The position numbers and the translations under genes are program-made. The notes beneath the pieces were generated by a model. The model did not search any database and was not told the DNA's origin. It saw only the letters and a program-made list of their open reading frames with translations. DNA of 56,411 nucleotides from Coriobacteriales bacterium (GTDB taxonomy: Bacteria > Actinomycetota > Coriobacteriia > Coriobacteriales > RUG844), in NCBI GenBank assembly GCA_017434185.1, contig JAFRFV010000050.1, positions 1 to 56,411 of the forward strand. Reading direction: 5' to 3'. Positions within the stretch are counted from its first letter, which is position 1. Each line of letters opens with the position of its first letter. Positions 1 to 56,411 of the stretch are shown here, piece after piece.

Positions 1-339
1 GACCCGCATGTGCGCCGCTCGGTGGCGACCAACGAGTCCACTCCCGTCGACCTGTTGCGCGAGCTCGCCAGGGACCCGGACTCCAACGTGCGCTTCTGGG
101 TGGCTGCGAACCTGTCCTGTCCGCAGGATCTGCTGGACGAGCTCCGCGCTCAGGACGACCCCTTCCTGGAGGAACTCGACTCCGATGCACTTCTGGAACT
201 CGTCAACGCGGATCTCGCGAACGGTCTGCACCAGCTCATCGAGTTCCCCGGCGGCCCCGCGGCACCTGCGGAACCCGCAACCTCTGACACCGCACCCACG
301 ACTCCGCAGCAGGACGGTAACGACCCCGGCACCGGATGA
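1..339 (+). CDS. C-terminal part of an LRV/HEAT-like repeat protein (5' truncated by window edge)
   Basis: Open frame from base 1: DPHVRRSVATNESTPVDLLRELARDPDSNVRFWVAANLSCPQDLLDEL. It holds two copies of the D..VR..VA.N...P.DLL.EL repeat and ends at TGA 337-339. Confidence 0.6.
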   Translation, partial: DPHVRRSVATNESTPVDLLRELARDPDSNVRFWVAANLSCPQDLLDELRAQDDPFLEELDSDALLELVNADLANGLHQLIEFPGGPAAPAEPATSDTAPTTPQQDGNDPGTG

Positions 340-403
340 GCGTCGCTCCCGCGCTTATCCTATACTCTGCGTATCCACGCTGCATCCAACGAACGGAGGC
401 ATC

Positions 404-1309
404 ATGAGCAAGAAGAAGTCCATCCTCGCGACCATCCTCATCGCCGGGCTGACGGCCGCCATGGCCCTGGCCCTTTCCGGCTGCTTCGGCGGCCACTCCG
501 GTGGCGGTGGCACAAGCGGCAACGATGATGACGGCGGTCTCTTTGGCAACGGCGGCGTCGTTGGTGACACCGGCGACAAGCCCGATGGCGGCGGCCTCTT
601 CGGTGGCGGCAAGAAGGATGATGGCATCTACACGCTCATCTATTACGAGGCATATGAGCATGAGGGCACCAGGTCCATCAGCTGGACCTACGATGAGCAC
701 GGCTCATGCCTGAACACCACTTGGAACGAAGCGGACGGCACGAGCCGCACCACCGGCAATCACGAGTTCGACGAATACGGCGCCTCCACCAACAAGGTGA
801 CCGATTACTTCGACAGGAACGGGAACCTGACCAGGAGTCGCGAATCGAGCGACGTCTACACCTACGACGCCGAAGGCCGCCTTATCCAGGATGACGAGGA
901 CGACGGCGTGAGCACCTACTACGAGTACTACCCCAACGGCGTCCTCAAGATGAGCACCAACAGTCAGGGTTACCAGAACGGCTTCGACGAGCAGGGCCGC
1001 AAGAACCTCTACGACGGCGGTTTCCTGAACCGTGATGGCCGCGGGGCACTCACCATCAGCTACGGTGGGGTGAAGAACAACGAAGGCAGCTTCACCGCCT
1101 CGTTCGCCAATGGCGAGTCCTACACCTTCACCTTCCAGACCGATAAGAACGGCAACATCGTCGCCGTGTTCGACCCCAACGGCAACCAGGTCATCCACGC
1201 CGAGTACACCTACATCGCCGATCCCTGCAGCACCGCCCGCACGTACAACTACACGCGCAACGGCACCTTCATCGTGATCGATGCGGTCGAGGCCTACCTG
1301 GGTGTCTAG
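404..1309 (+). CDS. Secreted lipoprotein with Gly-rich linker and YD-like beta repeats
   Basis: GGAGG RBS at 395-399 and ATG at 404. Basic N-terminus, hydrophobic stretch and lipobox LSG-C. Repeats include WTYDEHGS, EFDEYGA, YFDRNGNLT, YTYDAEGRLI and FQTDKNGNI. Confidence 0.75.
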   Translation: MSKKKSILATILIAGLTAAMALALSGCFGGHSGGGGTSGNDDDGGLFGNGGVVGDTGDKPDGGGLFGGGKKDDGIYTLIYYEAYEHEGTRSISWTYDEHGSCLNTTWNEADGTSRTTGNHEFDEYGASTNKVTDYFDRNGNLTRSRESSDVYTYDAEGRLIQDDEDDGVSTYYEYYPNGVLKMSTNSQGYQNGFDEQGRKNLYDGGFLNRDGRGALTISYGGVKNNEGSFTASFANGESYTFTFQTDKNGNIVAVFDPNGNQVIHAEYTYIADPCSTARTYNYTRNGTFIVIDAVEAYLGV

Positions 1310-1333
1310 CGCACGCTTGAGATAGGTTCAGCA

Positions 1334-2521
1334 ATGGATAAGCCCGTCGATACCCCGGCTCTCCCGGCGCCCCAGGCCCCCGCGCCCACGACCCCCACAG
1401 TGCAGCGCAAGTCCAACACCGGCACCTACGTGGTGCTGGGCTGCGTCGCCGCGCTCCTGGCGCTCTCGCTGCTGGGCAGCCTGCTCAACGTGGGTGACCA
1501 CCTTACCGCGGCACATCCGGCGCTGGGCTGGGTCTTCTACGGGCTCATCGCCGTGCTGGTGATCGTGGGCGTGGTGGTGCCCATGATCAAGATCGCCCGC
1601 CGCCCCATCTTCTCGCTCTACCAGCTCCACGACGAGCAGGGCCACGCCAAGCAGCGCTGGTGCCAGTTGCTCGCCGACAACCTGATCGCCAATGCCAACC
1701 TGAACGACCAGGAGGTGCTGGAGGTGCAGGCGGCGTTGCAGGCGGGTGACCAAGCCGACGACCAGCTGATCGAGCTCTTCAAGAGGCACTGCATCCCGCT
1801 GATCGACGACCAGACCAAGCACGCCGCGACCACGGCGTTCCTGATCGCGGCCATCTCGCGCTCGCCCCTCATCAGCACCGTCACGATGCTCTCCATCTGC
1901 TTCGACCTGGTGAGCGGCATCGTGCAATCCTGCGGATTCCGTCCCACCAACCTGGGTCTCGCGCGCCTGTACACACGTGTGATGATAAGCGCCCTCATCA
2001 TCGGTGGCATCGAGGACGCGGACCTGGGCGACCTGCTGGGTCAGCTCATGGGCGGCGGTGCCGGTGCGCGCGTGGGTGGCTTCTTCATCGGCGCGACCGC
2101 AGAGGGTCTGGTGAGCGCGTTCCTGGTCTTTCGCGTGGGCGTGATCTGCAAGAAGTGGCTCACCGCCACCGATGGCCCCGCGCGCATGAGCCAGCTGCGT
2201 CGCAGCAGCTATCGCGAGGCTCTCGCGCAGATGCGCACAAGCGGCTTCATGACTACCGTGGCCGAGACCGTGAAGGACACCGGCAGCTCCGTGGCGTCCA
2301 GCATGGCGAACTCGGTGGCGGGCGCAGCGCGCAATGCCGCCGAGCAGGTGCGCACGCAAGCGCACGCTCACGCGGAGTCCGCACGAGCGGTCTTCAGGTC
2401 CATGATGTCACGTGGAGAGCGCGCTGACCGCAGCGAAACGGGTGACGACGCGAGCGATACCCCAAACAAGCGCACGGCTTCCGACCGCGTGGTCGTGACG
2501 CCCGCAGGCGACGAGCGTTAA
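1334..2521 (+). CDS. YcjF/DUF697-family membrane protein
   Basis: Two N-terminal TM segments, then AISRSPLISTV...YGFRP-like 'SCGFRPTNLGLARLY' and 'AEGLVSAFLVFRVG' segments typical of DUF697. Confidence 0.65.
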   Translation: MDKPVDTPALPAPQAPAPTTPTVQRKSNTGTYVVLGCVAALLALSLLGSLLNVGDHLTAAHPALGWVFYGLIAVLVIVGVVVPMIKIARRPIFSLYQLHDEQGHAKQRWCQLLADNLIANANLNDQEVLEVQAALQAGDQADDQLIELFKRHCIPLIDDQTKHAATTAFLIAAISRSPLISTVTMLSICFDLVSGIVQSCGFRPTNLGLARLYTRVMISALIIGGIEDADLGDLLGQLMGGGAGARVGGFFIGATAEGLVSAFLVFRVGVICKKWLTATDGPARMSQLRRSSYREALAQMRTSGFMTTVAETVKDTGSSVASSMANSVAGAARNAAEQVRTQAHAHAESARAVFRSMMSRGERADRSETGDDASDTPNKRTASDRVVVTPAGDER

Positions 2522-3060
2522 CGCTCAAGCGAAGCCATCACCAGCGACAATACCATGGGCGCCCAAGCGGTGAAGCGCTCCGGTGCGCTCGCCAGCTGTG
2601 CTGCCAGCTCATTGACACCCACCCAGCGCAGCGCGGCGATCTCGCTGGGATCGGGCGCGAACGCGCCCTCGCAGCGGCCTACCAGCACATGATCGTACTC
2701 GTGCTCGCACATGCCATCCTCGAAGACGGCACGGTACACGAATGCGCTTATCTCCCGCAAGTCGATGGCGCTGCAGCCCAGCTCCTCGCGCACGCGCCGG
2801 TAGGCGGCGTCGATCACGGTCTCGCCCGCACGCGGATGTGAACAGCAGGAGTTCGCCCACAGACCGGCGGAATGGTACTTGCCTGCAGCGCGTTGCGAGA
2901 GAAGCAGCTCCGGACCATGCTCGCCATCGCGCAGCAGCTGTACGCTGAACGCACGATGCAGGAGGCCCTCCACGTGGGTACGCTGCTTGGTCGCCACTCC
3001 CAGCTGGCGGTCGAGTCCGTCAACCAGGATGAGCTCATCGTTTGCAGCATTGTCCATCAT
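2518..3060 (-). CDS. idi: Isopentenyl-diphosphate delta-isomerase, type 1 (Nudix fold)
   Basis: Motifs H..GLLHRAFS, QRAAGKYH, WANSCCSHP, REELG and EHEYDHV. Confidence 0.93.
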   Translation of the reverse strand: MMDNAANDELILVDGLDRQLGVATKQRTHVEGLLHRAFSVQLLRDGEHGPELLLSQRAAGKYHSAGLWANSCCSHPRAGETVIDAAYRRVREELGCSAIDLREISAFVYRAVFEDGMCEHEYDHVLVGRCEGAFAPDPSEIAALRWVGVNELAAQLASAPERFTAWAPMVLSLVMASLER

Positions 3061-3177
3061 CGTGTGGCCCCCATGTCCGTCGCGCTTATCACGAAACCGT
3101 ATCGCATCCTGCGTGGAATACGCGCATACGGCTATGATACGCTAGAACGACCAAGGTGGGAGATGAAAGGGGTCTCT

Positions 3178-4371
3178 ATGGGCTCTCTGCGCCATGTGAA
3201 GGTGACGATCGTCGCTGTGTTGTGCGTTGCCGCTTTCGCATTCTTCGGGCTCTGTGGATGCGGCGGGAACGGTGGTTCCGGCGACCCGCTGGGTAGCTCC
3301 GGTGGTGGCGAGCGACTTTCCGTCACGGCCCCCGTGCACAAGGACAGCAGCTTTGGCGGCGTGTACATAGACGTCACGATCGATGAGTTCAACAAGCTGG
3401 GCTTCGAGTACGGCGACTGCGTGGACATCAGTTTCTCGAACGGCTACCAGCTCAACGGCATCCCCTATTACAACGGCTACTACGTGAACGTGGGCGACCC
3501 GCTGCTGGTGGGCTACCCCGGCTACCCGCACGTCGAGGCGGCGGTCAACTATGGCAGCCCCCTGTGGGATACCGCGGGCCTGACGGACGCTGACAGCGCC
3601 ACCATCACGTTGGTGCAGGCGGGCGCGTACCGCGACGTGCAGGAGGCCTTCAACATCAGCTACGGCATCGACCGCGATGCCTACGAGGGTACGGACCTGC
3701 AGTGGGCCAACTTCCGCGCCCTCTCCGGCGGCGACATGAAGCCGGGTATCGCGTACCGCTCCGCTTCCCCCATCGACAACGAGTACAACCGCGTCGCCTA
3801 CGTGGACAAGGCGATGCGGGATGCCGGCGTGGCCTTTGTCCTGAACCTGTCCGACAACAAGAGCGAGGCGCACAGCTTCGTGAAGGAATCGAAGGCGCAG
3901 GGCCTCGACATGAAGTACATAGGGGACCTGCATTCGGCGGGTGCGATCGCCTATCTGGACCTGTCCGCGAGCTATCCCACGCAGAGCTTCGCGCAGAAGC
4001 TGGTGGGTGGCCTGGAGCTGATGATCGAGAGTGATGGCCCCTACCTGATCCACTGCATCGAAGGCAAAGACCGCACGGGTTTCGTGTGCGCGCTGCTGGA
4101 GGCACTCTGCGGCGCGAGCTACGACGAGATGGCCGCGGACTACATGGAGACCTTCGCGAACTACTACGGCATCACGCTTGAGAGCGACCCGGCCAAGTAC
4201 AACGCGATCCTGCATCTGAACCTGGACGGCATGCTGCGCTTCCTCGCGGGTGCCGATGACGATGTGGACCTGCGCACGCTCGATTATCAGCAGGCAGCGC
4301 GTGACTACCTGCGTTGGGGCGGCATGTCGGACGAGGACATCGACCTGCTGGTGGAACAGCTGACGCAGTAA
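3178..4371 (+). CDS. Exported protein-tyrosine-phosphatase-like (lipo)protein with an extra N-terminal beta domain
   Basis: AAAGGGG RBS then ATG 3178. Signal/lipobox-like GLCGC. P-loop HCIEGKDRTG and 'YRSASP' motif of the Y_phosphatase3/DSP class. Confidence 0.8.
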   Translation: MGSLRHVKVTIVAVLCVAAFAFFGLCGCGGNGGSGDPLGSSGGGERLSVTAPVHKDSSFGGVYIDVTIDEFNKLGFEYGDCVDISFSNGYQLNGIPYYNGYYVNVGDPLLVGYPGYPHVEAAVNYGSPLWDTAGLTDADSATITLVQAGAYRDVQEAFNISYGIDRDAYEGTDLQWANFRALSGGDMKPGIAYRSASPIDNEYNRVAYVDKAMRDAGVAFVLNLSDNKSEAHSFVKESKAQGLDMKYIGDLHSAGAIAYLDLSASYPTQSFAQKLVGGLELMIESDGPYLIHCIEGKDRTGFVCALLEALCGASYDEMAADYMETFANYYGITLESDPAKYNAILHLNLDGMLRFLAGADDDVDLRTLDYQQAARDYLRWGGMSDEDIDLLVEQLTQ

Positions 4372-5201
4372 CGCAGCGCATCCTGCTCGCAAACGCTCAT
4401 GCAGGCACCGCAGCGGATGCACTCGCTGTGGTTGGGTGACTTCGCGGGGTCGACGCCCATCTTGCAGGCACTGGCGCAGGCGCCGCAGCCCACGCATGCG
4501 TCCGCGTCGACCTCCATGCGCAGCAGCGCGAACCTGTTGAAGGGCGCGTAGAAGGCACCCAGCGGGCAGAGGGACTTGCAGAAGGGGCGGAAGATAAGCA
4601 CCGCCACCAGCAACAACGCCAGCAGCACCGCGAGCTTCCAGGCGAAGAGCCCGCCAGCGGCCTCACGCAGCGCGCCATCGTTGGCCATGAGAAACAAACC
4701 CGCGAGTGTTCCCGACGGACACAGGTACTCGCAGAACGTGGGCGTGAGCTTGATGCAGATGGGCAGCACGACCACCATCAGCAGCAACACCACGTACTTG
4801 AGCTTGCGCAACGCGGCGTCACCCTTGAACGGATGCGTGAGGCGTTCGCGCACGCGTCGCAGCGCGGTTGGCAGCGGGATGCGGTGCAGCAGGTCCTGCA
4901 GGAAGCCGAACGGGCACAGGAAGCCGCAGATCGCGCGCCCCAGCAGCGCTCCGAAGAACACGAGCAGGCCCAGCACGTAGTACGGTAGTTTGAAGCTCGC
5001 ACCGCCCAGCGTCGCCTGCAACGAACCGATGGGGCAGGCGCCCACCGCGCCCGGGCAGGAATAGCAGTTGAGTCCCGGCACGCACACGGCCTTGATCGGC
5101 CCTTGATAGATGCGGCCGGTGAGGAATCCCTTGAAATTGGCGTTCTGCAGCAGTACAGCGACCGACTGGATGCCGCAGCGGCAGCCTTCGCGCTTATCCA
5201 A
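4305..5201 (-). CDS. Membrane 4Fe-4S binding protein (NapH/RdxA-like polyferredoxin)
   Basis: CxxC-P motifs LNCYSCP, CGFLCPFG, CEYLCPSG and CKSLCPLG, plus two C-terminal CxxCxxCxxxC clusters. The TTG start at 5201 overlaps the upstream stop and is inferred. Confidence 0.85.
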   Translation of the reverse strand: MDKREGCRCGIQSVAVLLQNANFKGFLTGRIYQGPIKAVCVPGLNCYSCPGAVGACPIGSLQATLGGASFKLPYYVLGLLVFFGALLGRAICGFLCPFGFLQDLLHRIPLPTALRRVRERLTHPFKGDAALRKLKYVVLLLMVVVLPICIKLTPTFCEYLCPSGTLAGLFLMANDGALREAAGGLFAWKLAVLLALLLVAVLIFRPFCKSLCPLGAFYAPFNRFALLRMEVDADACVGCGACASACKMGVDPAKSPNHSECIRCGACMSVCEQDALRYCVSCSTSRSMSSSDMPPQRR

Positions 5202-5340
5202 TGCCGATGCACTCCAAACAGATGCGGATGGCCTTGGCGAGCACATCCTGCGGCTGATCCAGCACGACACCCGTGACAACGAGCCCCACGGCCAGCAGCA
5301 GCGTTGCGGGCAGCACCCAGCGTTCCCAATCCATACGCAT
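5194..5340 (-). CDS. 48-aa CD1871A-family CXXC small membrane protein (absent from the ORF track)
   Basis: Read manually: MRMDWERWVLPATLLLAVGLVVTGVVLDQPQDVLAKAIRICLECIGIG*. One TM helix and a C-terminal ICLECIGIG; it lies between tlpA and the polyferredoxin gene. Confidence 0.88.
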   Translation of the reverse strand: MRMDWERWVLPATLLLAVGLVVTGVVLDQPQDVLAKAIRICLECIGIG

Positions 5341-5346
5341 GGCCTC

Positions 5347-5892
5347 CTACAGGTAGGGCTCGATGATGGATTCCCACTCCTTGTAGCTGTGCGAACCCAC
5401 GATCGGCTCGCTCAGCACGTTGCCGTCGCCATCCACCAGGAAGGACGTGGGCACGTAGCCGGTCTGGTACGCGTCGAAATCGCTCGTCACGACGATCACG
5501 GGATAGGTGGTCCCGCACTGGGCCATGATGGCGAGTGCGTCGTCCTTCTGCTTGACGGTCGAATAGGCACCGATGATCAGGAAACCCTGGTCCTTGTGGG
5601 CCTCGTACAGGCGCTCGAGGTCGGGCATCTCACCCACGCATGGCCCGCACCAGGGCTCCCACAGGTTGACCAATATGACGTTCGCGTCGCTGTAGTCCGC
5701 GAAGCTCACCTTCTGCCCGTCGATGGTGGTGGTCTGGAAGTCGAACCGCGCACTGGCACTGGGCGTTGGCGCGGGGGCTGGATCGGGGCCGTCCTCACCC
5801 TTGTGGCCGTTCCCACAACCCACGATGCAGGTCATGCAGATAAGCGCCGCGATCACTGCGGTCACTGCGGTGGTCCGGGTCTTCGTGCGCAT
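5347..5892 (-). CDS. TlpA-family thiol-disulfide oxidoreductase lipoprotein
   Basis: GAAGGAG RBS, lipobox IVG-C, active site NLWEPWCGPC and cis-Pro motif YVPTS. Confidence 0.88.
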   Translation of the reverse strand: MRTKTRTTAVTAVIAALICMTCIVGCGNGHKGEDGPDPAPAPTPSASARFDFQTTTIDGQKVSFADYSDANVILVNLWEPWCGPCVGEMPDLERLYEAHKDQGFLIIGAYSTVKQKDDALAIMAQCGTTYPVIVVTSDFDAYQTGYVPTSFLVDGDGNVLSEPIVGSHSYKEWESIIEPYL

Positions 5893-6075
5893 CTTCGCTC
5901 CTTCCACGTTCGTGGCGCAGCTCGATCGAGCCGCGGTGGAATCAGTATAGCCTTTGGCGCGGGAGTTGTCCTTGCATGCCCACGGAACGATGACATGACG
6001 TGGTTTTCGTGTAGCGACTTGCCTTGAACTGCGGTCGAGGCCCTATCATGTGTCCATTCAAGGGAAGGGAAGCCC

Positions 6076-7110
6076 ATGGACATGGATGAACTCACAAGAC
6101 GGCAGTTCCTGCAGCTGCTGGCCATCGCGGGTGGCACCGCCGCCGTGACGATGGCAACTGGATGCACGCGCTTATCACCTGAGGGCGCTGGCGAAGACGG
6201 CGCCGTGAACGACACGGACGACAGCGGCGATGCAACGACGCCGGATGCGGCGCCCGAGCCCGCCACCGAGCTGCTCGCATGCTTCATGCTGCTGAGCGAC
6301 ACACATATCACCCACGACAATCCCGTGCGTGCGGAGCGCCTTGCCGCGGCTCTCGAGCAGATCGACGCGTTCGACCCCCGGCCCGACGCCGTCATCGTGA
6401 ACGGCGACATCACCAATGGTTCGCGCGTGGTGGAATACGACCAGTTCTTCGAGGTCGCCAACGCCTCCGCTTTCGAATATGGCCGTGACCTGCTCACCAC
6501 CTGCGGCAATCACGACCAGCTGGCAAACAACGAGGGAAGCCAAGAGGAGTACGACTACGTGCGCGGCCTGTGGATGAGCAGGATGGACGTGCCCATGTAC
6601 TACGACCGCATGGTAGCCGGTCAGCACCTGATCCTGATGGGCCCGGACGGCATCGGGAGCTGGTGGGATCGCTTCAACATCACATCGGAGCAGGTGGCGT
6701 GGGTGGAGCGCCTGGTGGAGGCCGACGAGGCCGCGGGCATCAACTCGCTCATCTTCTGCCATGAACCGCTGCCAAGCACCGTGTACGGCACCGACGAAGG
6801 CCAATGGGGCTTTGGCGCGAGCATCGAGAACCCCGAGGAACTCGAGGCCATGCTCAGGCGCCATCCGCAGGTGGTGTTCATCACCGGGCACACGCACGTG
6901 GTGCCTGACGTGCGCCGTCGCAGTGATGCGGAACCCACGTACGTCAACGAGGGATCCTGCGGCTACAGCTACGACCCGCGTGGTGGGTTCAGACGCGAGA
7001 ACCCCCTGTCCAACGGCGTGGAGATGAAGGTCTACGCCGACCGCTACGAGTTCCGCTTCCGCGATTTCCTGGAGAAGACCTGGGGCAACGTCATCACCAT
7101 CAAGCACTGA
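6076..7110 (+). CDS. Tat-exported calcineurin-like metallophosphoesterase (probable lipoprotein)
   Basis: Tat motif TRRQFL and lipobox-like ATG-C. Metal motifs SDTH, NGDITN, GNHD, CHEP and TGHTH. Confidence 0.88.
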   Translation: MDMDELTRRQFLQLLAIAGGTAAVTMATGCTRLSPEGAGEDGAVNDTDDSGDATTPDAAPEPATELLACFMLLSDTHITHDNPVRAERLAAALEQIDAFDPRPDAVIVNGDITNGSRVVEYDQFFEVANASAFEYGRDLLTTCGNHDQLANNEGSQEEYDYVRGLWMSRMDVPMYYDRMVAGQHLILMGPDGIGSWWDRFNITSEQVAWVERLVEADEAAGINSLIFCHEPLPSTVYGTDEGQWGFGASIENPEELEAMLRRHPQVVFITGHTHVVPDVRRRSDAEPTYVNEGSCGYSYDPRGGFRRENPLSNGVEMKVYADRYEFRFRDFLEKTWGNVITIKH

Positions 7111-7155
7111 GACGCTTGGCGCCAACCCATCGGAGGGGATGGAGGTTCGATCACC

Positions 7156-7749
7156 ATGAACAAGGCCGACAATGCGATCGCGGTCGAAGTACCGCGCCTG
7201 ATGAGCCCTGAGAAGGCAATGGGCGTCATCGAGCAGTACACCGAATGGATCGACGACGTCGCTTCGCGGTACGGCGTGCCGGCAGCGCTCATCAAGGCCA
7301 TCCTCTACCAGGAGATGACGCGCATGGACGTGCTCGATCCGCTCGCTGACCTCGCCGTGCAGGTCACCCCGGGGCATACGCGCGACAGCTCGACAGGAAT
7401 CGCGCAGATCTTCGGCCACGTGGGGCTCGCGGCGGCCAACTACGCGATCGACCATGAACTCGCATCGTACGAATCGCTGGGGCTGGACACCGACCATCGC
7501 CTGGATGCCGCGGATCCCAAGGACGTGTTCCGCGTTTGGCAGAAGCTGCACGACGACCCCAAGGCCAACATCGAGCTCGCGACGCTCAACCTGCTGGTGG
7601 CCGCCGACGAGGTAGTGGGACGCACCGACTTCGGCAGCTTCAGCGACGACGAGATCAAGCTCGTGCTCACCCGCTACAACGCCAATGTGCGGCACATCAC
7701 CGCCTACGGCGAGGAGGCCTTCGAGCATTACAAGCGCTTCATTGCGTGA
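7156..7749 (+). CDS. Lysozyme-like / lytic transglycosylase (SLT-like) protein
   Basis: IDDVASRYGVPAALIKAILYQE (catalytic Glu position), SSTGIAQI (GLMQ-like) and LTRYNA (AYNA-like). GGAGG RBS. Confidence 0.6.
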   Translation: MNKADNAIAVEVPRLMSPEKAMGVIEQYTEWIDDVASRYGVPAALIKAILYQEMTRMDVLDPLADLAVQVTPGHTRDSSTGIAQIFGHVGLAAANYAIDHELASYESLGLDTDHRLDAADPKDVFRVWQKLHDDPKANIELATLNLLVAADEVVGRTDFGSFSDDEIKLVLTRYNANVRHITAYGEEAFEHYKRFIA

Positions 7750-7850
7750 TCGCTTGGGGATAAGCGCCGCACTTCTCCAGTACATGCGCGGACGCCTTCT
7801 TGTTGTCCCTGAGTTCCTGCAGACCAGCAGCGTCGCTGTCGCACATCGCC

Positions 7851-9800
7851 CTACCAGCGTTTCACGATCGTGAGGATGTTCCTGCCATCGCTGCGCTCGT
7901 AGCTGATCTCGTCCACGCTCTTCTTGGCCATCAGGATGCCCAGGCCACCGATGGGCACATCCTCGATCCTCTTGGGAGTGACCGCGTCGGGCTTCTTGAG
8001 GGGATCGAATTCGACGCCGCGGTCAATTAGATCGACCGTGATGGACGGCGGATCGGCGCTGTAGGTACGCTGCACGAGCACCGTGCGCGGCACTTCTGGT
8101 CCAGCGGACTTGTATGCATAGCAGCAGATGTTGGTGAAGAACTCCTCCACCGCGATATCGAGCTTGTTCTGCACGCGCGACGGGCAGAACCTGCGATCGA
8201 GCTCGGCATGCAGGAAGTCGTTCACGCGCTCGAGCTCCGGCAGCAGCGCGGGTACTTCCAGCGATGCGGTGACCTCGGGCGGCACGCCCACCTCGAGCGT
8301 GAGGATGGTGATGTCATCGGATTGCTCGGCGCCCCACGAGAAGCTGTTGACGCCATCGCGCACGGATTCGAGCAGTTCACGCGGATGCAGGCGGTAACCC
8401 CTCTCCGCGATCTCCAGGAGCCCCTTGGTCCCGAACATCTTCTCCTGGGTGTCGAAGGCTTCGGTCACACCGTCGGTATAGAGCAGGAACATGTCGCCCG
8501 GCTTGCAGTCCACGGAGAAGGTGCGATACGTGCGGTCGAAGTTGCCCAACATGGGGCCGGAACGCTGCTTGAGCCAGCGCCAACCACCATCACGTTGCCA
8601 GAGCAGCGGCGGGTTGTGACCGGCGTTGACGTAGTCCACGTGCCCCGTCCCGTAGTCGAGCACGCCCACCCAAGCCGTGACGAACACGCCTTCTTCGTTG
8701 CCTTCGAGCAGCTGACGGTTGGTCTCCGAGACCGCCTCGCCAAGCTCCAGATGCGAGGTCATGTAGTCACGGAGCAGGGCCTTGGCCTTCATCATGAACA
8801 GGGCGGCAGGTACACCCTTGCCGCTCACGTCAGCCACGAGGAAGCCCAGTTTGCCCTTGTAGGCGTCGCAGTCGTCACCGATGAGGAAGAAGTCGTAGAA
8901 GTCGCCACCGATCTGCCTCGCGGCATTCATCGTGGCGTAGATATCGAACTTCATGATGTCCGGGAAGGGCGGGAAGGTACGCGGCAGGGCCGCCTCCTGG
9001 ATGGCGCGTGCGGTTTCGAGTTCGGCATCCATGCGGCTCTCGGTTTCGGCGATGAGCTTCTGCATGGATGAGATGGCGCCGTTGATACCCGCGGTGAGTT
9101 CCTCGAACTCGACGGTGCCTCCCACATCGGCACGTGCGTTCAGATCACCCTTGGCAACGCGGGCGAGTACCGCATTCTCCTGGTCGATGCGCCTGATGAC
9201 GATGTTCTGCAACAACTTGAAGCTGCCCCAGAACATGGCGAGCAGCGCCAACAGGATCGTGAGCGACATGAGAGCGAAGAAGAGCAGGAGGTTGTTGTAG
9301 ACCATCGTCACCGGCTGGACGATGATCACGCTGTAGTCGCCACGACTCATGGCGAGCAGATGGCCCTCACCCAAGGGGGAACCGGGCGGGTAGGGCGTGT
9401 TACCGGGATAGATGACCTTCATCACGTCACCCGTCTCCTGGCTTTGCGCGATGGCACCAAGGGACCTGGCGCCGAAGGTCTTGGACACCTTGGCTCCCTT
9501 GGAGAAACGGGGATTGTTGCTCATGAGGATCGTTCCATCTTCCGTGGCGATTACGACCAGGCCGTTGTCGGCTTCGTCGAAACCATTCATGAGACTGTCG
9601 CCCAGGAAGCCGGACTCCAATTGGTTGAGCAGGTAGTTGGCATCGCCGGTCATGGTCTCCTTGGCAGTCCTGGCCTCGCCGTTCGCGACCATGAAGAAAC
9701 TCATGGCGGAGACGAGCACCGTCACCGCCGCGACGATTATGATGAGCTGCACGGCCAGGACCCTGCGCAGACTCCTCTTCTTGTTGGCTCTCTTGGGCAC
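7851..9800 (-). CDS. Membrane sensor - HAMP - SpoIIE/PP2C phosphatase fused to a C-terminal RsbW-like anti-sigma kinase (HATPase)
   Basis: Two TMs flank a ~130-aa extracytoplasmic domain, followed by HAMP. PP2C motifs GGDFYD, ADVSGKG, YTDGVTEA and DDIT. Kinase boxes EEFFTNI, DRGVEFDP and GGLGI. GTG 9800 follows a GGAGG RBS. Confidence 0.9.
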   Translation of the reverse strand: MPKRANKKRSLRRVLAVQLIIIVAAVTVLVSAMSFFMVANGEARTAKETMTGDANYLLNQLESGFLGDSLMNGFDEADNGLVVIATEDGTILMSNNPRFSKGAKVSKTFGARSLGAIAQSQETGDVMKVIYPGNTPYPPGSPLGEGHLLAMSRGDYSVIIVQPVTMVYNNLLLFFALMSLTILLALLAMFWGSFKLLQNIVIRRIDQENAVLARVAKGDLNARADVGGTVEFEELTAGINGAISSMQKLIAETESRMDAELETARAIQEAALPRTFPPFPDIMKFDIYATMNAARQIGGDFYDFFLIGDDCDAYKGKLGFLVADVSGKGVPAALFMMKAKALLRDYMTSHLELGEAVSETNRQLLEGNEEGVFVTAWVGVLDYGTGHVDYVNAGHNPPLLWQRDGGWRWLKQRSGPMLGNFDRTYRTFSVDCKPGDMFLLYTDGVTEAFDTQEKMFGTKGLLEIAERGYRLHPRELLESVRDGVNSFSWGAEQSDDITILTLEVGVPPEVTASLEVPALLPELERVNDFLHAELDRRFCPSRVQNKLDIAVEEFFTNICCYAYKSAGPEVPRTVLVQRTYSADPPSITVDLIDRGVEFDPLKKPDAVTPKRIEDVPIGGLGILMAKKSVDEISYERSDGRNILTIVKRW

Positions 9801-9848
9801 CAGCACCTCCGCTCGATCACTCGCTCGGACACGTGCTCACTCGAGCAC

Positions 9849-10154
9849 TCAGTCGGTCACGATCTCGAAGACCTCGTTGAGGCCCGTCATCTCGAAGACC
9901 TCCATGACCTCTTCGCAGGGGTGCAGCAGGCGCATGGTGCCCCCGCGCTTGACGGCCAACTTGTCGGCGGCCACGAGCACGCGCAGACCGGCGGAAGCGA
10001 CGTAACTCACTTCCTTCATGTCGATGTCCAGATCGTAAACGGTGTGGGGCAGCTGATCCACCGCGGCGGTCAACTCAGGTGAAGTGTTGACGGTGAGCTT
10101 GCCACCCAGCTCGATAGTCGCCTTGCTGTCCTCGATCTTGGTCACGATCTTCAT
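9849..10154 (-). CDS. STAS-domain anti-sigma-factor antagonist
   Basis: 101 aa with GKLTVNTSPEL and the phospho-acceptor motif YVASAGLRVL; AAGGAAGG RBS. Confidence 0.9.
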   Translation of the reverse strand: MKIVTKIEDSKATIELGGKLTVNTSPELTAAVDQLPHTVYDLDIDMKEVSYVASAGLRVLVAADKLAVKRGGTMRLLHPCEEVMEVFEMTGLNEVFEIVTD

Positions 10155-10158
10155 GTTC

Positions 10159-12351
10159 TCATCCTTCCTTATCCAAACGCTGGCGTTCAACCAACTCAGC
10201 GAAGATTCCGTTCTTGGCTATGAGTTCCTCGTAGGTTCCCTGTTCTGCGATGACACCGTCGTCGACCACAAGTATACGGTCACAATGCTTCACGGTCGAG
10301 AGGCGATGTGCCACGACGATGCGCGTACACTTGAGTTTGGCCAGCGCATCGGCCACGTGCTTCTGGGTGATGTTGTCGAGTGCGCTCGTGGCCTCGTCCA
10401 GCATGAGGATGCGACGCTTGCCACATACGGCACGCGCGATCATGAGACGCTGCCGCTGTCCGCCGGAGATGCCACTGCCGCTTTCGGATATGAGCGTCTG
10501 CATACCCATGGGCATCTTGCGTATGTCCTTGGCGATGCCGGCCAACTCCGCAGCAGCCCATGCATCATCGACCGTCGCAAGCGGATTCGAGATGGTGATG
10601 TTGGACAGGATATCGCCCATGAACAACTTGCCATCCTGCATGACCACACCGATGCGCTGACGCAACGACGTCAGATCGACCTTGCTCGTATCGTAGGGGC
10701 CATAGAAGATACTGCCGCGCTCGGGCGTCTCGAAGCCCAGGAGCAGGCGCATGATGGTCGACTTGCCACAACCACTCTTGCCCACGATGGCCACGTATTC
10801 ACCCTGTCGCACCTTGAACGAGAGGTCACGCAGCACATAGGGGCTCGTCTCGGAATAGCGGAACGCCACACCGGAGACCTCGATCGCACCACTGATGTTC
10901 TCCACCGAGGGCTTATCCTCAGCGATCTCGGGCGTCGCCTCCAGGATGGGTGCCGTCAGGTCGAGCAGGGGCCTGATCTGGGCCATCTCACCCGCGATGC
11001 CCGCGAGCGCCATGATGGCGGCCGTCACCTGGCCATAAGCCACGTTGAACGCCATGAACTCGGCCACGCTCACGCCCTTCATGCCCGCCAGATAGTAGAT
11101 GAGGATGTTACCCAGCAAGCCGATGAGCGCCACGAATGCGGGGAGCGCCTGCACGAGCGTCGGACGATTGTAGTTCACCCGCGCGAGATCCGAGAACTCA
11201 TGCGCCCATTTGGCGAAGGCGCGGTCCTCAGCACCGGCCAGCTTGATCTTCTGGATACCCTCCAGAAGCGCCGTCACCGTACCGGAGAGCTTGGCCTGCA
11301 TCCTCATTCCCTCGTACTCGTAGTTGCGCGTAATGAACGCGGCGATCACGGTGAGCCCCGCTTGCAGGAAGACGACAGCGAAGGCGGGAAGCGCGAGAGA
11401 CGGTGTGATCACGCCGATCTGGAAGATGTAGATGATCGACATGGCGCACGAGAGGAACGAACCCAGCAGGATGGAGGTGATGAGCAGCGAGAGTGTGGTC
11501 ACGCTCGCCACGCGGCTCGCCAGATCACCGGTCTCGTACTGCTTGAAGAACGACGTGGGGAGTGAGAGCACGCGCGAGAAGGTGGCGGCTTCGGCCGCGT
11601 TGCGCAGCTTACCGGACACACGCTCCATCACCAACTTGCGGTAGACGTTGATGAGCGTGGTTGAAACCGCCACGCCAAGCAGGAGGGCGGCGATGGGAAG
11701 GATAAGCCCGGATTGGCCGGAAGGTGCCACCACTTCGAAGGCGACCTTGTTCACCCACGCGGGGAGCAAGCCGATGAGTGCGACGGCGAACGATGCGAAG
11801 AACAGGAGCAGATAATCGCCCCGGCTGTAGATGCGCGAGAGGAACTGGATGAGGTCACGCGTGGTGAGCGCCTTCGCGGGCAGGGGGCGGTAGAACACCT
11901 CGGCATCGGGTAGGATGTGTTGCGCGACCTCGTCGGTCACCTTGAGCTTGCGTCCTGTGCCGGGCTCGAGGTAATGGAAGCCGTGTACGCTCCTGGGCAG
12001 AAGGGCGATCGACTGGCCCGTGTCCATCTTGGCCACCATGGCGCCGAAACCGTTCTTGTGCCAGCCGGGGGTCAGATACACCTTGCGGCGCATCGTGCCG
12101 CTGGGACGGCAGAGCCAATCCAAGCGTTCATTGGGATCGCGGACGCTGTCGGAAACATGTCCGGGAGTGATACCGTAGTACTTGAGACAGGCCCTGGCGG
12201 TGCCATCGACCTGCTCCAGCTCGTCGATGGTGTAGAAGGGCGCCTGGTTGGGATCGGTCACACTCGCTGCAAGCTGATTGAACGCACGCTCCGTGATCTC
12301 CGCGTCAAGACGCATACGGGTCTCGATCTGGGATTCCATCCACCTAGTCAT
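10159..12351 (-). CDS. NHLM/NHLP-system ABC transporter permease/ATPase (subunit without an active peptidase)
   Basis: ABC membrane domain, Walker A GKSGCGKST, signature ISGGQRQR and Walker B LDEATSALD. The N-terminus lacks the C39 catalytic Cys. The start overlaps the upstream stop. Confidence 0.88.
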   Translation of the reverse strand: MTRWMESQIETRMRLDAEITERAFNQLAASVTDPNQAPFYTIDELEQVDGTARACLKYYGITPGHVSDSVRDPNERLDWLCRPSGTMRRKVYLTPGWHKNGFGAMVAKMDTGQSIALLPRSVHGFHYLEPGTGRKLKVTDEVAQHILPDAEVFYRPLPAKALTTRDLIQFLSRIYSRGDYLLLFFASFAVALIGLLPAWVNKVAFEVVAPSGQSGLILPIAALLLGVAVSTTLINVYRKLVMERVSGKLRNAAEAATFSRVLSLPTSFFKQYETGDLASRVASVTTLSLLITSILLGSFLSCAMSIIYIFQIGVITPSLALPAFAVVFLQAGLTVIAAFITRNYEYEGMRMQAKLSGTVTALLEGIQKIKLAGAEDRAFAKWAHEFSDLARVNYNRPTLVQALPAFVALIGLLGNILIYYLAGMKGVSVAEFMAFNVAYGQVTAAIMALAGIAGEMAQIRPLLDLTAPILEATPEIAEDKPSVENISGAIEVSGVAFRYSETSPYVLRDLSFKVRQGEYVAIVGKSGCGKSTIMRLLLGFETPERGSIFYGPYDTSKVDLTSLRQRIGVVMQDGKLFMGDILSNITISNPLATVDDAWAAAELAGIAKDIRKMPMGMQTLISESGSGISGGQRQRLMIARAVCGKRRILMLDEATSALDNITQKHVADALAKLKCTRIVVAHRLSTVKHCDRILVVDDGVIAEQGTYEELIAKNGIFAELVERQRLDKEG

Positions 12352-14503
12352 TGCGCACCAACTCCGCATATGCCCCGTTTTGTGCCAGGAGCTGGTCGTG
12401 GGTGCCTCTCTCGACCACCTTGCCCTCGTCGAGCACGATGATCTCATCACAATCGCGGATGGTGCTCAGGCGGTGTGCGACGACAACACAGGTGATGCCA
12501 CGGTCGCGGATGCGCCCGATCACCTCGGCTTCGGTTTGGGCATCAAGGGCGCTCGTGGCCTCATCCAGGATGACGATGGTGGGATCCTGTGCGAGGACAC
12601 GCGCTATCTCGAGTCGTTGCAGCTGACCGCCGCTGTAATTGCGGCCTCCCGGCAGGATGCGGCTGTTGTAGCCACCTTCACGGGCGGCGATCACGTCATG
12701 GATGCCAGCATCGCGACAGGCGAGGATGACCTCGTAGTCCTCGATGCTCCTGTCCCATAGCTTGACGTTGTCGCTCACCGTATCATCGAAGGTCACGATG
12801 TCCTGGTCCACAACGGAAAGCGAGCAACGCAGGATGGGCGTGGGGATCTCGCGCAGGGGGATACCGTCGAAGAGCACCTGTCCGCTCCAGGGATCGAAGA
12901 GGCCGGAGATGATCTTCGCGATCGTGCTCTTGCCGCAGCCCGAGCCGCCCACGAGCGCGACCCACTGGCCCGGCTCGAGATGGAGATCGAAGTTCTCGAC
13001 CAGCGGGGGCTCGAACGGCGAGTAGCCAAAGGTCACACCCTGCAGGTCGATGCGACCACGTAGTTTCTCGTGATCGAAGTCCTGGGCGGGAAGCGCCTGT
13101 GCATCCTCCGGTACGTCGACTGGATTGCGCATGACGTCTTCGACGCGCTCCATCTCGGTGCTCACCTCCTGGACCGTCTGGCCCAGACCGATCAACTGCG
13201 TCACCGGCTCCATGAACGAACTCAGGAAGCCTGTGAAGGCGAGTAACATACCGGGCGTGAATTGATGTTCGATGATGAGCCAGATGCCCAACACGAAGAC
13301 CACGATGTTGGCGATCTTGGTCACGAGCGTGGGAACCACGCCAAGGACCTCGTTCACGCGCATCAGACGACCGCGTGTGCCACCGAAGATCACCTGGTAG
13401 CCGGCCCAGCGGCTGAAGAAGCCCCTCTCCGCACCGGCGGCCTTGATGGTCTCGATCATCTGGATGCCGTTCACCGTGGTCGAATACTGCTTGCTCGCGT
13501 TGATCGTGTTGGCGCGCGAGACGTTCACGCGCTGCGTGGAGATGTAGTGCGCGACGAACGCGTTCGCGATCACGGTGACCACACCCACCAGGGTGAGCAG
13601 AGCGCTGTAATTGAGCATGATGAACAGGTAGAGCACCAGCATGAGGGTGTTCACGAGCACCGGAGCCAGACGCCCCACGAGTGACATCGCGATCTGCTCG
13701 TTGGCGGACTGGCGTTGCTGCAGATCGCCTATCATGCGCTGCGAGAAGAAGCCCACGGGCAGATGCAGCAGATGGCGCATGAAGCGTGATGAACTCACCA
13801 CGGCGATCTTGCCCTGGATGCGGTTCAGGAACACGGCGTTCAGAACGGTCATGATACCGCTGATGATCGCGAGTATGAGCATGACGGCCATCAGGGGGAT
13901 GAGCCAGTCAGGGTCGTTTCGGGTCAGGATGCGGTCCATGAAGACCTGGCCGAGCGACGTGCTCAGGATGGCCACGAGCGAGCTCACCAATGCGGTGAGC
14001 ATGACGAAGGTGATGGCGGGAGCAAGACCCTTCAGTCGTTGGCGCGCATACTTGAGCGTGTCGGGCTTCTGGCCACCGGGCTCGAAGGCGTCGGTCTTCT
14101 CGAACATGAGCGCGACACCGGTGAAGCTCTTGTTGAATTCGCTCATGCTCACTTTGAGCTGCCCGCGTGCGGGATCGTTGATGAGAGCGAACTTGCCCTT
14201 GAAGCCACACAGCACGACGAAGTGGTTGAAGTTCCAGAACAGGATGCAGGGGATGTTCCCGCTCTTGCGCAGCGCCTCACTCGAGAAGCTCATCCCCTTG
14301 GCGGATAAGCCATAGCGCCGTGCGGCTTTGAGCATGTTCGAGGCCTTGGAGCCATCGCGGGAGACGCCGCAATCCTCACGCACCTGCTCGAGCGGCACCC
14401 AGCGGCCGTAGTACGCGAGGATCATGGTGAGACAGGCGGCGCCGCATTCGAGCGCCTCCATCTGCATGACCTGCGGGACCTTGACGACGGAATCGGTCAT
14501 CAC
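12344..14503 (-). CDS. NHLM/NHLP-system C39 peptidase / ABC transporter
   Basis: C39 triad intact: QMEALECGAACL (Cys), WNFNHFVV (His) and INDPARG (Asp). Walker A GGSGCGKST and signature YSGGQLQR. Confidence 0.93.
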   Translation of the reverse strand: MMTDSVVKVPQVMQMEALECGAACLTMILAYYGRWVPLEQVREDCGVSRDGSKASNMLKAARRYGLSAKGMSFSSEALRKSGNIPCILFWNFNHFVVLCGFKGKFALINDPARGQLKVSMSEFNKSFTGVALMFEKTDAFEPGGQKPDTLKYARQRLKGLAPAITFVMLTALVSSLVAILSTSLGQVFMDRILTRNDPDWLIPLMAVMLILAIISGIMTVLNAVFLNRIQGKIAVVSSSRFMRHLLHLPVGFFSQRMIGDLQQRQSANEQIAMSLVGRLAPVLVNTLMLVLYLFIMLNYSALLTLVGVVTVIANAFVAHYISTQRVNVSRANTINASKQYSTTVNGIQMIETIKAAGAERGFFSRWAGYQVIFGGTRGRLMRVNEVLGVVPTLVTKIANIVVFVLGIWLIIEHQFTPGMLLAFTGFLSSFMEPVTQLIGLGQTVQEVSTEMERVEDVMRNPVDVPEDAQALPAQDFDHEKLRGRIDLQGVTFGYSPFEPPLVENFDLHLEPGQWVALVGGSGCGKSTIAKIISGLFDPWSGQVLFDGIPLREIPTPILRCSLSVVDQDIVTFDDTVSDNVKLWDRSIEDYEVILACRDAGIHDVIAAREGGYNSRILPGGRNYSGGQLQRLEIARVLAQDPTIVILDEATSALDAQTEAEVIGRIRDRGITCVVVAHRLSTIRDCDEIIVLDEGKVVERGTHDQLLAQNGAYAELVRND

Positions 14504-15009
14504 GCATTGCCTCCCAGCACCAGTCTGATGGGTGCGATGCGCTCGGTCGTGATGGTGACGGTGAGTGGGACGTTCTCATCCAGCGACCCGGTGGTCCCTT
14601 GGAAGACCACCTGATACGCCCAATCCCCTTCGACGAGCGCACTCACCAGGTAGTCACTGCGCAGGATCCCACTCGCTTCATCACGGGAGACGGGCACGCG
14701 GGAGATGCTCGCGACCTTCATCTGCTCGCCACCCACCACGGCGACGTCGCCCACCTGGACTTTGGCGGCATCCTCCGCTTCAAGGAAGCACATGGCGCTA
14801 CCATCCACGCAAACGCCCGTGGTGGAGACGCTCGTGGTGACCGCGCCGAAGACGCCCCAGGCGAGAAGGCCCAGGAGCAGGGCGATACAGGCACCTATGA
14901 TGTACCAGACACTGGGGGTGGTCACACCCAGATACTTGTCCAGGTCATCCGGATTGCGCAACCTCTGCGTGGCCTGTTGGTTGAAGATCGAACTCTTGGT
15001 GTCCGCCAT
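14500..15009 (-). CDS. Short NHLM-system secretion accessory protein (HlyD-like, no long coiled coil)
   Basis: N-terminus SIFNQQATQRLRNPDDLDKYLGVTTPSVW followed by a TM, and C-terminal TERIAPIRLV, both typical of NHLM secretion proteins. Only 169 aa. Confidence 0.75.
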   Translation of the reverse strand: MADTKSSIFNQQATQRLRNPDDLDKYLGVTTPSVWYIIGACIALLLGLLAWGVFGAVTTSVSTTGVCVDGSAMCFLEAEDAAKVQVGDVAVVGGEQMKVASISRVPVSRDEASGILRSDYLVSALVEGDWAYQVVFQGTTGSLDENVPLTVTITTERIAPIRLVLGGNA

Positions 15010-15515
15010 CACTGGCTCCTCTCTGCGGCCCGACGCATCTTCTCGAGCGCACGTGCGAGTTTGGTGGAAACGGTTGATGGTTTCATGCACAGCTCCTGCG
15101 CGATCCGCGCATTGCGCATGCCATCACGGTATTTGAGTGCAACGATCTCGCGTTCCTTCTGATCAAGGCACGCGAGCAGTTGCTTGATCAACATGAGGTC
15201 GAGTGAGGCATCCTGCTCCGGGGCGAGCTCGAGCAGAGGCTCCGGCACATCGTCGAGCACAACAAGCGTGCGCTCCTTGCGATAATGGCTCACCAGGCAG
15301 TTCTTGGCGATGGCGATGACCCAGGTGCTGAACCCAGCGCGCGTCGGGTCGAAGGAATCGAAGGAGCGGGCAGCCTTCAGGAACGCCTCGCTCACGATGT
15401 CCTGGGCATCCGCATCACAGGCCGCACGGGCCCGCACGAAACCATAGACGGTGGCGAAACTCTCGTTGTAGAGGCGAGTGAATTCACGCTCGCGGTCCGA
15501 AGGGGACTGCGTCAC
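15009..15515 (-). CDS. ECF sigma-70 factor (no. 1)
   Basis: Region 2 'AQDIVSEAFLKA' and 'FSTWVIAIAKN'; region 4 HTH 'EREIVALKYRDGMRNARIAQEL...TVSTKLARA'. A TGATG overlap couples it to the secretion gene. Confidence 0.92.
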   Translation of the reverse strand: MTQSPSDREREFTRLYNESFATVYGFVRARAACDADAQDIVSEAFLKAARSFDSFDPTRAGFSTWVIAIAKNCLVSHYRKERTLVVLDDVPEPLLELAPEQDASLDLMLIKQLLACLDQKEREIVALKYRDGMRNARIAQELCMKPSTVSTKLARALEKMRRAAERSQ

Positions 15516-15626
15516 GCGGGCAGGGCGCAGCGCAGCCCACTCCGGCCTGCGGGGTGTGGCTCCTGCCTTGTCACCTGCATTGAACGTCGCGGACTCCGTT
15601 CGACGGCGTCAGTTCCATAGCAGATG

Positions 15627-15635
15627 ATTGTAGCA
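15627..15635 (-). promoter_or_regulatory. Candidate extended -10 (TGCTACAAT) for the ECF sigma no. 1 / transporter operon
   Basis: A TGnTACAAT match about 110 nt upstream of the sigma start codon, in the intergenic gap. Confidence 0.4.
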
Positions 15636-15665
15636 TACTGCGGCTTGGGTTTGAGGCTGCCCCGC

Positions 15666-15899
15666 TCAATCCAAGGGGGATTCAGATGCATCCGGGACGG
15701 CGTGCCCTGCGGCGAGTTCCGGAACACCGGCGGCGGCGAGCATCTCCAGGTCGTCGTCATCGAGTGGCATGCCCTCGTCGTTGGCATGCAATGTGGCGAT
15801 GCAGCGTTCGAGCAGCGCATCACGGAACCCCTGTGTGCCCGCACTCAGGTCCTGTTGCATCATGCGTTCCAACATCTGCTCGAACTCTCGTTCTTCCAC
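15666..15899 (-). CDS. 77-aa acidic protein with an internal double-glycine-leader-like motif; candidate anti-sigma factor
   Basis: GGAGG RBS then GTG 15899: MEEREFEQMLERMMQQDLSAGTQGFRDALLERCIATLHANDEGMPLDDDDLEMLAAAGVPEL... It lies directly upstream of the ECF sigma gene. Confidence 0.7.
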   Translation of the reverse strand: MEEREFEQMLERMMQQDLSAGTQGFRDALLERCIATLHANDEGMPLDDDDLEMLAAAGVPELAAGHAVPDASESPLD

Positions 15900-15954
15900 G
15901 TCCGCCTCCCCTTCCGTGTCCCGCTCGCATGCGCCCATGCATGCTCATGCCCTT

Positions 15955-15982
15955 TATACGTACGGAGAAGGGCTTTCGTCCC
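15955..15982 (-). promoter_or_regulatory. Candidate ECF promoter GGGACG-N16-CGTATA (toward the 77-aa gene and transporter operon)
   Basis: On the minus strand, -35 at 15977-15982 and -10 at 15955-15960, with a 16-nt spacer. It matches the divergent copy. Confidence 0.5.
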
Positions 15983-16014
15983 AGGGAATCTTGAAGAATC
16001 ATTCCCGATTCGTT

Positions 16015-16042
16015 GAGACAGAAACAGTCCTTGCAACGTACA
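16015..16042 (+). promoter_or_regulatory. Candidate ECF promoter GAGACA-N16-CGTACA (toward the precursor peptide)
   Basis: -35 at 16015-16020, -10 at 16037-16042 and a 16-nt spacer, 44 nt upstream of ATG 16086. Confidence 0.5.
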
Positions 16043-16085
16043 ATGTTCGGACGAAGGGAATGACCCTCTTGAGAAGGGATCGATC

Positions 16086-16313
16086 ATGATAGACAGTCAA
16101 ACCGAAGGCATCGAGCTCCCTGATGAGCTGCTCGAAGCGGTCGCAGGTGGACGCCTGGCGGACATCGGCATGGACAACTTCCGCTCTTGGCTGGCGTTCG
16201 CCAAGGAGAAGGGTTTCGATAAGGACTTCGCTCTGGCCACCTTCGGTGGTGCGGGCCTGGCACTCGCCGACGGGTTCACCGACAAGCTCGCCTCGATGTG
16301 GGACGAGATCTAG
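16086..16313 (+). CDS. Double-glycine-leader precursor peptide (22-aa leader plus 53-aa Cys-free core)
   Basis: GAAGGGA RBS; leader MIDSQTEGIELPDELLEAVAGG; divergent from a C39 exporter; followed by a strong hairpin. Confidence 0.85.
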   Translation: MIDSQTEGIELPDELLEAVAGGRLADIGMDNFRSWLAFAKEKGFDKDFALATFGGAGLALADGFTDKLASMWDEI

Positions 16314-16345
16314 GGAACGCGACGCGAACCAAGCATGGAACACCA

Positions 16346-16369
16346 AGGCCCGCAGGAAACTGCGGGCCT
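16346..16369. terminator. Stem-loop between convergent genes (probable terminator)
   Basis: AGGCCCGCAG-GAAA-CTGCGGGCCT: a perfect 10-bp stem with a GNRA loop. Confidence 0.7.
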
Positions 16370-16400
16370 CGTCATTTCAATCGTTCGTGCTCTCCAAGGG

Positions 16401-17567
16401 TCAGATGCGCGTACGCGAACGACGCGCGGTCATGCTGATGCTGATAAGCGCGGCGCCAGCGAGCAGGGCAAGCGCTGCGATGGGCGCGGTATCGCCGGTC
16501 TTGGGGGTGCTGCCGTCCTCGGCGTCGCCGCTGCCACCATCGCCGTTGTCGTCGCCGTCGTCGTCGCCGTTGGGTGTGGGATCGGCGTTCTTCTCGTAGA
16601 TAGCGGTGTAGTCATGATCGCCTTCGACGACGAACTCCTCACCTGCTTGAAGCTGAGAGCCTTCCCAATACTTGAACGTGTGGCCGTCAAGCGTGGGGGC
16701 ACCGGGAGCCTTGATCGTCTCGCCCACGTTCGCATCGATGGTGATGCTGCCTCCGGTCTGGCTATCGAGCGTGCCCTCACCCAGGTTGAAGGTGAGCTTC
16801 GCTGGTGTCGTGGTCAGGTACTGGGTATCCGTGACCCTTCCAGACAAGCCGGATGAAGGGTAATCGGAAGACCGCGCCGTGATTACTGCCTCGAACTTAG
16901 CGTCGCCACTATGGATAATAACATCGTAGGGCACCGTATACGGGAAGTCGTGCGTCATGCTTCCGTCGGGAGCAAGAGTCTCGATAAGCCACGACGCTCC
17001 GGAAAGATGGTCGCTGATCAAGATGTCGTTCAAGTTGGCGAGCCCTACATTCTTGACGGTGACCTTCCAATTGATCGTCTCGCCGAATACATATTGGGGA
17101 CCATTACTGGGAGGGTTGGTGGCTTCGACGGTGACGTACAGAGGAGACGCTGGAAGAGTGTAGGATCTTGTGGCGGTGATCTCTTCGTCGGAGAATTCGT
17201 GAGTGGAAGCGGAGAACGTGAAGTCCTTCTCGATCGAACCGGCAAGCGCATCGTCTTGGGTCACAGTATGCGTGAGGGTGGCTGTCATCTTTTCTCCAGG
17301 GGCGAGGTGTGAAAACAACAGGGTTTTGTCACCCTCCTCGTCGGTGACTCCGATATTGACGAGTTCCTGGTAGTCTCCGCAGGTGAAATCCACCTCCCAC
17401 TTGATGACATCGCCAGGGACATAGGCGAAACCATGGAGAGGGTCATCAAGGGGACCCCTCATCTCGATTGTCATACAATCATCCAAGTCTTCGGCAAGAG
17501 CCGAACCTGGAAACAGCACCGCTGCCACCATCAGGCTCAGCAACGCGATGATGAGTCTCTTCTTCAT
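16401..17567 (-). CDS. Sortase-anchored surface protein with two Ig-like (DUF11/DUF7507-like) repeats and an InlB B-repeat-like domain
   Basis: Signal peptide; repeats 'YVPGDVIKWEVDFT..N..VTD' and 'YVFGETINWKVTVKNVG...ISD'; 'PTLDGHTFKYW...YTAIY'; TPKTGD, TM and basic tail. AGGAGG RBS. Confidence 0.85.
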   Translation of the reverse strand: MKKRLIIALLSLMVAAVLFPGSALAEDLDDCMTIEMRGPLDDPLHGFAYVPGDVIKWEVDFTCGDYQELVNIGVTDEEGDKTLLFSHLAPGEKMTATLTHTVTQDDALAGSIEKDFTFSASTHEFSDEEITATRSYTLPASPLYVTVEATNPPSNGPQYVFGETINWKVTVKNVGLANLNDILISDHLSGASWLIETLAPDGSMTHDFPYTVPYDVIIHSGDAKFEAVITARSSDYPSSGLSGRVTDTQYLTTTPAKLTFNLGEGTLDSQTGGSITIDANVGETIKAPGAPTLDGHTFKYWEGSQLQAGEEFVVEGDHDYTAIYEKNADPTPNGDDDGDDNGDGGSGDAEDGSTPKTGDTAPIAALALLAGAALISISMTARRSRTRI

Positions 17568-17606
17568 GCGCTTGGTCTCCTCCTAACTGAGGGTCGGGCC
17601 ACGATC

Positions 17607-20600
17607 TCAGGCACGCTGGCGACGCAGGATCACGGTCATTATCGCAGCAGCGAGCATGATCATGCAGATGAGCACGACGATAGGCGCGCTGTCGCCGGTC
17701 TTGGGCAGAGCGTCATAGACGCCGTTGCCGCCCTCCTTGGCCCAAACCGCCGTGAACGAGTGGCCTGCGATGACCTCGTAGCCATCCCCCGCATAGTAGA
17801 TCGAGCCCAACCAGTACAGGAAGATGTAACCCTCGCGATACGGCAGCGGCAGGATGAAGATGGTGCCTTCCTTGGCGATGATCGTCACGATGCCGGTCTT
17901 GCCATCCCAAGTGCCGCCGGTGAGGTCGAAGCTGAGCTCGAAGTCGGCCGGGTGCATCAGCACGTAGACGTTGCCGAAGTTGGAGCTCACGTCCGCCGTA
18001 CCGGTCTGTTCATCCACGGTCACATCGAAGTAATCGTCCGCACTGCCCACATCACCGTCGGCTTCGAGGTTGAGGTTCTGCGAGTTGGTCGAACCCTGCA
18101 CCGCGCCGCTGGAGTGGATGTTCGCATCACCGCCGGCGTTGACGACCAAGTTGGTGTTGGGGCTCGAGAGGTCGAGGTTGGTGTCGTCACCGGAGTTGCT
18201 GTTGACGTTGTTGGCGTTCACATCGAGCGGGTTGTTGTTGGTACCGATGTTGCCACCGGCATCAAGGTTCACGTTATCCGCCACGACGCCCGCACCGTTA
18301 CCGGTGTCGGCGATGTCCCCGTTGGCGGAGATGTTCGCGGAATCAGAAGCCACCACGTTGTCGATATGGAGATCCTGGGCACCCTGTACGTTGACGTTCT
18401 GGCCAACGATGTCCACGGTGTTGGCGTCGACCACGATCGGATCATTCGAGGAGCCCACATCACCACCGGTGCTGTGGATCGTGACGTTATCGCCCGTGAC
18501 ATCCGCCACGGTGTCGTCACCGTTGTCCACCTGTATGTCACCGCCGGCGACCAGCGTCACGTCATCACCGGCGCTGATCACGCCGGTCGTGAGGTCGCCG
18601 GTGTTCTGCACGTTCACGCCACCGACATCGTTACCGTTCGCATCGCCGTTGATGTTCAGCTGGCCACCGACATCGGTGGAGAGCGGGTTGCTACTGCTAC
18701 CCACGTTGTTCGCCGCGATGTTCAGGTCACCGCCGGTCGTGATGGAGGGCTCGGCGGTGCCGGTATCGGCCAGCACCTGCTCCAGCTCGTCCTTCGCGGC
18801 ATCCAGATCCGCCTGGGTCTGAGCCACGGCCTGTTCGGCGCTAGCGAGGTCATCGGCTTCCTGCTGCACGTGTTCCACAGCGGCCTGTGCAGCAGCAGCG
18901 GCAGCGGCAGCCTGGTCGGCATCCTTCTGAGCAGCAGCGGCGGCAGCGGCAGCCTGGTCGGCATCCTTCTGAGCAACGGCAGCGGTAGCCGCGGCCTTGT
19001 CAGCAGCGTTCTGGGCGACGGTGGCGTCCGCGGCGGCCTTATCAGCAGCGTTCTGGGCGACGGTGGCGTCCGCGGCAGCCTGCTCGGCGACTGCCTGGGC
19101 GGCTGCGATCGCATCCGGATCACCGCCCGCGACAGCGGCGTCGTAGGCATCCTTTGCTGCGACGGCATCAGCAGCTGCCTGGTTGGCGGCGTTCTGTGCG
19201 GCCGCTGCATCCTCCGCGGCCTGGTTGGCGGCGTTCTGAGCGGCCGCTGCATCAGCGGCAGCCTGGTTGGCGGCGTTCTGAGCGGCCGCTGCATCTGCGG
19301 CAGCCTGGTTGGCGATATCCTGAGCTGCGGCGGCATCGGCAGCAGCCTGGTTGGCAGCATCCTGCATGTCCGTGACGTACTGGGCGGCGACCTCGTCGGT
19401 CACATCATCCGGGTCGATGCCCAGCTCATCGGCGATCTGCTGCTTGATATCATCGAGTGCGTCGTTCGCCGCGTTGACGGCTTCTTGAGCATCCTTGACC
19501 TCGTCACGGGCGTCCTCGAGCGCGTCGAGCTTCTGTTGGATCTGGGCGGCGGCTGCGGCTGCGGCGGTCGCCTGGTCGGCGGCGAACTGGGCTTTCTGCT
19601 CGAGGATATCATGCTCGTTCTGCAGGGCATCCAAGGCCTGTTTCGCTTCATCCTCCGCCTGCATGGCATCGGAGAGATCCTTCTGCGCGTCGGAGAACTT
19701 CTGCTGGGCGGCGGCATTCGCATCCGCGGCATCCTGCGCGACGTTGGTCGCAGCTGCGGCGATCGAATCCAACGACTCAGCGGTCACCTGATCCGGGTCG
19801 AGGCCCTCTTCAGCGGCGATTTGCTGCTTGAGGGTCTCGAGCGCCTGCTCCGCGGCCGTGATCCTGTTCGAATCGCCCGATTTCAGCGCATCCGCGAGCT
19901 CCTGCTCGGCGGCATTGAAGTCGGCTGCCTGCTTGTTCGCATGATCGGCAACTGCCTGGGCGGCAGCCGCAGCGGTCGCAGCTACGTCTGCCTCCTCCTG
20001 AGCATCATCCCTTGCCAGCCGCGCATCGCCAGTCGCATCCTTGGCGGCCTCATAGGCATCCTTCAGCTGCTGGAGCCTCTCCTCACGCAGCTCGACAGCT
20101 GCCTGGGCGCTTTCAGCCTGCTGCTGCGCAATCGCGGCTTCCTCGAGCAGTTCGGCGAGCTTGCTCAGCAGCTCGTCCTCGCTCACATCCACCAGGTCGC
20201 CGTTCTCGACCACCAGGTTGGCGGCGCCACCGGCGACGATGGCACCAACGCGCATGTCGCCGTAGGTCTCGGTCAGGTTCACATCACCGCGGGCGACCGC
20301 GTTCACGCTGTCGTCGGCGGTGTTACCCTCACCGTTGGTGTTGATCATGATGGGCTCATCCACGCTACCGATGCTCCCGTTCGTGGCGGTGAGGGTCACG
20401 CCCTGCGCTTCGATGTTGGGCTCGGTCTCACCGTCCGCACGCACGTCGCTGATGGAAGCGGCCGTGAGCTCGGCGGTGCCGGAGGCGAAGATGGTGTTGA
20501 CACCCAGGTCGCCGCTCTTCTCGGTCACATCCACGTCGTCCCAAGCCTCGATCGTGAGCGACGCGGTCTCGCGCTTGTCGTAGGTGGCAACCTGATCGTA

Positions 20601-23600
20601 ATCGACATCCCAGGTGGTGACGAATGCGTCGGTCGCAGCGTCATACGTGACCTTGGGCTCACCGCCCTGGGTCTGGTTCTGGATGTTGCCGATCACCGTG
20701 ACATGCGGCACGCCGGTCTCGATGACGATCGGCCCCACTTCGCCGGCGGCGTTCATCGTGATGTCGTTGCCCTGCACGTTCACGGCCTGGTCAGCGGCGC
20801 CTACGATGCCACCATCAAGGTTGGTCAGGGTCACATCGCCGTACTCCGACGTGATGTTGCCCGCCGTGAGGGTGCCGGTCTGCTGGGTGATCTGGATGTC
20901 ACCCAGGTTCTGCACATAGGCGCTGCCGGTGGACTCGAGCACGCTGATGTCCATGCCGCGCAGGTTGTCGAGCGCGCTGCCGTCAGCCGGCGGATAGTTC
21001 GTGTTCTCCCATGCACCCTGCTCGATGTCCTGCAGGTCCTGCGCGGTCAGGAGCTGGGTGATGACACTGGAGATAAGCGCCTCGTCGATGGCGCCCTGAT
21101 CCTTCTGGTCGGCGATCCAGGCGGCCAGCGCATCGGCGTCGCCCGCAGCGATGATGTCGTCCACCTTCTGGGCGGCGACCTCACTGAGCTCGGCGGGCTT
21201 GACCGCCGCATCATCGGCGGCCAGGTGGTTCACGAGCCAGGTGGCGAGGCCGGCGTCATCGGCCAGGATGCTCTCGATGTAGGCGGCGCGGGCGGCCTCG
21301 TTGGCGGCCTCGAGCTCTTCCGGCGTCAGCGTGTCGTCCACGATGGGAGCGACATCCGCGTCGGTCAGGAGCGCAGCCACCAAGTCCGCGATGGCGGTGT
21401 CATCGAGCGTGCCCTGTGCGATCTGGCGATCGAGCCACTGGGCGAAGCCGGCGGCGTCGTTGTTGTTGACGTAGTCGTCACACGGGTCGGCGGCGGCGTC
21501 GTCCAGCTGGGCGATGACCTCGTCATGGCCCTCGATGCGCTCCAGGATCCAGCTCGCCAGATCCGCGGAATCGCCGCTGACGATGTCCGCGTTGACGGTC
21601 TGGTCGCCCATGTCGCCCATATGCGCGCCGGAGACCTGGTTGCCGTCCTCGTCGCGACCGCTGGTGTTGGGATGGTCGACGGCCTCGTTGGCGGCCTCGA
21701 CACCCACCAGGTAGTAGTCGTTGGCGTGATTGATGTTGAGCGTGTTGTCCTGCGGAAGGTCGACCACCAGATAGTGGTCGGCGCTGTTGATGTCGCCATC
21801 GGAGCCCAGCGTGAACGAGGCGTTGTCGTTGCCGATGATGATGTCGCCGCTCAGGCCCTGTTCACCGTACAGCTCGACCTCGGAGTTCGCGTAGGCCGTG
21901 ATGCTGTCGAAGCTCATCTCGCCGGTTGCGCTGTGGTGGTACTCGGCTTCCTGGGTGACGATGAGGTTCTGTGGCAGACTCACATTGCCATCGGTCGCCA
22001 GATTGACTTTGCCGGTGATGATGTTGCTGTCTCCCTCGAGGGTCTCGAACTCGATGCTCACGTCCGTGTCCGGCGTGTACGGGGCGTTCGTGAGACCGTC
22101 GCCGTACTCGCCCACGTTCGTACCTTCATGGGTGACGATGGTGATCGTGTCGCCCACGAGAGCGGGAGTGGGATAACCGTTGGTGAGCTCGGCGGGCTGG
22201 AAGATGCCGATCTCATCGACGTAGCCCTTATCCATCAGGGTCACCTTGGTGTCCTTGCCCACGATGGTGGAGACCGCATAGGTGCTGCCGTTCTGCTCGT
22301 TCACGGTCCAGGTGTTGGCGGGATTGCCGGGGATGACGTTGCCGTCGGAGTCGACGACTGTACCGTCCTTGAGGGTCTCCTTGACGAAGATGAGCTCACC
22401 GTCCTGATAGCTGTTCTCGATGGTGAGATAGAGGACGCCGGACTCGTTGCTGACCTTGATCGTCTCGGTCGTGATGCCGGTCTGATCGTTGGTGAAGATG
22501 GTCTTCATCGCAACCGCGTCTTCGAGTTCGATGTCCTCGTCGTTGGTCTTGAGGATGAAGTAGCGTCCGTCGACCGCATGCACGACCTCGGGGCTCAGGA
22601 CCTCCAGATAGATGTCATTGGCGGATCCAGCCGTGGTCTTGAGCGTCACCGTGGACGCGCTTGCGCCGCGCGTCACGGGCGTGGTGACGGTGGTGAGTTC
22701 GGCATCGAAGGTGTATGTGCTGCCATAGGGGCGATACCAAGCCTGTTGCACACCGCCAACACTCAGGTAACCGGAGGCGACGTCACGCGGGTCGCAGAGC
22801 TTGTCGAGAGCCTTGAGAGCCTTGTCAGCGTTGCTCACGTTGTTGGCGATCATGCGGGCGAGCCACTGTGCGTAGTTGGCGCTGTCGTTGAGGGCGTTGA
22901 ACGCAGCCTCGTTGCGCTGGTTGACGTTGGAGTACTCGTCCTCCAGGAGCGCGACGTTGATGGCGAAGAGCTTCTTGGTGAGCGACACATCGGGATCCGT
23001 GAAGGACGTGCTGTTGAGGAAGTCCTTCGTGGTGCGGAACAGGATCACGCGTTGCGCCACTTCCATGATGGAGATGGTGCCGTCATCACTGACGCTCGTG
23101 GTGGTGTACTCATCAGCATCGAAGGTCCTGTCGAACCACTCGATGAAGGCGCCCAGATCGGCGGGCTCACGGAAGTAGTAGGTGCCATCGGTGGCGACAT
23201 ACAGGGCCTCGGTGATCTTGTAGCCGGTCTTCGCGGAAGCACTGCTTGCGAAGACGGTGTCACTGGGCAGGCTCACGCTCTTGACGGTGACACCATCGAT
23301 CGGACCGTTGAGGATGAGCTTGGACTCGTTGGATTCGGAGTTGTCGCTGGGCGTGAGCACGAGCACGCTGGAATACGTGGACGTGCTCCCGCTGGTCTCG
23401 ACCCTCTGTTCCACGATCGCATCGGCAGGCAGGAGATCGATGTAGGAGAGCGTCACGGTATACGCGCACTGGAACGCGCGGACACCCGTGTAGCTATGGT
23501 CATCGTCATCGTCGGGATACGTCTTGTAGCAGAAACGCAGGGTGCGTGAATCCCAGTACTCCTCATCGGAATTACCGGTGGGAGCGTTGGGGAGCCAGAT

Positions 23601-26600
23601 CTTCGTGTTGATGCTGTCGCCACTATGGGCGTTCTGGGAGTAGGTGATCAGGGTCGTGCGTTCGCTGTCGTAGGATGCCTTCCAGATCTTGCCGGAAAGC
23701 GCTGCGTAGACGGCCTGGAGATCGGACGATGCGTTCGCTGCAGCGGCTTCATCGACGGAATAGTAGCCGTTCTGGAGAACGATGGCCTCCAGTTTGAAGC
23801 CGTGGTAGTAGAAGCCCGCGATGCTACGGATATAGGAGTGGTTGGTACCACTGGAGGTGGATCCGCCGTAGTTGGGTTTCACGTCCACGCTGTAGCCCGT
23901 ACCCAGGAAGTTCTCGAACTCGATGGTCTCAGGACGCTTGAGCGCATGCTCGGCATTGTTCTCGGAGGGGCAGAGGAAGCCGATGATGATCGTATCGCCG
24001 GTATTCCAGATCTCATCCATGATGAGATGGGCAACGCCCTGTTCATCATAGGTCCAGCCATCCTTGTTATCGGAGCACAGGTTGTAATCGATGTAGTCCT
24101 TGCCAGACGCGATATCGAGGTTCTTCTCGGAGGCCTGCCAGACACCCATGACGACGCCATCGCTGCTGTCGAAGCTGATGAGGAAGATGGGGTGATCGGG
24201 CGCGCTGCTGCCAAACGCAGCCCCGAGCGTATAGTCACCATCGGCGCTGTCGACGGCGGTCAGCTGGTAGTAGGAGATGCTGCCGTAGGTGGCGAGCAGC
24301 GAGGCGGTGAGCTCGACTTCCTTGGGCACCGACTTGGTGATCACGATCATGGAAGGTGTGCCATCTTCGCCGATGACGACGTTGCCATAGTCATCGTATT
24401 CAGGATAGGACTCAGACACCTCGACCGGGTTGCTCTCGTCGTAGACGACGATCCTGCTGCCACCCGTGACGATGTTCTTGAGCCAGTTGCCATCGACACT
24501 CGAGAGCAGCATCTCGAGGGAGGCGCCCTCGCTCACGGTGATCTTGCCCGTCGAGAGATCGAGGGAGACGCCCTCGCCCAACTTGGCAAGCAGGGTGCCG
24601 TTCTGGGAGCTGATCTCGAAGGAGCCCAGCGTCACATCGATGCCACCCTCGATGATGCGGGTGGCCACGCCATCCTGATCGGTGTAGATGTAGGTGCCAT
24701 TGGGTAACAGGAAGATGGATTCGCTGCCGCTCTCGCCTATCTTGTAGGTCGCGAGCGCGTCCTTGTCGAGCGAGATGTTGGTGCTGAGCTTGGCGAGCTT
24801 ATCCACCGTGTACTCGAGGGTGCCCGGGGTGGGCATCGCGATGACGGTGGAGTTCGCTTGGCGGTAGACACTGATGGCGGTGTTGATCACGACATCGGTG
24901 GTGGCACCCCCCACGATGTTGGAGATGAGAACGGTGTTCTCGCGCGGGGCTGCGGCAGGAGGCTCACTGCCCTTGGGAAGCGTGATGATCTTCACGTCAG
25001 TGATGTTCATCCAGATATCGCCTGCCGCGTTGACGGAGGTGCTGGGCTGAGCGTCATCGGCCCAGGTGGAGAAGATGTTCAGGCGGTATCCCTTGTTCAG
25101 GACATCGTCGGTGCCGTTGCCGCCAACGTTCTGCGCTCCGGTGACGACGAAGATGTTCCCCCAAATGGGGGCGACCTGGCCCATGTTGGCGGTGAGAGTC
25201 GATTCGATCTTGGCGATTAGGTCGCCGCGCATCTCCGGATCGGTCCAGATGAAGCTCACGGTACCCGTGGGATTCGCGATGAGGTCGGTCACGATGGCAT
25301 TGCCGTTCGCGTGGTTGGTGATAAGGACCTCCGGGCGGACCGGACCGTTGTTCGCGCCACCCTTCTCACCGGTCTTGTTGGCCGTGGCAACGCTCTTGCC
25401 GTTGACCGTGGGATTGAGGTAGTTGGAGTTCTCGACCGTGATGGCGGCCAGCTCGACGGCGATGCCGATACGGTTGTTGATCCTCACATAGGGGATCATG
25501 TTCTGGTCGTAGACCTGGCTCGCAGGCAGCGGCACGTTGATGACGGTGCCGTTGTAGTTGCGGGCGATATCGAGCGTGCCCTTGATGGGGTTGGAGATGT
25601 CGGACAGACGCACCACGCCGTCCTCACCGGAGGTGATGCTCCAGATGGGACGCTCGCCGCGCAGACCCACCGCACGCACCTTGGGGTCGCTCGCGCTGCC
25701 GTAGATGTCGATCACGATACCGGCGGCTGCGTCGCCAACGTAGAACTTGCAGCTGCTCTTGATGTCCACAGCCGCTGCGATGTTCTTGCTGTCGGGCTTC
25801 TTCGTATTGGGATAGAGGCCGGCGAGGAAGGAGGACTTGTAGCCGTCAGCGTCGGGGTCGTACTTGAGTGCGTTGGTGGAGAGGATGTCGATGTCCGCAC
25901 CGTAGATGGTCGTGGCATCCAGGTTCACGTTGGTCTTGATACTCGACTTCGACAAGATGAAGGCATTGGAGTTGGCTTCGCCAACAGCGTAGATCGCCGC
26001 ATAGCTGCGGGCCACCAGATTCTGGCCACTGGAGCTCTCGCCCACACTCGCGACCGCGGGCGCGCTGCTGGAGCTCACGACGACCGTATCATAACCGCGG
26101 ATGACGCTCTTGACGACCTTCGTCGTGTTCTCGATCACGGCGAGGATCTGGGTGGTGGAGTTGACGGAGGCACCCGCCGCCGCACCGTAGGCGCGGCTGC
26201 TGTCGATGATCTTCATGGTCGAGCTGAGCGAGTCGAGCTTGACGTGACGACCGGTGATGTAGGTGGTATCGCCCGTGCTCGCCCCCACGGTGACGGTGCC
26301 CTTGAGCGTGAGATCGGTGTCGGTCTTCGTGTCGGGGTCGGCGCCGACGCCGCGGGCATCGGTGCTCGCGTAGTTGTAGAAGTACCTGAGCGAGGAATCG
26401 GCGATGATGTCCACTTTGCCGAAGGTGTTCTCGATCGTGACGCCGCTACCCACGGTGGTGGTAGCGGAGGATTCGATGGTGGAATAGGTGCGGGCCTTGG
26501 AGAAGCCCGCGAAGGCCGCAGCTGTCACGTAGGCCTTGTTGACGATCTCGTCCAGGTCGCCAGCGATCGACTTGATGCTGATATCGCCGAAGTCGGCGAT

Positions 26601-29600
26601 GATGCTCGCGCCATTCCCGATGCTGGCGGTGACGTTCCTGGTGATGGTGGTGTGGGCCTGGATCTCGCCCTTGCCACTGAAGACGCCCACGGCATCCGTC
26701 GCCGTGATGGTCTGCTGCTCGACGTTGCCGCGTGCCTGGATGCTCACGCCGTTGTTCGCGAAGAGCTCGGCGTTCTTACCGATCGTCGCGTTGGTGGTCG
26801 TGGTCGTCACCGCCTGTGCGTAGGTCTTGGAGACGCTCACGGCGACCGCGATGATGGTGGCCTTGGCGTCGGAGATGACCTCGGGTTTGGAGTCGGCGAC
26901 GATGCTGATGTCGCCCCCTGCGTTGAGCCTCGCGCCTTCACCCACGCCAGCGCTGGTGAGGAAGTCGGCCTTCGAGATGAACTCGACGTCGACCGTACCC
27001 ACGGAAGCGGAGAGCGAGGTGCCACCGGCTACCTTGCCTTGGGTCGCACCGAAGTTCTCCGCGGTGAGCTCGATATTGCCGCCGGCACTGATGTTGGTGT
27101 CGTCGCCGATCGTGGCGCTGACCGTCTGCTGGTTATCGGCGGAGCCCATGTTGGTGCAGGCGTTCATCTCCTCGACCACGGTGCCGCCGATACCGCCACC
27201 GGAGGTGGTGATGGCGTTGACGTTGGCCTTGGAGTAGCCGTTGATCTTCACGTAGCCGCCTGCCTCGAGGGTGAGCGACTCGATCTTCGCGATCACACTA
27301 TCGTTGGAATCCGCATAGGACTCGAGGTCACCGGTGGTGGCGAGCCCGGAGACCGCAACACCCGCCTTCGCGGTGGCGGTGGTGTTGGCATAGGTCTTGG
27401 ACTCGACCGTGACGTTGCCAGTGGGCCCGTAGTGGGTGGCATCCCTACCGGCACCCGTGATATAGGCCTGGTTGCTGGAGGAGCTCAGGGCCTTGGCGGT
27501 GTTGACCGTGACGTTGGCGAGCAGACCAACGCTCGCACCCGCGGAGGAGCCCACGGTGGAAGTGGCGTTGATGGGGGTTGTCTCGGTACCCAGCAGGGAG
27601 CTGACCTTGAGGTAGCTGGTACTGGAGAACACACCGGCGAAGGTGCTGTAGGCGCTCTGGGCGACGTTCTGGGTGGAAACGGCGTCGTTGACAGCAACCT
27701 TGATGCCCGAGATGTCGTACTTGTAGGTGCGGCCCTCGGTCTCAGCGGTGGAGGAACCCGTGGCGCTGACGGTGAGGGAGCCCTTGACCGCGAGCGTGCC
27801 GCTGCCGGTCAGACCCGCGTTCGCAACGGTGGTGGTGGCGGAGCGAGCGACGTTGACGGTGACCTTGACCACCGAGACCGCCAGGCCGCCGGCGGGGCCG
27901 TTGCCCGCGAAGGAGTTGGAGTCGTAGGTGCAGTCGATGGACGTGGTGCCCACCGTGTTCACACCGCTGACATCCAGGAGCGCCTCGAAGGTGCCACTCG
28001 CGTTGGCGCGCGTGTCGGTCACACCCACGTTCACGAGACTGATGCTCACGAGCGCGGCGGCTGCATCCGCGTTGGCATAGGAGTAGGCCTTGGTGTTCAC
28101 GTTCACGGCACCGGTGCCATTCTGACCCTGGGTGTCGATCGTGGCGCCGGTGATGATCGCGCGGACCGTGGCATCCATGTTCGCCTTGCCCACGCTGACG
28201 GTGATGCCCACCAGGGTGACGGAAACCTTCTGGCCCTTGGAGTTGACCGCATCGCCGTTGCTTTTACCCTTGGGTCCATTGACGCTGATGAGCGAGATGG
28301 CACCGTACTGGGTGGCACCGCTGGAGAGCACGGTGGGAACGTTGAAGTTGGACTTGACGTTCACCGCACCACCGTTGGTGCTGATGCTCGCGTTCTCGAC
28401 GCGCGCCTCCTGCGTGGAATCCACGTAAGCGAGTGCGACGTTGGCATTGATCTTGACGCCACTGATCTCGACGATACCCGGATCGATCGAGGCCAGAGCC
28501 GTGGCACGGCCATTGGCCTGCACGGTGAGAGCGCCATTCCTGACAGAGAGCTTGCCAGCGCCCAGGACCTGGGCGTTGTTGGTGGTCTTGTTCTGAGCGT
28601 AGGCCACGTTCACAGCGATGGCGATCGCACCATTGGCGGAGCCCACGCCCACAGCGTTGGCCTGCGTGATGTTGGGGTTGGTCTCCGCACCGGCGCTCAC
28701 GGTGAGCGAGCCGGTCTCGACCTGCGCGGCGGTCGTATCCACCATAGCGCGGTTGTCAGCGGAGAGCTTGGAGATGTAGACGTTCACGCCTACCGCGATG
28801 GCACCAACGTTGACATCGAGGACCTGGGTCGTGGCCACTGCCGTGAAGTTGCTGTCGATGGCGGTGGCACCTGTCACGACGACGTCCTTGCCGAAGATGC
28901 CCGCGCGCACGAGCGAGTCGTTGCTCACCACGAGCACGTTGGCACCCACGGAGACGCCACCCGCGGAGATACCCAGCGTGAACGCATGTCCGTGGGTCGT
29001 GATGTTGTTCTTGATCGTGAGGGCGCCCACGCTGGCCTTGGCATTGCTGCCTGCGGCACCGGCGATGGGGGTCGTGACCTTGCCCTCCTTCAGGGGGGTG
29101 CTACCCACGTAGGTGAGGATGATGGGATCGAGAACGGCGACGGAAACGCCCACGCCAACGGCGATGGCTCCGACCGTGCCCTTGATGATGTTCGCATGAG
29201 CCGTGACCGTCGCATCGGCGATGACCTCGAGCATGGACACATCACTCATCGAGACCGCCTGGCCCACCAGGGTGTGGACGGTCATATGGTCGACCGAGAC
29301 GGCGACCGCACCATTCACAGCCAGCTCACCACCGGCGATACTGGCTGCGAAGCTGGTGGCATCGAACTCGGTGTTGCTGTTGACCTTGACGGTGCCACTC
29401 ACGTTCTGGATCCTGGCGTTACCCACGATTCCGGAGTAGGCGACACCGTTGCTCACGATGACGGCGGCGCTGGCGGAGACCGCTACCTTGCCGAAAGCGA
29501 GGCCGAAGGTCGCAGTGGCGGCCGTTGGGAAGTGGGTCTCCGCCGTGACGGTCACGCTCGCGGCGCGATCCACGTCGCCGGCGATGTAGGCGTAGGAGTT

Positions 29601-32600
29601 GCTGTCGAGCACGAGTACGGCCACGCACGGGGCAACACCCACCATGCCGATGGCACCGGCGGCACCCACCACGCGCACACTGCGTCCGTTGAACACGGCA
29701 CCGGCGTTGGCCAACTTGGTCTTGTCGGCGCTACCGGCCTCGAGCTGAGCCTTGTACTGGGCATTGCGGGCGGCTTCGTCGGAACCCTCCGGGGCGGCCA
29801 CATTGCTGCTACCGGTCCAAGAGGTCACTTTCACGTCACCCGTGGCACTGAGCCTGGATCCGCTCTCGACGTAGGCGACCGCGTTGGCGTGGGTCACGCC
29901 CACGGCGACGGTGGTGGAGACACCCACGATACCGCCGCTGGCGGTGAAGGCCATGAGGTCGAGCAGCAGCTCGCTCTTGGCATTGACGGTGATGTCATGC
30001 GCGGTCACCGTCGCGCCGCTTGCGATGTAGGCGCGGGCGGTATCGTCGCCGCTGATGACCGGGACATCGGCGCTGCCCAGGTTCGCGGCACTGCCGTCCT
30101 TATCCACCGCGTTGATGGCTGCGACGTTGCTGTCGACACCGGGATCGAGCACGTAGTAGGTCTTGTTCTTGAGCGTCTTGTCACTGGTGAGATGGAAGCT
30201 TCCGTCGCTGGCCTTCTCATAGTAGGTGGCAAGGTCGAGCTCGTCGGGATCCTCGACCGCGATCATGTCCTTGGCCTTGGGCGAGCAGTAGTAATACTTC
30301 TTGCCCGCAACGGGAGCGATGTCCGTGGTGTAGACGTACTTGCCATCCCTGAGCTCATAGAGGTTCTGATCCTTGGGATTGCTGCCGGGGGTGACCTCCA
30401 CGTAGTTGGGATCGCCCTGGAAGCCATTGCCGTCGACTGTGTCGACGTGCGATGTGCCATCGCCCTCGAAGATGCCCTCGAAGTCGGTGTCACCCAGCCT
30501 GGCGTTGACGCTCTTGCCAGCGGCAGTCTGCTTGCTGGCCTCGTCCGGGAAGAGGATGCCATTGAGGTCATCCCAGAAGTCGCCCGGCTTGAGATAGTGG
30601 TACTTCTCGTCGCTGTAGCAGTCATCCGTGTGCTTGTGGCCGTCCTTGCCGTCATCCTGGTATTCATCGCAGGTGAGGACCCTGTCCTCGGTCAGGATGG
30701 CGTCGGACGAATCCTGGTCGAGACCGCCACCCACCACGCTCACGAGCACGGTCACACCCACGCCCGCCTGACCGCCGGCGAGGGTGGCCAGGTACATCTG
30801 GATGTCACGCAGGCCGGTGGCATCCACCGTCACGTCACCGCTGCAGGTGACGGCGGCGTCCTTGCCGATGTAGGCCTCGATGCTGTTGTTGGACACGCTC
30901 ACGATGGCGGTCACGCCCACGCCCGCCTGACCGGCGATGGCGGCGGTGCCGGCGATGCCCAGCAGCGTGTAGCTGTCCTTGGCGAGCACGGACAGGCTGG
31001 CCGCGGTGACCGTGCACTTGGCGCCCGCCTCGTCACTGTCCGCGATGAAGGCCTTGGTCGTGACACCGGTCACAACGACGGCGATGGTACCGGAGACGCT
31101 CGCGCTACCGGAGCCGGTGATGCCCAGCACATCGGCGTCGATACGTTCGATGGAATTGGCGTTGATGGTCACGCCGCCAGCAGCGACGATGGCGGCACCT
31201 GCCACGGCCTTCGCCGTGGGAGTGGCGTTGAAGTAGGTGACGGCCACGATGCCGGAGACGCTCGCGGAACCGGAGGCGCCCACGGCGCCGGCGGCGTTGA
31301 TCAGGTGGCTGTCGTTCAGAGCGGCCACGATCACATCACCGGAAGCCTGGACGCTGCCGCCCAGCTCCGCGGTGGTGCTGTCTTCGAAGTAGAGCACGGT
31401 CGCGCCGGCGCCCACGGCGGTGCCACCGGCGGAGATGCTCACGCTGAAGATGTAGAGATCATCGGTAGCGGCGGTGGATTCATCCAGATTGTTGGTGATG
31501 CCATAGGGGCTGCGCTTATCGCCCGCGATCACCTGGACGTCGTGCGCATGCACTTCGCCCGCCCGATAGGCGTTCACGCTGGCGACGATGTCCTTGTTGT
31601 AGGTCAGGACGGTGACGCTGGCGCCCACGCCCACGCTACCGGCGGCACTCAGCGAGCCGGAGACCAGATAGATGTCGGAATCAGACGAGGCGAAGGTCTG
31701 TAGGTCACCCTCCGAATCGTCGTTGGAATCCGCGTCTATGCGCCCGCCTCCGTAGATGATCGCATGTACGGTGTTGTTGAAGACGCCCGTGTTCACCACG
31801 CCCGCGACGCCCGCGTTACCACCGGCGGCGCCGGCCACGGCCACGCCCACGAAGGTCTCGTTGGAGGTCGCGGAGACGATCACGCCCTTGCGCTTACCGG
31901 TCCTGACGGGAACGGTCAAGCCCGCGCCGCCACCTCCGGCGGCCACGACCGCACCATAGCCGATCAGGGCGAGCACGTCGTTGTCCACGACGGTGGTGAG
32001 CACGACCGCACCCACGCCAGCCTTGCCGCCGCCGGCGAAGCCACCGGCTGCGACGTACATCTTGGTGTCGTAGTCCGCGATGACGCCCACGGAGCCCTTG
32101 GTGGCGGTGATCGCGGTATTGGCGGCATCGTTGGTATCCGCCTCACCGATGATGGCGGCCACGCGGTTGGTGGAGACGATCACCGGGATGGTGCCATCCA
32201 CGGCAGCGGTACCACTGGCGGCGCCACCCACTGCCACGATGACCGAGTAGTCCTTGGCCTTGGCGAACAGGAGCACGTCGCCCAGATCCGCGGTGAGCTT
32301 GGCGCCCTTATCCACACGGGCGACGACGTCGCGGTCGAAGACGAACACGTTCACGACGGCGCCCACGGCCACGTTGCCGGAACCGGTCAGGGCGGTGGAG
32401 ACGGCCACCATGAAGGTCTCGGACTCGGCGGCCACGCTGATGTCGTTCTTGGCGGTCACGATGGCGTTCTTGCCGATGCTCGCCAGTGTCTGGGAGCGGG
32501 TGACGTCGACGTTGATGACGGCGGCCTCGCCCACCTGAGTGCTGGCGGAGATGGAGCCGAGCACGTTCACGAGGAATTCCTCGGAGTTGGCTTCCACACG

Positions 32601-35600
32601 CACGGAGCCGTTGCTGGAGCTGATAAGCGCGGCATCACCGATGCTCGCGATGGTCTTGGTCTTCTGGACGAGCACCTGGATGGTGCCACCCACGCCAACC
32701 TGCTCGCTCGCACCGATGGAGAGTGCGATGGGCAGGAGCTTGGCGTCATCCTGCGCATAGACGATCACGTCGTCGGTCGCATCGACGGTCACGCCCTTGG
32801 CGATCCTGGCGATGTAGGAGTTGTCGGTCACGATGACCGGGATGACCGCGCCCACGCCCACGTTGCCGGTGGAGCTGACACCCGGGGCGATGGCGATCAC
32901 CAGCACGTTGGAGCTCTCATAGGGAATCTCATCCACGCTGGGAGCGTCCACCAGATTGCCGTCCTCGTCGTAGACCTTGCCCCAGGACTTGTCGGGCTGC
33001 GAGCCATGCGCGGTGACGGACACGCCGCCGCCCGCGTTGATGACGCTGTATGCGGAGGCGCTGTCGCTGCCCACGGCGGCAGTGGTGGAGCCGTTGTCCA
33101 CGTAGACGTTCACGCTGGCGCCCACACCCACCGTAGCCTGTGAGATGGAGAAGGAACCGGTGATCATGCGCGCGTTGGTACCGCTGGCAGCCTGCACGGT
33201 CATGTCGTCGTCGAGGTCGATGCGGCAGCCGTCACCGATGCTGGCCTCGATCGTGTTGTTGGCGAACACGAAGGCGAAGCTACCGGCAACACTCGCCACG
33301 CTCTGGCCGGCAGCCGTCTGGACGGCGCCGGCGATGGCCTCGGTGTAGTAGTTGGTGGAGGACAGGAAATTGAGCAGGTCGATGGCACCCAGGATAGTGT
33401 CGGTGTCGATGTTGATGTCCACCTTGTAGGTGGTGGTGTTGCCATCCTGCACGGGCTGGACGGTGAGGATGGCCTGATCCTTGGCCTGGGTGATGTTCTG
33501 GTCGGGAACGGCGGCCTTCTTCACAGCGGGCTTGAGGTCGATCAGGTAGGACCAGTCCTTGCCGATCGCGTAGTCACTGAAGGTGACGATGGCCTTCTCG
33601 GCATCCACGGACAGGCTCTTGCCCAGCAGCTGCACGCCGTCTTCCACGACAGCCTTGACGATGTCGTTGCCGTAGATGAGGGCGAAGGAGGCGCCCACAC
33701 CCACCGTGGAGCCACCGGAACCGGAGAGGGCACCGGCGCGCACGGCGAGCTTGCTCTTGTCGTAGGCCTTGACGGTGATGTCGCCGCCGGTCACGACGCT
33801 GTTCTTCGCGATCTTCGCAACGCTGTCGCTGTTGGACACCAGAACGGAGATGGCACCCGCTACCGTGGCGGTGGAGCCGGCACCGGAGGCGGCACCGGCG
33901 ATGGTCTGGGCACCCAGCAGACCGGCGAAGACGCCGTCCATGTTCTGGGTGTAGGTGACGACCACGTTCACGTCACCGCCGTTGGCGTTGGCGTCGCCAT
34001 CGATGGTCGCGTAGGTTTTGTTGCTGTTCACGCCCACGGCAACAGCGGCGCCCACGGTTGCCATGCTGGCATCGCCCGTCGCGGCGACACCGGTGGCGTA
34101 GGCGCGGTAGTTGGCGTTGTTGGTGGCGAGCACATCGAAGCCACCGGCCACGAGCGTGCCGGAGAGCTTGGCTTCGGCCTTGTGGTCGGTGATGTTCACG
34201 GCCAGAGCGGCGGCGAACTGCACGCTCTTGCTGCTGGAATCAGCGGCGGTCGTGCCTTCGGGGGCGGTGCTCGCGTTGGGGTTGCTCGCGGCATCGGGGA
34301 TGTCGGTCTTGCTGGTGTTGGTAGAAACGGCCGCGGTGCCCTCGCTGGTGGGAGGCTTCTCCTCGGTCTTCACGTTCTGGGTCTTCATGACGTTGCTGGA
34401 GAACGCGGCGCCCGGATCGGACTTGGGCTTCTCGGTCTCGGTGCTGCCATCCGCATGCTGGTTGGTGTTGGCGTTCTTATCAAGCTTCTCGTCGGCCTTG
34501 TCCTTGGTGGCGTTGTCGCCCTTCTTCGCGTTGGGATTGCTCGTGGGCGCGTTGGGGGTGCCCAGGTTGTTGACCCAATCCTCGAAGCTCATGATGCCGC
34601 TGGCGAACTTGCTGAAGTAGCGGGTCAGGTCCGCGCCCATGGCGGTGGCGGTGCCCACGGCCTCGTCTTCGGTGTGGGTCCTGGCATCCAGGTGGACGGT
34701 GCCGGCGGCGGTACCGTTGCCCTTGAAGGTGGCGGTGTTGTCACTCGCGGGGATGTTCACGGCCACGGCGGCGCCCACGGCGGTGGATTCACCGCACGCG
34801 CAGCCGGAGGCCTTGGCAAGGGTCGTGCCCTTGGTCTTGGAGTAGATGGCCACGCTGTAGTAGTCGTCGCCCACCTTGACGGGGTCGGTGGTCCACTGCG
34901 GCGTCGCATCCTCGTCATCGGGATCCTTGATGATGCTGGCGCCGGTCGCATCGAGCGTGCTGTTGCTCTCGAAGGTGGCGGCGGCAACGGAATCGATGAT
35001 GTTCAGGGCGAGGGACGCATCAAGGGAGAAGCCCTTCTTGTTGGTCTCGGGATCCTCGAGCGGGTCGGTACCGGCGACGCTGTAGGTTTCCGCGTCGTAG
35101 TCGGAGATGGCATGCACGTCCAAGCCGCCCACTTCGACCTTGCGGTTCTCGTCGACCTTGGCGGTGGTGTTGACATCGGCGACCACCAGAGCGAATGCGG
35201 CGCCCACACCCACGCCCTTGTTCTTATCCGCATCGGAGGGAGCAGCGCTGCTGCTTCCGCCCACGCCCGTGCTGCTCGAGCTTGAACTGCCGTTCGTGCT
35301 GGTGGCTGTGGTGGTGCTGGCATCCGCCTTACCCGCGGCGTCCGCGTTCTTATCCGGTGCGCTTCCGTCGCCGGTGACGGCGGCGGTGGCAACGGTATCG
35401 AAGGCCTCGGAGCTCTGGGCGGCAACGGTCAGAACGCCATCCACGTGGATGTCTTGTCCGAGAGCGGCACCCTCATGCTTGACGATGGTGGCGGTGGTGT
35501 CGCCGTCGACCACTGCGATGGACACGCTGCCCGCGACGCCCACATCGGAGGCGCCGGCGCCGGCAACGGACCAGGTGGTGAAGGTGCTCGAGGAGACGCT

Positions 35601-38600
35601 ACCGGTGTCGAAGATGGAGCGCAGGAACTCATAGGCCTGGTTGATGACCTTGTTGGGGTGGGTCAGCATCGAGGTCGGGAGCATTTCGGTGAGGCAGTCG
35701 GGCAGGAGATTCCACAACGTGTTGACGTTGAAGAGGCTACCGAAGACGTCGTTGGCCAGGTCGCCCGCGATCTTCTGCATGTCCGCACTCAGGTTGGGAG
35801 CGGGAAGCGGGCTCGCCACACCCAGGCTGTTGCCCAGCATGCTGAAGACCTGGGAGAGAACCGCCTGGGCGACGGGGCCCTTCTGCGCCTCGACCAGGTC
35901 GCTGCGGTTGGCCCACCTTTCCTCCATGCGATCGAGGATCGAGCCGTAGAAGACCTTCATGATGCCATTGAGGTCATCGAGGCTGGGAGGCGTGCCGTTC
36001 TCGAAGTAGTCGATGACGTTCATGACCTTGTCGATCATGTTGTTGAGATAGTTCCTGAGTGCCTCGACCAGGTCGGGCTGCATGGGGCTGCCCTTGCTGC
36101 TGTCTATCTGGGCGGCGAGCACCGTCACGTTGCCATCGGCGTCGATCCTGCTGTCGCCGATGGTCGCCGTGGTCTCATGGTTCACTACGTTGATCGCGAC
36201 GGCCGCACCGATGCCGATCCTGGACTTGGTGGCCGAAGCATTGGAGAAGACCTTGGAGTCCGTGTCGCTGTAGGCGATCACCTGCACGTCGCCCGTGGTC
36301 TGGATGACCAGGCCGTCGCAGATCTCGGCCTTGACCTCGTTGTAGGCGATGGTCAGACCGAAGGCCGCGGCGATGGAGACGCTACCTTCGGTGGTCTGCG
36401 CCTGCTGACGGTTGGCGGTCTTGTCGGTTATGGAGTTGCCGGCGAGGCCAGCGGAACCGGTGAGCTTACCCAGCGAGGAGCCAGCGGCGATGGCTTTGTC
36501 AGCTTGTGCGTCGGAATCACCCTTGGATGCCGATGAACCACCCTCCCCGGAATCGGTGGAGCTGGAGTCTCCACCGGAGCCTCCCCCACCACCGCTCGAG
36601 CTGGAGTCGGTGGACTGGCTGGCGGGCTTGGAGCCACCGGAGCCGGCAGCGCCCGCCTTGGCGGTGTTGGTGGTCTGCTGGACGCCCTTGGCGGTCACGG
36701 AGACGCTGTTGGCCTTGACGGAGCGGTTGAGACGCGAGGTGGTGAGGTCGTTGGCGACCACGATACCGAAGGTGCCACCGATACCGACGTTACTGCCCGC
36801 AGCAGCCGCGTCACCGGTGTAGGTGCGGATCATGCTGTTCTCGGCCTTCAGGACGACGTCACCATCGACCTCGATGGGTTCGCCGCTACCCAGGTAGGCC
36901 TCGACGGTCGAACCCGAAACGCCCAGGGAGAGCGCCGGGGTGACCGAGGTACCACCGGCGGAACCCGCCTTACCGGTGACCATCTGGGTGCCGGACTGCG
37001 TGGCCACGATCTCGATGCCATCCAGGGTGGAGAGCACGGTGAGCGTGCCGTCGGGGATGCGTGCGATGGTGTCGATGCCGGTGACATCGATGGCCAGACC
37101 GGCGCCCACACCCACACCGTCACTGCCGGCGTTGGCCTTGGACGAGCAGTCGGCGACGGTCTTGGTGAAGGTCTTGGCGGAAGCCTTGGCAAGCAGCGGG
37201 CCACCGTCCAGGGTGACATCGGCGCCACTCTCGAGCTGGGCGCTGGTGTCGATACCGTTCACCTGGATGGCGATGGCACCGCCGATGGAGTTGTCTGCAT
37301 TGGAGAAGCCCGCGGGCGCCTGGGCGTCGCTCGAGGCGATCGGGGTGGAGGCGTTGATCTTGAGGCCCTTGGCGTTGACCGTGGAATCCTCGCTGATGTA
37401 GGCGCTGCTGTCGTGATCGATCACCACCAGCGCGAGCGAAGCACCCAGCGCGGTGGTCTCCTGCTTGGCGGGCCTGGAGACGCTTTCGACCTGACCCCTG
37501 CGCACTGTGATCTTGCTGTCCTGCTGATCGCAGGAGATGGCGAGGTCACCCAGGATGATGGTGATCTTGCCACCCTCGACGGTGATCTTATCGCCGTTGC
37601 GGACGAGCTTCACCTCGTTCGTACCGTCGGCCTCCACCATGATGCGGCCGTTCGTGACCTTGAGGGTGGTGTTCTTGAACTGGGTGTCCGAACCCACGAG
37701 CACGAAGCTTCCGGTCTGGCTCTCGCCCTTGCGCACGAAGGTGACATCATCGAAGGCGACCTTGCCGTTGTAGCCACCACTGAACACGAAGCTGAAGGTA
37801 CCGTCGATGTAGACGCTCATCTTCTGGTCCCCAGTGCCCTGGTAGGACTCGTAGGTCGAGCTCGACTCGTTGGCGCCGGTGGACTTGGTGCCGTTCAGGA
37901 CGTGGTAGATCGCTGCCTCGGTGATGGTGAAGGTACCGGTGGACAGATTGATGGGAGTGGCCTTGAGGGAGCGCACCAGGGTGATGCTGGAGCCCTCGGA
38001 TTCCCCGGAGGCGGCGTTGAAGGTGACCGTGACATCGTTGCGGTCCGCATCCTTGAGCTCGATCAGCTCGATCTTGTTGGAATCGAAGTTGGTGCCGGCG
38101 GTGACGTCCACCATCAGGTCCTGATTGAGGTTGAGCTTGCTGCCCGCCTCGTGGGTCGTGACCTGACCGCCGGGCTTGCTCAGTTCCGCGGTGCTGCTGG
38201 AACTGCCTTGGCCGTTCTCGCGAAGGATCTGCGAGTCGCTGTTGCAGGCGACGGTGATGGAACGGAAGGTGGCGCCATCCCCCTTGCCCTCCTTGCGCTC
38301 GACCCTGCCCAGACTGTTCTCGCTCGTGGTGATCTTCACGTCACCACCCACGACCTTCTGGATGTTGAAGTTGCCGGAGACGACATGCTCGCTGTCGTTC
38401 TCACCATCGGTCACGGTGGTGTTGTAGTTGTTGTGCAGGTAGACGGTGCCACCACTCAGCACGAGCGTGGCGCCCATGAGCTTGATGCGCCCTTCTTCAA
38501 GGAGCATCGAGCCGCCCATGACACTCACGGTACCGCCCTCGTAGACCGTGGAGCTGGCACCGTCGGTCGTGGTGGTCTTACCGCCGTTGACGATGACCAC

Positions 38601-41600
38601 CTTGTCGCTGTCGCGGTTGGCCTTCCAGGCGATGTTGGCCTTGATGCCGGAGACCATGTCGATGGTGACGTTCTCGATGGTCGTGGTGCCACCGCTGATG
38701 ATCCAGGAGGCATCGTTGCCGCGGCTCACGGTACCGCCCGCGTTCACGAAGCTCGAGCCGCTATCGGGCTGGATGTTGATCGTGGAGCCCTTGGGGATGT
38801 ACTCGCCGCCGTAGATCTCGATCACGAGGAAGCCATCCTTGTTGAGCTTGTCGATGTCGGTGGACTGCACCGTGGTGGAGAGGCTCGCCTGCTCGGGAAC
38901 CTTGGGATTGCTGGTGGAGCTCACGGCCTTGGTCTTGGTGAGGGTCGTGGCATCCGCCAGGGTGACCGCGATGGTGGTCGCGCTGGAATCCAGAACGACG
39001 TCCGCGTCGCTGTTGATGACGCCGCTGCTGTCGATGTGGGCATCAGCCGAGTTGGTGATCACGGTGATGGCCGCGGCGCCCACCGCGTGGATGGTGGAGC
39101 CGGTGGCCTCGGTGGTCTGGTTCTCAGGATTCTGGGCGTTGGGGTCCTGGCTCTGGTTGTCGCCACTGGAGGAGTTCTCATTGTTGTTCTTCTCGGGCGT
39201 GCTGGAGCTGGTGGCAGTGTCGAAGACCTTGGTGGCGGACTTGTTGTTGTTCTCGTTGCCGCCGGAATCGCCGGAGCCGTCCTCGCCCTCCTGGGACTCC
39301 TGCTTGTCCACGGAATCCTTGGCGATGTCGAAGCCGCCCTGGATCTTGTTGCCGTTGGCATCCTTGGGCTTGATGGTGGTCATGACGGAGCTCATGATCG
39401 CCGGAGCCAGCTTGGTCATCTGGGCGACGGTGAAGTTCTTGATCTTGGTGTTGGCGTCCACGGTGGTCGAAGCGCTGGGCTTGGCGGGGATGGCCTTGCC
39501 CGTGGTCTTGACGCTCGCGCTTGCCTGGGCGCGCACATCGCCGCCGGCGGCGATGTTGGTGTCGCCGGTGATGCGGGCGTTGGCCTCGTGCACCGCGACG
39601 TTGATGACGAAGAAGCCACCGGACTCATACGCCGACTCGCCCTTCTTGGTGAGCGAAGCCTGGCCACTCTGGGTGAGGCTGCTGCTGGCCTTGGCGGCCA
39701 TCGTGCCACCGGTGACGATGGTGGAGTCGTTGATGTCGATGTCGGTGTAGCTCACCGTCACGTCCAGAGCCAGCGAGACCGGAACGAGGCCGGTGTTGGA
39801 AGCCGTGAGTTGCTGGATGGAGGTGTTGGCCTTCATGATCAAGCTGCCATCCGTCTGGATCCTGGCGCCGTCGAGGGTGATGTGGTTGTCCATGACGGCC
39901 ACCGCGATCGCGACCGGCAGGGTGACCATCGTCGCATCGCAGGCGATGGTGATGGTGCCATTGGAGAGCATCTGGATGCCCGCGCCGGCGAAGATGCTGC
40001 CGTAGACGTCGATGCTCGAGTAACCCACCTTGACGGTGACGAAGTTGATCTGCGGGATGGGGAGCATGCCGTGGATCTGCTCGGACTTGGCCTCGATGGA
40101 GACGAATTCGCTCGCGTCGATGACGGCATCCGTCTCGATGGTCACGTTGCCGTCGCAGACGAAGTTGAAGCAGGAGAGGTCGAGGTTCAGGTCGTCCTGA
40201 CCTTCGACCACCGCGCTCACGGGGATGGGGATGACGAAGTTGGTGTCGTCATCGAAGCCGCGCAGGATGATGTTCCTGGCGTAGATGCCCATCGCCTGGC
40301 GCTTATCCTCCGGAACACCGGCGCTCTCCGCCTTCTGCAGAGCGGTGCGGACCGTGGTGGCCTCGGCGGCGTTGGCGCGATCCACGCCGTCGTCGAAGTC
40401 GGCGTAGGCGTCGGGCAGGTTGTCCTGCGTGTAGACGTAGCGACCCACGTGGATGGTGGTCGCCTGGTCGATCACGTTGAGCTGGGGAGCATAGACGTAG
40501 TAGATGTCCTTGATCTCCAGGCGCAGGCTGGCGAGGAACGGGTTGGAGTCATCGGTGAAGATCGCGGCGATGACCGTGTTGCCCGTGGTGGAGATGATGT
40601 AGTCGGTGAAGCTCTCGAGTGCACCGGCGTAGACGATGGTCCCGGAGGCGTTGCCGTTCTTGCCAAGCTCGAGCTCCTTGGACTTCTTGCCCTTGAGATC
40701 GTCGGTATAGGCCTCGATATCGTTGAAGTTGAGGATAAGCGCGTTGTGGACGACGCTGTTGCTGCCCTCGGCGGTCGTGGGCTTGTTGGGCTCGAGGACG
40801 AGGCGGGTGGCATCGCCGGAGATGCCGTAGGCGTTCTTGTCCTTGTCGCTGTAGATGCTGCCGGTCAGGTGGACGCGGTCAGCACCCTCGCCGCCATCGA
40901 CGATGAAGTCGTCGGTGTTGGTGGCGACGTACTGCAGCCCGCTGTCCAGGGTGATGAGGTCGTCGCCGGCGCCACCGTGGATCTCGATGCAGTTGGAAGC
41001 GGTTCCGCTCTTGGCGGAGCTCTTGACCGTGATGCTGTCGTTACCGGCGTCGCCGTAGAACTCGAAGTCGCTGGCCTGGGTCTTGGTGCCAAGGCTCAGG
41101 GTGATCGTGTCGTCGCCGGCGCCGCCGTTGACGGTCGCGATCTGCTGCTTGGCCTTGCTCTCGCTGGCCTCCTTGTAGCTGATGTCGACATTGTCGTCAC
41201 CCGCGCCCAGGTTGATGTCCGACTTGTGCACGTCGGTGAGGGTGATGACCACACTGTCGTTGCCGGAGGTGCCGTTGAAGGCGAAGGACGGGGCGTCGGT
41301 CACATCGATCTTGGTGGTGGACGACGCCGCGCCGCTGTAGACGGCGTCGACGCTGTTCTTGGATCCGCCGGAGAAGAAGAGGCCGGAGATCTCGGTCGTC
41401 AGCTCCTTGATGGTGAAGGACGCCGTCACGTTGGCGCCCACGCCACCCTGGGCGAGCGCGTCGTCGGTCGCGCTGACCACACTGGAGGAGCGGATGATGA
41501 TGGTGAAGTTGTCCTTACCGACGAAGGGGTTGAAGGCGGAGCTCGTCTCGCTGCCGTCGGGGTTCTTGGTGACCACCTTGGGCTCGATCAGGACGGTGCC

Positions 41601-42290
41601 CTCGTAGGTGCCGTCCTTCACGACGATCGTGATGCTGTCCTTCTGGTACAGCGTGCTGTTGTTGGCCTTCTGCAGAGCCGCGTTCACTGCGAGCTGGATG
41701 GCGTTGTCGGTGTTTGAGTTGTTGTACAGCACCGCATCGCCGTATTCTTCGATGTAGGCGCTACCCGTGGGCACCTGGGTCGTGGCCGCATTGGCAGCGG
41801 GCTCCGCAGGGGTGCTGGGGGTGGTGCTGTTGGAGTCGGTGCTGCTGGGATTGTTGTTGCTGTTGTTGTTGTTGGAGTTCTCGTTGTTGGCGTTGTTGTT
41901 GTTCGGATCCGTGTTCTCGTTGTTGGCGTTGGAATCAGTGTTCTCGTTGTTGGCGTTGTTCGGATCCGTGTTCTCGTTGTTGTTGTTGGGATCGGTGTTC
42001 TCGTTGTCGACACCACGCGTGCCACCAACGGCGAAGACGAGGTTGGAGCCACCGTCATCGGTGGGCTCATCCTCGTTCACAACGACGTTTTCGAAGTCAT
42101 CTCCTGTGATGGGATCGTCGCCCTCATCCCCCACATCCGATTGGACCTCGAGAGGGGCATCATCACCACCACCTTCGTCCGCCAAGGCCGGAGGCGACCA
42201 AAGCGTGAGACTCAACGCCAACCACGCGATGAGCGCCATGAAGATGATGAACAGTCGCTTGTTCTGCTTGTGACCCACTGAATCAGTCAT
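17607..42290 (-). CDS. Giant 8,227-aa LPKTG-anchored filamentous surface protein (LktA/FHA-like beta-helix, RTX-like repeats, coiled-coil stalk)
   Basis: One open frame of 24,684 nt. ATG 42290 overlaps the upstream TGA (ATGACTGA) and follows a GGAAGG RBS. Signal peptide ends ALA-D. C-terminus LPKTGD, TM and RRQRA. Confidence 0.92.
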   Translation of the reverse strand: MTDSVGHKQNKRLFIIFMALIAWLALSLTLWSPPALADEGGGDDAPLEVQSDVGDEGDDPITGDDFENVVVNEDEPTDDGGSNLVFAVGGTRGVDNENTDPNNNNENTDPNNANNENTDSNANNENTDPNNNNANNENSNNNNSNNNPSSTDSNSTTPSTPAEPAANAATTQVPTGSAYIEEYGDAVLYNNSNTDNAIQLAVNAALQKANNSTLYQKDSITIVVKDGTYEGTVLIEPKVVTKNPDGSETSSAFNPFVGKDNFTIIIRSSSVVSATDDALAQGGVGANVTASFTIKELTTEISGLFFSGGSKNSVDAVYSGAASSTTKIDVTDAPSFAFNGTSGNDSVVITLTDVHKSDINLGAGDDNVDISYKEASESKAKQQIATVNGGAGDDTITLSLGTKTQASDFEFYGDAGNDSITVKSSAKSGTASNCIEIHGGAGDDLITLDSGLQYVATNTDDFIVDGGEGADRVHLTGSIYSDKDKNAYGISGDATRLVLEPNKPTTAEGSNSVVHNALILNFNDIEAYTDDLKGKKSKELELGKNGNASGTIVYAGALESFTDYIISTTGNTVIAAIFTDDSNPFLASLRLEIKDIYYVYAPQLNVIDQATTIHVGRYVYTQDNLPDAYADFDDGVDRANAAEATTVRTALQKAESAGVPEDKRQAMGIYARNIILRGFDDDTNFVIPIPVSAVVEGQDDLNLDLSCFNFVCDGNVTIETDAVIDASEFVSIEAKSEQIHGMLPIPQINFVTVKVGYSSIDVYGSIFAGAGIQMLSNGTITIACDATMVTLPVAIAVAVMDNHITLDGARIQTDGSLIMKANTSIQQLTASNTGLVPVSLALDVTVSYTDIDINDSTIVTGGTMAAKASSSLTQSGQASLTKKGESAYESGGFFVINVAVHEANARITGDTNIAAGGDVRAQASASVKTTGKAIPAKPSASTTVDANTKIKNFTVAQMTKLAPAIMSSVMTTIKPKDANGNKIQGGFDIAKDSVDKQESQEGEDGSGDSGGNENNNKSATKVFDTATSSSTPEKNNNENSSSGDNQSQDPNAQNPENQTTEATGSTIHAVGAAAITVITNSADAHIDSSGVINSDADVVLDSSATTIAVTLADATTLTKTKAVSSTSNPKVPEQASLSTTVQSTDIDKLNKDGFLVIEIYGGEYIPKGSTINIQPDSGSSFVNAGGTVSRGNDASWIISGGTTTIENVTIDMVSGIKANIAWKANRDSDKVVIVNGGKTTTTDGASSTVYEGGTVSVMGGSMLLEEGRIKLMGATLVLSGGTVYLHNNYNTTVTDGENDSEHVVSGNFNIQKVVGGDVKITTSENSLGRVERKEGKGDGATFRSITVACNSDSQILRENGQGSSSSTAELSKPGGQVTTHEAGSKLNLNQDLMVDVTAGTNFDSNKIELIELKDADRNDVTVTFNAASGESEGSSITLVRSLKATPINLSTGTFTITEAAIYHVLNGTKSTGANESSSTYESYQGTGDQKMSVYIDGTFSFVFSGGYNGKVAFDDVTFVRKGESQTGSFVLVGSDTQFKNTTLKVTNGRIMVEADGTNEVKLVRNGDKITVEGGKITIILGDLAISCDQQDSKITVRRGQVESVSRPAKQETTALGASLALVVIDHDSSAYISEDSTVNAKGLKINASTPIASSDAQAPAGFSNADNSIGGAIAIQVNGIDTSAQLESGADVTLDGGPLLAKASAKTFTKTVADCSSKANAGSDGVGVGAGLAIDVTGIDTIARIPDGTLTVLSTLDGIEIVATQSGTQMVTGKAGSAGGTSVTPALSLGVSGSTVEAYLGSGEPIEVDGDVVLKAENSMIRTYTGDAAAAGSNVGIGGTFGIVVANDLTTSRLNRSVKANSVSVTAKGVQQTTNTAKAGAAGSGGSKPASQSTDSSSSGGGGGSGGDSSSTDSGEGGSSASKGDSDAQADKAIAAGSSLGKLTGSAGLAGNSITDKTANRQQAQTTEGSVSIAAAFGLTIAYNEVKAEICDGLVIQTTGDVQVIAYSDTDSKVFSNASATKSRIGIGAAVAINVVNHETTATIGDSRIDADGNVTVLAAQIDSSKGSPMQPDLVEALRNYLNNMIDKVMNVIDYFENGTPPSLDDLNGIMKVFYGSILDRMEERWANRSDLVEAQKGPVAQAVLSQVFSMLGNSLGVASPLPAPNLSADMQKIAGDLANDVFGSLFNVNTLWNLLPDCLTEMLPTSMLTHPNKVINQAYEFLRSIFDTGSVSSSTFTTWSVAGAGASDVGVAGSVSIAVVDGDTTATIVKHEGAALGQDIHVDGVLTVAAQSSEAFDTVATAAVTGDGSAPDKNADAAGKADASTTTATSTNGSSSSSSTGVGGSSSAAPSDADKNKGVGVGAAFALVVADVNTTAKVDENRKVEVGGLDVHAISDYDAETYSVAGTDPLEDPETNKKGFSLDASLALNIIDSVAAATFESNSTLDATGASIIKDPDDEDATPQWTTDPVKVGDDYYSVAIYSKTKGTTLAKASGCACGESTAVGAAVAVNIPASDNTATFKGNGTAAGTVHLDARTHTEDEAVGTATAMGADLTRYFSKFASGIMSFEDWVNNLGTPNAPTSNPNAKKGDNATKDKADEKLDKNANTNQHADGSTETEKPKSDPGAAFSSNVMKTQNVKTEEKPPTSEGTAAVSTNTSKTDIPDAASNPNASTAPEGTTAADSSSKSVQFAAALAVNITDHKAEAKLSGTLVAGGFDVLATNNANYRAYATGVAATGDASMATVGAAVAVGVNSNKTYATIDGDANANGGDVNVVVTYTQNMDGVFAGLLGAQTIAGAASGAGSTATVAGAISVLVSNSDSVAKIAKNSVVTGGDITVKAYDKSKLAVRAGALSGSGGSTVGVGASFALIYGNDIVKAVVEDGVQLLGKSLSVDAEKAIVTFSDYAIGKDWSYLIDLKPAVKKAAVPDQNITQAKDQAILTVQPVQDGNTTTYKVDINIDTDTILGAIDLLNFLSSTNYYTEAIAGAVQTAAGQSVASVAGSFAFVFANNTIEASIGDGCRIDLDDDMTVQAASGTNARMITGSFSISQATVGVGASVNVYVDNGSTTAAVGSDSASAYSVINAGGGVSVTAHGSQPDKSWGKVYDEDGNLVDAPSVDEIPYESSNVLVIAIAPGVSSTGNVGVGAVIPVIVTDNSYIARIAKGVTVDATDDVIVYAQDDAKLLPIALSIGASEQVGVGGTIQVLVQKTKTIASIGDAALISSSNGSVRVEANSEEFLVNVLGSISASTQVGEAAVINVDVTRSQTLASIGKNAIVTAKNDISVAAESETFMVAVSTALTGSGNVAVGAVVNVFVFDRDVVARVDKGAKLTADLGDVLLFAKAKDYSVIVAVGGAASGTAAVDGTIPVIVSTNRVAAIIGEADTNDAANTAITATKGSVGVIADYDTKMYVAAGGFAGGGKAGVGAVVLTTVVDNDVLALIGYGAVVAAGGGGAGLTVPVRTGKRKGVIVSATSNETFVGVAVAGAAGGNAGVAGVVNTGVFNNTVHAIIYGGGRIDADSNDDSEGDLQTFASSDSDIYLVSGSLSAAGSVGVGASVTVLTYNKDIVASVNAYRAGEVHAHDVQVIAGDKRSPYGITNNLDESTAATDDLYIFSVSISAGGTAVGAGATVLYFEDSTTAELGGSVQASGDVIVAALNDSHLINAAGAVGASGSASVSGIVAVTYFNATPTAKAVAGAAIVAAGGVTINANSIERIDADVLGITGSGSASVSGTIAVVVTGVTTKAFIADSDEAGAKCTVTAASLSVLAKDSYTLLGIAGTAAIAGQAGVGVTAIVSVSNNSIEAYIGKDAAVTCSGDVTVDATGLRDIQMYLATLAGGQAGVGVTVLVSVVGGGLDQDSSDAILTEDRVLTCDEYQDDGKDGHKHTDDCYSDEKYHYLKPGDFWDDLNGILFPDEASKQTAAGKSVNARLGDTDFEGIFEGDGTSHVDTVDGNGFQGDPNYVEVTPGSNPKDQNLYELRDGKYVYTTDIAPVAGKKYYYCSPKAKDMIAVEDPDELDLATYYEKASDGSFHLTSDKTLKNKTYYVLDPGVDSNVAAINAVDKDGSAANLGSADVPVISGDDTARAYIASGATVTAHDITVNAKSELLLDLMAFTASGGIVGVSTTVAVGVTHANAVAYVESGSRLSATGDVKVTSWTGSSNVAAPEGSDEAARNAQYKAQLEAGSADKTKLANAGAVFNGRSVRVVGAAGAIGMVGVAPCVAVLVLDSNSYAYIAGDVDRAASVTVTAETHFPTAATATFGLAFGKVAVSASAAVIVSNGVAYSGIVGNARIQNVSGTVKVNSNTEFDATSFAASIAGGELAVNGAVAVSVDHMTVHTLVGQAVSMSDVSMLEVIADATVTAHANIIKGTVGAIAVGVGVSVAVLDPIILTYVGSTPLKEGKVTTPIAGAAGSNAKASVGALTIKNNITTHGHAFTLGISAGGVSVGANVLVVSNDSLVRAGIFGKDVVVTGATAIDSNFTAVATTQVLDVNVGAIAVGVNVYISKLSADNRAMVDTTAAQVETGSLTVSAGAETNPNITQANAVGVGSANGAIAIAVNVAYAQNKTTNNAQVLGAGKLSVRNGALTVQANGRATALASIDPGIVEISGVKINANVALAYVDSTQEARVENASISTNGGAVNVKSNFNVPTVLSSGATQYGAISLISVNGPKGKSNGDAVNSKGQKVSVTLVGITVSVGKANMDATVRAIITGATIDTQGQNGTGAVNVNTKAYSYANADAAAALVSISLVNVGVTDTRANASGTFEALLDVSGVNTVGTTSIDCTYDSNSFAGNGPAGGLAVSVVKVTVNVARSATTTVANAGLTGSGTLAVKGSLTVSATGSSTAETEGRTYKYDISGIKVAVNDAVSTQNVAQSAYSTFAGVFSSTSYLKVSSLLGTETTPINATSTVGSSAGASVGLLANVTVNTAKALSSSSNQAYITGAGRDATHYGPTGNVTVESKTYANTTATAKAGVAVSGLATTGDLESYADSNDSVIAKIESLTLEAGGYVKINGYSKANVNAITTSGGGIGGTVVEEMNACTNMGSADNQQTVSATIGDDTNISAGGNIELTAENFGATQGKVAGGTSLSASVGTVDVEFISKADFLTSAGVGEGARLNAGGDISIVADSKPEVISDAKATIIAVAVSVSKTYAQAVTTTTTNATIGKNAELFANNGVSIQARGNVEQQTITATDAVGVFSGKGEIQAHTTITRNVTASIGNGASIIADFGDISIKSIAGDLDEIVNKAYVTAAAFAGFSKARTYSTIESSATTTVGSGVTIENTFGKVDIIADSSLRYFYNYASTDARGVGADPDTKTDTDLTLKGTVTVGASTGDTTYITGRHVKLDSLSSTMKIIDSSRAYGAAAGASVNSTTQILAVIENTTKVVKSVIRGYDTVVVSSSSAPAVASVGESSSGQNLVARSYAAIYAVGEANSNAFILSKSSIKTNVNLDATTIYGADIDILSTNALKYDPDADGYKSSFLAGLYPNTKKPDSKNIAAAVDIKSSCKFYVGDAAAGIVIDIYGSASDPKVRAVGLRGERPIWSITSGEDGVVRLSDISNPIKGTLDIARNYNGTVINVPLPASQVYDQNMIPYVRINNRIGIAVELAAITVENSNYLNPTVNGKSVATANKTGEKGGANNGPVRPEVLITNHANGNAIVTDLIANPTGTVSFIWTDPEMRGDLIAKIESTLTANMGQVAPIWGNIFVVTGAQNVGGNGTDDVLNKGYRLNIFSTWADDAQPSTSVNAAGDIWMNITDVKIITLPKGSEPPAAAPRENTVLISNIVGGATTDVVINTAISVYRQANSTVIAMPTPGTLEYTVDKLAKLSTNISLDKDALATYKIGESGSESIFLLPNGTYIYTDQDGVATRIIEGGIDVTLGSFEISSQNGTLLAKLGEGVSLDLSTGKITVSEGASLEMLLSSVDGNWLKNIVTGGSRIVVYDESNPVEVSESYPEYDDYGNVVIGEDGTPSMIVITKSVPKEVELTASLLATYGSISYYQLTAVDSADGDYTLGAAFGSSAPDHPIFLISFDSSDGVVMGVWQASEKNLDIASGKDYIDYNLCSDNKDGWTYDEQGVAHLIMDEIWNTGDTIIIGFLCPSENNAEHALKRPETIEFENFLGTGYSVDVKPNYGGSTSSGTNHSYIRSIAGFYYHGFKLEAIVLQNGYYSVDEAAAANASSDLQAVYAALSGKIWKASYDSERTTLITYSQNAHSGDSINTKIWLPNAPTGNSDEEYWDSRTLRFCYKTYPDDDDDHSYTGVRAFQCAYTVTLSYIDLLPADAIVEQRVETSGSTSTYSSVLVLTPSDNSESNESKLILNGPIDGVTVKSVSLPSDTVFASSASAKTGYKITEALYVATDGTYYFREPADLGAFIEWFDRTFDADEYTTTSVSDDGTISIMEVAQRVILFRTTKDFLNSTSFTDPDVSLTKKLFAINVALLEDEYSNVNQRNEAAFNALNDSANYAQWLARMIANNVSNADKALKALDKLCDPRDVASGYLSVGGVQQAWYRPYGSTYTFDAELTTVTTPVTRGASASTVTLKTTAGSANDIYLEVLSPEVVHAVDGRYFILKTNDEDIELEDAVAMKTIFTNDQTGITTETIKVSNESGVLYLTIENSYQDGELIFVKETLKDGTVVDSDGNVIPGNPANTWTVNEQNGSTYAVSTIVGKDTKVTLMDKGYVDEIGIFQPAELTNGYPTPALVGDTITIVTHEGTNVGEYGDGLTNAPYTPDTDVSIEFETLEGDSNIITGKVNLATDGNVSLPQNLIVTQEAEYHHSATGEMSFDSITAYANSEVELYGEQGLSGDIIIGNDNASFTLGSDGDINSADHYLVVDLPQDNTLNINHANDYYLVGVEAANEAVDHPNTSGRDEDGNQVSGAHMGDMGDQTVNADIVSGDSADLASWILERIEGHDEVIAQLDDAAADPCDDYVNNNDAAGFAQWLDRQIAQGTLDDTAIADLVAALLTDADVAPIVDDTLTPEELEAANEAARAAYIESILADDAGLATWLVNHLAADDAAVKPAELSEVAAQKVDDIIAAGDADALAAWIADQKDQGAIDEALISSVITQLLTAQDLQDIEQGAWENTNYPPADGSALDNLRGMDISVLESTGSAYVQNLGDIQITQQTGTLTAGNITSEYGDVTLTNLDGGIVGAADQAVNVQGNDITMNAAGEVGPIVIETGVPHVTVIGNIQNQTQGGEPKVTYDAATDAFVTTWDVDYDQVATYDKRETASLTIEAWDDVDVTEKSGDLGVNTIFASGTAELTAASISDVRADGETEPNIEAQGVTLTATNGSIGSVDEPIMINTNGEGNTADDSVNAVARGDVNLTETYGDMRVGAIVAGGAANLVVENGDLVDVSEDELLSKLAELLEEAAIAQQQAESAQAAVELREERLQQLKDAYEAAKDATGDARLARDDAQEEADVAATAAAAAQAVADHANKQAADFNAAEQELADALKSGDSNRITAAEQALETLKQQIAAEEGLDPDQVTAESLDSIAAAATNVAQDAADANAAAQQKFSDAQKDLSDAMQAEDEAKQALDALQNEHDILEQKAQFAADQATAAAAAAAQIQQKLDALEDARDEVKDAQEAVNAANDALDDIKQQIADELGIDPDDVTDEVAAQYVTDMQDAANQAAADAAAAQDIANQAAADAAAAQNAANQAAADAAAAQNAANQAAEDAAAAQNAANQAAADAVAAKDAYDAAVAGGDPDAIAAAQAVAEQAAADATVAQNAADKAAADATVAQNAADKAAATAAVAQKDADQAAAAAAAAQKDADQAAAAAAAAQAAVEHVQQEADDLASAEQAVAQTQADLDAAKDELEQVLADTGTAEPSITTGGDLNIAANNVGSSSNPLSTDVGGQLNINGDANGNDVGGVNVQNTGDLTTGVISAGDDVTLVAGGDIQVDNGDDTVADVTGDNVTIHSTGGDVGSSNDPIVVDANTVDIVGQNVNVQGAQDLHIDNVVASDSANISANGDIADTGNGAGVVADNVNLDAGGNIGTNNNPLDVNANNVNSNSGDDTNLDLSSPNTNLVVNAGGDANIHSSGAVQGSTNSQNLNLEADGDVGSADDYFDVTVDEQTGTADVSSNFGNVYVLMHPADFELSFDLTGGTWDGKTGIVTIIAKEGTIFILPLPYREGYIFLYWLGSIYYAGDGYEVIAGHSFTAVWAKEGGNGVYDALPKTGDSAPIVVLICMIMLAAAIMTVILRRQRA
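18910..19386 (-). repeat. Coding tandem repeat with 42-bp (14-aa) period, Ala/Gln-rich, in two blocks of about 5 units
   Basis: Units start at 18910, 18952, 18994, 19036 and 19078, and at 19177, 19219, 19261, 19303 and 19345. Example unit: AADAAAAQNAANQA. Confidence 0.85.
40870..41225 (-). repeat. Five RTX-like GGxGxDx(I/V) repeats in the giant protein
   Basis: LGAGDDNV, GGAGDDTI, GDAGNDSI, GGAGDDLI and GGEGADRV. Confidence 0.7.
41848..42008 (-). repeat. Asn-rich low-complexity repeat (NENTDPN units with AAC runs) near the mature N-terminus
   Basis: GTGTTCTCGTTGT recurs at 41911, 41938, 41968 and 41995, with (GTT)n tracts in between. Confidence 0.8.
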
Positions 42291-42624
42291 GATCCACATC
42301 CTTCCCAGCACGGTCCTGTGGGGCGCGCTGTTCGGACTTACGACGATAGGAGATGCATCCGAGCGTTATCGCTACGGCGGCGACGAAGGAGATGACGCCA
42401 ACGAGCACATAGCCACCGGCGTCACTGAACAGAAGGGACGAGCCGTAGAGTTCGATGACATCGCCCGAACTCGCATGGGAGAACGAGGCGATGAGGCCGA
42501 CGATGCCCACGACCAGAGCCGCACACGCTGAGGAGAGCACGGAGATGCTGCGATTCACGGCAGCACGACGTTGCGCGTGCACGCGGGATTCGACGAGTCT
42601 GATCCTTGCATCCGTGTCCAACAT
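42283..42624 (-). CDS. 2-TM membrane protein, paralog of 44059-44466; candidate anti-sigma or co-regulator
   Basis: GGAGGT RBS. N-terminal D.RI..V..R....R helix, TM1, short loop, and TM2 GGYVLVGVISFVAAVAITL. Coupled to the giant gene. Confidence 0.75.
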   Translation of the reverse strand: MLDTDARIRLVESRVHAQRRAAVNRSISVLSSACAALVVGIVGLIASFSHASSGDVIELYGSSLLFSDAGGYVLVGVISFVAAVAITLGCISYRRKSEQRAPQDRAGKDVDHD

Positions 42625-42666
42625 GGGACGGACACCTCCCTGGGTAGAACAGTCTTACGATGCTGA

Positions 42667-42701
42667 AATACGCAGGGAGGATGGATTCCTCTCACTTTTT
42701 T
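42667..42701 (-). promoter_or_regulatory. Candidate ECF promoter (A6 tract, TGAGAG-N16-CGTATT) for the giant-protein operon
   Basis: In the 107-nt gap after prsW: -35 at 42689-42694, -10 at 42667-42672, A-tract at 42696-42701. Confidence 0.5.
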
Positions 42702-42731
42702 CCAAAAGGTTCGAGTGGGATTCGCGGACGC

Positions 42732-43385
42732 TCAATCCTGACCGATGGAGAGGGTCTGATACCGTGCGCGACGTCGCGCGAAGAGCACGACGCAGGTGAG
42801 GATGGGCGCGGCGAATGCGACATACATCGCCACTCCACCCGCCGCCAGAAGCACGTTGTAGATCTCGTGGAAGGTGATCGAGACGCATAGCATGGCGAAG
42901 CCGCCTGCGGCACGCGTCGAGATGCGTTCGGAGGTGCGCCTGAGCATCACGAGGCCGTACACCACCAGCATGACGCAGGCCAAGTGCATTGCGCCCGTGC
43001 CGAAGCCACGCAGGATGAGGAGTGGGAGGGACGCGGCGCCGTTCTCGATGAGATAGCAGACGTTCTCCAAGGTGGCGAAGCTTATGCCTATCAGAAGACC
43101 GAAGTTGATGAGCCCTTCGTCGTCTGGGTCGAACACCGAGAGTACGAAGACGATGGGGAGGAACTTGGCCGCCTCCTCGACCACAGGGGCGATCTCGGTG
43201 GCTGTGGCGGTGGCGTCGGCACCATAGACTTGGGCGAGGAAAGCACTCACATAGGCGGAGAGCAAGCAGGCGACCATACCCAGGACGACCGCGAAGATGC
43301 CCGGTCTGCGCTTGTCATCAACGAACAGGAGCAGCACCACGATGGGTGCCACCAGGCAGACGAATATGTTCTCGACGTACAGCAT
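42732..43385 (-). CDS. prsW: PrsW-family intramembrane glutamic/metalloprotease
   Basis: Motifs APVVEEAAKF (EExxK), FATLEN, GAMH and HEIYN; multiple TMs. Confidence 0.87.
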   Translation of the reverse strand: MLYVENIFVCLVAPIVVLLLFVDDKRRPGIFAVVLGMVACLLSAYVSAFLAQVYGADATATATEIAPVVEEAAKFLPIVFVLSVFDPDDEGLINFGLLIGISFATLENVCYLIENGAASLPLLILRGFGTGAMHLACVMLVVYGLVMLRRTSERISTRAAGGFAMLCVSITFHEIYNVLLAAGGVAMYVAFAAPILTCVVLFARRRARYQTLSIGQD

Positions 43386-44062
43386 CAGGCATCATCACCA
43401 CCAAGGGCGGGGGTGACGTCCAGCTTCCTGACTGCGGATGCGATCAACAGGAGTGACACGTACATGAGGATGCTGAGCAGGTAGTAGGGGTTCGTGATGT
43501 CCGAAGAACGGTTCACGATCGAGACGGACCACATGGCGTACTCGAGAACGACGAATGCCGTCGCGGCGAAGTAGAGCCTGGTATGCCTCTTGATCCCCTT
43601 CTGGGCATCCTTCTTCGCCCTGAACAGGCCCGAACAGGCGAAGAGTGCGATGCCCGCCATCGCGAAGCCCATGAGCACGTTGAACACCGGGTCTCCGGAC
43701 TCGATGATGAACCAACCCGTGAGCAGCGCGATGATTGCCGGGATGACCCAGGCACCGGGGTGTATGGCTTCGAGTCCCTCCTTGCTGTAGAGCTCGATGA
43801 CGAGCAACAGCAGGAATATCTCCTCCGCCAACCAAGCGAGTTCGGCGCCGTAGAAATACTGGGGATTGACCCCGAAGACGAGCGTGTAGAGCGCCCAATA
43901 GGTGTCACCCAGCAGAGCGACACCGAAGAAGCCACGTGCGAACAGACGGATGTCGTTGTTCTGCCAGTCACGCTTCATGAACACCAGCACCGCACAGACG
44001 ATCAGAACGACGGAGCCCAGGATGTTCACGATCTGCTCTATGTTGCTGGAGATGAAGCTCAC
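43385..44062 (-). CDS. Stand-alone 7-TM membrane protein of unknown function
   Basis: Seven hydrophobic segments by inspection. Coupled on both sides by GTGA and TGATG overlaps. Confidence 0.75.
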   Translation of the reverse strand: MSFISSNIEQIVNILGSVVLIVCAVLVFMKRDWQNNDIRLFARGFFGVALLGDTYWALYTLVFGVNPQYFYGAELAWLAEEIFLLLLVIELYSKEGLEAIHPGAWVIPAIIALLTGWFIIESGDPVFNVLMGFAMAGIALFACSGLFRAKKDAQKGIKRHTRLYFAATAFVVLEYAMWSVSIVNRSSDITNPYYLLSILMYVSLLLIASAVRKLDVTPALGGDDA

Positions 44063-44466
44063 CTGGACGCACTCCCGTCGTGGTCGCCGTTGGGCTTGCC
44101 GGGAGCATTGGATTTCGTATCGTCGCTGATGGCGCCGGCGTATCCATCCTCCTTCATGCGCTCTTTGACCCTCATGCAGAGCAGCGTCACACCCACGCCC
44201 AGGCAGAACGCCAGGATGCCGATGACGACGAACCCCAGCATGCCACCCGAAGCCACGATCGAGCCGTACATTCCCGTTGGCCCCGATGGTGTGGCTGGGG
44301 CGGCGTTCATGACACCGGGGATGTAGGCGGCGAAGCCGACGATGATGGCGAGCGAAGCAGCGACACCAAGCCCCGACACCAGCATACTGTTGCGCTGGCG
44401 CCGGTTGCGCTGCAATTCGCGCGTACGCATCTGTACCGCAGCGAGTCTCTCATCAGTCGAACGCAT
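44059..44466 (-). CDS. 2-TM membrane protein directly after ECF sigma no. 2; candidate anti-sigma
   Basis: MRSTDERLAAVQMRTRELQR, TM1, loop, and TM2 LGFVVIGILAFCLGVGVTLL. Overlaps the sigma stop. Confidence 0.75.
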   Translation of the reverse strand: MRSTDERLAAVQMRTRELQRNRRQRNSMLVSGLGVAASLAIIVGFAAYIPGVMNAAPATPSGPTGMYGSIVASGGMLGFVVIGILAFCLGVGVTLLCMRVKERMKEDGYAGAISDDTKSNAPGKPNGDHDGSASR

Positions 44467-44998
44467 CCGTCACACCCTTCTTCACCAAGAGCGGTTTCAT
44501 CGCCACCTTACCGCGCGCGATCAGGTTGTCCACCTGTTTGCGCGACTTGCCCATCACTTCCGCGGCCCGCTCGTAGGACATGCCCTCAATATACACGAGA
44601 TAGAGCGCCTCGCGATAGTCCGCGGGGAGCTCGTCCAAACAGTCGCGCACGATGCGCGATACATCGGTCGAGAAGACCGTGGTCTCCACGCGGCGCTCAT
44701 CCTCCGGCTCGAGCTCGAGCAACTCGAAACTGAGGGTACGCCTGCTCCGCTCCAGATGGCGCAGAGCCAGGTTGCGTGCGGTCTTGTACAGGTACGGACG
44801 GAACCCACCCGCAACGAGCCGCGGACGCTTGGCGATGACACGCGAGAAGGACTCGATCATGAGGTCTTCGGATTCGTGGATGTCATGGAGGTACCCGTTG
44901 ATATACAGGGTGAGACTGTCACCATAGCGGTCCATGAGCACCCTCAGACCCGACTCGTCTCCTAAGAGGAAGCCGTTGAAACAGCGCTCATCATTCAT
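44453..44998 (-). CDS. ECF sigma-70 factor (no. 2)
   Basis: SEDLMIESF, FRPYLYKTARNLAL, and region 4 LPADYREALYLVYIEGMSYERAAEVMG. Start codon uncertain (44998 or 45013). TATAAT lies at 45049-45054 on the minus strand. Confidence 0.92.
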   Translation of the reverse strand: MNDERCFNGFLLGDESGLRVLMDRYGDSLTLYINGYLHDIHESEDLMIESFSRVIAKRPRLVAGGFRPYLYKTARNLALRHLERSRRTLSFELLELEPEDERRVETTVFSTDVSRIVRDCLDELPADYREALYLVYIEGMSYERAAEVMGKSRKQVDNLIARGKVAMKPLLVKKGVTDAFD

Positions 44999-45121
44999 GC
45001 CGTCGCGCATCATCACCCCGGGGGAATCGACGTTTGGAACCATCTGCGATTATACGCGATGCCCCTTCATGGGGATACGGTCGCACGGTCGACCGGAGTG
45101 GCAGGCGAGAGCCCGTGCGAA

Positions 45122-45925
45122 TCAGATACCGGCGAAATCCGCGATGAGGGCGTTCACTTGTTCCGGGCGGTCGGTGTTCGAGTTGTGGCCAGCTCCCTCA
45201 ATCCACACGAGGGGCAAGCCCGCCCTCTTCGTCCATTCGCGGTTGTAGCGTTTGGTCGAACCAGCGGCGTCCTTATCCCCACAGATGAGCAGTGCCGGAC
45301 AATCGATATCATACGGAAGGTCCAAGTCGATGGCCTCCGCGAGGATGCGATAGCCATGACCCGCCAGCTCGCTGAATTCCGCGTGGTCGTAGATACCCCA
45401 CATGCTGTACATCAGCGCGCGGCCGTATTCCGTGGTGGAACAACCCTTCACGCCCGTGCGCATGAGAGACCCGTGCGGATACCAGCGGTATACAGGGGTC
45501 ATGCGCTTGAGCAGCCATATCTCGACCGCGGTCATGTACTCACGTTTCAGCGGTGCGGAGTCGATGCACACGAAGCCCGCGGCCTCGCCGGGGAAGTGCT
45601 GGATGAAGGCCTGACTCACGTAGCCGCCCATTGACTGTCCCACCAGGATGGGATGCTCGATGCCCTCCGCCGCCAGGATGTCGTGGAGCCAGCGCGCCTT
45701 GTCCGCAAGCGAGAAGTCGAGCTCGAAGGGGCGTGATGCCGCGTGGCCGGGTGCGTCCCATACGAGCACGTTGCAGAGCGGTTCGAAGTACTCGATCTGC
45801 TTCTGGAACAGACGATGATCCACCGAAAGTCCCGGCAGGAATACGAGGGTCTTCGCGCCGGGTACGGGGTCTCCCACCCAGTAGTGGATGGTGCCTTTGG
45901 GGGTTTCGTAACATCTCTCGTTCAT
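45122..45925 (-). CDS. Alpha/beta-fold hydrolase
   Basis: LVFLPG oxyanion region, nucleophile elbow GQSMGG, catalytic GDKD and C-terminal GAGHNSN. Confidence 0.9.
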   Translation of the reverse strand: MNERCYETPKGTIHYWVGDPVPGAKTLVFLPGLSVDHRLFQKQIEYFEPLCNVLVWDAPGHAASRPFELDFSLADKARWLHDILAAEGIEHPILVGQSMGGYVSQAFIQHFPGEAAGFVCIDSAPLKREYMTAVEIWLLKRMTPVYRWYPHGSLMRTGVKGCSTTEYGRALMYSMWGIYDHAEFSELAGHGYRILAEAIDLDLPYDIDCPALLICGDKDAAGSTKRYNREWTKRAGLPLVWIEGAGHNSNTDRPEQVNALIADFAGI

Positions 45926-46539
45926 GATGCGCCTCCCTTCGAATACACGCGCTGCCAGTGATCGATGATCCTCTCGAAATCAGCCTCGATCACATCGGGA
46001 TCGATGGCCTCGGCCAGGTTCTTCTGGAACATGTATCCATCGGACAGGAGCACGAACTGACGGTACAGCTCGTCGATGCTCACGTCGTCACGCAACGACG
46101 ACGTGTCGACAAGGCGCGAGACCAGCTCCTCTCCCCTGTTGGCGTATGCATCGACGGCGCGATGGATGGCATCGCGCACAATGGGGTCCTGCTCGTAGTA
46201 GGCGCGGATGGCGAAACCGAAGGAGTACGGATGCTCGCGCATGACGGCACATTTGGCGTGGGTGGTGCGACGTAGCATCTCGAAGAAATCGTTGGTCGCA
46301 AGAACGCCGTGATCCTGGGTGGCGCGTGCGGTCTGCTGTGCCGCGACGTCCCACAGGTACAGGTAGAGCTCCCGCTTGTTCTTGAAGTAATGGAACAGCA
46401 GGGATTTGGAGATAAGCGCCTCGTCCGCAATCAACTGCATGGACGCGTGCTTGTAGTCGCTCCTGGAGAACACTTTGAACGCTGCGTTCAGTATGTCTCG
46501 CTGGCGCGCAGGCGGCAGCGCGAAGAACCTCTCGTTCAC
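45922..46539 (-). CDS. TetR/AcrR-family transcriptional regulator
   Basis: HTH AFKVFSRSDYKHASMQLIADEALISKSLLFHYFKNK. GTG 46539 follows GGAGGGG. Confidence 0.92.
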   Translation of the reverse strand: MNERFFALPPARQRDILNAAFKVFSRSDYKHASMQLIADEALISKSLLFHYFKNKRELYLYLWDVAAQQTARATQDHGVLATNDFFEMLRRTTHAKCAVMREHPYSFGFAIRAYYEQDPIVRDAIHRAVDAYANRGEELVSRLVDTSSLRDDVSIDELYRQFVLLSDGYMFQKNLAEAIDPDVIEADFERIIDHWQRVYSKGGAS

Positions 46540-46560
46540 CGGACCCCTCCCCTTGGTGGC

Positions 46561-46603
46561 CATTGACCGAAGCGGTCAATGACCATGCTATCGCCATTGA
46601 CCG
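46561..46603. promoter_or_regulatory. Probable TetR operator: palindrome CATTGACCG-AAG-CGGTCAATG plus an extra half-site
   Basis: A perfect 9-bp inverted repeat at 46561-46581 and a third CATTGACCG at 46595-46603, just upstream of tetR. Confidence 0.72.
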
Positions 46604-46648
46604 TTCGTGGGAAGGGGTCTGTGGCTCCGGGTCGAAGCGCTGCGATGA

Positions 46649-47419
46649 TCAGACGCGGGTCTGGTCGTTGGCTTCGATGATGCGCTTGAGCGGGATGTGC
46701 TCGTTGCGGAAACGAGCCTCGCTGCGCTCGCCGGGGATGTGAAGCGCTCCCTGAGGGCACGCATGCAGGCAGGCGTAGCAGACCTCGCATCTGTCGGCGA
46801 AGGAAACCCCATCCCCCACCGTGATGTTGTTGGCGGGGCAGACCCGGGCGCAAATACCGCAGCGTGTGCATGCATCGCTGACGATATATCCCTGAGCGGT
46901 GTCCTTGCGTAGGATCCTTTCCGCAAGCATCTTCTGCCACATGAGCATCTTCGCTTTGGTGCCCACCTTCATCTCGACCTTGCGCTCACGTCTGGCGGCG
47001 ATATCCGCGCAGACGCGTTCGAGCTGTCCGTCCACATCCTTCCGCGCGAGTGATTCCCTCTGCTGACCCATCTCGAAACCGGGCAGGTAGTTGTCCACCA
47101 TCTGCACCGTGTTGGCATAAGCCAAATCGAGACCCACTTCGCGCGCGACGGATTCGGCATGTGCGAGAGCCTCGGCGTACCCCTCACCGTAGGTGTAGAT
47201 GAAGAAGAAATAATCCGTGTCGATCCTGGCCCTTTGCATGAACTCGCGCACCATCATGGGCATCTCGACGGCATAAACGGGACAGACGATCCCCACCGCC
47301 TCGTCCTCGATCACGATTTCATCCTGTCTCATGAGTTGAGGGATACTGAGCAGTTCGCCTCCGATGCGCTCAGCGACATACAGGCAGTTACCCGTGGCGG
47401 TGAAGTAGCAGGTCTTCAT
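46649..47419 (-). CDS. EFR1-family flavodoxin-ferredoxin fusion protein
   Basis: YFTATGNC flavodoxin loop, CPVY, and two clusters CTRCGICARVCP and CEVCYACLHACP. Confidence 0.88.
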   Translation of the reverse strand: MKTCYFTATGNCLYVAERIGGELLSIPQLMRQDEIVIEDEAVGIVCPVYAVEMPMMVREFMQRARIDTDYFFFIYTYGEGYAEALAHAESVAREVGLDLAYANTVQMVDNYLPGFEMGQQRESLARKDVDGQLERVCADIAARRERKVEMKVGTKAKMLMWQKMLAERILRKDTAQGYIVSDACTRCGICARVCPANNITVGDGVSFADRCEVCYACLHACPQGALHIPGERSEARFRNEHIPLKRIIEANDQTRV

Positions 47420-47441
47420 GTGTCCCCCGTTCATGCAGCAT

Positions 47442-47474
47442 GGAACAACCCCATCCACGTGATGGGGTTGTTCC
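47442..47474. other. 14-bp perfect inverted repeat between the flavodoxin and EFR1 genes
   Basis: GGAACAACCCCATC-CACGT-GATGGGGTTGTTCC. Confidence 0.6.
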
Positions 47475-47492
47475 GGATTGTATCATGACCCG

Positions 47493-48206
47493 CTACAGAG
47501 CCAAAGAGTCGAGCCAGTTGGCGATGTCTGAATCGGATGCGCCTGCGGCGAAGCGCTTCGCACCGATCCAATCAGCACCGGGCAGCATCCCTTCGAGTTC
47601 AGCAGCGGCTCCCTCCACCCCACTCGAGCCCGACGTGCAGAACTCAGCGACCTTCTTGCCCGCGAAGTCGACGCTCTCGATCAGCGTGCAGATGAGACGC
47701 GGGGCCTTGCCCCACCAGATGGGATGGCCTATCAGAACGACATCATACGCGGACAGATCGGGAGCGTTTGCGATAGCTGGGCGAGCCGACGGATCGTTAT
47801 GTTCCACTGTGGCACGGGTGCTGCTGTCGCCATAATCCAGATCCTTGGAGCTGTAGGGCACAGCTGCCTCGACCTCGAAATAATCCGCTTTCAGTTGCGC
47901 CGCTGCGGTTTGCGCCACAGCGCGCGTGTTACCGGTTGCCGAGAAACAAGCCACCAGGATCTTCCCTCCACTGGAGTTTGCCTGTGGTGCTGTCTGCGCG
48001 CTGGGGGCCCCTACGGAAGCTTCCGGTGCAGAAGATGGGTTGTCGGCTGCGCTTGCGGTGCTGGTAGGCTCGGGCTTCGAACCCAAGGACTCGTTCGGGG
48101 CGGGGCTCTGCTCCGCATTGCCCGAACAGCCCGAAAGGGCCAGCGCGCTGAGCGCTGCTGCCGAAACGAACACGAATTGCCTTCTGGTGAGCATCCCCTG
48201 CATCAT
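47493..48206 (-). CDS. Tat-signal flavodoxin lipoprotein
   Basis: TRRQFV, lipobox LSG-C, Pro/Ser/Ala linker, then FSATGNT, GHPIWWG and FCTSGSSG. Confidence 0.88.
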   Translation of the reverse strand: MMQGMLTRRQFVFVSAAALSALALSGCSGNAEQSPAPNESLGSKPEPTSTASAADNPSSAPEASVGAPSAQTAPQANSSGGKILVACFSATGNTRAVAQTAAAQLKADYFEVEAAVPYSSKDLDYGDSSTRATVEHNDPSARPAIANAPDLSAYDVVLIGHPIWWGKAPRLICTLIESVDFAGKKVAEFCTSGSSGVEGAAAELEGMLPGADWIGAKRFAAGASDSDIANWLDSLAL

Positions 48207-48287
48207 GATGCTTCCTCCTCGGTTGTCTCTTCATACGTGCTGTGTATAGTTTAGTCGGAAGAGACGCTCCTGTCTGCGCGTCAGCGC

Positions 48288-49007
48288 TCACTCTGTCTTG
48301 CGCAGCACCGCCTTGATCGTGTTCAGGTATTCGAGTGCACCCGCTTCGATGGCGGCGCGGTCCCCTCGCGCGTACTCGTTGTCACATTCAATCCAGTCCG
48401 CCCATGCCTCGCGCGTGCAGTCCATCTCACACATCTAGACGATCTTCACGCCCTCCGTTTGCTCGAAGATGGCCCGCCACCAGTCCATGTCATGCATGTA
48501 GTCGAGCAGTTCGGGAGTCCACGATGCGAGCAGGCATGCAGGCAGGTCATCGTGGCAATCGCGCACCATGCCGGGAATTGCGAGCAGGATGAGTCCGCCG
48601 CTCTTCACGAGTGGCAACAGGCATGTGCCCAGGTATTCGGGGTCGCGTCCGAAGTAGTTGTACGAATCGACACTCACCACGGCATCGAAGAAACCGTGTG
48701 CGAAGGGCAGCGCGGTGGCATCCGCCTTCATGGGGATGACCTCGCGATTCGTGAGCCCGAGTGATTCCAGGAACCTCATGTTCTGCGAAGGGTCGCTCCA
48801 AAGATCGGCAGCGTAGGTGATAAGCCCGTACTCACGTGCGAGCATGGCGGAGCTGATGCCACAACCACTGTCCAGATCGAGCACGACCGAACCTGCGGGC
48901 ACGGCCGCTTCATCCATCAGTTCTTCGCAGAGCTTGAGCGTGTTGGGCCCCATGATCTTGGAGCGCACGACCGTGGTATCGAAATGATTCGTCTCGGGGA
49001 ATCCCAT
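48288..49007 (-). pseudogene. Class I SAM-dependent methyltransferase interrupted by an in-frame TAG (48435-48437)
   Basis: Motif I VLDLDSGCG and VVSVDSYNYF. After TAG the same frame continues for 48 aa (MCEMDCTREAWADWIECDNEYARGD...KAVLRKTE) to TGA 48288. Confidence 0.7.
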
Positions 49008-49239
49008 TTCCTTATCCTCTCTATCGTAGCTTGATTTGAGTCACACGACCAAGCAAGCACCGTGCGGTGCATCTTCGTGTGTTCTTCGATTGCCTGACAG
49101 CCTGGCTGTCAGTCGCTACAGAGCAAGGACCAAAAAGACATCCCCTTGAAGGTCTCCTGCGGGGAACCATCTCCCCGAATGACGGCATCATATCACGTTC
49201 GGCGCAGTTCGAGAGCGCTCCCGTGTTATGATTGTGCCA

Positions 49240-49350
49240 TCGGAGATGAAAACACGACCCCGTTGGGTAGTCGGGGTGCGCCGGCCGGCGTCAGTAACCT
49301 GCCTCCTTGGTTGTCCCTTCTCCGCGTGGTGACTTACATAAAGGAGGGCA
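49240..49350 (+). ncRNA. yjdF-class riboswitch (azaaromatic-sensing motif)
   Basis: Contains GAAAACAC, GTTGGGTAG and GTCAGTAACCTGCC segments that I recognise as yjdF-motif hallmarks. It lies between an extended -10 (TGTTATGAT, 49224-49232) and a yjdF gene. Boundaries are approximate. Confidence 0.7.
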
Positions 49351-49355
49351 TCGCC

Positions 49356-49781
49356 ATGCGGAAGATCAGGGTATCCTCCACCCTGACCATCTATCATGAT
49401 GGTCGATTCTGGGTGGGGACGTTCGAACGCATCGAGGACGGACGGCTGTCGGTATGTCGCATCGTGTTCGGCTCGGAGCCGTCGAACGAGGAGATCCAGG
49501 AACTCATATGCAGAAGATGGAGCGGCTTGCACTTCACCCTGCCGGTGGAGCACGAGGCGGTTCCCGAGTTGGTGTCGAACCCCAAACGACGCCATCGTGA
49601 GATATCGAAAGAGCTCAGGAACCGCGGGCCCTCCACCAAGGCACAGCTGGCGCTTTCCGAAGAGCGGGAGGCCGCCGCACTGCAGCGCAAGGCCGCTGCG
49701 CGCGAGTGTCGCGAGGCCGACGAACGAGAGCGATTCGAACTACGCCGCGAGAAGCACAAGCTGAAACATCGGGGGAAATAG
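49356..49781 (+). CDS. yjdF: YjdF-family (DUF2992) protein
   Basis: LTIYHDGRFWVG, VFGSEPS, NPKRRHRE, STKAQLAL and the C-terminal KHKLKHRGK. AAGGAGG RBS. Confidence 0.88.
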   Translation: MRKIRVSSTLTIYHDGRFWVGTFERIEDGRLSVCRIVFGSEPSNEEIQELICRRWSGLHFTLPVEHEAVPELVSNPKRRHREISKELRNRGPSTKAQLALSEEREAAALQRKAAARECREADERERFELRREKHKLKHRGK

Positions 49782-49906
49782 GCTTCGAACGGAGCAGTGA
49801 CAAAGAGCGGGCGCACTATCGTTGGAGGACCAAGTGCGGTAGTATGCAGACAAGAAGCGTGGCGCGGTCGTATGATCGAGCGCTGGAGTGAGAACCGGGA
49901 GGCACC

Positions 49907-50089
49907 ATGGAGATAAGTGAAAGCGGCTTTTTCATTCTCGAAGAGGATGAGCTGGAGCCATGGGAGTGCGAGGGTCTTCTCCTGTGCGATCCGGACGAAG
50001 ACGAAGACGAAGCCCCTGCTCCCCGCAGGATGGAAGAACCGGATCCGTGGGCGATGTACACGTTCTGTGAGGAGAGCGATTTCCTCTAG
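49907..50089 (+). CDS. 60-aa highly acidic hypothetical protein
   Basis: GGAGG RBS 4 nt before the ATG and TATGAT at 49871-49876. No family recognised. Confidence 0.45.
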   Translation: MEISESGFFILEEDELEPWECEGLLLCDPDEDEDEAPAPRRMEEPDPWAMYTFCEESDFL

Positions 50090-50146
50090 AACGGCTGACC
50101 CTTTTGGCGAGCGCGAACGAGCGTGCTCTCAGCTGAGGCGAGTCGC

Positions 50147-51271
50147 TCAGTTCTCGGGAGGGAAGACGAGGCCCATCGGCGTCTTCTTGGTGCTGAAGGC
50201 GTAGTCCGGCACCTTGCGCGCTTCGGTCCAATCGTCCGGGGCATCCGGCGCGACCCTCTGGTGAACCGTCTTGTAGCCCACCTGCTTCCTCTCCCTCACC
50301 TGCGCCTTCGCACCGTTGATGGCCTGTGCGAGCTGACCCCGCACGGGGTAGATGAGCTCCGGCTGATTCATCGCCAGGGATATGAGCTTCTGTGCCGACT
50401 CCTTCCAGCGCACGCATGTCCTCTCATGCCTGGCACGCGCGTCGCGCAGCGGGTCCGGCTTGCCTTCAAGGCCGCTCAGGTCGCAGCGGAGTCTATCGGT
50501 ATGCACCACCTGATAGACGTCGTACGCATAGGGGCGCAGGGCTTCGATGCACAGACAGCAGCCGAGGACTTCACGCGCTCGGGTGAAGTGGAGTTCGCCG
50601 TCCTTATCCGCCTGCTTCTTGTATCTATTGATGTAGTTGCGTTGGCCCTTGGGGTCTTTGGGCAACGCGGTTTCCAATTCGCGCATGACCGGGGAGTGCC
50701 ATCCAATCACGGTCTCGAAAGACGCCTTGGCGGAGTTGTTGGAGTTCATCGCATAGTTCCAGCCGGCCACGCACTGCTCGATAAGCGCCGAGGCCTTCGC
50801 CTTGTCCCCGTATGCCTTGTAGGCCGCGCGTCCCACCGATTCCAATATGCGCTCGTATCCGTCGATGTCACGGAAGAACTTCCCGTCGCGCTTCCGGTGG
50901 TCGACTATCGCGCACGTGATGTTGATGAGTTTCTCGAGATTGGGCTTCTCGACCTTGCCCAGCAGGGGCACGAGCAGCCTGGCGTTGTACGCGTTCGCGA
51001 AGCACTCGGCGACCGACATGAGCAGGTCGTCGCGGCCGGACAGACGATCGAGCAGTTGGCATGCGACATCGCAATCGCTGGCCTTGGCAATCTCCGCCAA
51101 CGTGTCCTTGCTGCTGATCCTGTCGCATGCCGCCAAGCGGATCTTGGCGAAGTGCGCGCTCGTCGCGATGGTCTCGAGCTTGGCGGGATCGGCCTCCTTC
51201 TGCACTGCCGCGATGGCCTTGGGGATCTTCTCCTCCTTGTCGGTCTTCCAGATCGGGTCGAACAGTCCCAT
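50147..51271 (-). CDS. Hypothetical protein with N-terminal HEAT-like helical repeats
   Basis: 374-aa ORF. The N-terminus has L..IA......IR.AA..RI repeats. Confidence 0.65.
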   Translation of the reverse strand: MGLFDPIWKTDKEEKIPKAIAAVQKEADPAKLETIATSAHFAKIRLAACDRISSKDTLAEIAKASDCDVACQLLDRLSGRDDLLMSVAECFANAYNARLLVPLLGKVEKPNLEKLINITCAIVDHRKRDGKFFRDIDGYERILESVGRAAYKAYGDKAKASALIEQCVAGWNYAMNSNNSAKASFETVIGWHSPVMRELETALPKDPKGQRNYINRYKKQADKDGELHFTRAREVLGCCLCIEALRPYAYDVYQVVHTDRLRCDLSGLEGKPDPLRDARARHERTCVRWKESAQKLISLAMNQPELIYPVRGQLAQAINGAKAQVRERKQVGYKTVHQRVAPDAPDDWTEARKVPDYAFSTKKTPMGLVFPPEN

Positions 51272-51306
51272 GGTGTCCCTCGATTCTCCTTCGCGTTTCC
51301 CGGCGA

Positions 51307-51897
51307 TCAGCCCTGTTCCTCGTCGCAGTAGGTGTTCCCTCGTCGACCAACGCTCTCACCACAACGTTTGCATTTCCAGCCGGAGCCGAAGTCCAATGTC
51401 GCGCCTCCACCGGGCGATACGCCAGCCTCGCCACTCACCAGGACCAGATCATGGTCCCAAGCTCTCTTGCCGCACACCTCGCAAACGATGATGCAGGGAT
51501 TGCTCGGGTCTCTGACCCAGGGTCCCTTGTGCCCGGCCTCGCGAGGTGACGGGCACTTCGAGCCGATGATGTTGCCCGTCGTGCTGCTGCGGATGGGAAC
51601 CGTGCCGAACAGGGACATCTCCCTTGTCTCCCCGCAAACAGCGCAGACGCACCCCCTCCACACGTGTGCCTCCTTCTCGAGGCCGCAGACCCTGCATTTG
51701 AGATGGCAGTCGTCGAGTTTCTCGAAGTCATGGGGAACGCTCTTGGCGCGCCCGCAGATCTCGCAGGTGAATCTGTCGAACTTCGCGCTCTCGCGTTTGC
51801 CGGCGGACCACTTGTGTCCTTCATCGCGGTGCTCCCCGCAGCGGGAACAGGTGCAACCATTCCATGAATGGCCGGCTATCCTACATACCAACGCCAT
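51307..51897 (-). CDS. Cys/His-rich protein with repeated H-x-W/F...CxxC zinc-ribbon-like units
   Basis: GHSWNGCTCSRCG, GHKW...CEICG, HDF...CRVCG, HVWRGCVCAVCG, CEVCG...HDL and CKRCG. Confidence 0.65.
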   Translation of the reverse strand: MALVCRIAGHSWNGCTCSRCGEHRDEGHKWSAGKRESAKFDRFTCEICGRAKSVPHDFEKLDDCHLKCRVCGLEKEAHVWRGCVCAVCGETREMSLFGTVPIRSSTTGNIIGSKCPSPREAGHKGPWVRDPSNPCIIVCEVCGKRAWDHDLVLVSGEAGVSPGGGATLDFGSGWKCKRCGESVGRRGNTYCDEEQG

Positions 51898-52002
51898 TAT
51901 CCCACCACGCTCCTCCCGATGGGTCCATCGCTCGTATGCCATTCCAATAGTGTACCTGAACAGCGTGGTCATCTTGTTCGACATGGTCCTTCAACGACCT
52001 GG

Positions 52003-52041
52003 AAAACAAACAGGCCAATCGCAAAATCAGCGATTGACCTG
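52003..52041 (-). terminator. Intrinsic terminator downstream of the tRNA 3' end
   Basis: Minus strand: CAGGTCAATCGC-TGATTTT-GCGATTGGCCTG followed by TTTGTTTT. Confidence 0.8.
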
Positions 52042-52049
52042 AGAATTCT

Positions 52050-52094
52050 TGGTCGCGGGGGCTGGATTTGAACCAACGACCTCCGGGTTATGAG
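52050..52094 (-). other. 45-bp 3' fragment of tRNA-Met(CAT), initiator-like; attachment site of an integrative element
   Basis: Minus strand CTCATAACCCGGAGGTCGTTGGTTCAAATCCAGCCCCCGCGACCA covers the anticodon loop to CCA. The 5' half is replaced by AT-rich non-tRNA sequence, and an integrase lies 250 bp away. Confidence 0.88.
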
Positions 52095-52346
52095 GTCGTG
52101 GTATTCCTGATAATCGATATCAATCCATCAAAATCGGTGTTTTGCATAACCGCAGGTAAATGGCATAGTTTTACACAGATTAACATCGATTGCCATCGCG
52201 TTCACCCCCAGTTCACACCCGTCTGGGGGTGAATCTGGGTGTGAATTATGCTATCATCGCCTCAAGGTCTTGGGAAGGAGGGAAACCTCCTTTAATAAGG
52301 TTTCCCTCCTTCCCAAGAAGCAGTGGGCGAGCAAGAGGAGAAGCAG

Positions 52347-53561
52347 ATGCCCAAAGTCCGAGGTTCCGGGGTAATCGAGAAGGACAAGCGCTACCGCAAC
52401 ACGTGGAAGATCACGTTCTACCTGGGCGAAAAGGACGAGCAAGGCCGGTACAAACGCGCACCGAAACGCACGGTGCACGGAACCAAGGGCGACGCCCGGG
52501 AAGCTCTGGCGGCCTACATCGAGGAATACGAGCAGGGCTCGAACCCTGCCAACCAGACCATCGCCCAGTACGCCAGGCGCTTCCACGAGCTCCGCGAGGG
52601 CGACCCGTCCATCAGTCCCCTGTCGTACAAGCGCGAAGCGCTCGACATCGACCATATCTGCGCCCTGTTCGGCGACATATCCCTGGCGAAGCTCACGCCC
52701 GGAATGGTCCGGACCATCGAGGCGGAGGCGCGCAAGACGGGTCGCTACTCCGAATCTGCCCTGCACAAGACGCACCAGAAGCTCCGCCAGATCATGCAGG
52801 ACGCTTACCTCAACGAGATCGTCCCCCGCAATGCGGTCGACCTCGTGCCCTTCCCGAGGCCGCGCCCGAAGGAGGCGCGCAAAAGCCTCACGCCCGACGA
52901 GGCGGCGAGGCTGTTCCACTGCGCCGAGGCAGAAGGCGGCGCCCATGCGACCGGGCTCATGCTGCTCATCGCAACCGGCATGCGGCGCGGCGAGATGCTC
53001 GGCCTCATGTGGGGCTACGTCGACCTCGACGGCGAGCGGCTCTTCATCGCCCACCAGTACGACACCGACAAGAACCTGCGCGAGCCCAAGACGGAGAAGA
53101 GCAAGCGCTGGGTGTCCATCAAAGGCCGCATGGCCAACGTCCTGCGCGCATGGAAGGCGCGGCAGGCCGACGAGCTTGCGGCAATCGGGCTTCCCCAGAC
53201 TGACGAGACGCCCGTGTTCGCCAACGAGCTCGGGCAGTTCATCGACCCGAACAACTACGCGCGCTGGTGGCGCAACTTTTCGGTCGACAACGGCTTCGGC
53301 ACGTTCACCAAGGACGTGCGCACCAACAGGATGAACGGCAAGGAGGTCACGCGCGGCAAGGGCTACGAGGGCCTGAAGCTCCACGAGCTGCGTCATACGC
53401 AGGCGACGCTCATCCAAGGCGCCGTCAACCCCAAGGCGGCGCAGCACCGACTCGGGCACTCGCAGATATCCATGACCATGAACACCTACGCACACGCGCT
53501 CGACGCCGACGAGATAGCCGCCGCCGAGGCGATGGACAGGATCCTGAGTCAGCAAAAGTAG
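52347..53561 (+). CDS. Tyrosine recombinase / phage-type integrase
   Basis: Catalytic set GMRRGE (R), HELRH (HxxR), LGHS and NTYAH (Y). N-terminal arm-binding-like domain. GAGGAG RBS. Confidence 0.95.
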   Translation: MPKVRGSGVIEKDKRYRNTWKITFYLGEKDEQGRYKRAPKRTVHGTKGDAREALAAYIEEYEQGSNPANQTIAQYARRFHELREGDPSISPLSYKREALDIDHICALFGDISLAKLTPGMVRTIEAEARKTGRYSESALHKTHQKLRQIMQDAYLNEIVPRNAVDLVPFPRPRPKEARKSLTPDEAARLFHCAEAEGGAHATGLMLLIATGMRRGEMLGLMWGYVDLDGERLFIAHQYDTDKNLREPKTEKSKRWVSIKGRMANVLRAWKARQADELAAIGLPQTDETPVFANELGQFIDPNNYARWWRNFSVDNGFGTFTKDVRTNRMNGKEVTRGKGYEGLKLHELRHTQATLIQGAVNPKAAQHRLGHSQISMTMNTYAHALDADEIAAAEAMDRILSQQK

Positions 53562-53645
53562 CCTTTAGAGGGGGTACTACCATAGAAAAACAAGGCTTCA
53601 TTATTGTATATGTCAAAACCTCATCAAATATGGTAAGGTGTTGCC

Positions 53646-54194
53646 ATGACTATTTACGATGACATATATGAAATCGCGGCAGACAACTACGGGATCGTGA
53701 CATCCGAGTAGGCGAAAGGTGTCGGGGCGTCCGACAAGGAGCTGTCTCGCATCGCGAAGGACGGCCGGCTCACCAGGATAGGCTACGGGGTCTACCGCAT
53801 CAAGCATTGGGTGCCAACTGGATACGACGCATATGCCGATAGCGTCGCGCTCGTCGGCCCGGGTGCCTACCTGTATGGAGAGTCCGTCATCGCCATGCAC
53901 GAGCTGGCTCCGACGAATCCTGCGAGGGTCTACGTCGCAACGCCCAACCGCGTGAGAAAGAGCCTGCCCGCCTCCATCAAGGTGGTCAAGCGCCGGGGAT
54001 GCGGGGACACGACGAAGTACGAGGGCATCCCTTCCCAGACGATTCCGGCTGCAATCCGATCCTGCAGAACGACCATGATGACGAGCAGACTCGCGGACGC
54101 GACAAGACGCGCACGTGAGCTGGGGCTCATCAGCGCAAGGGAAGAAAGCGAACTCTTGGAGGAGCTGAACGATGGCAATGAAAACGCCCAATAG
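53646..54194 (+). pseudogene. abiEi: Type IV TA antitoxin (AbiEi family) with an in-frame TAG at codon 22 (53709-53711)
   Basis: MTIYDDIYEIAADNYGIVTSE*AKGVG...RLTRIGYGVYRI (wHTH) continues in frame into the C-terminal domain ending at 54194. Confidence 0.78.
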
Positions 54195-54993
54195 CAGGCG
54201 AAACCTCGACGAGGCCATTAAGAGAGCGTTCGGCGCGGACTACCTGCAGGCGCGCATTGCAATGGCCAACGCCATCGTGGGCCAGATGCTGCCCGAGGGG
54301 GTCGTCAAGGGCGGTAGCGCTCTCAAGTTGCGTTTCGGTGATGCCGCGACCAGGTTCACCACCGACTTGGACACCGCGCGCGTGCACGATGTCGAGACTT
54401 TTGTCGACATGCTTGATGAGCGATTGGCAGTGGGTTGGTGCGGCTTCACGGGGCACGTTGTGCCGAGGAGCCCCGCGCACCCCGAAGGGGTGCCCGAGCA
54501 GTACGTCATGCAACCGTATGACGTGAAGCTGTCCTACAACGGGAAATCATGGCTTACCGTCCCGCTCGAGATTGGACACGACGAAATCGGAGATGCCGAC
54601 GAGGTCGAGTACGGACTCGCGGACGACGTCGCCGCGTTATTCGAAGCTGTCGGGCTCCCTTCCCCCGGTCTTTCGCCGCTCATGGCACTTCACCATCAGA
54701 TTGCCCAGAAGCTCCATGCCGTGAGCGCTCCGGGGAGCGAGCGGGCGCACGATTTGATTGACTTGCAGGTGATCTGCAAGCTGGGCGACGTGGATCTGCA
54801 ACGTACTCGTGAAACCTGCCTGCGCCTGTTTGCATACCGTAAGCAGCAGCAATGGCCGCCATCGATAGTTGCTGACGATAGCTGGACGGGACTGTACGAT
54901 GCACAAGCCGAAGGCCTTGATGTAATGGCGACCGCCAAAGATGCGGTTGCATGGGCAAACGAGCTGATTGTCGCCATCGACAACGCCCGCTGA
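54172..54993 (+). CDS. abiEii: AbiEii/AbiGii-family nucleotidyltransferase toxin
   Basis: VKGGSAL, RFTTDLD, QKLHA and RAHDLID; overlaps the antitoxin stop. Confidence 0.88.
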   Translation: MAMKTPNSRRNLDEAIKRAFGADYLQARIAMANAIVGQMLPEGVVKGGSALKLRFGDAATRFTTDLDTARVHDVETFVDMLDERLAVGWCGFTGHVVPRSPAHPEGVPEQYVMQPYDVKLSYNGKSWLTVPLEIGHDEIGDADEVEYGLADDVAALFEAVGLPSPGLSPLMALHHQIAQKLHAVSAPGSERAHDLIDLQVICKLGDVDLQRTRETCLRLFAYRKQQQWPPSIVADDSWTGLYDAQAEGLDVMATAKDAVAWANELIVAIDNAR

Positions 54994-55152
54994 TTATTGC
55001 GAGGGAGAGGGAGACGGACTTCTGGTACGGAAGCGAATACCGCAGCCACGACCTCGTGCCGTCGTTCGAACTTGCCGACTGAAAAGCGTAGCACCGCACG
55101 TCAGGTAATCCTGGCCAGCGAGCCGTGGTTTAGCAGAATGGAGGGAGGTACC

Positions 55153-55755
55153 GTGAACGCCCATACGCTCAACGTGCTGGCGGACGCCATATCCGAAATC
55201 GGGTCATGGTGGTGCTGGGACATAGAGGGTGACATCGTCCAGGTTGAGTTCCGCGACGTCCTGCTCTACGATGAATCGAAGCCAGAGCAAGAGACGCACA
55301 CCACCGATGTCCTGGCCGTCCGCTTCCGCGGCCACGCCTTCGCGGTCTTCCTGGACAACCTCGACGAGGAGGGCTGGCACGGGCGCTTCCGCGACGACGA
55401 TTCCATCCTCTTCGATATCGATGCGTATGACCTGGCATTCGACGACAGAGAAGGAGCCGGGTCGCTGCTAGGAGATTACAAGAATCGGGTGTCGGTCAAG
55501 AGTTTCGATGGCCCTCAAACGCTTGCGGCAGCGAAGCACCTCGTCTGCGCCCGATGCGATGAGGTCGGCTTCATCGTCGGAGGGGACGAGCTGGAGGTCG
55601 TCGGGCAAAAGGGGAAGTACACGGAAGAAGAGATAGAAGCGGCTGCCGAGAAATGGTGGGCGTATTGGCGGGATTACTGGCGGCTTAGGAAGACAAAAGA
55701 TGCCTTCAAGAAAGACTGGGCTTGCGAGGTGACCATCCCCGTTGCCGGGAATTAG
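55153..55755 (+). CDS. Hypothetical acidic protein (element cargo)
   Basis: GGAGG RBS then GTG 55153; 200 aa. No family recognised. Confidence 0.6.
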   Translation: MNAHTLNVLADAISEIGSWWCWDIEGDIVQVEFRDVLLYDESKPEQETHTTDVLAVRFRGHAFAVFLDNLDEEGWHGRFRDDDSILFDIDAYDLAFDDREGAGSLLGDYKNRVSVKSFDGPQTLAAAKHLVCARCDEVGFIVGGDELEVVGQKGKYTEEEIEAAAEKWWAYWRDYWRLRKTKDAFKKDWACEVTIPVAGN

Positions 55756-55985
55756 CCGGCGAAGTGTTCTTGTTAGAGCGTGTTTAAGGGTGACAAATTT
55801 GCGAGAATGCCGAAAGCACCACCCTTAATCGCCATTTTCGTGCTGACAAAAGACGAGATGGCTCGTTAAATGCAATCGCTGGTATCGAGTTAGAGCCAAG
55901 CGTCATTCCTCGAAAATCCCGAATGGGAATCCTCGATAATCCCGAAAGATGCGATCTGCCTTACGCATCAACCAATGAAGCGTTC

Positions 55986-56029
55986 AACTTGGGAACTTAG
56001 GAACTTCTCAACTTCCCAAGTTCCTAAGT
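55986..56029. repeat. 8-bp-period AACTTnnn direct repeats overlapping inverted repeats
   Basis: AACTTGGG AACTTAGG AACTTCTC AACTTCCC followed by AAGTTCCT AAGT. A 12-bp inverted repeat pairs 55995-56006 with 56018-56029. Confidence 0.65.
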
Positions 56030-56030
56030 A

Positions 56031-56411
56031 CTAGTTCGAAGTTTCGTTCTTTCTCGCCTCGGCCTTTGCCCGTTTCCTGCGGGCTTTGGCACGCTCATCC
56101 TTCTCGGCCTCCTGACAGCGTTTGCTGCAGTAGACCTTGGTGCTCTTGCGCTCCTTGTCGGCGCTGAACAGGCGGCCGCAGTGCTTGCATACACCCAACT
56201 TGCCATGCGAGTGATGCAGGCCGAAGGCGTACCAGATTCGCTCGAGATAGTTGTTGAACTGGATGCCGATGGATCCCACATCCCTGTCTGCCTTGTCATC
56301 ATGGACGACGCCCCAGCCGACGAACGTCCGCGCCAGATGCACCGACACTAGCTGTTGCACCATCAGCTCGGTGAGCGACTGCTGCGTTGTCAGGGCCTCG
56401 CGGCTCGGCAC
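56031..56411 (-). CDS. C-terminal part of a protein with a CGNR-like zinc finger (5' end outside the window)
   Basis: CKHCGRLF...KVYCSKRC followed by a basic tail. Confidence 0.6.
   Translation of the reverse strand: MPSREALTTQQSLTELMVQQLVSVHLARTFVGWGVVHDDKADRDVGSIGIQFNNYLERIWYAFGLHHSHGKLGVCKHCGRLFSADKERKSTKVYCSKRCQEAEKDERAKARRKRAKAEARKNETSN

Follow-up and report, generated by a model that had tools for sequence, protein, structure and literature searches.

Why does a single nine-letter word, GATAAGCGC, recur on both strands of a 56,411-nt stretch of Coriobacteriales DNA (the window), and what, if anything, reads it? An earlier note on this DNA had listed 16 exact copies, and each was found again at its coordinate and on its strand (9 forward, 7 reverse; Table 1). 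Dinucleotide-preserving shuffles of the window contain 0.33 copies on average (sd 0.62, largest 4), and at least 16 copies were reached in 0 of 100 shuffles. The roughly eight GATAAGC near-matches mentioned in the same note also exist, and of the 41 GATAAG hexamers in the window all but 6 match the pattern GATAAGnnC. The coding assignment, on the other hand, shifted slightly with our own gene calls: instead of seven copies encoding Ala-Leu-Ile, three encoding Asp-Lys-Arg, three intergenic and three forcing rare codons, we count eight, two, three outside called genes and three in other frames, two of which use a rare codon.

Table 1. Copies and variants of the word in the window. For variants and near-matches on the reverse strand, the position given is where CTTATC begins, 3 nt after the start of the 9-mer.
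Feature	Position	Strand	Context
Exact copy	351..359	-	GCGCTTATC on + strand; gene 2-1309(+); Ala-Tyr frame
Exact copy	1984..1992	+	gene 1334-2521(+); rare Ile codon ATA; kept in strains L144, L149
Exact copy	2744..2752	-	between called genes; kept in L144, L149
Exact copy	3082..3090	-	gene 2872-4371(+); Ala-Leu-Ile
Exact copy	5190..5198	-	no called gene
Exact copy	5839..5847	+	gene 5347-5907(-); Ala-Leu-Ile
Exact copy	6168..6176	-	gene 6076-7110(+); rare Leu codon TTA
Exact copy, full GGGG flank	7759..7767	+	convergent intergenic gap 7750-7850; kept in strain L146 (97.5% identity)
Exact copy	16443..16451	+	gene 16401-17567(-); Ala-Leu-Ile
Exact copy	21072..21080	+	giant 8234-aa gene 17607-42311(-); Ala-Leu-Ile
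Exact copy	31512..31520	-	giant gene 17607-42311(-); Asp-Lys-Arg
Exact copy	32622..32630	+	giant gene 17607-42311(-); Ala-Leu-Ile
Exact copy	40299..40307	-	giant gene 17607-42311(-); Asp-Lys-Arg
Exact copy	40734..40742	+	giant gene 17607-42311(-); Ala-Leu-Ile
Exact copy	46411..46419	+	TetR-family gene 45922-46563(-); Ala-Leu-Ile; kept in strains L147 (94.7%), L148 (92.4%)
Exact copy	50780..50788	+	gene 50147-51271(-); Ala-Leu-Ile
Variant GATAAGnnC, n=19	1142..50611	both	invariant core common to all
Variant GATAAGnnC, forward starts	1142, 1337, 4593, 11701, 16218, 25320, 48819	+	
Variant GATAAGnnC, CTTATC starts	10912, 19038, 22227, 24798, 30099, 32307, 34476, 35223, 35349, 37587, 45272, 50603	-	
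GATAAGC near-match, forward starts	1337, 4593, 11701, 14304, 16983, 48819	+	
GATAAGC near-match, CTTATC starts	10912, 24798	-	

Absence from the rest of the genome had been set beforehand as a possible refutation of a selected signal. The opposite is the case: GATAAGCGC is the most frequent 9-mer of the genome, with 704 copies in 1.99 Mb (348 forward, 356 reverse) against 13-23 expected from Markov models of order 1-3, and the top 30 over-represented 9-mers all derive from it, except one at the bottom of the list. The 9-mer originally proposed holds up as part of a longer and degenerate motif, approximately nGGGGATAAGCGCnnC, with the pattern nGGGGATAAG-nnC-nnC and a nearly invariant GATAAG core. 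GATAAGnnC occurs 1509 times (211 expected), whereas other GATAAGnnN occur 230 times (475 expected); GGGGATAAGCGC is present in 173 copies. The exact word is found once per 2.8 kb and GATAAGnnC once per 1.3 kb. The variants share the 5' GGG flank and a C at the third position past the 9-mer, and near-variants are 6-12 times enriched, an invariant core with weaker flanks indicating graded tolerance. Copies per 5-kb bin follow a Poisson-like distribution (mean 1.61, variance 1.75), with a density of 0.36-0.39 copies per kb in GC-rich windows and 0.18 in the least GC-rich ones, and no copy is found over 27 kb around recA, ftsK and rnj.

Within genes, the enrichment survives the codon-shuffle check that the earlier note had called for. 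Protein-preserving codon shuffles give 48.5±6.0 coding copies, and shuffles which also keep codon-junction dinucleotides give 100±8, compared with 420 observed; these coding copies make up 60% of all 9-mer copies, and the other 40% are intergenic or at gene edges, the density being about 4.4-fold higher between genes. Asp-Lys-Arg is written as GATAAGCGC in 139 of 160 cases, with GAT accounting for only 38% of Asp codons, and Ala-Leu-Ile as GCGCTTATC in 149 of 497 cases, with CTT accounting for 7% of Leu codons. The rare codons CTT, TTA and ATA are forced by the word, which contains 16% of the TTA codons of the genome, and DKR and ALI, as tripeptides, occur at 1.5-2 times the expected frequency. 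The inference of a signal at the level of DNA is thereby borne out, as neither protein sequence nor codon usage accounts for the word. The statement that it ignores reading frame does not hold in full, as there is a frame bias: the two cheapest frames hold 69% of the coding copies, and the frame reading TAA is absent inside genes. The word is also in excess toward gene ends. Nineteen close inverted '+-' pairs, many of them directly after stop codons, can form hairpins; only about 16-22% of the intergenic copies have an inverted partner, in predicted folding energy they do not differ from control windows, and most copies are single and unstructured.

How the word came to these positions can be read from homologous genes in other Coriobacteriales. 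No gap was found at the word in 57 of 62 alignments (92%) at 51 sites, where it replaces ordinary residues (DKR versus QRR or DNR, ALI versus VLI or KLI, RLS versus SLT), which indicates that it has spread by substitution and not by insertion. The sites are kept in strains with 92-99% identity, with one polymorphism (GATAAGAAC versus GACAAGAAC), and the same sites recur in assemblies made independently from NCBI, ENA and JGI samples. The word is confined to one species-level lineage: the 10-mer GGATAAGCGC has 469 copies here and 0-11 in other Coriobacteriales genomes. The word was lacking in about 50 such genomes and in scans of two public sequence collections, and inverted word pairs yielded only isolated chance matches in 185,579 species genomes and in metagenome contigs. 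The nearest relatives simply lack the word and show no 'dialects' of it.

The absence of polarity in the window (9 versus 7) had been taken as an argument against a site of Chi or KOPS type, and this argument is supported genome-wide, where copies divide no more unevenly than 58:42 with respect to gene direction and to the presumed leading strand, that is, the majority gene strand (80% of coding bases); the draft state of the genome does not allow the actual direction of replication to be resolved. The bias is weak but real (57-58%) and present in intergenic DNA too, and orientation is mixed within single contigs (16:13 in contig C133, in addition to the window). In family f6 of the same order, the orientation of the word TTCTCGGCA of genome G007 varies by sample (5:2, 2:5, 1:6, 1:6, 4:6), a skew which hints that at least some abundant words in the order may be polar.

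The genome, a metagenome-assembled genome with almost no mobile elements, carries an intact comEA-comEC pair, dprA and cinA-recA-recX, as well as a Tad-like cluster comprising a ParA-like ATPase, a CpaF-type ATPase, two T2SSF proteins, a weak TadE-like match and two small Flp-like pilins. Bacteria not known to transform can likewise have ComEA, ComEC, DprA and Tad genes, and our control genomes gave matches as well. No PilB- or PilT-type ATPase was found in the genome, whose sole T2SSE ATPase is the CpaF-like protein within the Tad-type cluster, and no candidate for a sequence-specific receptor was identified. A set of the same kind, consisting of a Tad/Flp pilus cluster, comEA-comEC and dprA, is needed for natural transformation of another actinobacterium, Micrococcus luteus, whose Flp/Tad-pilus-dependent machinery is the only one described for the phylum (PMC4322843). 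Neither Vsr (PF03852) nor DNA methyltransferases of the C5, N6, N4/N6 and D12 classes (PF00145, PF02384, PF01555, PF02086) had a match in the 93%-complete genome, which weakens methylation as an option.

Could the excess be a compositional, codon-usage or assembly artefact? Markov models of orders 6-7 do 'explain' the count (602-676 expected), but only because the word dominates its own sub-words; the shuffle nulls, the lower-order expectation, the single copy of the word read backwards (against 469) and the agreement of independent assemblies refute this reading, to which we attach practically no credence. Spread as a REP/REPIN- or MITE-type mobile repeat by a single RAYT-like Y1 transposase is largely refuted as well and very improbable. 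Contig C49:9848-10597 does encode a single-copy RAYT-like protein (Pfam Y1_Tnp, 58.6 bits; NCBIfam model for REP-associated tyrosine transposases, 79.1 bits against a cut-off of 80), one exact and one degenerate copy of the word adjoin its gene, and the close inverted pairs would suit such an element. However, the inverted copies on either side of this gene belong to another repeat, about 50 nt long (…GGGGACGTGTTTCCTTCCACATTTGTGTAGAAAGGGACAGGTC…) and present in approximately 25 copies, mostly intergenic and often paired as in the classical REPIN layout. Of 25-34 REP-like elements, only some 4-6 are close to the word, which itself is mostly intragenic and single, is no more structured than controls and has no insertion signature.

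Two further explanations share with uptake the observed origin by substitution. The word might be the product of biased mutation, repair or gene conversion without any reader, as has been suggested for HIP1 of cyanobacteria and the Vsr/Dcm-shaped words of E. coli. The occupation of all permissive frames, the enriched near-variants and a density gradient opposite to base composition agree with this, yet the lack of Vsr and of the four methyltransferase families, a non-palindromic specificity of about 12-16 bp, far above known short-patch repair contexts, and the absence of the word from every relative make it improbable. Direct selection at each site for an intracellular DNA-handling protein, such as a weakly polar Chi-like signal, a chromosome-organising (nucleoid) protein or a nuclease's self-marking site, is unlikely too, but deserves more weight: the invariant 6-bp core, the graded flanks and the conservation among strains suit any sequence-specific binder, single unstructured copies are expected of a double-stranded DNA site, and both the orientation bias, in genes and between them, and the skew of TTCTCGGCA would be in line with a polar signal. 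Against it, selection on 700-1500 individual sites would hardly be sustainable without a drive, given its cost in rare codons and altered amino acids, and the nucleoid, segregation and occlusion sites known to us number tens, not hundreds. Chi and KOPS/SRS are likewise over-represented oligomers, read by DNA-processing motors, but Chi is about 75% co-oriented with the leading strand in E. coli and KOPS/SRS show more than 85% polarity toward dif. Moreover, such recognition proteins are conserved, while the word is missing from all relatives.

Among the signal types listed in the earlier note, an uptake sequence fits best. We therefore propose, tentatively and short of calling it probable, that GATAAGCGC is the core of a species-specific self-DNA tag comparable to the DUS and USS, maintained via biased uptake and recombination. 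The extreme excess, the independence of codon usage, the substitution origin, the even scatter over both strands, the restriction to one lineage and the transformation gene set are observed; that uptake reads the word is inferred. A surface DNA receptor, most plausibly in the Tad/Flp pilus feeding ComEA and ComEC, would prefer double-stranded DNA bearing the word, and among conspecific fragments those richer in copies, or with better ones, would more frequently enter the cell and recombine via DprA and RecA. Point mutations creating the word would then be fixed more often than those destroying it, and this drive could write the word wherever constraints permit, at synonymous and near-synonymous positions, at gene ends, where its TAA may be used as stop codon, and in intergenic DNA.

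The word has been written about 700 times by point changes that override codon choice, a pattern for which the uptake tags of Neisseria and Haemophilus are the only known precedents. The DUS of the Neisseriaceae (GCCGTCTGAA; the 12-mer AT-DUS and dialects), whose receptor is the minor type IV pilin ComP, is similarly a non-palindromic, lineage-specific word of 9-12 nt with weaker flanks, which occurs in hundreds of copies on both strands of genomes with DNA-uptake genes, prefers certain frames in genes, is denser between them and forms inverted-pair hairpins behind them. Reading-frame bias, gene-end excess, intergenic enrichment and hairpins of inverted pairs just after stop codons are described features of DUS and USS (10.1101/2025.10.24.684340; PMC2346458), and the word shares these traits, the hairpins with a minority of its copies. 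In contrast to the DUS, GGGGATAAGCGC shows no similarity to GCCGTCTGAA or to the described dialects, which have a CTG core in common (PMC3630211); the host is a monoderm actinobacterium from a different phylum, with only a Tad/Flp cluster instead of the type IVa pilus to which ComP belongs; and the density is lower, a minority of copies lie in hairpins, the recA region is not enriched and neighbouring genera have no dialects. The USS of the Pasteurellaceae, with a 9-bp core (AAGTGCGGT or ACAAGCGGT) and AT-rich flanks, resembles the word in its core length, graded flanking consensus, mostly intragenic location, spread by point substitution where proteins are permissive and less conserved, frame bias and gene-end excess, and the receptor is unknown for both; the cores, however, are unrelated, the flanks here are G/C-rich (GGG … nnC) instead of AT-tracts, and phylum and envelope differ. 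Like GCGATCGC, the HIP1 of cyanobacteria, the word is short, hyper-abundant, spread by substitution and overrides codon usage, but HIP1 is a phylum-wide palindrome with cognate methyltransferases. The function of HIP1, long debated, has recently been linked to horizontal transfer (PMC13756078).

Several points speak against an uptake tag. Neither uptake nor transformation has been studied experimentally in this organism, and competence and Tad genes, as noted, are not restricted to bacteria known to transform. About half of the DUS copies, and the majority of their inverted pairs, are located in terminators (10.1101/2025.10.24.684340), compared with the few paired intergenic copies here. The orientation bias is not predicted by simple uptake, and neither dialects nor a candidate receptor have been identified. 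Furthermore, Neisseria DUS are enriched in genome-maintenance genes, whereas recA, ftsK and rnj lie in a copy-free region. To our knowledge, neither natural transformation of a member of the Coriobacteriia nor an uptake sequence in M. luteus, from which this organism would differ by its candidate tag, has been described; no such tag is reported for the phylum in the literature that we searched. It is possible, although not probable at present, that the word represents a DNA uptake sequence system which evolved independently of the two known ones, and which would be the third overall and the first in a monoderm and in the Actinomycetota. In it, a Tad/Flp-pilus machine of an uncultured gut species of Coriobacteriia would recognise double-stranded GGGGATAAGCGC and so limit transformation to DNA of its own species. 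If this is true, these anaerobes would be naturally competent, and the tag, not restriction-modification, of which none was detected, would be their barrier to foreign DNA.

The 9-mer GATAAGCGC (hereafter the word) occurs 704 times in the 1.99-Mb metagenome-assembled genome (MAG) to which the window belongs as contig C39 (268 contigs, 62% GC, 93% completeness), 348 times in forward and 356 times in reverse orientation. No other 9-mer of this genome is as frequent; the next unrelated one, a codon-like GC-rich word, is present in 315 copies. Markov models of order 1-3 predict only 13-23 copies, and higher-order models come near the observed number only because the word dominates its own sub-words. 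Among the 30 9-mers with the largest excess over the order-3 model, all are pieces of the same motif except one at the bottom of the ranking. The enrichment, which the earlier note had inferred from the window alone, is thus not confined to it. Within the window, the 16 sites read by eye (nine forward, seven reverse) are exactly those present, as are eight GATAAGC near-matches, and the small chance expectation was borne out by dinucleotide-preserving shuffles (0.33 ± 0.62 copies; none of 100 reached 16). In total, 16 exact and 19 variant sites are found there. The earlier tally of coding contexts held only approximately: three copies lie outside genes and three in other frames, as proposed, but according to our own gene calls eight rather than seven encode Ala-Leu-Ile and two rather than three Asp-Lys-Arg, and the other frames comprise one ATA, one TTA and one Ala-Tyr frame instead of two ATA and one TTA.

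Alignment of all copies extends the motif beyond nine bases. The 5' flank is G-rich (the three bases before the word are G in 66%, 57% and 67% of copies), and the third position 3' of the word is C in 66% of copies. The hexamer GATAAG occurs 1740 times, most often followed by CGC (701), GGC (147), CCC (128), GAC (108) or AAC (75), and variants with other 3' triplets share the flanks of the exact word. While the looser form GATAAGnnC is strongly enriched (1509 observed, 211 expected), GATAAG with any other continuation is depleted (230 observed, 475 expected). The 12-mer context GGGGATAAGCGC is present in 173 copies; single changes within its GATAAG leave 0-10 copies, those in GGG 8-75 and those in CGC 0-34. 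The motif is therefore approximately nGGGGATAAG-nnC-nnC, in which a core of 6 bp is invariant and the flanks are graded. On the reverse strand, the motif reads TTATCC, and TGTGGATAA is enriched (53 observed, 4.2 expected), but an interpretation as DnaA box was rejected: nearly all copies of TGTGGATAA continue as GATAAGnnC and therefore represent the same word with altered flanks, the DnaA box is not conserved in its CACA half, and no cluster of boxes was found.

The word is not a by-product of proteins or codons. Our heuristic gene calls (a simple ORF and codon-score method; 1701 genes covering 88% of the genome) contain 420 copies, compared with 48.5 ± 6.0 (largest 63) after synonymous codon shuffling within each gene and 100 ± 8 (largest 121) if dinucleotides at codon junctions are also kept; the enrichment thus survives the protein-preserving null suggested in the earlier note. 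Asp-Lys-Arg is written as GATAAGCGC in 139 of 160 cases, with GAT accounting for only 38% of Asp codons, and Ala-Leu-Ile as GCGCTTATC in 149 of 497 cases, with CTT accounting for 7% of Leu codons. The two tripeptides are themselves over-represented 1.5-2 times relative to the prediction from amino acid frequencies, and 16% of all TTA codons of the genome fall inside the word. All five stop-free frames are used (139, 39, 149, 47 and 46 copies).

A further 254 copies are intergenic and 30 span gene edges, so that 36-40% of copies are located in 12% of the genome (about 1.06 per kb between genes versus 0.24 per kb within them). Across bins of 5 kb, copy numbers follow a Poisson-like distribution (mean 1.61, variance 1.75). 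Density is lower in genes with the strongest codon bias (0.13 versus 0.33 per kb in those with the weakest) and lowest in the least GC-rich windows (0.18 versus 0.36-0.39 per kb), the opposite of what base composition predicts. Two long word-free gaps and the candidate island at the end of the window, whose lack of copies is not significant, are included in the table. At gene ends, 25 genes take their stop codon from the TAA of the word itself, 20 show the layout TAG followed directly by GGGATAAGCGC or TAA followed by GGGGATAAGCGC, and in 19 a reverse copy abuts or overlaps the stop codon. There are 19 close inverted pairs (GGGATAAGCGC-loop-GCGCTTATCCC); an inverted partner is present for only about 22% of intergenic copies, and the predicted folding energy of intergenic copies equals that of control intergenic windows (-16.9 versus -16.5 kcal/mol).

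Location of features in the MAG and in a genome of the same family (G001)
Feature	Location	Strand	Remarks
Giant protein, 8,234-aa ORF	window 17607-42311	-	only 5 exact word copies, typical coding density
Azaaromatic (yjdF) riboswitch aptamer	window 49236-49334	+	Rfam RF01764, 67.1 bits (gathering score 45)
Candidate mobile island	window 51300-56411		0 word copies in 5.6 kb, 2 expected
Tyrosine integrase of island	window 52323-53561		
AbiEii toxin of island	window 54172-54993		
Word-free stretch, 27 kb	C228:2865-29869		about 9.5 copies expected; dapB, rnj, ftsK, miaB-like, cinA, recA, recX, rny
Word-free gap, 18 kb	C186:22253-40470		
RAYT-like transposase gene	C49:9848-10597		249 aa
RAYT locus with flanking ATGTGGAAAGGGGACGTGTTTCCTTCCACATTTGTGTAGAAAGGGACAGGTCTC repeats	C49:9585-10700		
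Further ATGTGGAAAGGGGACGTGTTTCCTTCCACATTTGTGTAGAAAGGGACAGGTCTC repeat copies	C45, C58, C94, C106, C112, C120, C133, C239, C245, C248, C252, C253, C266		
TGGTTCCCGGTACC clusters of G001	L117:2494-3440; L120:11-40, 2425-2500; L127:4921-5010; L135:4242-4435		spacing 15-35 nt, mostly at contig ends
RAYT-like gene of G001	G001:C1:242-568		single copy

Replication polarity could not be derived from GC skew. Third codon positions are strongly enriched in C on the sense strand (GC3 skew -0.20), and the local skew therefore follows transcription and not replication. If the strand with the majority of genes, which accounts for 80% of the coding bases of long contigs, is taken as a stand-in for the leading one, the word is oriented 58:42, and a bias of 57-58% relative to neighboring genes is also seen in intergenic DNA. 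Such a weak polarity rules out a KOPS-type role and speaks against a Chi-type one; the earlier note had argued against both from the window. The bias is nevertheless real, yet without explanation. As the MAG is fragmented, no map of origin, terminus or islands and no methylome underlies these results.

How the word arose can be seen in alignments of word-bearing proteins with their homologues in samples taken from ten further Coriobacteriales genomes and in recA-flanking loci of additional Coriobacteriia MAGs (L001-L013). We could place 51 word sites in 62 alignments, 57 of which have no gap at the word; residue identity is 0.48 at the word codons and 0.54 over the whole alignments. Typically, DKR in the word-bearing protein faces QRR, DNR or DGR, ALI faces VLI, KLI or ELI, and RLS faces SLT or RLA. 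The word thus overwrites ordinary codons, often changing the amino acid, and did not arrive by insertion of a unit. By its RecA, the organism belongs to the Coriobacteriia, with best named matches of 75-80% to uncultured Eggerthellaceae, Eggerthellales and Coriobacteriaceae MAGs; for RecA there is one cluster at 99% identity, followed by a fall to 83%. Independent strain assemblies (92.4-99.9% identical; NCBI GCA_017431545.1 and ENA and JGI samples) retain all seven distinct exact word sites lying in aligned parts, and show one polymorphism, GATAAGAAC versus GACAAGAAC, at a variant site. Judging from record names, the organism and strains 92-99% identical to it are present in ruminant-gut samples. 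Outside this lineage, the 10-mer GGATAAGCGC is found in 0-11 copies in forty genomes of the same order (469 in the MAG), and a search of 185,579 species genomes and JGI metagenome contigs for the inverted-pair pattern yielded only isolated chance matches. The word is thus real, predates this strain divergence and, as far as public data reach, is limited to one species-level lineage. A GATAAGC core shared with relatives, for which G009 was compared, was ruled out, as GATAAG is at chance level and without flank consensus in all ten sampled relatives.

Other abundant words exist in the order. In G001, which belongs to the same family, TGGTTCCCGGTACC was considered as a dialect of the word and rejected: it forms tandem-like clusters at contig ends, a different phenomenon, and these arrays look like REP/BIME-type or clt-like repeat arrays and not like a dispersed tag. 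A dispersed word, GGGTTTCTCGGCA, is present in G007 (same order, family f6; L179-L183), where TTCTCGGCA occurs 38 times per 100 kb compared with 1.3 expected (29-fold) in all five samples; its orientation skew changes between samples (5:2, 2:5, 1:6, 1:6 and 4:6), which may reflect replication polarity. G002 shows only a faint signal of the same word (TTTCTCGGCA, 8 copies in 100 kb), and nothing comparable was found in seven other genomes. The different abundant words of other Coriobacteriales suggest that the phenomenon recurs in the order, if only sporadically. At the recA locus of a gammaproteobacterial MAG (L078), the 9-mer CCCATGCCG is present in 15 copies within 21 kb, many more than at the other loci of similar GC content, and may be another abundant word.

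The MAG encodes an adjacent comEA (SLBB and HHH_3)/comEC (Competence and Lactamase_B) pair, followed by a 325-aa ORF that by eye looks like holA (DNA polymerase III delta), as well as dprA and cinA-recA-recX. A single Tad-type cluster comprises a ParA-like ATPase, a CpaF-type ATPase, two T2SSF proteins, a protein weakly matching TadE, and two small Flp-like pilins of 68 aa and 72 aa, in which a processing motif, G/xxxxEY, was recognized by eye; a 765-aa protein is also encoded in the cluster. Natural transformation of the actinobacterium Micrococcus luteus depends on the same Com/DprA/Tad set (PMC4322843). These families also match genomes of bacteria not known to transform; the gene set thus shows capacity, not activity. 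Of only four tyrosine recombinases, two of about 310 aa are probably XerC and XerD, one lies in the window and one is a fragment. Restriction-modification systems and mobile elements seem to be almost absent from the MAG, which might be real or an effect of binning.

Judged by sequence features alone, the signature of the word matches published descriptions of DNA uptake sequences (10.1101/2025.10.24.684340, PMC2346458, PMC2397512) in most respects. Like the DNA uptake sequence (DUS) of Neisseriaceae and the uptake signal sequence (USS) of Pasteurellaceae, it is abundant on both strands, overrides codon choice, originates by substitution, is biased in frame and toward gene ends, is in excess between genes, includes some inverted, potentially hairpin-forming pairs behind genes, has a graded motif and is lineage-specific. 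It is not a member of either family, being unrelated in sequence, from another phylum and without a type IVa pilus, and it departs from them in four respects: few of its copies lie in hairpins, it is not enriched in genes for genome maintenance, no dialects were found in relatives, and it has a weak polarity. We only tentatively favor an uptake-type self-tag, and uptake itself is unconfirmed. Selection might instead have kept the word as a site read by some other protein, which is rather unlikely but has to be kept in mind; among such roles, the weak polarity leaves no room for a KOPS-type site and little for a Chi-type one.

That a biased repair or conversion process wrote the word seems doubtful at best. 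Neither Vsr nor any of four DNA methyltransferase families (PF00145, PF02384, PF01555, PF02086) was matched in the MAG, which makes explanations by methylation or repair less likely, although the assembly is only 93% complete. A mobile repeat might be suspected from the single RAYT-like Y1 transposase, in which Pfam detects no DnaA-C-like domain at E ≤ 1, but is very improbable. On both sides of the transposase gene lie inverted copies of a different repeat, about 50 nt long (ATGTGGAAAGGGGACGTGTTTCCTTCCACATTTGTGTAGAAAGGGACAGGTCTC, core GGGACGT), which exists in about 25 copies, most of them intergenic and many arranged as inverted pairs; this classical REPIN/RAYT arrangement accounts for the transposase. 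The word is found only occasionally near these repeats, lies mostly in genes, is unstructured and arose by substitution, and is thus not a REP element. An artefact, finally, can practically be dismissed given the independent strain assemblies.

To our knowledge, DNA uptake that depends on a specific sequence has been documented in no more than two families, both proteobacterial. Uptake sequences continue to be restricted to Neisseriaceae and Pasteurellaceae in a survey from 2025 (10.1101/2025.10.24.684340), and we found no mention of the word as a genomic motif in the literature searched. If uptake is not what reads the word, a process that has written a 12-16-bp word about 1,500 times by point substitution remains unexplained and would be worth finding. 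If uptake is confirmed in this actinobacterial gut anaerobe, transformation with recognition of self DNA would have arisen more than once and with different pili, and uncultured Coriobacteriia would be naturally transformable, which would open a route to genetic tools; in metagenomes, the word would also serve as a simple marker by which to follow gene flow and the borders between species.

Follow-up and report, generated by a model that had tools for sequence, protein, structure and literature searches.

C39 ABC peptide export, ECF sigma factors and partner switching are separate textbook modules. The window analysed in this study, a 56,411-nt stretch of DNA from a gut Coriobacteriales bacterium, encodes all three side by side. 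The initial annotation had read the locus as a closed signalling loop, in which an exported double-glycine (GG) peptide is sensed by a membrane PP2C fusion that acts through a STAS protein on the ECF sigma factor, which drives peptide and exporter in turn. Taken as a whole, this loop is partly supported by our results. We tentatively favour, at somewhat less than an even chance, a reading in which the sigma factor drives a peptide-export cassette and a phospho-STAS switch gates the exporter instead of freeing the sigma factor. No paper linking a partner-switching module to a peptide exporter was found in the literature.

Organization of the locus

The features discussed below are as follows.

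7851..9806 (-), membrane sensor-PP2C-RsbW-type kinase fusion (SpoIIE/PP2C, E=2.5e-50; HATPase_c_2, E=6e-19)
9849..10154 (-), STAS-only protein, 101 aa (TIGR00377, 67.6 bits, cut-off 53; phosphorylatable Ser in VASAGLR)
10159..12351 (-), ABC2, second NHLM-type ABC permease/ATPase (TIGR03797, 691 bits, just below the cut-off of 709.4)
12344..14503 (-), ABC1, C39 peptidase/permease/ATPase (TIGR03796, 938 bits, cut-off 853.3, full length 1-710; Peptidase_C39, E=3e-35)
14500..15009 (-), short HlyD-like protein, 169 aa, single TM (TIGR03794 positions 1-82 of 421; 38.9 bits, cut-off 156)
15009..15515 (-), ECF sigma factor, 168 aa (Sigma70_r2, E=1e-15; r4_2, E=2.5e-11; TIGR02937, 100 bits)
15666..15899 (-), LAAAG-leader precursor, 77 aa (starts with GTG after a GGAGG site; has homologues in L004, L007 and L016)
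15955..15982 (-), ECF-like promoter motif GGGACG-N16-CGTATA, beginning 83 nt upstream of the 77-aa GTG start at 15899
16015..16042 (+), promoter motif GAGACA-N16-CGTACA, 71 nt upstream of the GG peptide gene (also readable as sigma-70 GAGACA-18-TACAAT)
16086..16313 (+), orphan double-glycine peptide (anionic, Cys-free 53-aa core behind a 22-aa leader)

A domain check with Pfam and NCBIfam confirmed the gene set and order described initially, with the ECF sigma, short HlyD-like, C39-ABC, second ABC, STAS and membrane PP2C/RsbW-kinase fusion genes tightly coupled: TGATG overlaps join sigma to HlyD and HlyD to ABC1, ATGACTAG is shared by ABC1 and ABC2, and gaps of 4 nt and 42-48 nt separate ABC2 from STAS and STAS from the PP2C gene. 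The divergent GG precursor is likewise a canonical one, and the described lack of modifying enzymes and of a two-component system stood up, with no YcaO, LanM, radical-SAM or two-component genes within about 8 kb of the locus and no histidine kinase or response regulator in positions 1-17567 of the window. The inventory was nevertheless incomplete, as it had left out the conserved 77-aa gene that heads the operon and is placed between sigma and the divergently read GG peptide gene.

Candidate substrates of the exporter

The 77-aa protein has a leader of 57-58 aa ending in LEMLAAAG, followed by a 19-aa tail, VPELAAGHAVPDASESPLD, and its gene shows a GC1/2/3 of 0.76/0.42/0.71. No match was obtained in NCBIfam or Pfam even at E<=10, the NHLP/Nif11-type leader models among them. 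Members of the family recovered by profile search have in common a helical leader of 57 aa with LAAAG at its end, and their tails run from 8 to 36 aa; R26, C33, A56, A57 and G58 are invariant in the family alignment, while everything after G58 is hypervariable, and the tails are acidic and rich in Pro, Asp and Ser, with a median length of 16 aa. The AF2 model of the window's member combines a helix at 3-39 with a disordered tail, at low confidence (pLDDT 64). Profile searches of 400 other Coriobacteriia and 399 Clostridia genomes recovered no member, the source organism's own family being represented by only three genomes in the set searched, and metagenome scans with the family alignments returned nothing, or only four short loci. 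Judged from sequence, the 77-aa protein is the conserved precursor of the export system, and with it comes an unannotated family, at least 215 clusters strong, of small predicted exported-peptide precursors with a near-invariant LAAAG cut site.

The divergent GG peptide carries a canonical leader, MIDSQTEGIELPDELLEAVAGG, with L-12, L-7, V-4 and GG, and the GC1/2/3 pattern of its gene is that of coding sequence. Across 20 kb of the window, run X21 gave a single contig, which covers 237 nt at 16066-16302, and the gene is probably strongly transcribed. No homologue of the 53-aa peptide was found among 5.8 billion proteins, and NCBIfam and Pfam returned only a weak CTB-bacteriocin match (E=0.026). 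The proposal that this peptide is the signal of the system fared poorly for that reason, the conserved precursor being the LAAAG-leader protein instead. That the 53-aa peptide is an unmodified class II bacteriocin, with sigma factor and switch serving producer regulation or immunity, would fit the GG leader, the C39 exporter, the absence of modifying enzymes and the probable strong transcription. We nevertheless consider it very improbable, because of the anionic core, because no gene for a small membrane immunity protein adjoins the peptide gene, because the peptide has no homologue while the remaining cassette is conserved, and because the acidic tails of the conserved substrates are unlike bacteriocins.

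The exporter

ABC1 retains the catalytic Cys, His and Asp of the C39 peptidase (ECGAAC...NHFVV...NDP); an exact look-up of its sequence returned no record. TIGR03797 is by far the best family for ABC2, whose N-terminal 180 aa are unannotated. The HlyD-like protein, 54-68% identical in relatives, is not a full-length HlyD-family secretion protein, its TIGR03794 match being confined to the N-terminus. Pfam gave no match to this protein, to the ABC2 N-terminus or to the sensor ectodomain of the fusion. The HlyD-like protein was also considered as an anti-sigma factor and ruled out, since the 35 aa of its cytoplasmic N-terminus are what NHLM HlyD proteins ordinarily carry there and are shared with loci that have no sigma gene.

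The ECF sigma factor and its promoters

The ECF sigma factor comprises regions 2 and 4 only. Its orthologues (51-65% identity) were found only beside members of the 77-aa family, the sigma gene lying immediately downstream of the 77-aa gene in nine loci and convergent with it in one. It is absent from about 76 related PP2C-kinase/STAS loci and from every other exporter-plus-switch locus compared, and none occurs on the exporter contigs of G020, G032, G206, G212 and G216. Two cassettes carry the sigma gene with no switch in view, L106, which also has no STAS gene after ABC2, and L125; in L129 the switch is present without sigma in the 20 kb in view. The sigma factor thus tracks the 77-aa peptide family, which speaks against the proposed step from the switch to the ECF sigma.

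A conserved motif, GRGACR-N15/16-CGTATA, stands ahead of both peptide genes and is found again before 77-aa family members in relatives, 62-106 nt upstream of them in at least 10 loci; second copies stand before neighbouring NUDIX operons in L106 and L125, and the motif also occurs in L127 and L129, with no sigma gene in view there. The 2-Mb genome contains only three matches, two of them at this locus. The third lies inside uvrC and was taken as chance. The conserved ECF-like motif at both divergent promoters is consistent with the claim of sigma-driven promoters, but the motif can also be read as a sigma-70 promoter. We propose that the locus defines a compact regulon of two promoters and one sigma factor.

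Which protein might hold the sigma factor was considered next to the genome's own complement, which at 93% completeness is limited to RpoD, one group-2-like sigma and three ECF sigmas, without any SigB/SigF-type (group-3) sigma. No gene of the locus matches an anti-sigma family in Pfam or NCBIfam, the gene downstream of sigma being the HlyD-like one, and the role could fall to the kinase domain or the 77-aa protein. A zinc-binding anti-sigma factor was ruled out for the 77-aa protein, which has no HxxxCxxC motif.

An export-coupled anti-sigma factor resembling FlgM was weighed as an alternative: the helical N-domain of the 77-aa protein would hold the ECF sigma until the C39 exporter cleaves and expels that protein, and phospho-STAS, by setting exporter activity, would control sigma indirectly. 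The close association of the two genes described above, the lack of any other anti-sigma candidate and the persistence of sigma and 77-aa genes in L113-type loci, where the exporter is deleted, are consistent with this, as is the long helix in the AF2 model; in addition, R26 and C33 are invariant although distant from the cleavage site and there is no modifying enzyme to account for them, which suggests a protein partner. On the other hand, the L129 family member, directly upstream of HlyD-ABC1-ABC2, has an exporter and no sigma in 20 kb; the 77-aa gene lies upstream of sigma at 77-460 nt across loci, without translational coupling; no anti-sigma domain matches; the AF2 model is of low confidence; and long conserved leaders are normal for NHLM substrates (PMC2887384). 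We regard this alternative as improbable. No intrinsic terminator or unusually stable fold was found between the 77-aa gene and the sigma gene.

The partner-switching module

The fusion protein consists of TM1 (about 16-40), an ectodomain (about 41-170), TM2 (about 171-197), a SpoIIE domain (318-506) and a HATPase_c_2 domain (519-649); a HAMP match is weak (21 bits, below 25), and GTG at 9800 is a possible alternative start. Its closest solved relative is the RsbU+RsbW part of Rv1364c (3ke6; phmmer E=2.5e-12, Foldseek E=1e-15), and the AF2 model gives the ectodomain a mixed alpha/beta structure (pLDDT 75-88). Kinase and PP2C share one polypeptide with the STAS substrate gene adjacent, as in SypE and Rv1364c. 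The fusion holds the only HATPase_c_2 domain of the genome above cut-off and is its only RsbW-like kinase, and the neighbouring STAS protein is the only STAS in the genome. The phosphorylatable Ser is kept in all STAS proteins compared, across clades, and the NCBIfam mlaB model matches the protein weakly (E=0.002). Of the canonical partner-switching parts, PP2C, STAS with its Ser and RsbW-type kinase are present, but a cognate group-3 sigma is not.

These parts would suit the closed loop, in which an exported peptide binds the ectodomain, dephosphorylated STAS pulls the RsbW-like kinase off the ECF sigma, and sigma transcribes peptide and exporter, amounting to quorum sensing by partner switching. 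All of them lie in one operon and are kept as a set in four loci; the only STAS and the only RsbW-like domain of the genome stand beside an ECF sigma without recognisable anti-sigma factor, no SigB/F-type sigma is present for the kinase to hold, and ECF-like promoters precede both peptide genes. Moreover, identity among relatives drops to 23-29% in the ectodomain, against 54-76% in the catalytic domains, a contrast also seen in pherotype receptors, and short variable peptides adjoin membrane PP2C genes in L099 and L101. Fast evolution is general among sensor domains, however, and the divergence of the ectodomain is weak evidence for that reason. The distribution of the sigma gene, which follows the 77-aa peptide and not the switch, and the sigma-bearing cassettes of L106 and L125 also tell against the loop, and to our knowledge RsbW-type anti-sigma factors hold group-3 or primary sigmas, not ECF sigmas. 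We therefore judge the closed loop possible but unlikely. Doubtful to a like degree is a related proposal, that the tail of the LAAAG peptide (here also the 53-aa GG peptide) is a pherotype-specific pheromone, exported by the NHLM-type machinery, read by the ectodomain of the PP2C/RsbW-kinase and relayed via STAS phosphorylation to the exporter, the ECF sigma or both.

Conservation of the link between switch and exporter

It had been suggested that synteny would be informative, and STAS and PP2C genes are indeed conserved with the exporter. The full order of precursor, sigma, HlyD-like, ABC1, ABC2, STAS and PP2C-kinase recurs in L004, L007 and L016, which belong to loci gathered by PP2C-kinase similarity (L001-L080) and hence to a biased sample. 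In a sample taken exporter first, TIGR03796 was found in 10 of 301 Coriobacteriia genomes, giving 11 loci, and a PP2C, STAS or kinase gene adjoins the exporter in six or seven of these (L096-L101, and weakly L102). Strain-variation hot spots were sought with contigs of runs X2-X5, but most of the matches were noise contributed by other organisms through conserved ABC and PP2C motifs.

In L001, L005, L006 and L008, no exporter accompanies the PP2C-kinase/STAS pair, as would be expected if the switch genes were mere neighbours with no functional link to it. We consider this scarcely probable: the link recurs across Coriobacteriia genera in differing gene orders, ABC2 and STAS lie 4 nt apart or overlap, and an exporter-linked STAS clade exists. 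With one STAS and one RsbW-like domain in its own genome, chance adjacency to the exporter would be a matter of a few per cent. In the STAS tree the window's protein falls in a clade with 100/98 support, five of whose six members directly follow ABC2, and STAS genes following a PP2C-kinase form a separate clade (99/96); L007 carries one of each. In L129 and in Atopobiaceae-type loci the switch adjoins RelA_SpoT/HD genes, and its output there could be an alarmone enzyme instead.

A proposed mechanism

In the gated-exporter reading that we favour, the ECF sigma would read the two back-to-back GRGACR-N16-CGTAYA promoters and thereby drive its own operon (77-aa precursor, sigma, exporter and switch) together with the divergent GG peptide gene, as a self-reinforcing regulon. 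The C39 domain of ABC1 is predicted to cleave after AVAGG and, to within one residue, after LAAAG, and ABC1, ABC2 and the short HlyD-like protein would secrete an unmodified acidic 19-aa peptide and a strain-specific 53-aa peptide, which are most probably signals, not toxins. The fusion may work like SypE or Rv1364c, both phosphorylating and dephosphorylating the single STAS, with a cue at the ectodomain setting the balance. The STAS product would not free the sigma factor; it would act on the exporter and gate secretion post-translationally, as MlaB acts on MlaF and BtrU/V/W on type III secretion. That the exporter is the putative target of STAS is suggested by gene order and phylogeny alone, namely by the STAS gene beginning 4 nt after ABC2 and by the exporter-linked STAS clade. 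The switch would not be essential to export, as the L106 cassette has no STAS after ABC2. Gating of the pump by STAS would be a novel post-translational control of type I secretion. A PP2C-kinase that reads the peptide would represent a novel type of quorum-sensing receptor among gut bacteria, and such surface PP2C-kinases would stand as a third receptor class for peptide quorum sensing in Gram-positive bacteria, next to histidine kinases and RRNPP proteins.

Comparison with known systems

The NHLM (NHLP/Nif11-leader) export set is defined by TIGR03794, TIGR03796 and TIGR03797 (Haft et al. 2010, PMC2887384). Like it, the present locus combines a C39-ABC, a second ABC and an HlyD-family gene beside long-leader precursors cut at a Gly-Gly-type site, but its HlyD-like protein has only 169 aa, its precursors match neither NHLP nor Nif11 models, modifying enzymes are absent, and an ECF sigma and a partner-switching pair lie inside the operon. 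With streptococcal ComC/ComAB/ComDE and Blp it shares a GG-leader peptide, a C39 ABC exporter and strain-variable short peptides, whereas an ECF sigma and PP2C/kinase/STAS here take the place of histidine kinase and response regulator.

In Vibrio fischeri SypE/SypA and M. tuberculosis Rv1364c, as here, one polypeptide joins an RsbW-type kinase to a PP2C and STAS is the target; here, however, the input comes through an extracytoplasmic domain with two TM segments instead of a receiver or PAS domain, and the module lies within a peptide-exporter operon. SypA has an output other than a sigma factor, and SypE/SypA together with BtrU/V/W offer earlier examples of such outputs (PMC8256260). At the type III secretion locus of Bordetella, which encodes the ECF sigma BtrS with BtrU/BtrV/BtrW, the switch controls secretion and does not release sigma (PMC8256260). 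An ECF sigma and a PP2C/STAS/kinase set are thus encoded alongside a secretion machine in both systems, but here the machine is a type I (ABC) peptide exporter of a Gram-positive bacterium, and kinase and phosphatase are fused and membrane-bound.

MlaB is a STAS protein that serves as accessory subunit of the ABC ATPase MlaF, and we know of no phospho-regulation of it. A STAS-only gene is tied to an ABC transporter operon in both cases, that of MlaB being encoded last, but the present locus has a phospho-Ser and a dedicated kinase/phosphatase. MibX/MibW, finally, is an ECF sigma/anti-sigma pair that gives feed-forward control of an actinobacterial lantibiotic; a dedicated ECF sigma for a ribosomal-peptide cluster is the putative common element, whereas the locus described here has no membrane anti-sigma factor and no modification enzymes.

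Organization of the exporter operon

The gene run from an ECF sigma factor to a PP2C-kinase described in the initial annotation was confirmed by ORF listing and profile searches, together with a divergent double-glycine (GG) precursor gene. The 77-aa ORF lying between the sigma and GG peptide genes had been overlooked in that otherwise sound inventory.

Genes of the locus
15009-15515, minus: ECF sigma factor
14500-15009, minus: 169-aa single-TM protein, NHLM HlyD model matched at its first 82 positions only
12344-14503, minus: C39-ABC transporter (ABC1), TIGR03796 at 938 bits, above cut-off
10159-12351, minus: second ABC protein (ABC2), TIGR03797 at 691 bits against a cut-off of 709
9849-10154, minus: STAS protein (profile search)
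7851-9806, minus: 651-aa PP2C-kinase; PP2C and RsbW-type kinase domains, two TM segments, HAMP matched weakly
15666-15899, minus: 77-aa ORF, GTG start behind GGAGG, coding GC1/2/3 pattern
16086-16313, plus: GG peptide gene, textbook double-glycine leader and 53-aa core

Along the minus-strand run, the first three junctions are TGATG, TGATG and ATGACTAG; at the last two, the genes are 4 nt and 42-48 nt apart. As had been claimed, profile searches found no modifying enzyme or two-component system within ~8 kb of the locus. The nearest relative of solved structure to the PP2C-kinase is Rv1364c, and the genome encodes one STAS and one RsbW-like domain, both within this operon. Orthologues of the PP2C-kinase in related loci (L004 6888-9653, L007 9293-12088, L014 and L001) have, unlike the protein in the window, an additional N-terminal multi-TM domain of ~230 aa. 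A second, truncated exporter copy (ABC1 67% identity, end of the HlyD-like gene 54%) was found on contig C148 (2144 bases) of the same genome, which probably has two cassettes.

The 53-aa peptide has no homologues among 5.8 billion proteins. Its gene is probably well expressed; in sequencing run X21 (from an RNA query, run type not recorded), a single contig falls on the 20 kb compared, and this 237-nt piece coincides exactly with the gene. Beyond it lies a 388-aa DUF7507/DUF11 protein (16401-17567) following one ORF of 8234 aa (17607-42311, minus) that resembles a giant repetitive surface protein. At the other end of the window, 8-1309 (plus) encodes an RHS-repeat protein and 2872-4371 (plus) one that resembles tyrosine phosphatases and weakly matches a polymorphic-toxin phosphatase (Tc-R-P).

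The LAAAG-leader family

When 1.84 billion representative proteins were searched by profile, the 77-aa protein fell in a family of 215 clusters at E<=1e-3, of which 131 reach E<=1e-10. Almost all are 60-95 aa in length, and Pfam and NCBIfam contain no model for the family. In L004, L007 and L016, too, this operon opens with a homologue. In the alignment, a conserved leader of ~57 aa (FRDxLLxRCL, LDDxxL[DE][ML]LAAAG; invariant R26, C33, A56, A57 and G58) switches suddenly to a hypervariable tail, the site being present in 139 of 150 members. Median tail length is 16 aa (range 8-36), net charge averages -1.8, and Asp, Pro and Ser are abundant; the first residue is Asp in 56%, and only 16 contain Cys. 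AF2 models the 77-aa protein, at modest confidence, as a long helix with a disordered tail. This sudden break, with the further family features, is the signature of leader and core precursors. We regard a bacteriocin locus as very improbable.

Downstream of ABC2 in L031 (15505-15795), L043 (14210-14476) and L044 (11007-11339) are long-leader precursors of Nif11-like type, with a GG or AG site; their cores are just 10-14 aa (e.g. RCAYTIEHFM), and the neighbourhood includes a LytTR-type response regulator gene. L033, L041 and L043 are high-GC Coriobacteriia-like contigs in Alloprevotella, Methanobacteriaceae and Paludibacteraceae bins, probably binning errors.

A conserved promoter motif

GGGACG-N16-CGTATA begins 83 nt ahead of the GTG start of the 77-aa gene, and GAGACA-N16-CGTACA begins 71 nt ahead of the ATG of the GG peptide; the latter, plus-strand site can also be read as a sigma-70 promoter. 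The -10 element CGTATA is typical of ECF promoters, e.g. of B. subtilis sigma-W. The strict pattern has only three matches in the 2-Mb genome, the third inside uvrC. Ahead of family members, at a distance of 62-106 nt, the motif is found again in L004, L016, L106, L111/L115, L116, L123, L125, L127 and L129; L109 and L113 have a copy with a single mismatch. No sigma gene is in view in L127 or L129. NUDIX genes and paired unannotated 330-341-aa proteins accompany the family (L106 1900-3525; L125 1233-1805 and 3489-8296; L129 15307-17320), and in L106 and L125 the adjacent NUDIX operons are preceded by second copies of the window's motif.

The switch follows the exporter, not the sigma factor

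Every ORF of the fetched loci was compared by phmmer with the ECF sigma and one group-2 sigma. Sigma genes were found only beside 77-aa family members and beside none of ~76 other PP2C-kinase/STAS loci, and those of genomes G020, G032, G206, G212 and G216 are not on an exporter contig. The evidence thus speaks against the proposed control of the ECF sigma by the partner switch. L106 has sigma, precursor and exporter without switch genes in the fetched contig, whose upstream end is 206 nt before the precursor gene; L129 has precursor, exporter and STAS-RsbW, its family member immediately preceding HlyD-ABC1-ABC2, and its 20 kb contain no sigma gene. That the 77-aa protein is a FlgM-like exported anti-sigma factor seems distinctly unlikely to us. 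In L113 (3857-4636; also L114, L117 and L118) the exporter is deleted, with HlyD codon 28 fused to ABC2 codon 656, and the sigma and 77-aa peptide genes are still intact.

On the exporter side, TIGR03796 occurred in 10 of 301 Coriobacteriia genomes, and these loci were extended. The anticipated conservation of STAS/PP2C genes with the exporter was found: gene order is PP2C-STAS-RsbW-HlyD-ABC1-ABC2 in L096 and L097, PP2C-GG peptide-HlyD-ABC1-ABC2 in L099 and ABC2-GG peptide-PP2C in L101; L100 has a PP2C gene flanked by two exporter pairs, L098 a STAS gene adjoining the exporter and L102 a weak STAS match. Switch genes are absent from the extended loci L095, L103, L104 and L105. More switch/exporter arrangements, in Atopobiaceae-type contigs, came from loci retrieved by way of the PP2C-kinase. 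The switch is therefore linked to the exporter, and mere adjacency is scarcely credible; sigma and switch are separable add-ons to the exporter. A tree of STAS proteins places that of the window in a 100/98 clade in which five of six members directly follow ABC2. STAS genes following a PP2C-kinase make up another clade, supported at 99/96, and L007 encodes one STAS of either clade; the phosphorylatable Ser is kept in all proteins compared.

A second kind of STAS-tied ABC system recurs in L001 (12152-15362), L007 (12113-18486) and L127 (1575-6758), where STAS is grouped with a protein of 465-549 aa, an ABC ATPase of 406-412 aa with a GAF domain and an FtsX-type permease of 1100-1160 aa; its STAS directly follows the PP2C-kinase in L001 and L007. 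In L129 (17414-19855), L033 (8512-13062) and L044 (5349-10000), genes for a RelA_SpoT small alarmone synthetase and an HD hydrolase come after STAS with RsbW or PP2C-kinase, which suggests that the switch has an alarmone output in those lineages.

Proposed mechanism and known systems

Sensing of the exported peptide by the PP2C-kinase ectodomain, relayed through partner switching to the ECF sigma and back to the peptide and exporter genes, would fit the 23-29% identity of this domain between orthologues vs 54-76% for the catalytic domains, and the short variable peptides adjoining membrane PP2C genes in several loci, neither being specific; we consider this loop rather unlikely. Since the switch is tied to the exporter and not to sigma, an exporter-linked STAS clade exists and non-sigma precedents are known, we tentatively favour a cassette with two control layers. 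From anatomy, gene order, family features and promoter conservation, which are all that was observed, we infer that the ECF sigma would drive both promoters, that the exporter would cleave and secrete short peptides, and that a SypE-like membrane kinase/phosphatase would set the phosphorylation of the exporter-linked STAS, which may in turn gate the pump.

Our full-text literature search found no paper joining partner switching to C39 or bacteriocin export. SypE/SypA and BtrU/V/W are partner-switching modules acting on non-sigma targets, including secretion (PMC8256260). The Coriobacteriia setting, LAAAG-leader family and conserved promoter motif are new, as is the separability of sigma and switch from the exporter.

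Follow-up and report, generated by a model that had tools for sequence, protein, structure and literature searches.

Double-glycine leader peptides exported by PCAT-AMS systems (ComC/ComA, CtA/PCAT1 and the LahT substrates) carry an amphipathic helix with leucine at position -12, an acidic residue at -8, leucine at -7 and a hydrophobic residue at -4. Their genes lie beside a C39-ABC exporter and an accessory protein, and the leader is conserved and the C-terminal part variable. The PCAT consensus is L(-12)xxxE(-8)L(-7)xxxxG(-2)G(-1), in which L-12 and L-7 form a hydrophobic knot on the C39 domain, and the cleft of that domain is narrow and Gly-Gly-specific (PMC6959990). The long-leader RiPP precursors of the NHLP and Nif11 type combine a long conserved leader and a double-glycine-type end with the TIGR03794/03796/03797 export trio. 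In pheromone cassettes such as comCDE, blpCHR and plnABCD, a small GG-type peptide precedes a histidine kinase and a response regulator, with a dedicated PCAT and, as with ComX, an alternative sigma factor downstream.

Other systems couple sigma factors to secretion or proteolysis. FlgM, with sigma-28, and BtrA (BspR), with BtrS, are small soluble proteins encoded beside their sigma factors, and each carries a signal for the secretion machine that its circuit controls. In the btr locus of Bordetella, the gene for BtrA, a secreted anti-ECF-sigma, adjoins that for BtrS, and the locus also encodes a PP2C phosphatase, a STAS protein and an RsbW-like kinase (PMC7498569). Regulated proteolysis of RseA, RsiW and RsdA employs a membrane site-2 protease. 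The x-Ala-Ala ends that proteolysis exposes send anti-sigma factors to ClpXP (bioRxiv 10.1101/491043). Neither the ECF classification (PMC7826278) nor a review of non-canonical ECF factors (PMC8999054) mentions an ECF group with a C39 exporter, bacteriocin export or a STAS/RsbW context.

The stretch of Coriobacteriales DNA analysed here (the window, 56,411 nt) combines elements of these systems around a small gene on its minus strand. A first-pass annotation had read the 77-aa product as a putative anti-sigma with a helical N-terminal half, carrying a mimic of the leader of a neighbouring peptide. The open reading frame exists as described, its leader-like string occupies residues 43–58 (GMPLDDDDLEMLAAAG), and the N-terminal half is indeed predicted to be helical. 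The small-protein family and its gene module are undescribed. Judged by membership, the closest class is that of the double-glycine leader peptides, whose helix positions, gene neighbourhood and pattern of conservation the family shares, though the Gly-Gly is lacking and the leader is atypically long. Where those peptides have Gly-Gly, the family has Ala-Ala and an invariant Gly; its leader of ~57 aa includes an extra, highly conserved two-helix domain, its cargo would be only ~10–30 acidic, disordered residues, and its gene is strictly paired with an ECF sigma gene. On the same comparisons the small protein falls outside the anti-sigma families and outside the NHLP and Nif11 families; the module shares the export trio with the latter two but has no modification enzymes, a HlyD-like partner truncated to ~170 aa, and an associated sigma factor. 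By analogy, the closest functional precedents are FlgM and above all the btr locus. Here the export signal is putative, and export would use a substrate-cutting C39 ABC exporter where those systems rely on type III secretion; after cleavage the cytoplasm would retain the conserved domain, and the small protein has no sequence similarity to FlgM or BtrA. Coordinates are collected in Table 1.

Table 1. Features of the small-protein module in the window
Feature	Position	Strand	Basis or remark
77-aa small-protein gene	15666..15899	(-)	GTG start at 15899, TGA stop 15666-15668; undescribed family
Shine-Dalgarno GGAGG	15905..15909	(-)	5 nt 5' of GTG start
N-terminal two-helix domain, residues 1-39	15783..15899	(-)	Family signature and predicted helices
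Double-glycine-type leader helix and putative C39 cleavage site	15726..15764	(-)	Site statistics; predicted helix 48-57
Variable tail, residues 59-77	15669..15725	(-)	Low pLDDT, mostly coil; putative exported part or translocation handle
Cognate ECF sigma factor, 168 aa	15009..15515	(-)	Pfam and NCBIfam; 150 nt 3' of small gene, same frame
Short HlyD-like NHLP secretion accessory protein, 169 aa	14500..15009	(-)	TIGR03794 N-terminal match; synteny
C39 peptidase-ABC exporter subunit	12344..14503	(-)	TIGR03796, 938 bits, above cut-off
Second ABC subunit (ABC2)	10159..12351	(-)	TIGR03797; ~185-aa N-terminal domain without known fold
STAS anti-sigma-antagonist-like protein	9849..10190	(-)	Pfam/NCBIfam; recurrent module member
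Membrane HAMP-SpoIIE(PP2C)-HATPase_c_2 (RsbW-like) fusion	7851..9806	(-)	Pfam; synteny in L001, L009, L029
Divergent 75-aa peptide, canonical GG leader AVAGG/R	16086..16313	(+)	Lineage-specific second cargo (putative)
ECF-type promoter of small-protein/sigma operon, GGGACG-N16-CGTATAA	15954..15982	(-)	Motif also 5' of homologous genes
Matching ECF-type promoter, GAGACA-N16-CGTA	16015..16040	(+)	Before 75-aa peptide gene

The 77-aa form is preferred over a 90-aa form with an ATG start, since the homologs begin at the equivalent M[DE]EREFE. A chance open reading frame was considered and rejected: the family is large, a ribosome-binding site is present and the promoter is conserved. A word-indexed search gave 8 relatives; an exhaustive profile search extended the family to at least 225 cluster representatives at E <= 1e-3, with 142 at E <= 1e-10. 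Among the members listed, the length ranges from 58 to 139 aa, without fusion to another domain. Neither the window protein nor 82 relatives matched a Pfam or NCBIfam model, and Pfam at E values up to 10 returned scattered noise. A PDB profile search with the small protein gave nothing below E = 0.2, only noise; Foldseek of its predicted model against the PDB gave 0 matches; and comparison with the NHLP and Nif11 models (TIGR03793, TIGR03798, PF07862) gave no match to the protein or its N-terminal domain.

With 82 family rows, AlphaFold predicted helices at residues 3–15, 23–39 and 48–57 with a mean pLDDT of 78, and a low-confidence tail that is mostly coil. The first two helices, with block-mean pLDDT values of 73–88, form the N-terminal domain. 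Its signature of invariant or near-invariant alignment columns, D-[FL]-S-x-G-T-E-x-F-R-[DE]-x-L-L-x-R-C-[LI], is better conserved than the leader helix, and its conserved Ser and Thr lie in the loop joining helices 1 and 2. The third helix is the predicted leader helix, and the tail beyond it is acidic and rich in Pro, Ala, Ser and Glu, with pLDDT values of 52–61 when the protein is folded alone.

The leader motif of the window protein reads L46-x-D-x-x-L-E-x-L-A-A-A57-G58, which places L46 at -12, D48 at -10, D50 at -8, L51 at -7, L54 at -4 and A55, A56 and A57 at -3 to -1, with G58 at +1. Searched in all six frames of the 2-Mb genome, the expression L.D[DE].LE.[VL]A[GA][GA] matched nothing but the small gene and its neighbour for the 75-aa peptide, a weak test since the expression was derived post hoc from these same two sequences. 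Conservation in orthologs, which the first-pass annotation had put forward as a check of its proposal, is borne out across 181 unique family members. Position -12 is hydrophobic (L/I/V) in 100% of them, -10 is D in 84%, -8 is D or E in 69%, and Leu occupies -7 in 92% and -4 in 91%; across the family -3 to -1 read [AS]-A-A, and the following residue, +1, is a near-invariant Gly (91%). The spacing is that of the PCAT consensus, with -12, -8, -7 and -4 satisfied family-wide and Ala-Ala in place of Gly-Gly at -2/-1. One homolog (L025) has the canonical DLDQIAGG/S in the same ungapped register as the AAA/G of the window protein (a slash marks the putative site); this family member, L025:7528-7725 (-), reads IDDADLDQIAGG/STPLPNPTSL where others have LAAAG.

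Downstream of the motif the sequence is hypervariable: counted from G58, the median tail length among the 181 members is 17 aa, and G, D and P abound in the tails. The small-family alignments show a conserved leader and a variable cargo. About one-fifth of the tails hold a loose hydrophobic-G-D-N motif (SLFGDNGD, PLGDNGS, VFGDNKL), which hints at constraint on part of the putative exported segment.

We assembled a set of 28 non-redundant loci that encode a family member, drawn from MAGs of Coriobacteriia (from the guts of ruminants and others), and annotated them against the proteins of the window; on metagenome contigs, an IUPAC DNA pattern for GTExFR[DE]xLLxRCL gave 16 loci. The recurring gene order is the small protein, an optional histidine kinase and regulator, the sigma factor, a short HlyD-like protein, C39-ABC, ABC2, STAS and PP2C-kinase. 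The sigma gene stands near the small gene in 22 of the 28 loci, and in 13 of the 15 with at least 3 kb of room; a PCAT does so in 14, a kinase/regulator pair in 10 and a STAS gene in 9. In the PCAT-less loci that were checked, a PCAT is present elsewhere in the genome. In several loci (L002, L021 and L031) the small gene and sigma stand alone, with nothing else of the module. Across the sampled loci the minimal conserved unit is the small protein with its sigma factor.

The 75-aa peptide has a homolog in 2 of the 28 loci; besides the window, it occurs only in the closely related L011 (L012 duplicates L011). The small protein is the only double-glycine-type peptide that recurs across the 28 loci; the 75-aa peptide has been added locally. 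Hence the small protein is no mimic of a peptide leader, as had been proposed, but the primary conserved element of this type in the module. The alternative offered with that proposal, a competitive decoy for the peptidase, makes little sense in the many loci without another double-glycine peptide.

In the window, the TIGR03796 exporter gene lies 1.2 kb 3' of the small gene in the same operon, and the full TIGR03794/03796/03797 export trio accompanies it. The ATG of the HlyD-like gene overlaps the sigma stop codon (TGATG), and the TIGR03794 match of its product is confined to the N-terminal 82 positions of the model. We considered whether the N-terminal domain of ABC2 might be a degenerate C39-like domain that reads the small N-domain, and found this unsupported: hhalign detected no relation between the ABC2 domain and the C39 domain, and Pfam matched nothing in it.

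The association with the neighbouring ECF sigma factor, also claimed at the outset, is supported. The small gene is the first of an operon that includes the sigma gene, and the interval between them contains no terminator and no unusually stable RNA structure. Copy numbers of the small family and the sigma clade agree (1 or 2) in all 8 genomes checked, with the genes adjacent, and among 301 genomes of the class each of the two is confined to the genome of the window. The exporter behaves otherwise: TIGR03796 matches number 1 to 11 per genome, NHLP-type C39 exporters are also present without the small gene, and 9 other genomes among the 301 carry the exporter. A search that started from the sigma factor found the small gene upstream in three of four long contigs, the exception being the most divergent sigma (48% identity). 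The loci with small gene and sigma only, the 1:1 copy number and the 301-genome co-occurrence argue that the small protein is tied to the sigma factor rather than to the exporter. Such pairing fits a sigma/anti-sigma couple and is equally expected if the small gene is the main target of the sigma factor.

Among 27 distinct loci, ~20 have the promoter motif G[GA]GAC[GA]-N16-CGTATAA 60–83 nt 5' of the small gene, and as read from the sequence the layout is a typical autoregulated ECF arrangement. A genome-wide scan gave 9 matches against ~4 expected by chance; only the two sites in the window are clustered, and no convincing regulon members emerged outside the locus. The sigma circuit looks self-contained. 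The sequencing runs that contain this sequence are DNA metagenomes only, with no RNA among them.

The anti-sigma reading of the small protein is plausible, but the function assigned to it by the first-pass annotation gained no direct support. Pfam, NCBIfam, the PDB profile search and Foldseek revealed no similarity to anti-sigma domains (for example HxxxCxxC or PF04316) or to FlgM. We also modelled the small protein and sigma factor as a pseudo-fusion, their frames being in phase, by reading the TGA as Gly and the interval as a 51-aa spacer. The alignment comprised 4–5 paired, 29 small-only and 40 sigma-only rows. The prediction (pTM 0.50) showed no docking signal and no gain in pLDDT for the small part; the pLDDT of the leader helix fell from 84–86 alone to 64–70 in the fusion, and that of the tail was below 50 from residue 61. 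With few paired rows and a junk linker the test is a weak one, and the model is to be taken as no support for sigma binding, not as a refutation. The module also carries other candidate regulators of the sigma factor: the STAS protein with the PP2C/RsbW-like kinase and, in 10 loci, a pair of histidine kinase and response regulator.

A natural reading links the small protein to the C39 exporter: its family bears a conserved exporter cleavage tag, so that the peptide exporter next to it probably cuts it, and it may tie gene activation to export. We tentatively favour a model in which C39 truly processes the small protein and sigma activity is thereby coupled to export, in the manner of FlgM and BtrA. 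Uncut, it would keep the sigma factor inactive through its N-terminal domain. The C39 domain of the co-encoded exporter would dock the leader helix by L-12, L-7 and L-4 and cut at Ala-Ala-Ala/Gly while the tail is threaded out. The remnant left in the cytoplasm by a cut in the canonical register would end in -L-A-A-A, an ssrA-like end, and would be cleared by ClpXP-type proteolysis; the freed sigma would then boost expression of its own operon and of the divergent gene for the 75-aa peptide. The predicted end resembles the AAA/VAA ends of cleaved anti-sigma factors and the -YALAA end of the genome's own tmRNA tag (DNNSYALAA, encoded on contig C147). The likeness to regulated anti-sigma proteolysis is entirely inferred, and the protease here would be the cytoplasmic C39 domain of the exporter instead of a membrane site-2 protease.

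This export-coupled model would explain two features. The first is the N-domain, which export evidently does not need, since the neighbouring 75-aa cargo has a leader of only 22 aa. The second is the invariant Ala-rich site in place of Gly-Gly. Several observations stand against it. The narrow cleft of C39 may accommodate Ala-Ala at -2/-1 poorly (PMC6959990). Family variants such as LAAGG-DP, together with the invariant Gly, make the scissile bond ambiguous; a cut after the Gly is possible, and the degron idea would then fail. The remnant of the L025 protein would end in -IAGG, which is not a degron, and the RsbW-like kinase domain and STAS protein of the module are possible controllers of the sigma factor. 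A fuller version, in which the protein is a soluble anti-sigma whose exporter cleavage tag replaces a membrane sensor, C39 cuts at AAA/G, ClpXP clears the remnant and the tail serves as a strain-variable signal, strikes us as unlikely; if it held, one small protein would combine the roles of anti-sigma, sensor of exporter activity and pheromone precursor, and ECF sigma factors would have an input mechanism of a new kind.

It is also quite possible, as the main alternative, that the small protein is a signal-peptide precursor of the pheromone type and nothing more. Its N-domain would then be an extended leader that makes no contact with sigma, and the released tail of this long-leader cargo would be sensed by the histidine kinase and response regulator, or by the PP2C-kinase with STAS, with the sensor controlling the sigma factor. 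The 10 of 28 loci with a PF06580 kinase and response regulator by the small gene speak for such a cassette, and in most of them the order, small gene, kinase, regulator and sigma, is that of pheromone cassettes, although the kinase is not of the HPK10 type nor the regulator LytTR. Kinase and regulator orthologs are absent from the window and from its genome, however, and L002, L021 and L031 offer no sensor beside the small gene and sigma. A conserved leader with a variable tail is the pattern of pherotype diversification: the N-domains of L031 and P0088 are identical while their tails have diverged, and the L004/L006/L007 subclade keeps a G[LI]xLPP in the tail. These tails are nonetheless acidic and Gly/Pro-rich, unlike the known cationic or hydrophobic Gram-positive pheromones, and they follow a long structured leader. 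The NHLP/Nif11-type export trio is known for long-leader cargos, but the N-domain matches neither NHLP nor Nif11 models. The RsbW-like and STAS pair as candidate sigma regulators, and the missing docking signal in the AlphaFold fusion, agree with a pure precursor; what it leaves unexplained is an N-domain conserved above the recognition helix, and AAAG in place of GG.

A third possibility, that the N-domain, with its D-x-S-x-G-T, serves not sigma but the RsbW-like kinase/PP2C sensor or STAS, as a ligand or a target of phosphorylation, and that the exporter removes the protein by its leader tag, is in our view very unlikely. STAS and the SpoIIE-HATPase_c_2 protein do recur, even in PCAT-less loci such as L009, and the Ser and Thr of the helix 1–2 loop are conserved; against this, several loci pair the small gene and sigma with neither STAS nor kinase nearby, the small protein has no similarity to STAS, and the reading is purely inferential. 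Least probable of all is an uncleavable decoy whose Ala-Ala site binds C39 uncut and throttles the processing of true GG cargos, which would suit the narrow, Gly-Gly-specific cleft (PMC6959990) and the intact contacts at -12, -7 and -4 but leaves the conserved tail-bearing architecture without use, sits ill with the homolog that has a true GG (L025), and has nothing to compete with in most loci (26 of 28).

Should the small protein prove both to restrain sigma and to be an exporter substrate, this would be the first example of an ECF sigma factor released by the protease activity of an ABC/C39 exporter, and would parallel, in a Gram-positive and by a type-I-like route, the secretion checkpoints of FlgM and BtrA. 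Read conservatively, the data still describe a new peptide family of at least 225 clusters, together with a self-contained module for peptide export, driven by a sigma factor, in Coriobacteriia of the gut and rumen, a group in which, to our knowledge, almost no cell-to-cell signalling has been characterised.

Several further observations concern the neighbourhoods of the related loci. The PF06580 protein is a multi-pass histidine kinase, and its response regulator has a weak Trans_reg_C match; the pair was seen in L003, L005, L009, L013, L023–L025, L027, L029 and L030. The STAS gene and the HAMP-PP2C-HATPase_c_2 fusion (7851-10190 (-) in the window) recur in L001, L009 and L029, 3' of the exporter where one is present, and in L009, with no exporter nearby, the sigma gene directly overlaps the STAS gene; a partner switch may be the real regulator of this sigma clade. 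In an Olsenella MAG (L031:1613-8383), the small gene and sigma stand by two radical SAM/SPASM genes, and the same locus has a faint Nif11-like 115-aa open reading frame and a DUF4135 protein; the neighbourhood may be a RiPP cluster. Two unrelated contigs (L002:6059-7165 (-) and L021:1514-3570 (-)) encode, by their PCAT-less small gene and sigma pairs, a conserved 340–368-aa protein without known function, with the motif …LQAA[ND]E[GR]RG[PA]VLFGDSLDRA….

Within the genome of the window, contig C148 holds a second, partial NHLP-type C39-ABC exporter (C39 domain 69% identical) with a HlyD-like neighbour, and no small-family or sigma-clade gene is detectable there. The small protein (15866-15899) and the sigma factor (15471-15491 (-)) have in common an N-terminal EREF-x-x-[ML] stretch, EEREFEQML against DREREFTRLY, which sufficed for MAFFT to stack small proteins onto the sigma N-terminus and is probably a coincidence. 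Directly upstream of the module lie genes for a 388-aa DUF7507/DUF11 wall protein (16401-17567 (-)) and a giant surface protein of 8234 aa that ends in an LPKTG-type anchor (17607-42311 (-)).

What the first reader, a model, noticed from the sequence alone, without database searches (positions are those of the whole stretch)
15955..16042. Back-to-back matched ECF-type promoters
The 186-nt divergent gap holds GGGACG-N16-CGTATA on the minus strand and GAGACA-N16-CGTACA on the plus strand. Both fit G[AG]GAC[AG]-N16-CGTA[CT]A with identical spacing, 32 nt apart. A CGTA -10 is typical of ECF promoters. This would put both the precursor and the anti-sigma/exporter side under sigma no. 1, creating feedback.
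Basis: partly seen in the sequence, partly recalled or inferred. Interest (0 to 1): 0.62.

Follow-up and report, generated by a model that had tools for sequence, protein, structure and literature searches.

The report
Paired sigma-factor promoters, peptide-export locus
Two back-to-back promoter sites in a 186-base gap are very probably real targets of the alternative (ECF) sigma factor encoded next to them, so that this factor switches on its own operon (with a peptide exporter) and a small exported peptide; this is an ordinary kind of control, here defined for an unstudied sigma family of gut and rumen bacteria.

Summary
GGGACG-N16-CGTATA lies on the minus strand (15982-15955) and GAGACA-N16-CGTACA on the plus strand (16015-16042), 32 nt apart.

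It is far more than chance. I trained a weight matrix only on promoters from 11 unrelated metagenomic loci that carry the same sigma family. That matrix ranks these two sites 1st and 2nd among 3.97 million positions of the organism's own genome.

All 18 loci with the small-protein + ECF-sigma pair carry the motif, or a variant differing at one or two core positions, upstream of the pair. The consensus is tTGrGACGrA-N14-tGCGTATAAg. An unbiased search finds it too. It is absent from 75 loci that have the homologous exporter but not the sigma.

The divergent arrangement, with the second site in front of a double-glycine peptide gene, recurs in two other loci.

Three corrections apply:
- The 170-aa protein after sigma is a truncated HlyD-like export accessory, not an anti-sigma.
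- The candidate partner is the 77-aa protein before sigma.
- The 32-nt distance is not conserved.

No transcript data could be obtained. It is a new member of a known kind.

The parts
15977..15982 (-). -35 element GGGACG of the promoter of the small-protein/sigma/exporter operon (extended form ctGGGACGAA)
   Evidence: G, A and C of the GAC core are invariant or nearly so in 19 sites. Part of the genome-wide rank-1 matrix hit.
The start site is predicted roughly 5-10 nt downstream, around 15950-15943.
   Evidence: CGTA is invariant in 19 of 19 aligned sites. The start-site position is inferred from ECF promoters in general (8-10 nt for MibX promoters, PMC4973701).
16015..16020 (+). -35 element GAGACA of the promoter of the 75-aa double-glycine peptide gene
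   Evidence: Genome-wide rank 2, 19.6 bits. The orthologous site in L011 is GGGACG-N16-CGTACAAT.
It can also be read as the sigma70-type hexamer TACAAT, 18 nt after GAGACA.
   Evidence: The identical CGTACAAT is found in L011.
15666..15899 (-). 77-aa protein (GTG start, Shine-Dalgarno GGAGG at 15909-15905) and first gene of the operon. It is the conserved partner of the sigma. Its conserved N-terminal 58 residues end in LAAAG and are followed by a variable tail.
   Evidence: Present next to the sigma in 18 loci. 233 cluster representatives. No Pfam or PDB match.
15009..15515 (-). ECF sigma factor, 168 aa ('sigma no. 1')
   Evidence: Pfam Sigma70_r2 1.4e-15 and Sigma70_r4_2 2.5e-11. TIGR02937 100.4 bits. 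Nearest solved structures are SigL, BldN and SigW.
14500..15009 (-). 169-aa single-pass membrane protein, a truncated HlyD-like NHLP secretion accessory. Its start overlaps the sigma stop codon (TGATG).
   Evidence: TIGR03794 positions 1-82 of 421, E 3e-10. Conserved after the sigma in 13 loci.
12344..14503 (-). C39-peptidase ABC exporter (NHLM_micro_ABC1)
   Evidence: TIGR03796 938 bits, above the 853.3 cut-off. Peptidase_C39 2.9e-35.
10159..12339 (-). Second ABC exporter subunit (NHLM_micro_ABC2-like). The ATG at 12339 lies 4 nt after the ABC1 stop codon.
   Evidence: TIGR03797 691 bits, just under the 709 cut-off. Start read.
9849..10154 (-). STAS-domain protein. The ATG at 10154 lies 4 nt after the ABC2 stop codon.
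   Evidence: STAS_2 4.5e-14. Start read. A STAS gene follows ABC2 in L013, L015, L016, L018 and L024.
7851..9806 (-). HAMP - SpoIIE (PP2C phosphatase) - HATPase_c_2 (RsbW-like kinase) fusion protein, the probable last gene of the operon
   Evidence: A homologue (49% identity) lies downstream in L009.
16086..16313 (+). 75-aa peptide with a double-glycine leader (…ELPDELLEAVAGG|R…) and a 53-aa cysteine-free core
   Evidence: 56%-identical orthologue in L011 behind the same promoter motif. The leader fits the NHLP/N11P logo described in PMC2887384.
16347..16368 (+). GC-rich hairpin ggcccgcag-gaaa-ctgcgggcc after the peptide gene, between convergent genes. Probable terminator of the monocistronic peptide transcript.
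   Evidence: Read. The simple terminator scan did not call it because it has no T run.
15627..15635 (-). TGcTACAAT, an extended -10-like element in the 150-nt gap between the small gene and sigma. Candidate housekeeping promoter that would give basal sigma/exporter expression.
   Evidence: Read. TGaTACAAT lies at the matching place in L011, and TATAAT-like hexamers lie in the same gap of L009 and L022. Inference only.

Best explanation
The two sites are genuine promoters recognised by RNA polymerase carrying the ECF sigma factor encoded at 15009-15515.

The minus-strand promoter (GGGACG-N16-CGTATA) drives a roughly 8-kb operon. It encodes the 77-aa partner protein, the sigma itself, a truncated HlyD-like accessory, a C39-peptidase ABC exporter, a second ABC subunit, a STAS protein and a PP2C/RsbW-kinase fusion. 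The sigma therefore raises its own level and that of its export and regulatory machinery, which is positive autoregulation. If the 77-aa protein holds the sigma in check, its co-induction adds negative feedback.

The plus-strand promoter (GAGACA-N16-CGTACA) drives a monocistronic 75-aa double-glycine peptide, the likely cargo of that exporter. In this genome the regulon appears to be just these two promoters.

Shown by computation: the motif exists, it is conserved with fixed spacing, it sits in the correct position and orientation, it is specific to loci that carry this sigma family, and it stands out genome-wide.

Inferred: that this sigma, rather than another factor, reads it; the start sites; the direction of the feedback; and the role of the 77-aa protein.
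For: 1. The sigma is a bona fide ECF.
2. In 13 loci from metagenomes and one related genome (sigma 54-80% identical, GC 48-68%), the regex [AG][AG]GACN-N16-CGTA gives 21 hits in 151 kb on both strands. One lies before the small gene in each of 12 of those loci; L024 has GGGATG instead. Six more lie before other genes, and the 3 intragenic hits all read CGTAG.
3. An unbiased enumeration of all 4-mer/spacer/4-mer pairs in 12 foreign upstream regions returns GACG-N16-CGTA as the top pair, present in 9 of 12. The maximum in 200 shuffles is 4.
4. A matrix trained on foreign sites alone ranks the window's two sites 1st and 2nd in the genome.
5. All hits of 19 bits or more in the foreign loci lie 31-88 nt upstream of a Shine-Dalgarno sequence plus start codon (one automatic gene call, for L013, was wrong; that site precedes its small gene by 42 nt). 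Six of them were not used in training.
6. Specificity: 5 further Coriobacteriia loci with the small+sigma pair carry the motif or a near variant differing at one or two core positions, whereas 75 loci with homologous exporters but no such sigma give only 3 hits of 17 bits or more in about 690 kb. Two loci with a more distant sigma (48-50% identity) and no small gene lack the motif.
7. In the window-versus-L011 alignment of the gap, identity is concentrated in the two -35 and two -10 boxes, while the spacers diverge.
8. The divergent pair recurs in L011 and L022 with double-glycine peptides as targets.
9. CGTA as an ECF -10 element is documented (PMC5758882).
Against: The -35 core is GAC rather than the AAC typical of ECF promoters.

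The plus-strand site scores lower (19.6 against 25.6 bits). It also reads as a fair sigma70-type promoter, GAGACA-N18-TACAAT, 9 of 12.

The genome holds two other small sigma-70-family genes, and the second one in the window also has CGTAT-type -10 boxes nearby.

The training sites were first located with a regex derived from the window's own motif. The unbiased search mitigates this.
Confidence: 0.75

Rival explanations
1. One or both sites are ordinary housekeeping (sigmaA/sigma70-type) promoters. The CGTATAA box would simply be a TATAAT-like -10, with the GAC box as a weak TTGACA-like -35 at 18-nt spacing. Alternatively the peptide promoter is dual, read by both sigmas.
For: The consensus scan calls the plus site GAGACA-N18-TACAAT, 9 of 12, where 0.2 such matches are expected. 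The peptide promoters of the window and of L011 both end in CGTACAAT, which has the -7 T.
Against: CG immediately before TA is invariant in 19 of 19 sites, which a sigma70 -10 does not require. The position equivalent to -7 T is G or A in 15 of 19 sites. The -35 never reads TTGACA, although G, A and C are invariant or nearly so. The motif occurs only where this ECF sigma is encoded. A housekeeping promoter would not be rank 1 and 2 genome-wide under a matrix trained on loci of other organisms.
Confidence: 0.1
2. The motif is a real promoter but is read by a different alternative sigma of the genome: sigma no. 2 at 44453-45043, or the 160-aa sigma on contig C106.
For: The genome has 5 sigma-70-family genes. 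Sigma no. 2 also has CGTAT boxes in its own neighbourhood.
Against: In 18 loci from different organisms the motif sits directly upstream of the operon that holds a sigma no. 1 homologue. The -35 regions near sigma no. 2 are different (GGAATCC-like, with no GAC at the right distance). No matrix hit of 12 bits or more lies near it.
Confidence: 0.05
3. The conserved bipartite sequence is the binding site of a DNA-binding regulator, an activator or repressor, rather than the promoter itself.
For: W and L011 share an extra GATTCnnT block just upstream of each -35. The window also has an inverted repeat, GGGAAT-N11-ATTCCC, between the two sites.
Against: No DNA-binding regulator other than the sigma is conserved across the loci. 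The motif is asymmetric and always oriented towards the downstream gene. It lies 31-88 nt before the start codon and has the 16-nt spacing and the CGT -10 of ECF promoters.
Confidence: 0.05
4. Chance resemblance of two sequences in one intergenic gap.
Against: Ranks 1 and 2 of 3.97 million positions with a matrix trained elsewhere. Conserved in 18 loci. Estimated chance of about 3e-4 for the weaker site alone.
Confidence: 0.01

Closest known systems
Bacillus subtilis sigmaW autoregulatory and regulon promoters (tGAAAC-N16-CGTA; PMC5758882)
   Same: A bipartite ECF promoter with a 16-nt spacer and a CGTA(TA) -10. It is placed in front of the sigma's own operon, so the sigma autoregulates. SigW is among the three closest solved structures to this sigma.
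   Different: The -35 reads tTGrGACGrA (core GAC) instead of TGAAAC. The sigma is only distantly related (E 1e-10). The operon holds a peptide exporter and no membrane anti-sigma or PrsW/RasP proteolysis partners. The apparent regulon is 2 promoters, not dozens.
MibX/MibW (microbisporicin) and the related PspX/PspW ECF systems of actinomycete lantibiotic clusters (PMC4973701)
   Same: A pathway-specific ECF sigma inside a ribosomal-peptide export locus. Its consensus promoter is repeated in front of its own gene and of other cluster operons, including transporters, which gives feed-forward expression.
   Different: The MibX motif is GAACC-N15-GCTAC. The precursor operon mibA is NOT under the ECF motif but under MibR, whereas here the peptide gene itself carries the motif. 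MibW is a membrane anti-sigma; here there is only a 77-aa soluble-looking partner. No modification enzymes are present here.
NHLP / Nif11-derived peptide export systems (TIGR03794/03796/03797; Haft et al. 2010, PMC2887384)
   Same: The C39 ABC exporter passes the TIGR03796 cut-off. The second ABC subunit and the HlyD-like protein are of the same families. The 75-aa peptide has the family's 13-residue Gly-Gly motif.
   Different: That paper does not mention any sigma factor (0 occurrences). The HlyD-like protein here is cut down to about 170 aa. The peptide has a 22-aa leader with no NHLP or Nif11 domain. 75 homologous exporter loci in Clostridia lack both the sigma and the motif.
FlgM/sigma28 export-coupled control (from my own knowledge; works-like comparison for the novel reading only)
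   Same: If the 77-aa partner inhibits the sigma and is handled by the co-encoded exporter, gene expression would be coupled to export capacity. FlgM secretion frees sigma28 in the same way.
   Different: Binding of the partner to the sigma is not shown, and neither is its processing by the exporter. The exporter is an ABC/C39 machine, not a type III system.

Membership tests
ECF (group 4) sigma-dependent promoter | Bipartite -35/-10 motif with a fixed spacer of about 16-17 nt | tested here: met
   16 nt between the hexamers in all 19 aligned sites.
ECF (group 4) sigma-dependent promoter | -10 element containing CGT (CGTA/CGTC) | tested here: met
   CGTA in 19 of 19 sites. Literature basis: PMC5758882.
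ECF (group 4) sigma-dependent promoter | -35 element with the conserved AAC core | tested here: not met
   The core is GAC (G 19/19, A 19/19, C 18/19). It shares the AC but not the first A. ECF groups are known to differ in the -35, so this lowers typicality rather than plausibility.
ECF (group 4) sigma-dependent promoter | Located upstream of the operon encoding the cognate ECF sigma (autoregulation) | tested here: met
   True in the window and in 17 other loci.
ECF (group 4) sigma-dependent promoter | Transcription start a few nt downstream of the -10 and dependence on the sigma in vivo or in vitro | not testable with these tools
Sigma70/sigmaA housekeeping promoter | TTGACA-like -35, 16-18 nt spacer, TATAAT-like -10 with A at position 2 and T at position 6 | tested here: inconclusive
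   The plus site passes a loose scan at 9 of 12. The minus site and most family members lack the final T and never have TTG in register.
NHLP/N11P bacteriocin export system (TIGR03794/6/7) | ABC exporter with C39 peptidase scoring above the TIGR03796 cut-off | tested here: met
   938 bits against a cut-off of 853.3.
NHLP/N11P bacteriocin export system (TIGR03794/6/7) | Full-length HlyD-like TIGR03794 protein and a TIGR03797 partner above cut-off | tested here: not met
   TIGR03794 matches only positions 1-82 of 421, at 39.6 bits against 156.2. TIGR03797 scores 691 against 709.4.
NHLP/N11P bacteriocin export system (TIGR03794/6/7) | Precursor with an NHLP (TIGR03793) or Nif11 (TIGR03798) leader domain | tested here: not met
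   Neither the 75-aa peptide nor the 77-aa protein gives an NCBIfam or Pfam hit. Only the 13-residue Gly-Gly motif is shared.
MibX/MibW-type ECF-controlled peptide cluster | ECF sigma with a co-transcribed membrane anti-sigma, and the ECF motif on several cluster operons | tested here: inconclusive
   The ECF motif lies on two transcription units (met). No membrane anti-sigma was found; the partner is a 77-aa protein of an unknown family.

The most novel reading that the evidence does not exclude
The promoter pair is the output stage of an undescribed export-coupled switch. In this reading the 77-aa protein, made first from the autoregulated promoter, is both the inhibitor of the ECF sigma and a pseudo-substrate or substrate of the co-encoded C39 exporter. 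Its conserved end PLDDDDLEMLAAA|G fits the NHLP/N11P cleavage logo in register, with Ala-Ala in place of Gly-Gly. Exporter activity or cargo load would then set sigma activity, as FlgM does for sigma28. The STAS/PP2C-kinase module would add a second input, and the two promoters would close a self-amplifying loop on the exported peptide.
Probability: 0.2. Interest if true: 0.75.

Novelty: new member of a known kind. Interest (0 to 1): 0.42.

Why it matters
The result gives an uncharacterised ECF sigma family of rumen and gut Coriobacteriia a concrete, testable target motif: tTGrGACGrA-N14-tGCGTATAAg. The family has 89 homologues at 46% identity or more in metagenomes.

It shows that this sigma's local regulon is its own exporter operon plus genes for exported products. 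These are double-glycine peptides here, and in relatives also a CotH-like protein, an HAD-like membrane protein and a lipoprotein. The motif can be used to find the cargo genes of such loci, which are otherwise hard to recognise.

Direct ECF control of a double-glycine peptide gene differs from the lantibiotic paradigm (MibX), in which the precursor operon is not under the ECF motif.

The sigma-promoter pair may also serve as an orthogonal expression part.

The mechanism class, an autoregulated ECF promoter, is well known, so the finding is solid but not surprising in itself.

Tried and rejected
- The search for related loci with the sigma alone in genome contigs found only unrelated 27-28% hits.
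- The genome search found the sigma in 2 of 60 relatives and in none of 400 other genomes of the class. The comparison therefore rests on metagenomic contigs fetched through the search for homologous proteins and the look-up of encoding contigs and on exporter-based loci.
- Rfam found nothing meaningful in 15300-16500.
- The 170-aa protein after sigma as an anti-sigma: rejected, because it is TIGR03794-like.
- The 32-nt spacing between the two -35 boxes as a functional constraint: rejected, because it is 110 nt in L011 and 87 nt in L022.
- Additional regulon members in the own genome: the third-best hit (C88:4683-4654, CGTAGA) lies antisense inside a membrane-protein reading frame and is taken as chance. 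The site at 49847 scores 11.8 bits, which is within control noise.
- The matrix with spacer columns included was noisy and put the plus site only 9th. I replaced it with a spacer-neutral matrix.
- Family assignment of the 77-aa protein: no Pfam or PDB sequence match. The AlphaFold model shows three helices but at low confidence (pLDDT 69.5, pTM 0.32), so I ran no fold search.
- Motif upstream of other double-glycine peptides (L019 Nif11 peptide, L020 Nif11-like, L031 96-aa peptide): no clear site, at best degenerate ones.
- Literature: no paper in the searchable library links ECF sigma factors with double-glycine or NHLP systems. The ECF reclassification paper does not mention C39, bacteriocin or STAS contexts in its main text.

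Full report
**Observation**

The sequence is exactly as described.
- Minus strand: GGGACG (15982-15977), a 16-nt spacer, then CGTATA (15960-15955).
- Plus strand: GAGACA (16015-16020), a 16-nt spacer, then CGTACA (16037-16042).
- 32 nt separate the two -35 hexamers.
- The gap is 186 nt (15900-16085). It lies between the GTG at 15899 of a 77-aa gene (Shine-Dalgarno GGAGG at 15909-15905) and the ATG at 16086 of a 75-aa gene.

The reversed control pattern has three.

**Gene map**

The minus-strand genes, in order, are:
- the 77-aa protein (15899-15666);
- after a 150-nt gap, an ECF sigma (15515-15009; Sigma70_r2 and r4_2, TIGR02937);
- a 169-aa single-pass protein whose ATG overlaps the sigma stop codon. 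It matches only the first 82 positions of the NHLP HlyD-like secretion protein TIGR03794, so it is an export accessory and not an anti-sigma;
- a C39-peptidase ABC exporter (TIGR03796, 938 bits);
- a second ABC subunit (ATG 12339);
- a STAS protein (ATG 10154);
- a HAMP-PP2C-RsbW-kinase fusion.

The plus strand carries a 75-aa peptide with a double-glycine leader, ELPDELLEAVAGG|R. It is followed by a GC hairpin (16347-16368) and a convergent gene.

A second ECF sigma lies at 44453-45043.

**Relatives**

The sigma family is rare in reference genomes: 2 of 60 relatives and none of 400 other genomes of the class. It has 89 homologues at 46% identity or more in metagenome-derived proteins, one of them named from an Olsenella MAG.

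I fetched 13 loci with context, L009 and L011-L025. A search with the exporter protein then gave 80 more. The nearest of these are rumen and gut Coriobacteriia MAGs, and the distant ones are Clostridia.

The gene order small protein - sigma - 169-aa protein - ABC1 - ABC2 - STAS is conserved. In L019, L020 and L021 the small-protein/sigma pair occurs without an adjacent exporter.

**Is the motif real?**

1. A relaxed regex, [AG][AG]GACN-N16-CGTA, run over 151 kb on both strands gave 21 hits.
   - One lies upstream of the small gene in each of 12 of the 13 loci with a small gene, the window included (L024 carries the variant GGGATG). All of these read CGTA[TC]A, with CGTATG in L009.
   - Six more precede other genes.
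   - The three intragenic hits all read CGTAG.
   - L024 has GGGATG-N16-CGTATAAG.
2. An unbiased enumeration of all 4-mer/spacer/4-mer pairs in 12 foreign upstream regions returns GACG-N16-CGTA as the best pair, present in 9 of 12. The maximum in 200 shuffles is 4.
3. A weight matrix built only from the 11 foreign small-gene sites, with neutral spacer columns, was scanned over all 3,967,914 positions of the organism's genome.
   - The minus-strand site is rank 1 (25.6 bits) and the plus-strand site is rank 2 (19.6 bits).
   - The reversed-genome control has nothing at or above 18 bits.
   - Rank 3 is an antisense intragenic CGTAGA site.
4. In the foreign loci every hit of 19 bits or more lies 31-88 nt upstream of a Shine-Dalgarno sequence plus start codon. 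Six of these sites were not in the training set.
5. Specificity was checked in the 80 exporter-based loci.
   - Only five carry the small-protein/sigma pair.
   - Four of those five have a hit of 20 bits or more at the head of that operon. The fifth has the variant GAGACG-N16-CGTAGTAAG.
   - The 75 loci without the sigma (about 690 kb) give three hits of 17 bits or more.
   - Two loci with a 48-50% identical sigma and no small gene lack the motif.
6. In the alignment of the window's gap with that of L011 (sigma 80% identical), identity is concentrated in the two -35 and two -10 boxes, and the spacers diverge.

The 19-site consensus is tTGrGACGrA-N14-tGCGTATAAg. G, A (of GAC) and CGTA are invariant.

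**The divergent site**

The plus-strand site is the weaker of the two, but it is independently supported.
- L011 has GGGACG-N16-CGTACAAT in front of an 81-aa orthologue of the window's peptide (56% identity).
- L022 has GAGACG-N16-CGTATAAG in front of an unrelated 96-aa double-glycine peptide, again back-to-back with the small-gene promoter.

The distance between the paired -35 boxes is 32, 110 and 87 nt in the three loci, so the 32 nt has no conserved meaning.

Other motif-bearing genes in relatives encode a membrane-anchored CotH-like protein (L013), an HAD-like membrane protein (L021), a DUF5666 lipoprotein (L022) and a YbjQ-like protein ahead of the small gene (L031). The regulon is therefore the sigma's own operon plus exported or envelope products.

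**Which sigma?**

Physical linkage in 18 loci from different organisms points to the adjacent sigma. The window's second ECF has different -35 sequences near its own CGTAT boxes. No matrix hit of 12 bits or more lies near it.

A housekeeping reading is possible for the peptide promoter: GAGACA-N18-TACAAT scores 9 of 12. Several facts argue against it for the family as a whole:
- the CG before TA is invariant;
- the final T is absent in 15 of 19 sites;
- TTG is never in register.

A dual promoter for the peptide gene cannot be excluded.

**Comparison with known systems**

A CGTA -10 is the element that confers sigmaW-selective recognition in B. subtilis, with a -35 of tGAAAC and a 16-nt spacer (PMC5758882). 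Here the -35 core is GAC.

ECF sigmas inside ribosomal-peptide clusters are known. MibX/MibW of microbisporicin uses GAACC-N15-GCTAC on five operons, including its own, and gives feed-forward production, but the precursor operon is not under the ECF motif (PMC4973701).

The exporter belongs to the NHLP/N11P export family of Haft et al. 2010. That paper mentions no sigma factor.

No paper in the searchable library links ECF sigmas with double-glycine or NHLP systems.

**How it most likely works**

RNA polymerase with this ECF sigma starts transcription a few nucleotides downstream of each CGTA box.
- Leftwards, it makes the 77-aa protein, more sigma, the exporter and the STAS/PP2C-kinase module.
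- Rightwards, it makes the exported peptide.

This is positive autoregulation with co-induction of cargo and exporter.

The 77-aa protein is the conserved partner of the sigma. Its family has 233 cluster representatives, no known domain and a low-confidence three-helix model. It is the most likely inhibitor, which would add negative feedback, but binding is not shown.

A TGnTACAAT element in the small-gene/sigma gap (15635-15627, shared with L011) may give basal, ECF-independent sigma expression.

**Verdict**

The kind of thing, an autoregulated ECF promoter plus a target promoter, is well known. The sigma family, its motif and its direct control of double-glycine peptide genes are new members of that kind.

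Experimental start-site mapping and sigma-dependence tests remain to be done.

Noticed in passing
window 15666-15899 (-); alignment A1: The 77-aa partner protein ends its conserved part with x-L-[SD]-D-x-[ED]-L-[DE]-[ML]-L-[AS]-A-A-G. Placed in register with the NHLP/N11P cleavage logo (acidic at 1, 4, 6; Leu at 2, 7; Val/Leu at 10; Gly-Gly at 12-13; PMC2887384), it fits at every position except that Ala-Ala replaces Gly-Gly, followed by an invariant Gly. The tail after this motif is variable in sequence and length (6-35 aa), like a core peptide.
   Followed up: partly
window 15627-15635 (-) and 15560-15625 (-): The 150-nt gap between the small gene and sigma holds TGcTACAAT (extended -10-like) and a hairpin, tcatctgc…gcaggtga. 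Both are shared with L011. L009 and L013 instead have strong terminator-like hairpins after the small gene. This suggests partial termination after the small gene, an internal housekeeping promoter for sigma, or both.
   Followed up: partly
window 15984-16012: Between the two -35 boxes lies an inverted repeat, GGGAAT-N11-ATTCCC (15984-15989 and 16001-16006). Each -35 is preceded by GATTCnnT. The GATTCnnT blocks are also present in L011 but not in more distant loci.
   Followed up: partly
L018 2415-5001; L024 1762-5001: In this variant architecture the small gene, with its ECF motif, is followed by a histidine kinase and a response regulator before the sigma gene.
   Followed up: no
L013 3458-3429 (-), L021 6870-6841 (-), L022 1909-1938 (+), L031 1839-1868 (+): In relatives the same motif precedes non-peptide genes: a membrane-anchored CotH-like protein, an HAD-like membrane protein, a DUF5666 lipoprotein with a long acidic low-complexity region, and a YbjQ-like (DUF74-type) gene placed ahead of the small gene.
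   Followed up: partly
L034-L105 (Clostridia loci): Homologous NHLP-type C39 exporters (51-57% identity) are widespread in rumen and gut Clostridia MAGs. They keep the short, roughly 170-aa HlyD-like protein but lack this sigma, the small protein and the motif. Some have an unrelated sigma (27-36% identity) a few kb downstream.
   Followed up: no
window 42650-42700 (-) and 45040-45060 (-): The window's second ECF sigma region also has CGTAT-type -10 boxes (ctgCGTATTT before the small paralogue and giant-protein genes; cgCGTATAAT before the sigma cassette). They have different -35 sequences, so the two ECFs may share -10 preference and be told apart by the -35.
   Followed up: no
window 17607-42311 (-): An 8,234-codon open reading frame lies on the minus strand. 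The neighbouring 388-aa protein has DUF7507/DUF11 repeats, so a giant surface protein lies just beyond the peptide gene.
   Followed up: no
L019 766-966 (-), L020 455-802 (+) and 1668-3383 (-): Some small-protein/sigma pairs sit next to Nif11-leader peptides with Cys-rich cores and a LanM-like DUF4135 protein. No clear copy of the motif was found in front of those peptides.
   Followed up: partly

Follow-up and report, generated by a model that had tools for sequence, protein, structure and literature searches.

The window, a 56,411-nt stretch of Coriobacteriales DNA, encodes on its minus strand an 8,227-aa wall-anchored protein preceded by genes for a sigma factor and several membrane proteins, and the question it raises is whether these genes form a cassette that controls the giant protein. 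In order of transcription they are an ECF sigma factor (44453..45010; 185 aa, counted from M12 of the longest ORF), a protein with two transmembrane helices, protein A (44059..44466; 135 aa), a seven-helix protein, T7 (43385..44062; 225 aa), a PrsW-family protease (42732..43385; 217 aa), protein B (42283..42624; 113 aa) and the giant protein (17607..42290; length from translation). All of these ORFs were present on the minus strand and, as the preliminary description had stated, the first four overlap at their starts and stops: sigma and A by 14 nt, A and T7 by 4 nt (GTGA), and T7 and PrsW by 1 nt (TGATG). A gap of 107 nt separates PrsW from B. The ATG of the giant gene overlaps the stop of B (ATGACTGA; overlap 8 nt), which bears out the proposed translational coupling of the two.

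The sigma gene starts slightly further upstream than the previously implied position of 44998. The longest ORF spans 44453-45043, and homologues of 185 aa beginning MRD, together with Shine-Dalgarno spacing, place the start at 45010. The protein matched Pfam Sigma70_r2 (E=1.9e-8) and Sigma70_r4_2 (E=5e-16) as well as TIGR02937 (73.6 bits; cut-off 42.9), and reached no equivalog cut-off in the NCBIfam search; on its sequence it is an ECF (group 4) sigma factor.

Whether the neighboring genes belong together was addressed by synteny. In total, 485 cassette loci were found and 80 were inspected for gene order. The sigma-A-T7-PrsW order was kept in about 74 of the 80, all from other genomes, and the arrangement is therefore far beyond chance. 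Some 50 loci had a gene for a large protein with a signal peptide after B, and the two genes often overlapped by 4 nt. These observations support the reading that sigma, A, T7, PrsW, B and the giant gene are parts of a single conserved functional unit. Two loci (L045 and L077) lacked A and had the order sigma-T7-PrsW-B; a single paralog can hence be enough. Approximately 6% of sampled Clostridia species carried the cassette, versus 1 of 401 genomes of the window's own class, Coriobacteriia; across this sample the cassette is common in gut Clostridia and the Coriobacteriales copy is a rare actinobacterial case.

The output proteins of the cassettes varied in length, from roughly 600 to more than 2,500 aa, and were of SLH or LPXTG type. 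The description of the cassette as dedicated to a giant surface protein thus needs correcting for the module as a whole, which is widespread in Clostridia with varied outputs. Among the proteins compared, only those of this actinobacterial lineage are giant; its members encode orthologues of 63-66% identity. The giant protein begins with a signal peptide, and its C-terminus carries LPKTG, then a hydrophobic segment, then RRQRA; neither half contained a Pfam domain. A further gene, 40 nt downstream (16401..17567, minus strand), encodes a 388-aa secreted protein with a signal peptide, a TPKTGD-type anchor (TPKTG sorting signal) and Pfam DUF7507, DUF11 and Flg_new matches, and may be the gene that closes the output operon.

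The proposed link between sigma and output rests on a conserved promoter block in the PrsW-B gap (42645..42701, minus strand), a phylogenetic footprint in five members of the lineage. The block consists of an A-tract, GTGAGAG (-35-like), a 15-nt spacer and GCGTATT (-10-like), followed by CATCGTAAGACTGTT; its architecture and spacing equal those of the Clostridial consensus GGTG(C/A)G(T/A)(A/G)GTTTT...TGTACCTATATAAGT..AAGGACTTTTT. The motif occurred in a single copy in the 2.0-Mb genome and, across loci, once per locus, always 5' of B and never 5' of sigma. In five genomes without B beside the cassette, a B-type gene was located elsewhere with the motif in front of it; four of these matches were clear (E from 1e-10 to 2e-8) and the fifth was marginal (E=0.3). 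Because the motif precedes B types, never sigma, and is found once in the genome, induction of B and the giant protein by sigma, as earlier proposed, is well supported by comparative genomics; since the promoter of B and the giant gene tracks with the cassette, a dedicated sigma-to-adhesin link is well founded.

The sigma gene appears to be transcribed differently. A motif scan of its upstream region detected no B-type promoter motif. A housekeeping-type -10 hexamer, TATAAT (45049..45054, minus strand), was read about 35 nt 5' of the sigma start, and relatives have TAGAAT at the corresponding position. TATAAT is a candidate constitutive promoter of the sigma-A-T7-PrsW operon, a reading that is suggestive only because a generic sigma-70 scan returned no full -35/-10 pair upstream of sigma. 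In a 96%-identical Clostridial cassette, metatranscriptome contigs covered A-T7-PrsW and ended at the PrsW stop codon; the promoter itself was left uncovered, and the adhesin gene had lower depth. RNA support for the window's own locus consisted of only a few read-sized contigs. Some read-through from PrsW into B is possible, which counts against the model: no terminator was found between them and, in a relative, a single low-depth RNA contig spans the gap.

Proteins A and B were alignable end to end (BLASTP E=5e-9, 26% identity), including the N-terminal helix and the TM2 strings previously quoted, and are real, ancient paralogs. From its N-terminus, A consists of a cytoplasmic helix that continues as TM1, a short loop on the outside, TM2 and a tail in the cytoplasm, and it is of the A-type in a family that comprises 1,622 clusters; HMMs of the A-type and B-type cleanly separated the two. 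Conservation in A was strongest in the MRSTEER N-terminus and in the loop end and TM2. A and B have in common a D/E-x-R...V..R helix at the N-terminus and very strong conservation of the loop end and TM2, and 13 columns of the A/B alignment were invariant across eight orthologues. Neither protein matched a Pfam or NCBIfam family, and the cytoplasmic N-terminus, only about 27 residues long, did not match known anti-sigma domains in profile searches, a point against the model. Gene position, topology and the shared N-terminal motif make A and B candidate anti-sigmas, and the same features suggest that B may act as a brake on sigma; alternatively, B could be a decoy or an export helper.

The protease matched PF13367 at 64.6 bits (cut-off 23.5; E=1.2e-17). 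E70, E71, K74, F103, E107, N108, R126, H134, H173 and N177 were invariant in 14 homologues, which supports its assignment as a glutamic-type intramembrane protease retaining every PrsW catalytic motif. The genome contains three PrsW-family genes, the cassette copy being an extra paralog, and an M50 site-2 protease. Gene position and topology suggest that PrsW may cleave A.

T7 was a stand-alone, single-copy ORF in every case, and its gene always lay directly 5' of PrsW, its stop codon overlapping the PrsW start codon. AlphaFold2 predicted seven helices (pLDDT 93.2, pTM 0.89); the predicted orientation is N-out/C-in, and the residues that are nearly invariant fall on the half predicted to lie outward. 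A read-through co-fold of A and T7 gave a pTM of 0.67, with a pLDDT of only 48-84 over the membrane part and outer loop of A, which speaks neither for nor against the model. T7 could be placed in no Pfam or NCBIfam family, matched no PDB entry by sequence and was not homologous to PrsW. Most tentatively of all, its position and topology make it a candidate receptor gating PrsW cleavage.

Together these observations fit a self-contained regulatory cassette controlling B and the giant protein, a model to which we give an even chance. An ordinary promoter would transcribe the sigma-A-T7-PrsW operon, as was shown for the Clostridial homologue. The sigma factor would recognize one special promoter, here only 5' of B and the LPXTG giant. 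At rest, the N-terminal cytoplasmic helix of A would hold sigma at the membrane. PrsW would cut A at the highly conserved outer-loop end and TM2 start, leaving an N-in single-TM stub that the M50 site-2 protease could finish, and sigma would then be freed. In the least secure step, T7 may modulate the access of PrsW to A upon an outside or envelope cue. Free sigma would fire the promoter, and B, made together with the giant protein and bearing the N-terminal motif of A, may re-capture sigma and so limit a costly product.

Compared with known systems, the resemblance of T7 to proteorhodopsin is a generic 7-TM one (Foldseek TM 0.5-0.57, E>=7e-3), and by the NF033739 model (33 bits vs. 225) the cassette PrsW is no equivalog of the B. 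subtilis protein. The ECF-like promoter of the preliminary description is a real, non-housekeeping phylogenetic footprint, but lacks the AAC/CGT signature usual for ECF promoters, which counts against the model, as does a sigma gene without autoregulation, in which the cassette differs from most ECF systems. Because A, B and T7 belong to no Pfam or NCBIfam family and the literature searched yielded no description of them or of the cassette, the earlier statement that the locus fits no described ECF mechanism stands. The cassette is best regarded as a genuine, conserved variant of regulated proteolysis of the sigma/anti-sigma kind, new in its occurrence in an actinobacterial lineage and in its giant, domain-less output protein.

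The regulatory genes of the locus were encoded on the minus strand in the order sigma factor, protein A, a polytopic protein with seven transmembrane (7-TM) helices (T7), and PrsW-family protease. The longest open reading frame (ORF) of the sigma factor spanned 44453-45043 (-), and its start was placed at 45010, giving a protein of 185 aa. The preliminary description had implied a start at 44998; position 45010 was preferred because five sigma orthologues were each 185 aa long and began with MRD, and because the Shine-Dalgarno spacing in the window (GGGGTG-ATG-ATG) was the same as theirs. Protein A (44059-44466, -; 135 aa) overlapped sigma by 14 nt, T7 (43385-44062, -; 225 aa) overlapped A by GTGA, and the PrsW-family protease (42732-43385, -; 217 aa) overlapped T7 by one base; these coordinates bore out the start/stop overlaps described earlier for the four genes. 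After a gap of 107 nt came protein B (42283-42624, -; 113 aa), the stop of which overlapped the ATG at 42290 of the giant gene (17607-42290, -; an ORF of 8,227 aa), in agreement with the translational coupling proposed for this pair. A secreted protein of 388 aa with a TPKTG sorting signal (16401-17567, -; DUF7507, DUF11, and Flg_new) was encoded 40 nt 3' of the giant gene and is possibly co-transcribed with it.

Extracytoplasmic function (ECF) sigma factors of group 4 carry only sigma-2 and sigma-4 domains and are ~170-200 aa in length. The cassette sigma, at 185 aa, contained PF04542 (Sigma70_r2) and PF08281 (Sigma70_r4_2) only and scored 73.6 bits against the general ECF model TIGR02937 (cut-off 42.9), which settled its classification as an ECF (group 4) sigma factor. 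The NCBIfam equivalog cut-offs for SigW (36.8-43.3 bits vs. 209-243) and SigM (43.5 vs. 199) were not reached, and scores against the SigV and RpoE equivalogs were far under cut-off. The best equivalog-type match was PRK05602, with 79.8 of the 208 bits needed.

Proteins A, B, and T7 had no Pfam or NCBIfam match, in the window and Clostridial versions alike. A and B each had two TM helices joined by an outer loop of ~20-25 aa, with ~27 cytoplasmic residues ahead of TM1. Class I anti-sigma factors (RsiW-like, zf-HC2) have an N-terminal domain of ~80-90 aa that is often zinc-binding, a single TM helix, and an extracytoplasmic domain; A and B fell outside this class, with no anti-sigma domain found by Pfam or NCBIfam. 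The proposed paralogy of A and B held: the two were collinear end to end (BLASTP E=5e-9), with 13 invariant columns among eight sequences. Clustering at 50% identity gave 1,622 clusters for the A/B family, 572 of them at E<=1e-10, and two types were distinguished, A (MRSTEER...) and B (M.DT.ER...). The loop and TM2 were consistently distinct between the types (ASIF..LGYIVIGLLAF in A; LL.E.AGGYVLVGV in B), and the loop end and TM2 start formed the most conserved part of both proteins. Residues common to both types in the N-terminal helix were D/E5, R7, V11, and R14.

Judged from their sequences and gene positions, A and B are probably anti-sigma factors. They would grip sigma via the conserved N-terminal cytoplasmic helix, a reading based on the four residues that they share there, on the classical anti-sigma position of A, and on sigma being the only soluble product of the cassette. 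Two rumen Eubacterium-like loci (L045, 6771-9125; L077, 990-3633) encoded sigma, T7, PrsW, and B without an A gene, which is consistent with interchangeable activity of the two paralogs. A further locus, L072 (2984-4833), was a decayed copy in which sigma was frameshifted near its 3' end and T7 was broken by stops, with A, PrsW, and B intact. No locus offered a usable in-frame read-through of sigma and A, L072 being in frame solely through the sigma frameshift. A and T7 were co-folded via an in-frame read-through in locus L105 (pTM 0.67; pLDDT 48-84 over the membrane part and loop of A).

The consistent contrast between A and B in the loop and TM2, the parts likeliest to contact PrsW or T7, and the retention of two distinct paralogs across phyla would also suit a B protein acting as a decoy or in positive feedback. 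Such a B would compete with A for PrsW/T7 or report export of the giant protein, and expression would be locked ON (bistable) and not pulsed. We consider this unlikely: the same N-terminal cytoplasmic motif in A and B suggests the same cytoplasmic partner, and the A-less loci fit a B able to do the job of A. The preferred reading is that both paralogs would hold sigma, with B recapturing it.

The protease belonged to the PrsW family (PF13367, MEROPS M82; 64.6 bits vs. a gathering score of 23.5), the hallmarks of which are the EExxK, FxxxEN, and HxxxN motifs. Residues E70, E71, K74, F103, E107, N108, R126, H134, H173, and N177 were invariant across 14 PrsW homologues. The score against the B. 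subtilis PrsW equivalog NF033739 was 33.3 bits, below the 225 needed. Three PrsW-family genes, including the cassette copy, were present in the 2.0-Mb genome, and the cassette PrsW is therefore an extra, dedicated copy. The other two were located at C56:8193-8762 and C207:7816-8268 of this genome (G000), one of them within an open frame of 403 aa. An M50 site-2 protease was also encoded in the genome (PF02163 match at G000:C230:6325-7530, E=1.4e-54). On balance, the chances slightly favor cleavage of A and B by PrsW. A cut at the loop end/TM2 start would leave an N-in single-TM stub like that of site-1-cut RsiW.

The T7 structure was predicted as seven helices (pLDDT 93, pTM 0.89). Foldseek gave no matches at E<=1e-3; the best was at E=6.7e-3 (TM-score 0.51-0.57, rmsd >6 Å), and the resemblance to proteorhodopsins and GPCRs was that of a generic seven-helix bundle. 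A T7 family profile had no match among PDB sequences. In Clostridia, all strong T7 matches (E<=1e-10) were stand-alone ORFs of ~210-280 aa or truncated ones, and they were single-copy; the two matches in longer frames were weak and partial (E ~1e-4). A natural in-frame read-through of T7 and PrsW was present in L077. Two candidate identities were rejected, namely a dead PrsW paralog, an idea that came from a MAFFT co-alignment (hhalign probability 0.5%), and a histidine-kinase 7-TM sensor domain (stand-alone ORFs with no HisKA_7TM or kinase Pfam match).

By the positive-inside rule, we read the topology of T7 as N-out/C-in because the loop at 148-160, RAKKDAQKGIKRHTR, is strongly basic. On this topology the near-invariant residues of T7 (E9, W56, P67, W77, N128, E174, Y175, W178, and P192) would lie in the outer half, consistent with an outward-facing binding site. 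A sensor or gate function for T7, in which it would gate PrsW cleavage of A and B, is offered tentatively. Public names in the clusters of the proteins of loci L085, L098, and L103 conflicted: A was an 'ABC transporter' or 'DUF4179 domain-containing', T7 a 'histidine kinase', and B a 'glycosyltransferase'. No domain evidence was found for the public names of A, T7, and B, and 'ABC transporter', 'histidine kinase', and 'glycosyltransferase' are misleading for cassette proteins.

In a database of 5.8 billion proteins, close T7 relatives formed seven clusters (57-93% identity). The contigs of all seven carried sigma-A-T7-PrsW-gap-B-giant, with giants of 6,925-8,947 aa. The next matches in a PrsW search were hundreds of Clostridial proteins at 44-51% identity; two of the Clostridial contigs were inspected, one containing a full cassette and the other PrsW, B, and a surface protein. 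A locus scan with one genome per species found 485 loci, of which the best 80 were examined. These were nearly all from Clostridia, representing many families, with one Eggerthellaceae-labelled MAG. Using HMMs from the window's lineage, sigma, A, T7, and PrsW were found in order in ~74 of the best 80 of 485 loci, so that the synteny of the cassette extended well beyond the window, and B was found downstream in ~50 of the same 80. The gene after B generally encoded a large protein with a signal peptide, and the two often overlapped by 4 nt. T7 occurred in 26 of 399 sampled Clostridia species; in the window's own class the figure was 1 of 401 genomes, the carrier being the window itself. A search for A/B in 400 genomes of this class gave only weak matches beyond the window, and the seven inspected had no sigma-like neighbor.

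The giant protein had the features of an LPXTG surface protein: a signal peptide, LPKTG, a hydrophobic stretch, and the basic tail RRQRA (N-terminus MTDSVGHKQNKRLFIIFMALIAWLALSLTLWSPPALA; C-terminus LPKTGDSAPIVVLICMIMLAAAIMTVILRRQRA). No Pfam domains were found in either half. The protein was rich in A, G, S, T, V, and D, and close to its C-terminus lay a repeat-like, alanine-rich stretch (AAQNAANQAAADA...). There was no sortase gene among the window ORFs scanned. Within the window's lineage the giant gene was orthologous (63-66% identity over >2,500 aa), which points to old, vertical co-inheritance. On the scaffold of one close relative (L009, 4448-13649), B was followed by minus-strand ORFs instead of the giant gene, and a large plus-strand ORF resumed at 11207; this scaffold includes a stretch of N, and either mis-assembly or rearrangement may account for its layout.

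The translational coupling of B to the output protein in most loci raises the alternative that A, B, T7, and PrsW form a membrane machine handling the giant protein (processing, quality control, or clearing of the signal peptide or anchor), with sigma constitutive or otherwise controlled. One genome that seems to hold PrsW-B-adhesin ~8 kb from sigma-A-T7 would agree with this, as would A and B lacking a recognizable anti-sigma domain; a second case of such a split sits at contig ends and is probably an assembly break. The probability of this alternative is low. A always overlaps the 3' end of sigma, which is the canonical anti-sigma position, and A and B have their conserved N-terminal helix in the cytoplasm, where sigma is the sole soluble cassette product. 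Moreover, some cassettes have no output gene nearby, and the outputs are unrelated in sequence and anchoring, yet A, B, T7, and PrsW are conserved. Control of sigma by A and B remains the preferred reading of these genes.

On a PrsW tree the window's lineage formed one clade (100/100) on a long branch, and Clostridial families were intermixed. The cassettes of Pseudoruminococcus, Ruminococcoides, and Hominifimenecus (L082, L085, and L097; 1-9200), cultured gut species of different Clostridial families, had 96-97% DNA identity over 9.2 kb. The shared stretch included an SNF2 helicase, a sortase, SpoVG, and DUF6674; the identity ended at the B/adhesin junction, and the outputs differed beyond it. 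Neighbors of these gut Clostridial cassettes included TraG-like, CHAP, SNF2-helicase, and sortase genes. Cross-family identity ending at this junction, together with the neighbor genes, indicates that the cassette is mobile in gut Clostridia, with a varying output gene. One A protein was recorded as 'MULTISPECIES' on at least 1,000 contigs. A tblastn search of PLSDB plasmids with T7 gave no match.

The shared 9.2 kb, the TraG-like, CHAP, helicase, and sortase neighbors, the mixed families in the tree, and the 'MULTISPECIES' record could all be expected if the cassette belonged chiefly to conjugative or other mobile elements and served them by turning on an adhesin for cell-cell contact, the window copy being a domesticated remnant. 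This is distinctly improbable. No conjugation genes were present among the window ORFs scanned, and the window's lineage is a separate clade of some age in which the giant gene has been inherited vertically; the absence of T7 from PLSDB plasmids also speaks against it. The proposal bears on origin and use, and the main mechanism, in which sigma would be freed by cleavage of A, could hold alongside it.

Among five members of the window's lineage the 5' half of the PrsW-B gap was unconserved. The gap also contained a conserved block, AAAAAA-(G)TGAGGA-N-GCG(T/G)ATT-CAGCATCGTAGGACTGTT, then a Shine-Dalgarno sequence (block at 42645..42701, - in the window). In the equivalent place Clostridial loci carried GGTG(C/A)G(T/A)(A/G)GTTTT-N12-TGTACCTATATAAGT-(G/A)AAGGACTTTTT. 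In our own alignment of the printed sequences, the lineage and Clostridial blocks had the same 15-nt spacer when aligned on GTGAGAG, and both had 18 nt from the -10-like element to GGACT(G/T)TTT. The -35-like element and spacer in the window (42675-42693) formed an imperfect inverted repeat (GAGAGGA-ATCCA-TCCTCCC), weakly kept in relatives.

A DNA HMM of the Clostridial motif gave one match per locus, always just 5' of B and never 5' of sigma; the one locus with two matches was one with two B genes. The window's genome contained a single copy of the motif. The bare degenerate pattern was matched in 12 of 100 shuffles, and the weight therefore rests on conservation and position. Five genomes with a cassette and no adjacent B each had a B-type gene elsewhere, and the motif was found 5' of these unlinked genes, with clear matches in four (E 1e-10 to 2e-8) and a marginal one in the fifth (E=0.3). 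Positive autoregulation from their own target promoter is typical of ECF sigma factors, though not universal. The B-type motif was missing 5' of sigma in the window's genome and the 80 loci; a TAnAAT hexamer occupied this position instead (TATAAT at 45049-45054 in the window, TAGAAT in relatives).

For a 96%-identical Clostridial cassette, metatranscriptome contigs covered the sigma 5' region and A-T7-PrsW, ending at the PrsW stop. No RNA contigs covered the promoter or the beginning of B, and coverage resumed at lower depth in the adhesin gene; a run of unclassified type, probably DNA, was continuous across the same region. RNA for the window locus consisted of a few read-sized, low-depth contigs, one of which, from a relative, spanned the PrsW-B gap. 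We infer that the sigma operon is transcribed from an ordinary promoter, and we conclude that the B-giant operon has its own predicted promoter, specific to the cassette sigma. That sigma drives the B promoter is highly likely, and the predicted regulon in the window's genome is concluded to be the B-giant operon alone.

A fuller reading would make T7 and PrsW a receptor-protease pair sensing the cell surface or export of the giant protein, A a constitutive cleavable latch, and B, made one-for-one with the giant, a resetting latch or competitor, so that single bursts would be metered. As a whole this reading has only a small chance of being right. If true, it would give a new class of minimal (~27-residue) anti-sigma factor and the first example of an intramembrane glutamic protease paired with a stand-alone 7-TM protein. 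To our knowledge, PrsW is the least understood site-1 protease in ECF signaling, and the cue that it senses is unclear. By hard-wiring PrsW to sigma, to a pair of candidate substrates, and to the obligatory 7-TM protein, the cassette offers a compact system for studying how PrsW-type proteases are gated, and its single promoter makes for an easy output. It would add three uncharacterized protein families and would account for control of very large adhesin-like surface proteins in gut Clostridia and an Eggerthellaceae-like lineage, proteins that probably shape colonization and cell-cell contact.

The preliminary description held that the arrangement matched no known ECF mechanism, and literature searches for the cassette, with a search of the ECF reclassification paper for the term PrsW, likewise found no description of it. 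The closest described system is B. subtilis sigmaW/RsiW/PrsW/RasP, and the logic is probably the same. Both have an ECF sigma factor, a membrane-anchored N-in inhibitor (a candidate one here), a protease of the PrsW family in which the EExxK, FxxxEN, and HxxxN motifs are intact, and an M50 site-2 protease in the genome. In the cassette, however, the sigma operon itself includes the PrsW gene, along with that of an obligatory new 7-TM protein, and the sigma gene is without autoregulation. The candidate anti-sigma forms a hairpin of two TM helices, has ~27 aa in the cytoplasm and, unlike RsiW, carries no zinc-binding anti-sigma domain. Additionally, the output operon contains a second paralog (B), the regulon apparently consists of a single operon, and both sigma and PrsW are below the NCBIfam equivalog cut-offs.

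In C. difficile, Ho and Ellermeier are said to have reported in 2011 that activation of CsfT-RsiT/CsfU-RsiU needs PrsW; the likeness to the cassette lies in a Clostridial ECF sigma factor with a PrsW-type protease needed for activation. These systems reportedly have conventional single-pass anti-sigma factors and an unlinked prsW, and are said to have no 7-TM partner, paralog pair, or dedicated surface-protein output. In B. subtilis sigmaM/YhdL/YhdK, according to PMC6827917, an ECF sigma factor is restrained jointly by more than one small membrane protein, and to that extent the system resembles the cassette in having several small membrane proteins per sigma. It differs in that YhdL and YhdK are non-paralogous and both in the sigma operon, in having no dedicated protease or 7-TM protein, and in its large regulon.

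The six parts and their order were shared with the gut and rumen Clostridial cassettes, as was the promoter type 5' of B. The window, in contrast, belonged to a separate long-branched actinobacterial (Eggerthellaceae-like) clade, and its promoter had drifted with higher G+C content. Outputs in the window's lineage were 7,000-9,000 aa, without Pfam domains and LPXTG-anchored, whereas Clostridial outputs ranged from ~600 to >2,500 aa, and some of them contained known Ig, fn3, or SLH domains. The output was vertically inherited in the window's lineage and varied among near-identical cassettes in one gut Clostridial lineage. What is new here is the actinobacterial clade, the G+C-shifted promoter, and the vertically inherited domain-less LPXTG giant of ~8,000 aa. 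Overall, the cassette is classed as a variant of ECF sigma control by regulated proteolysis, with three unnamed protein families.
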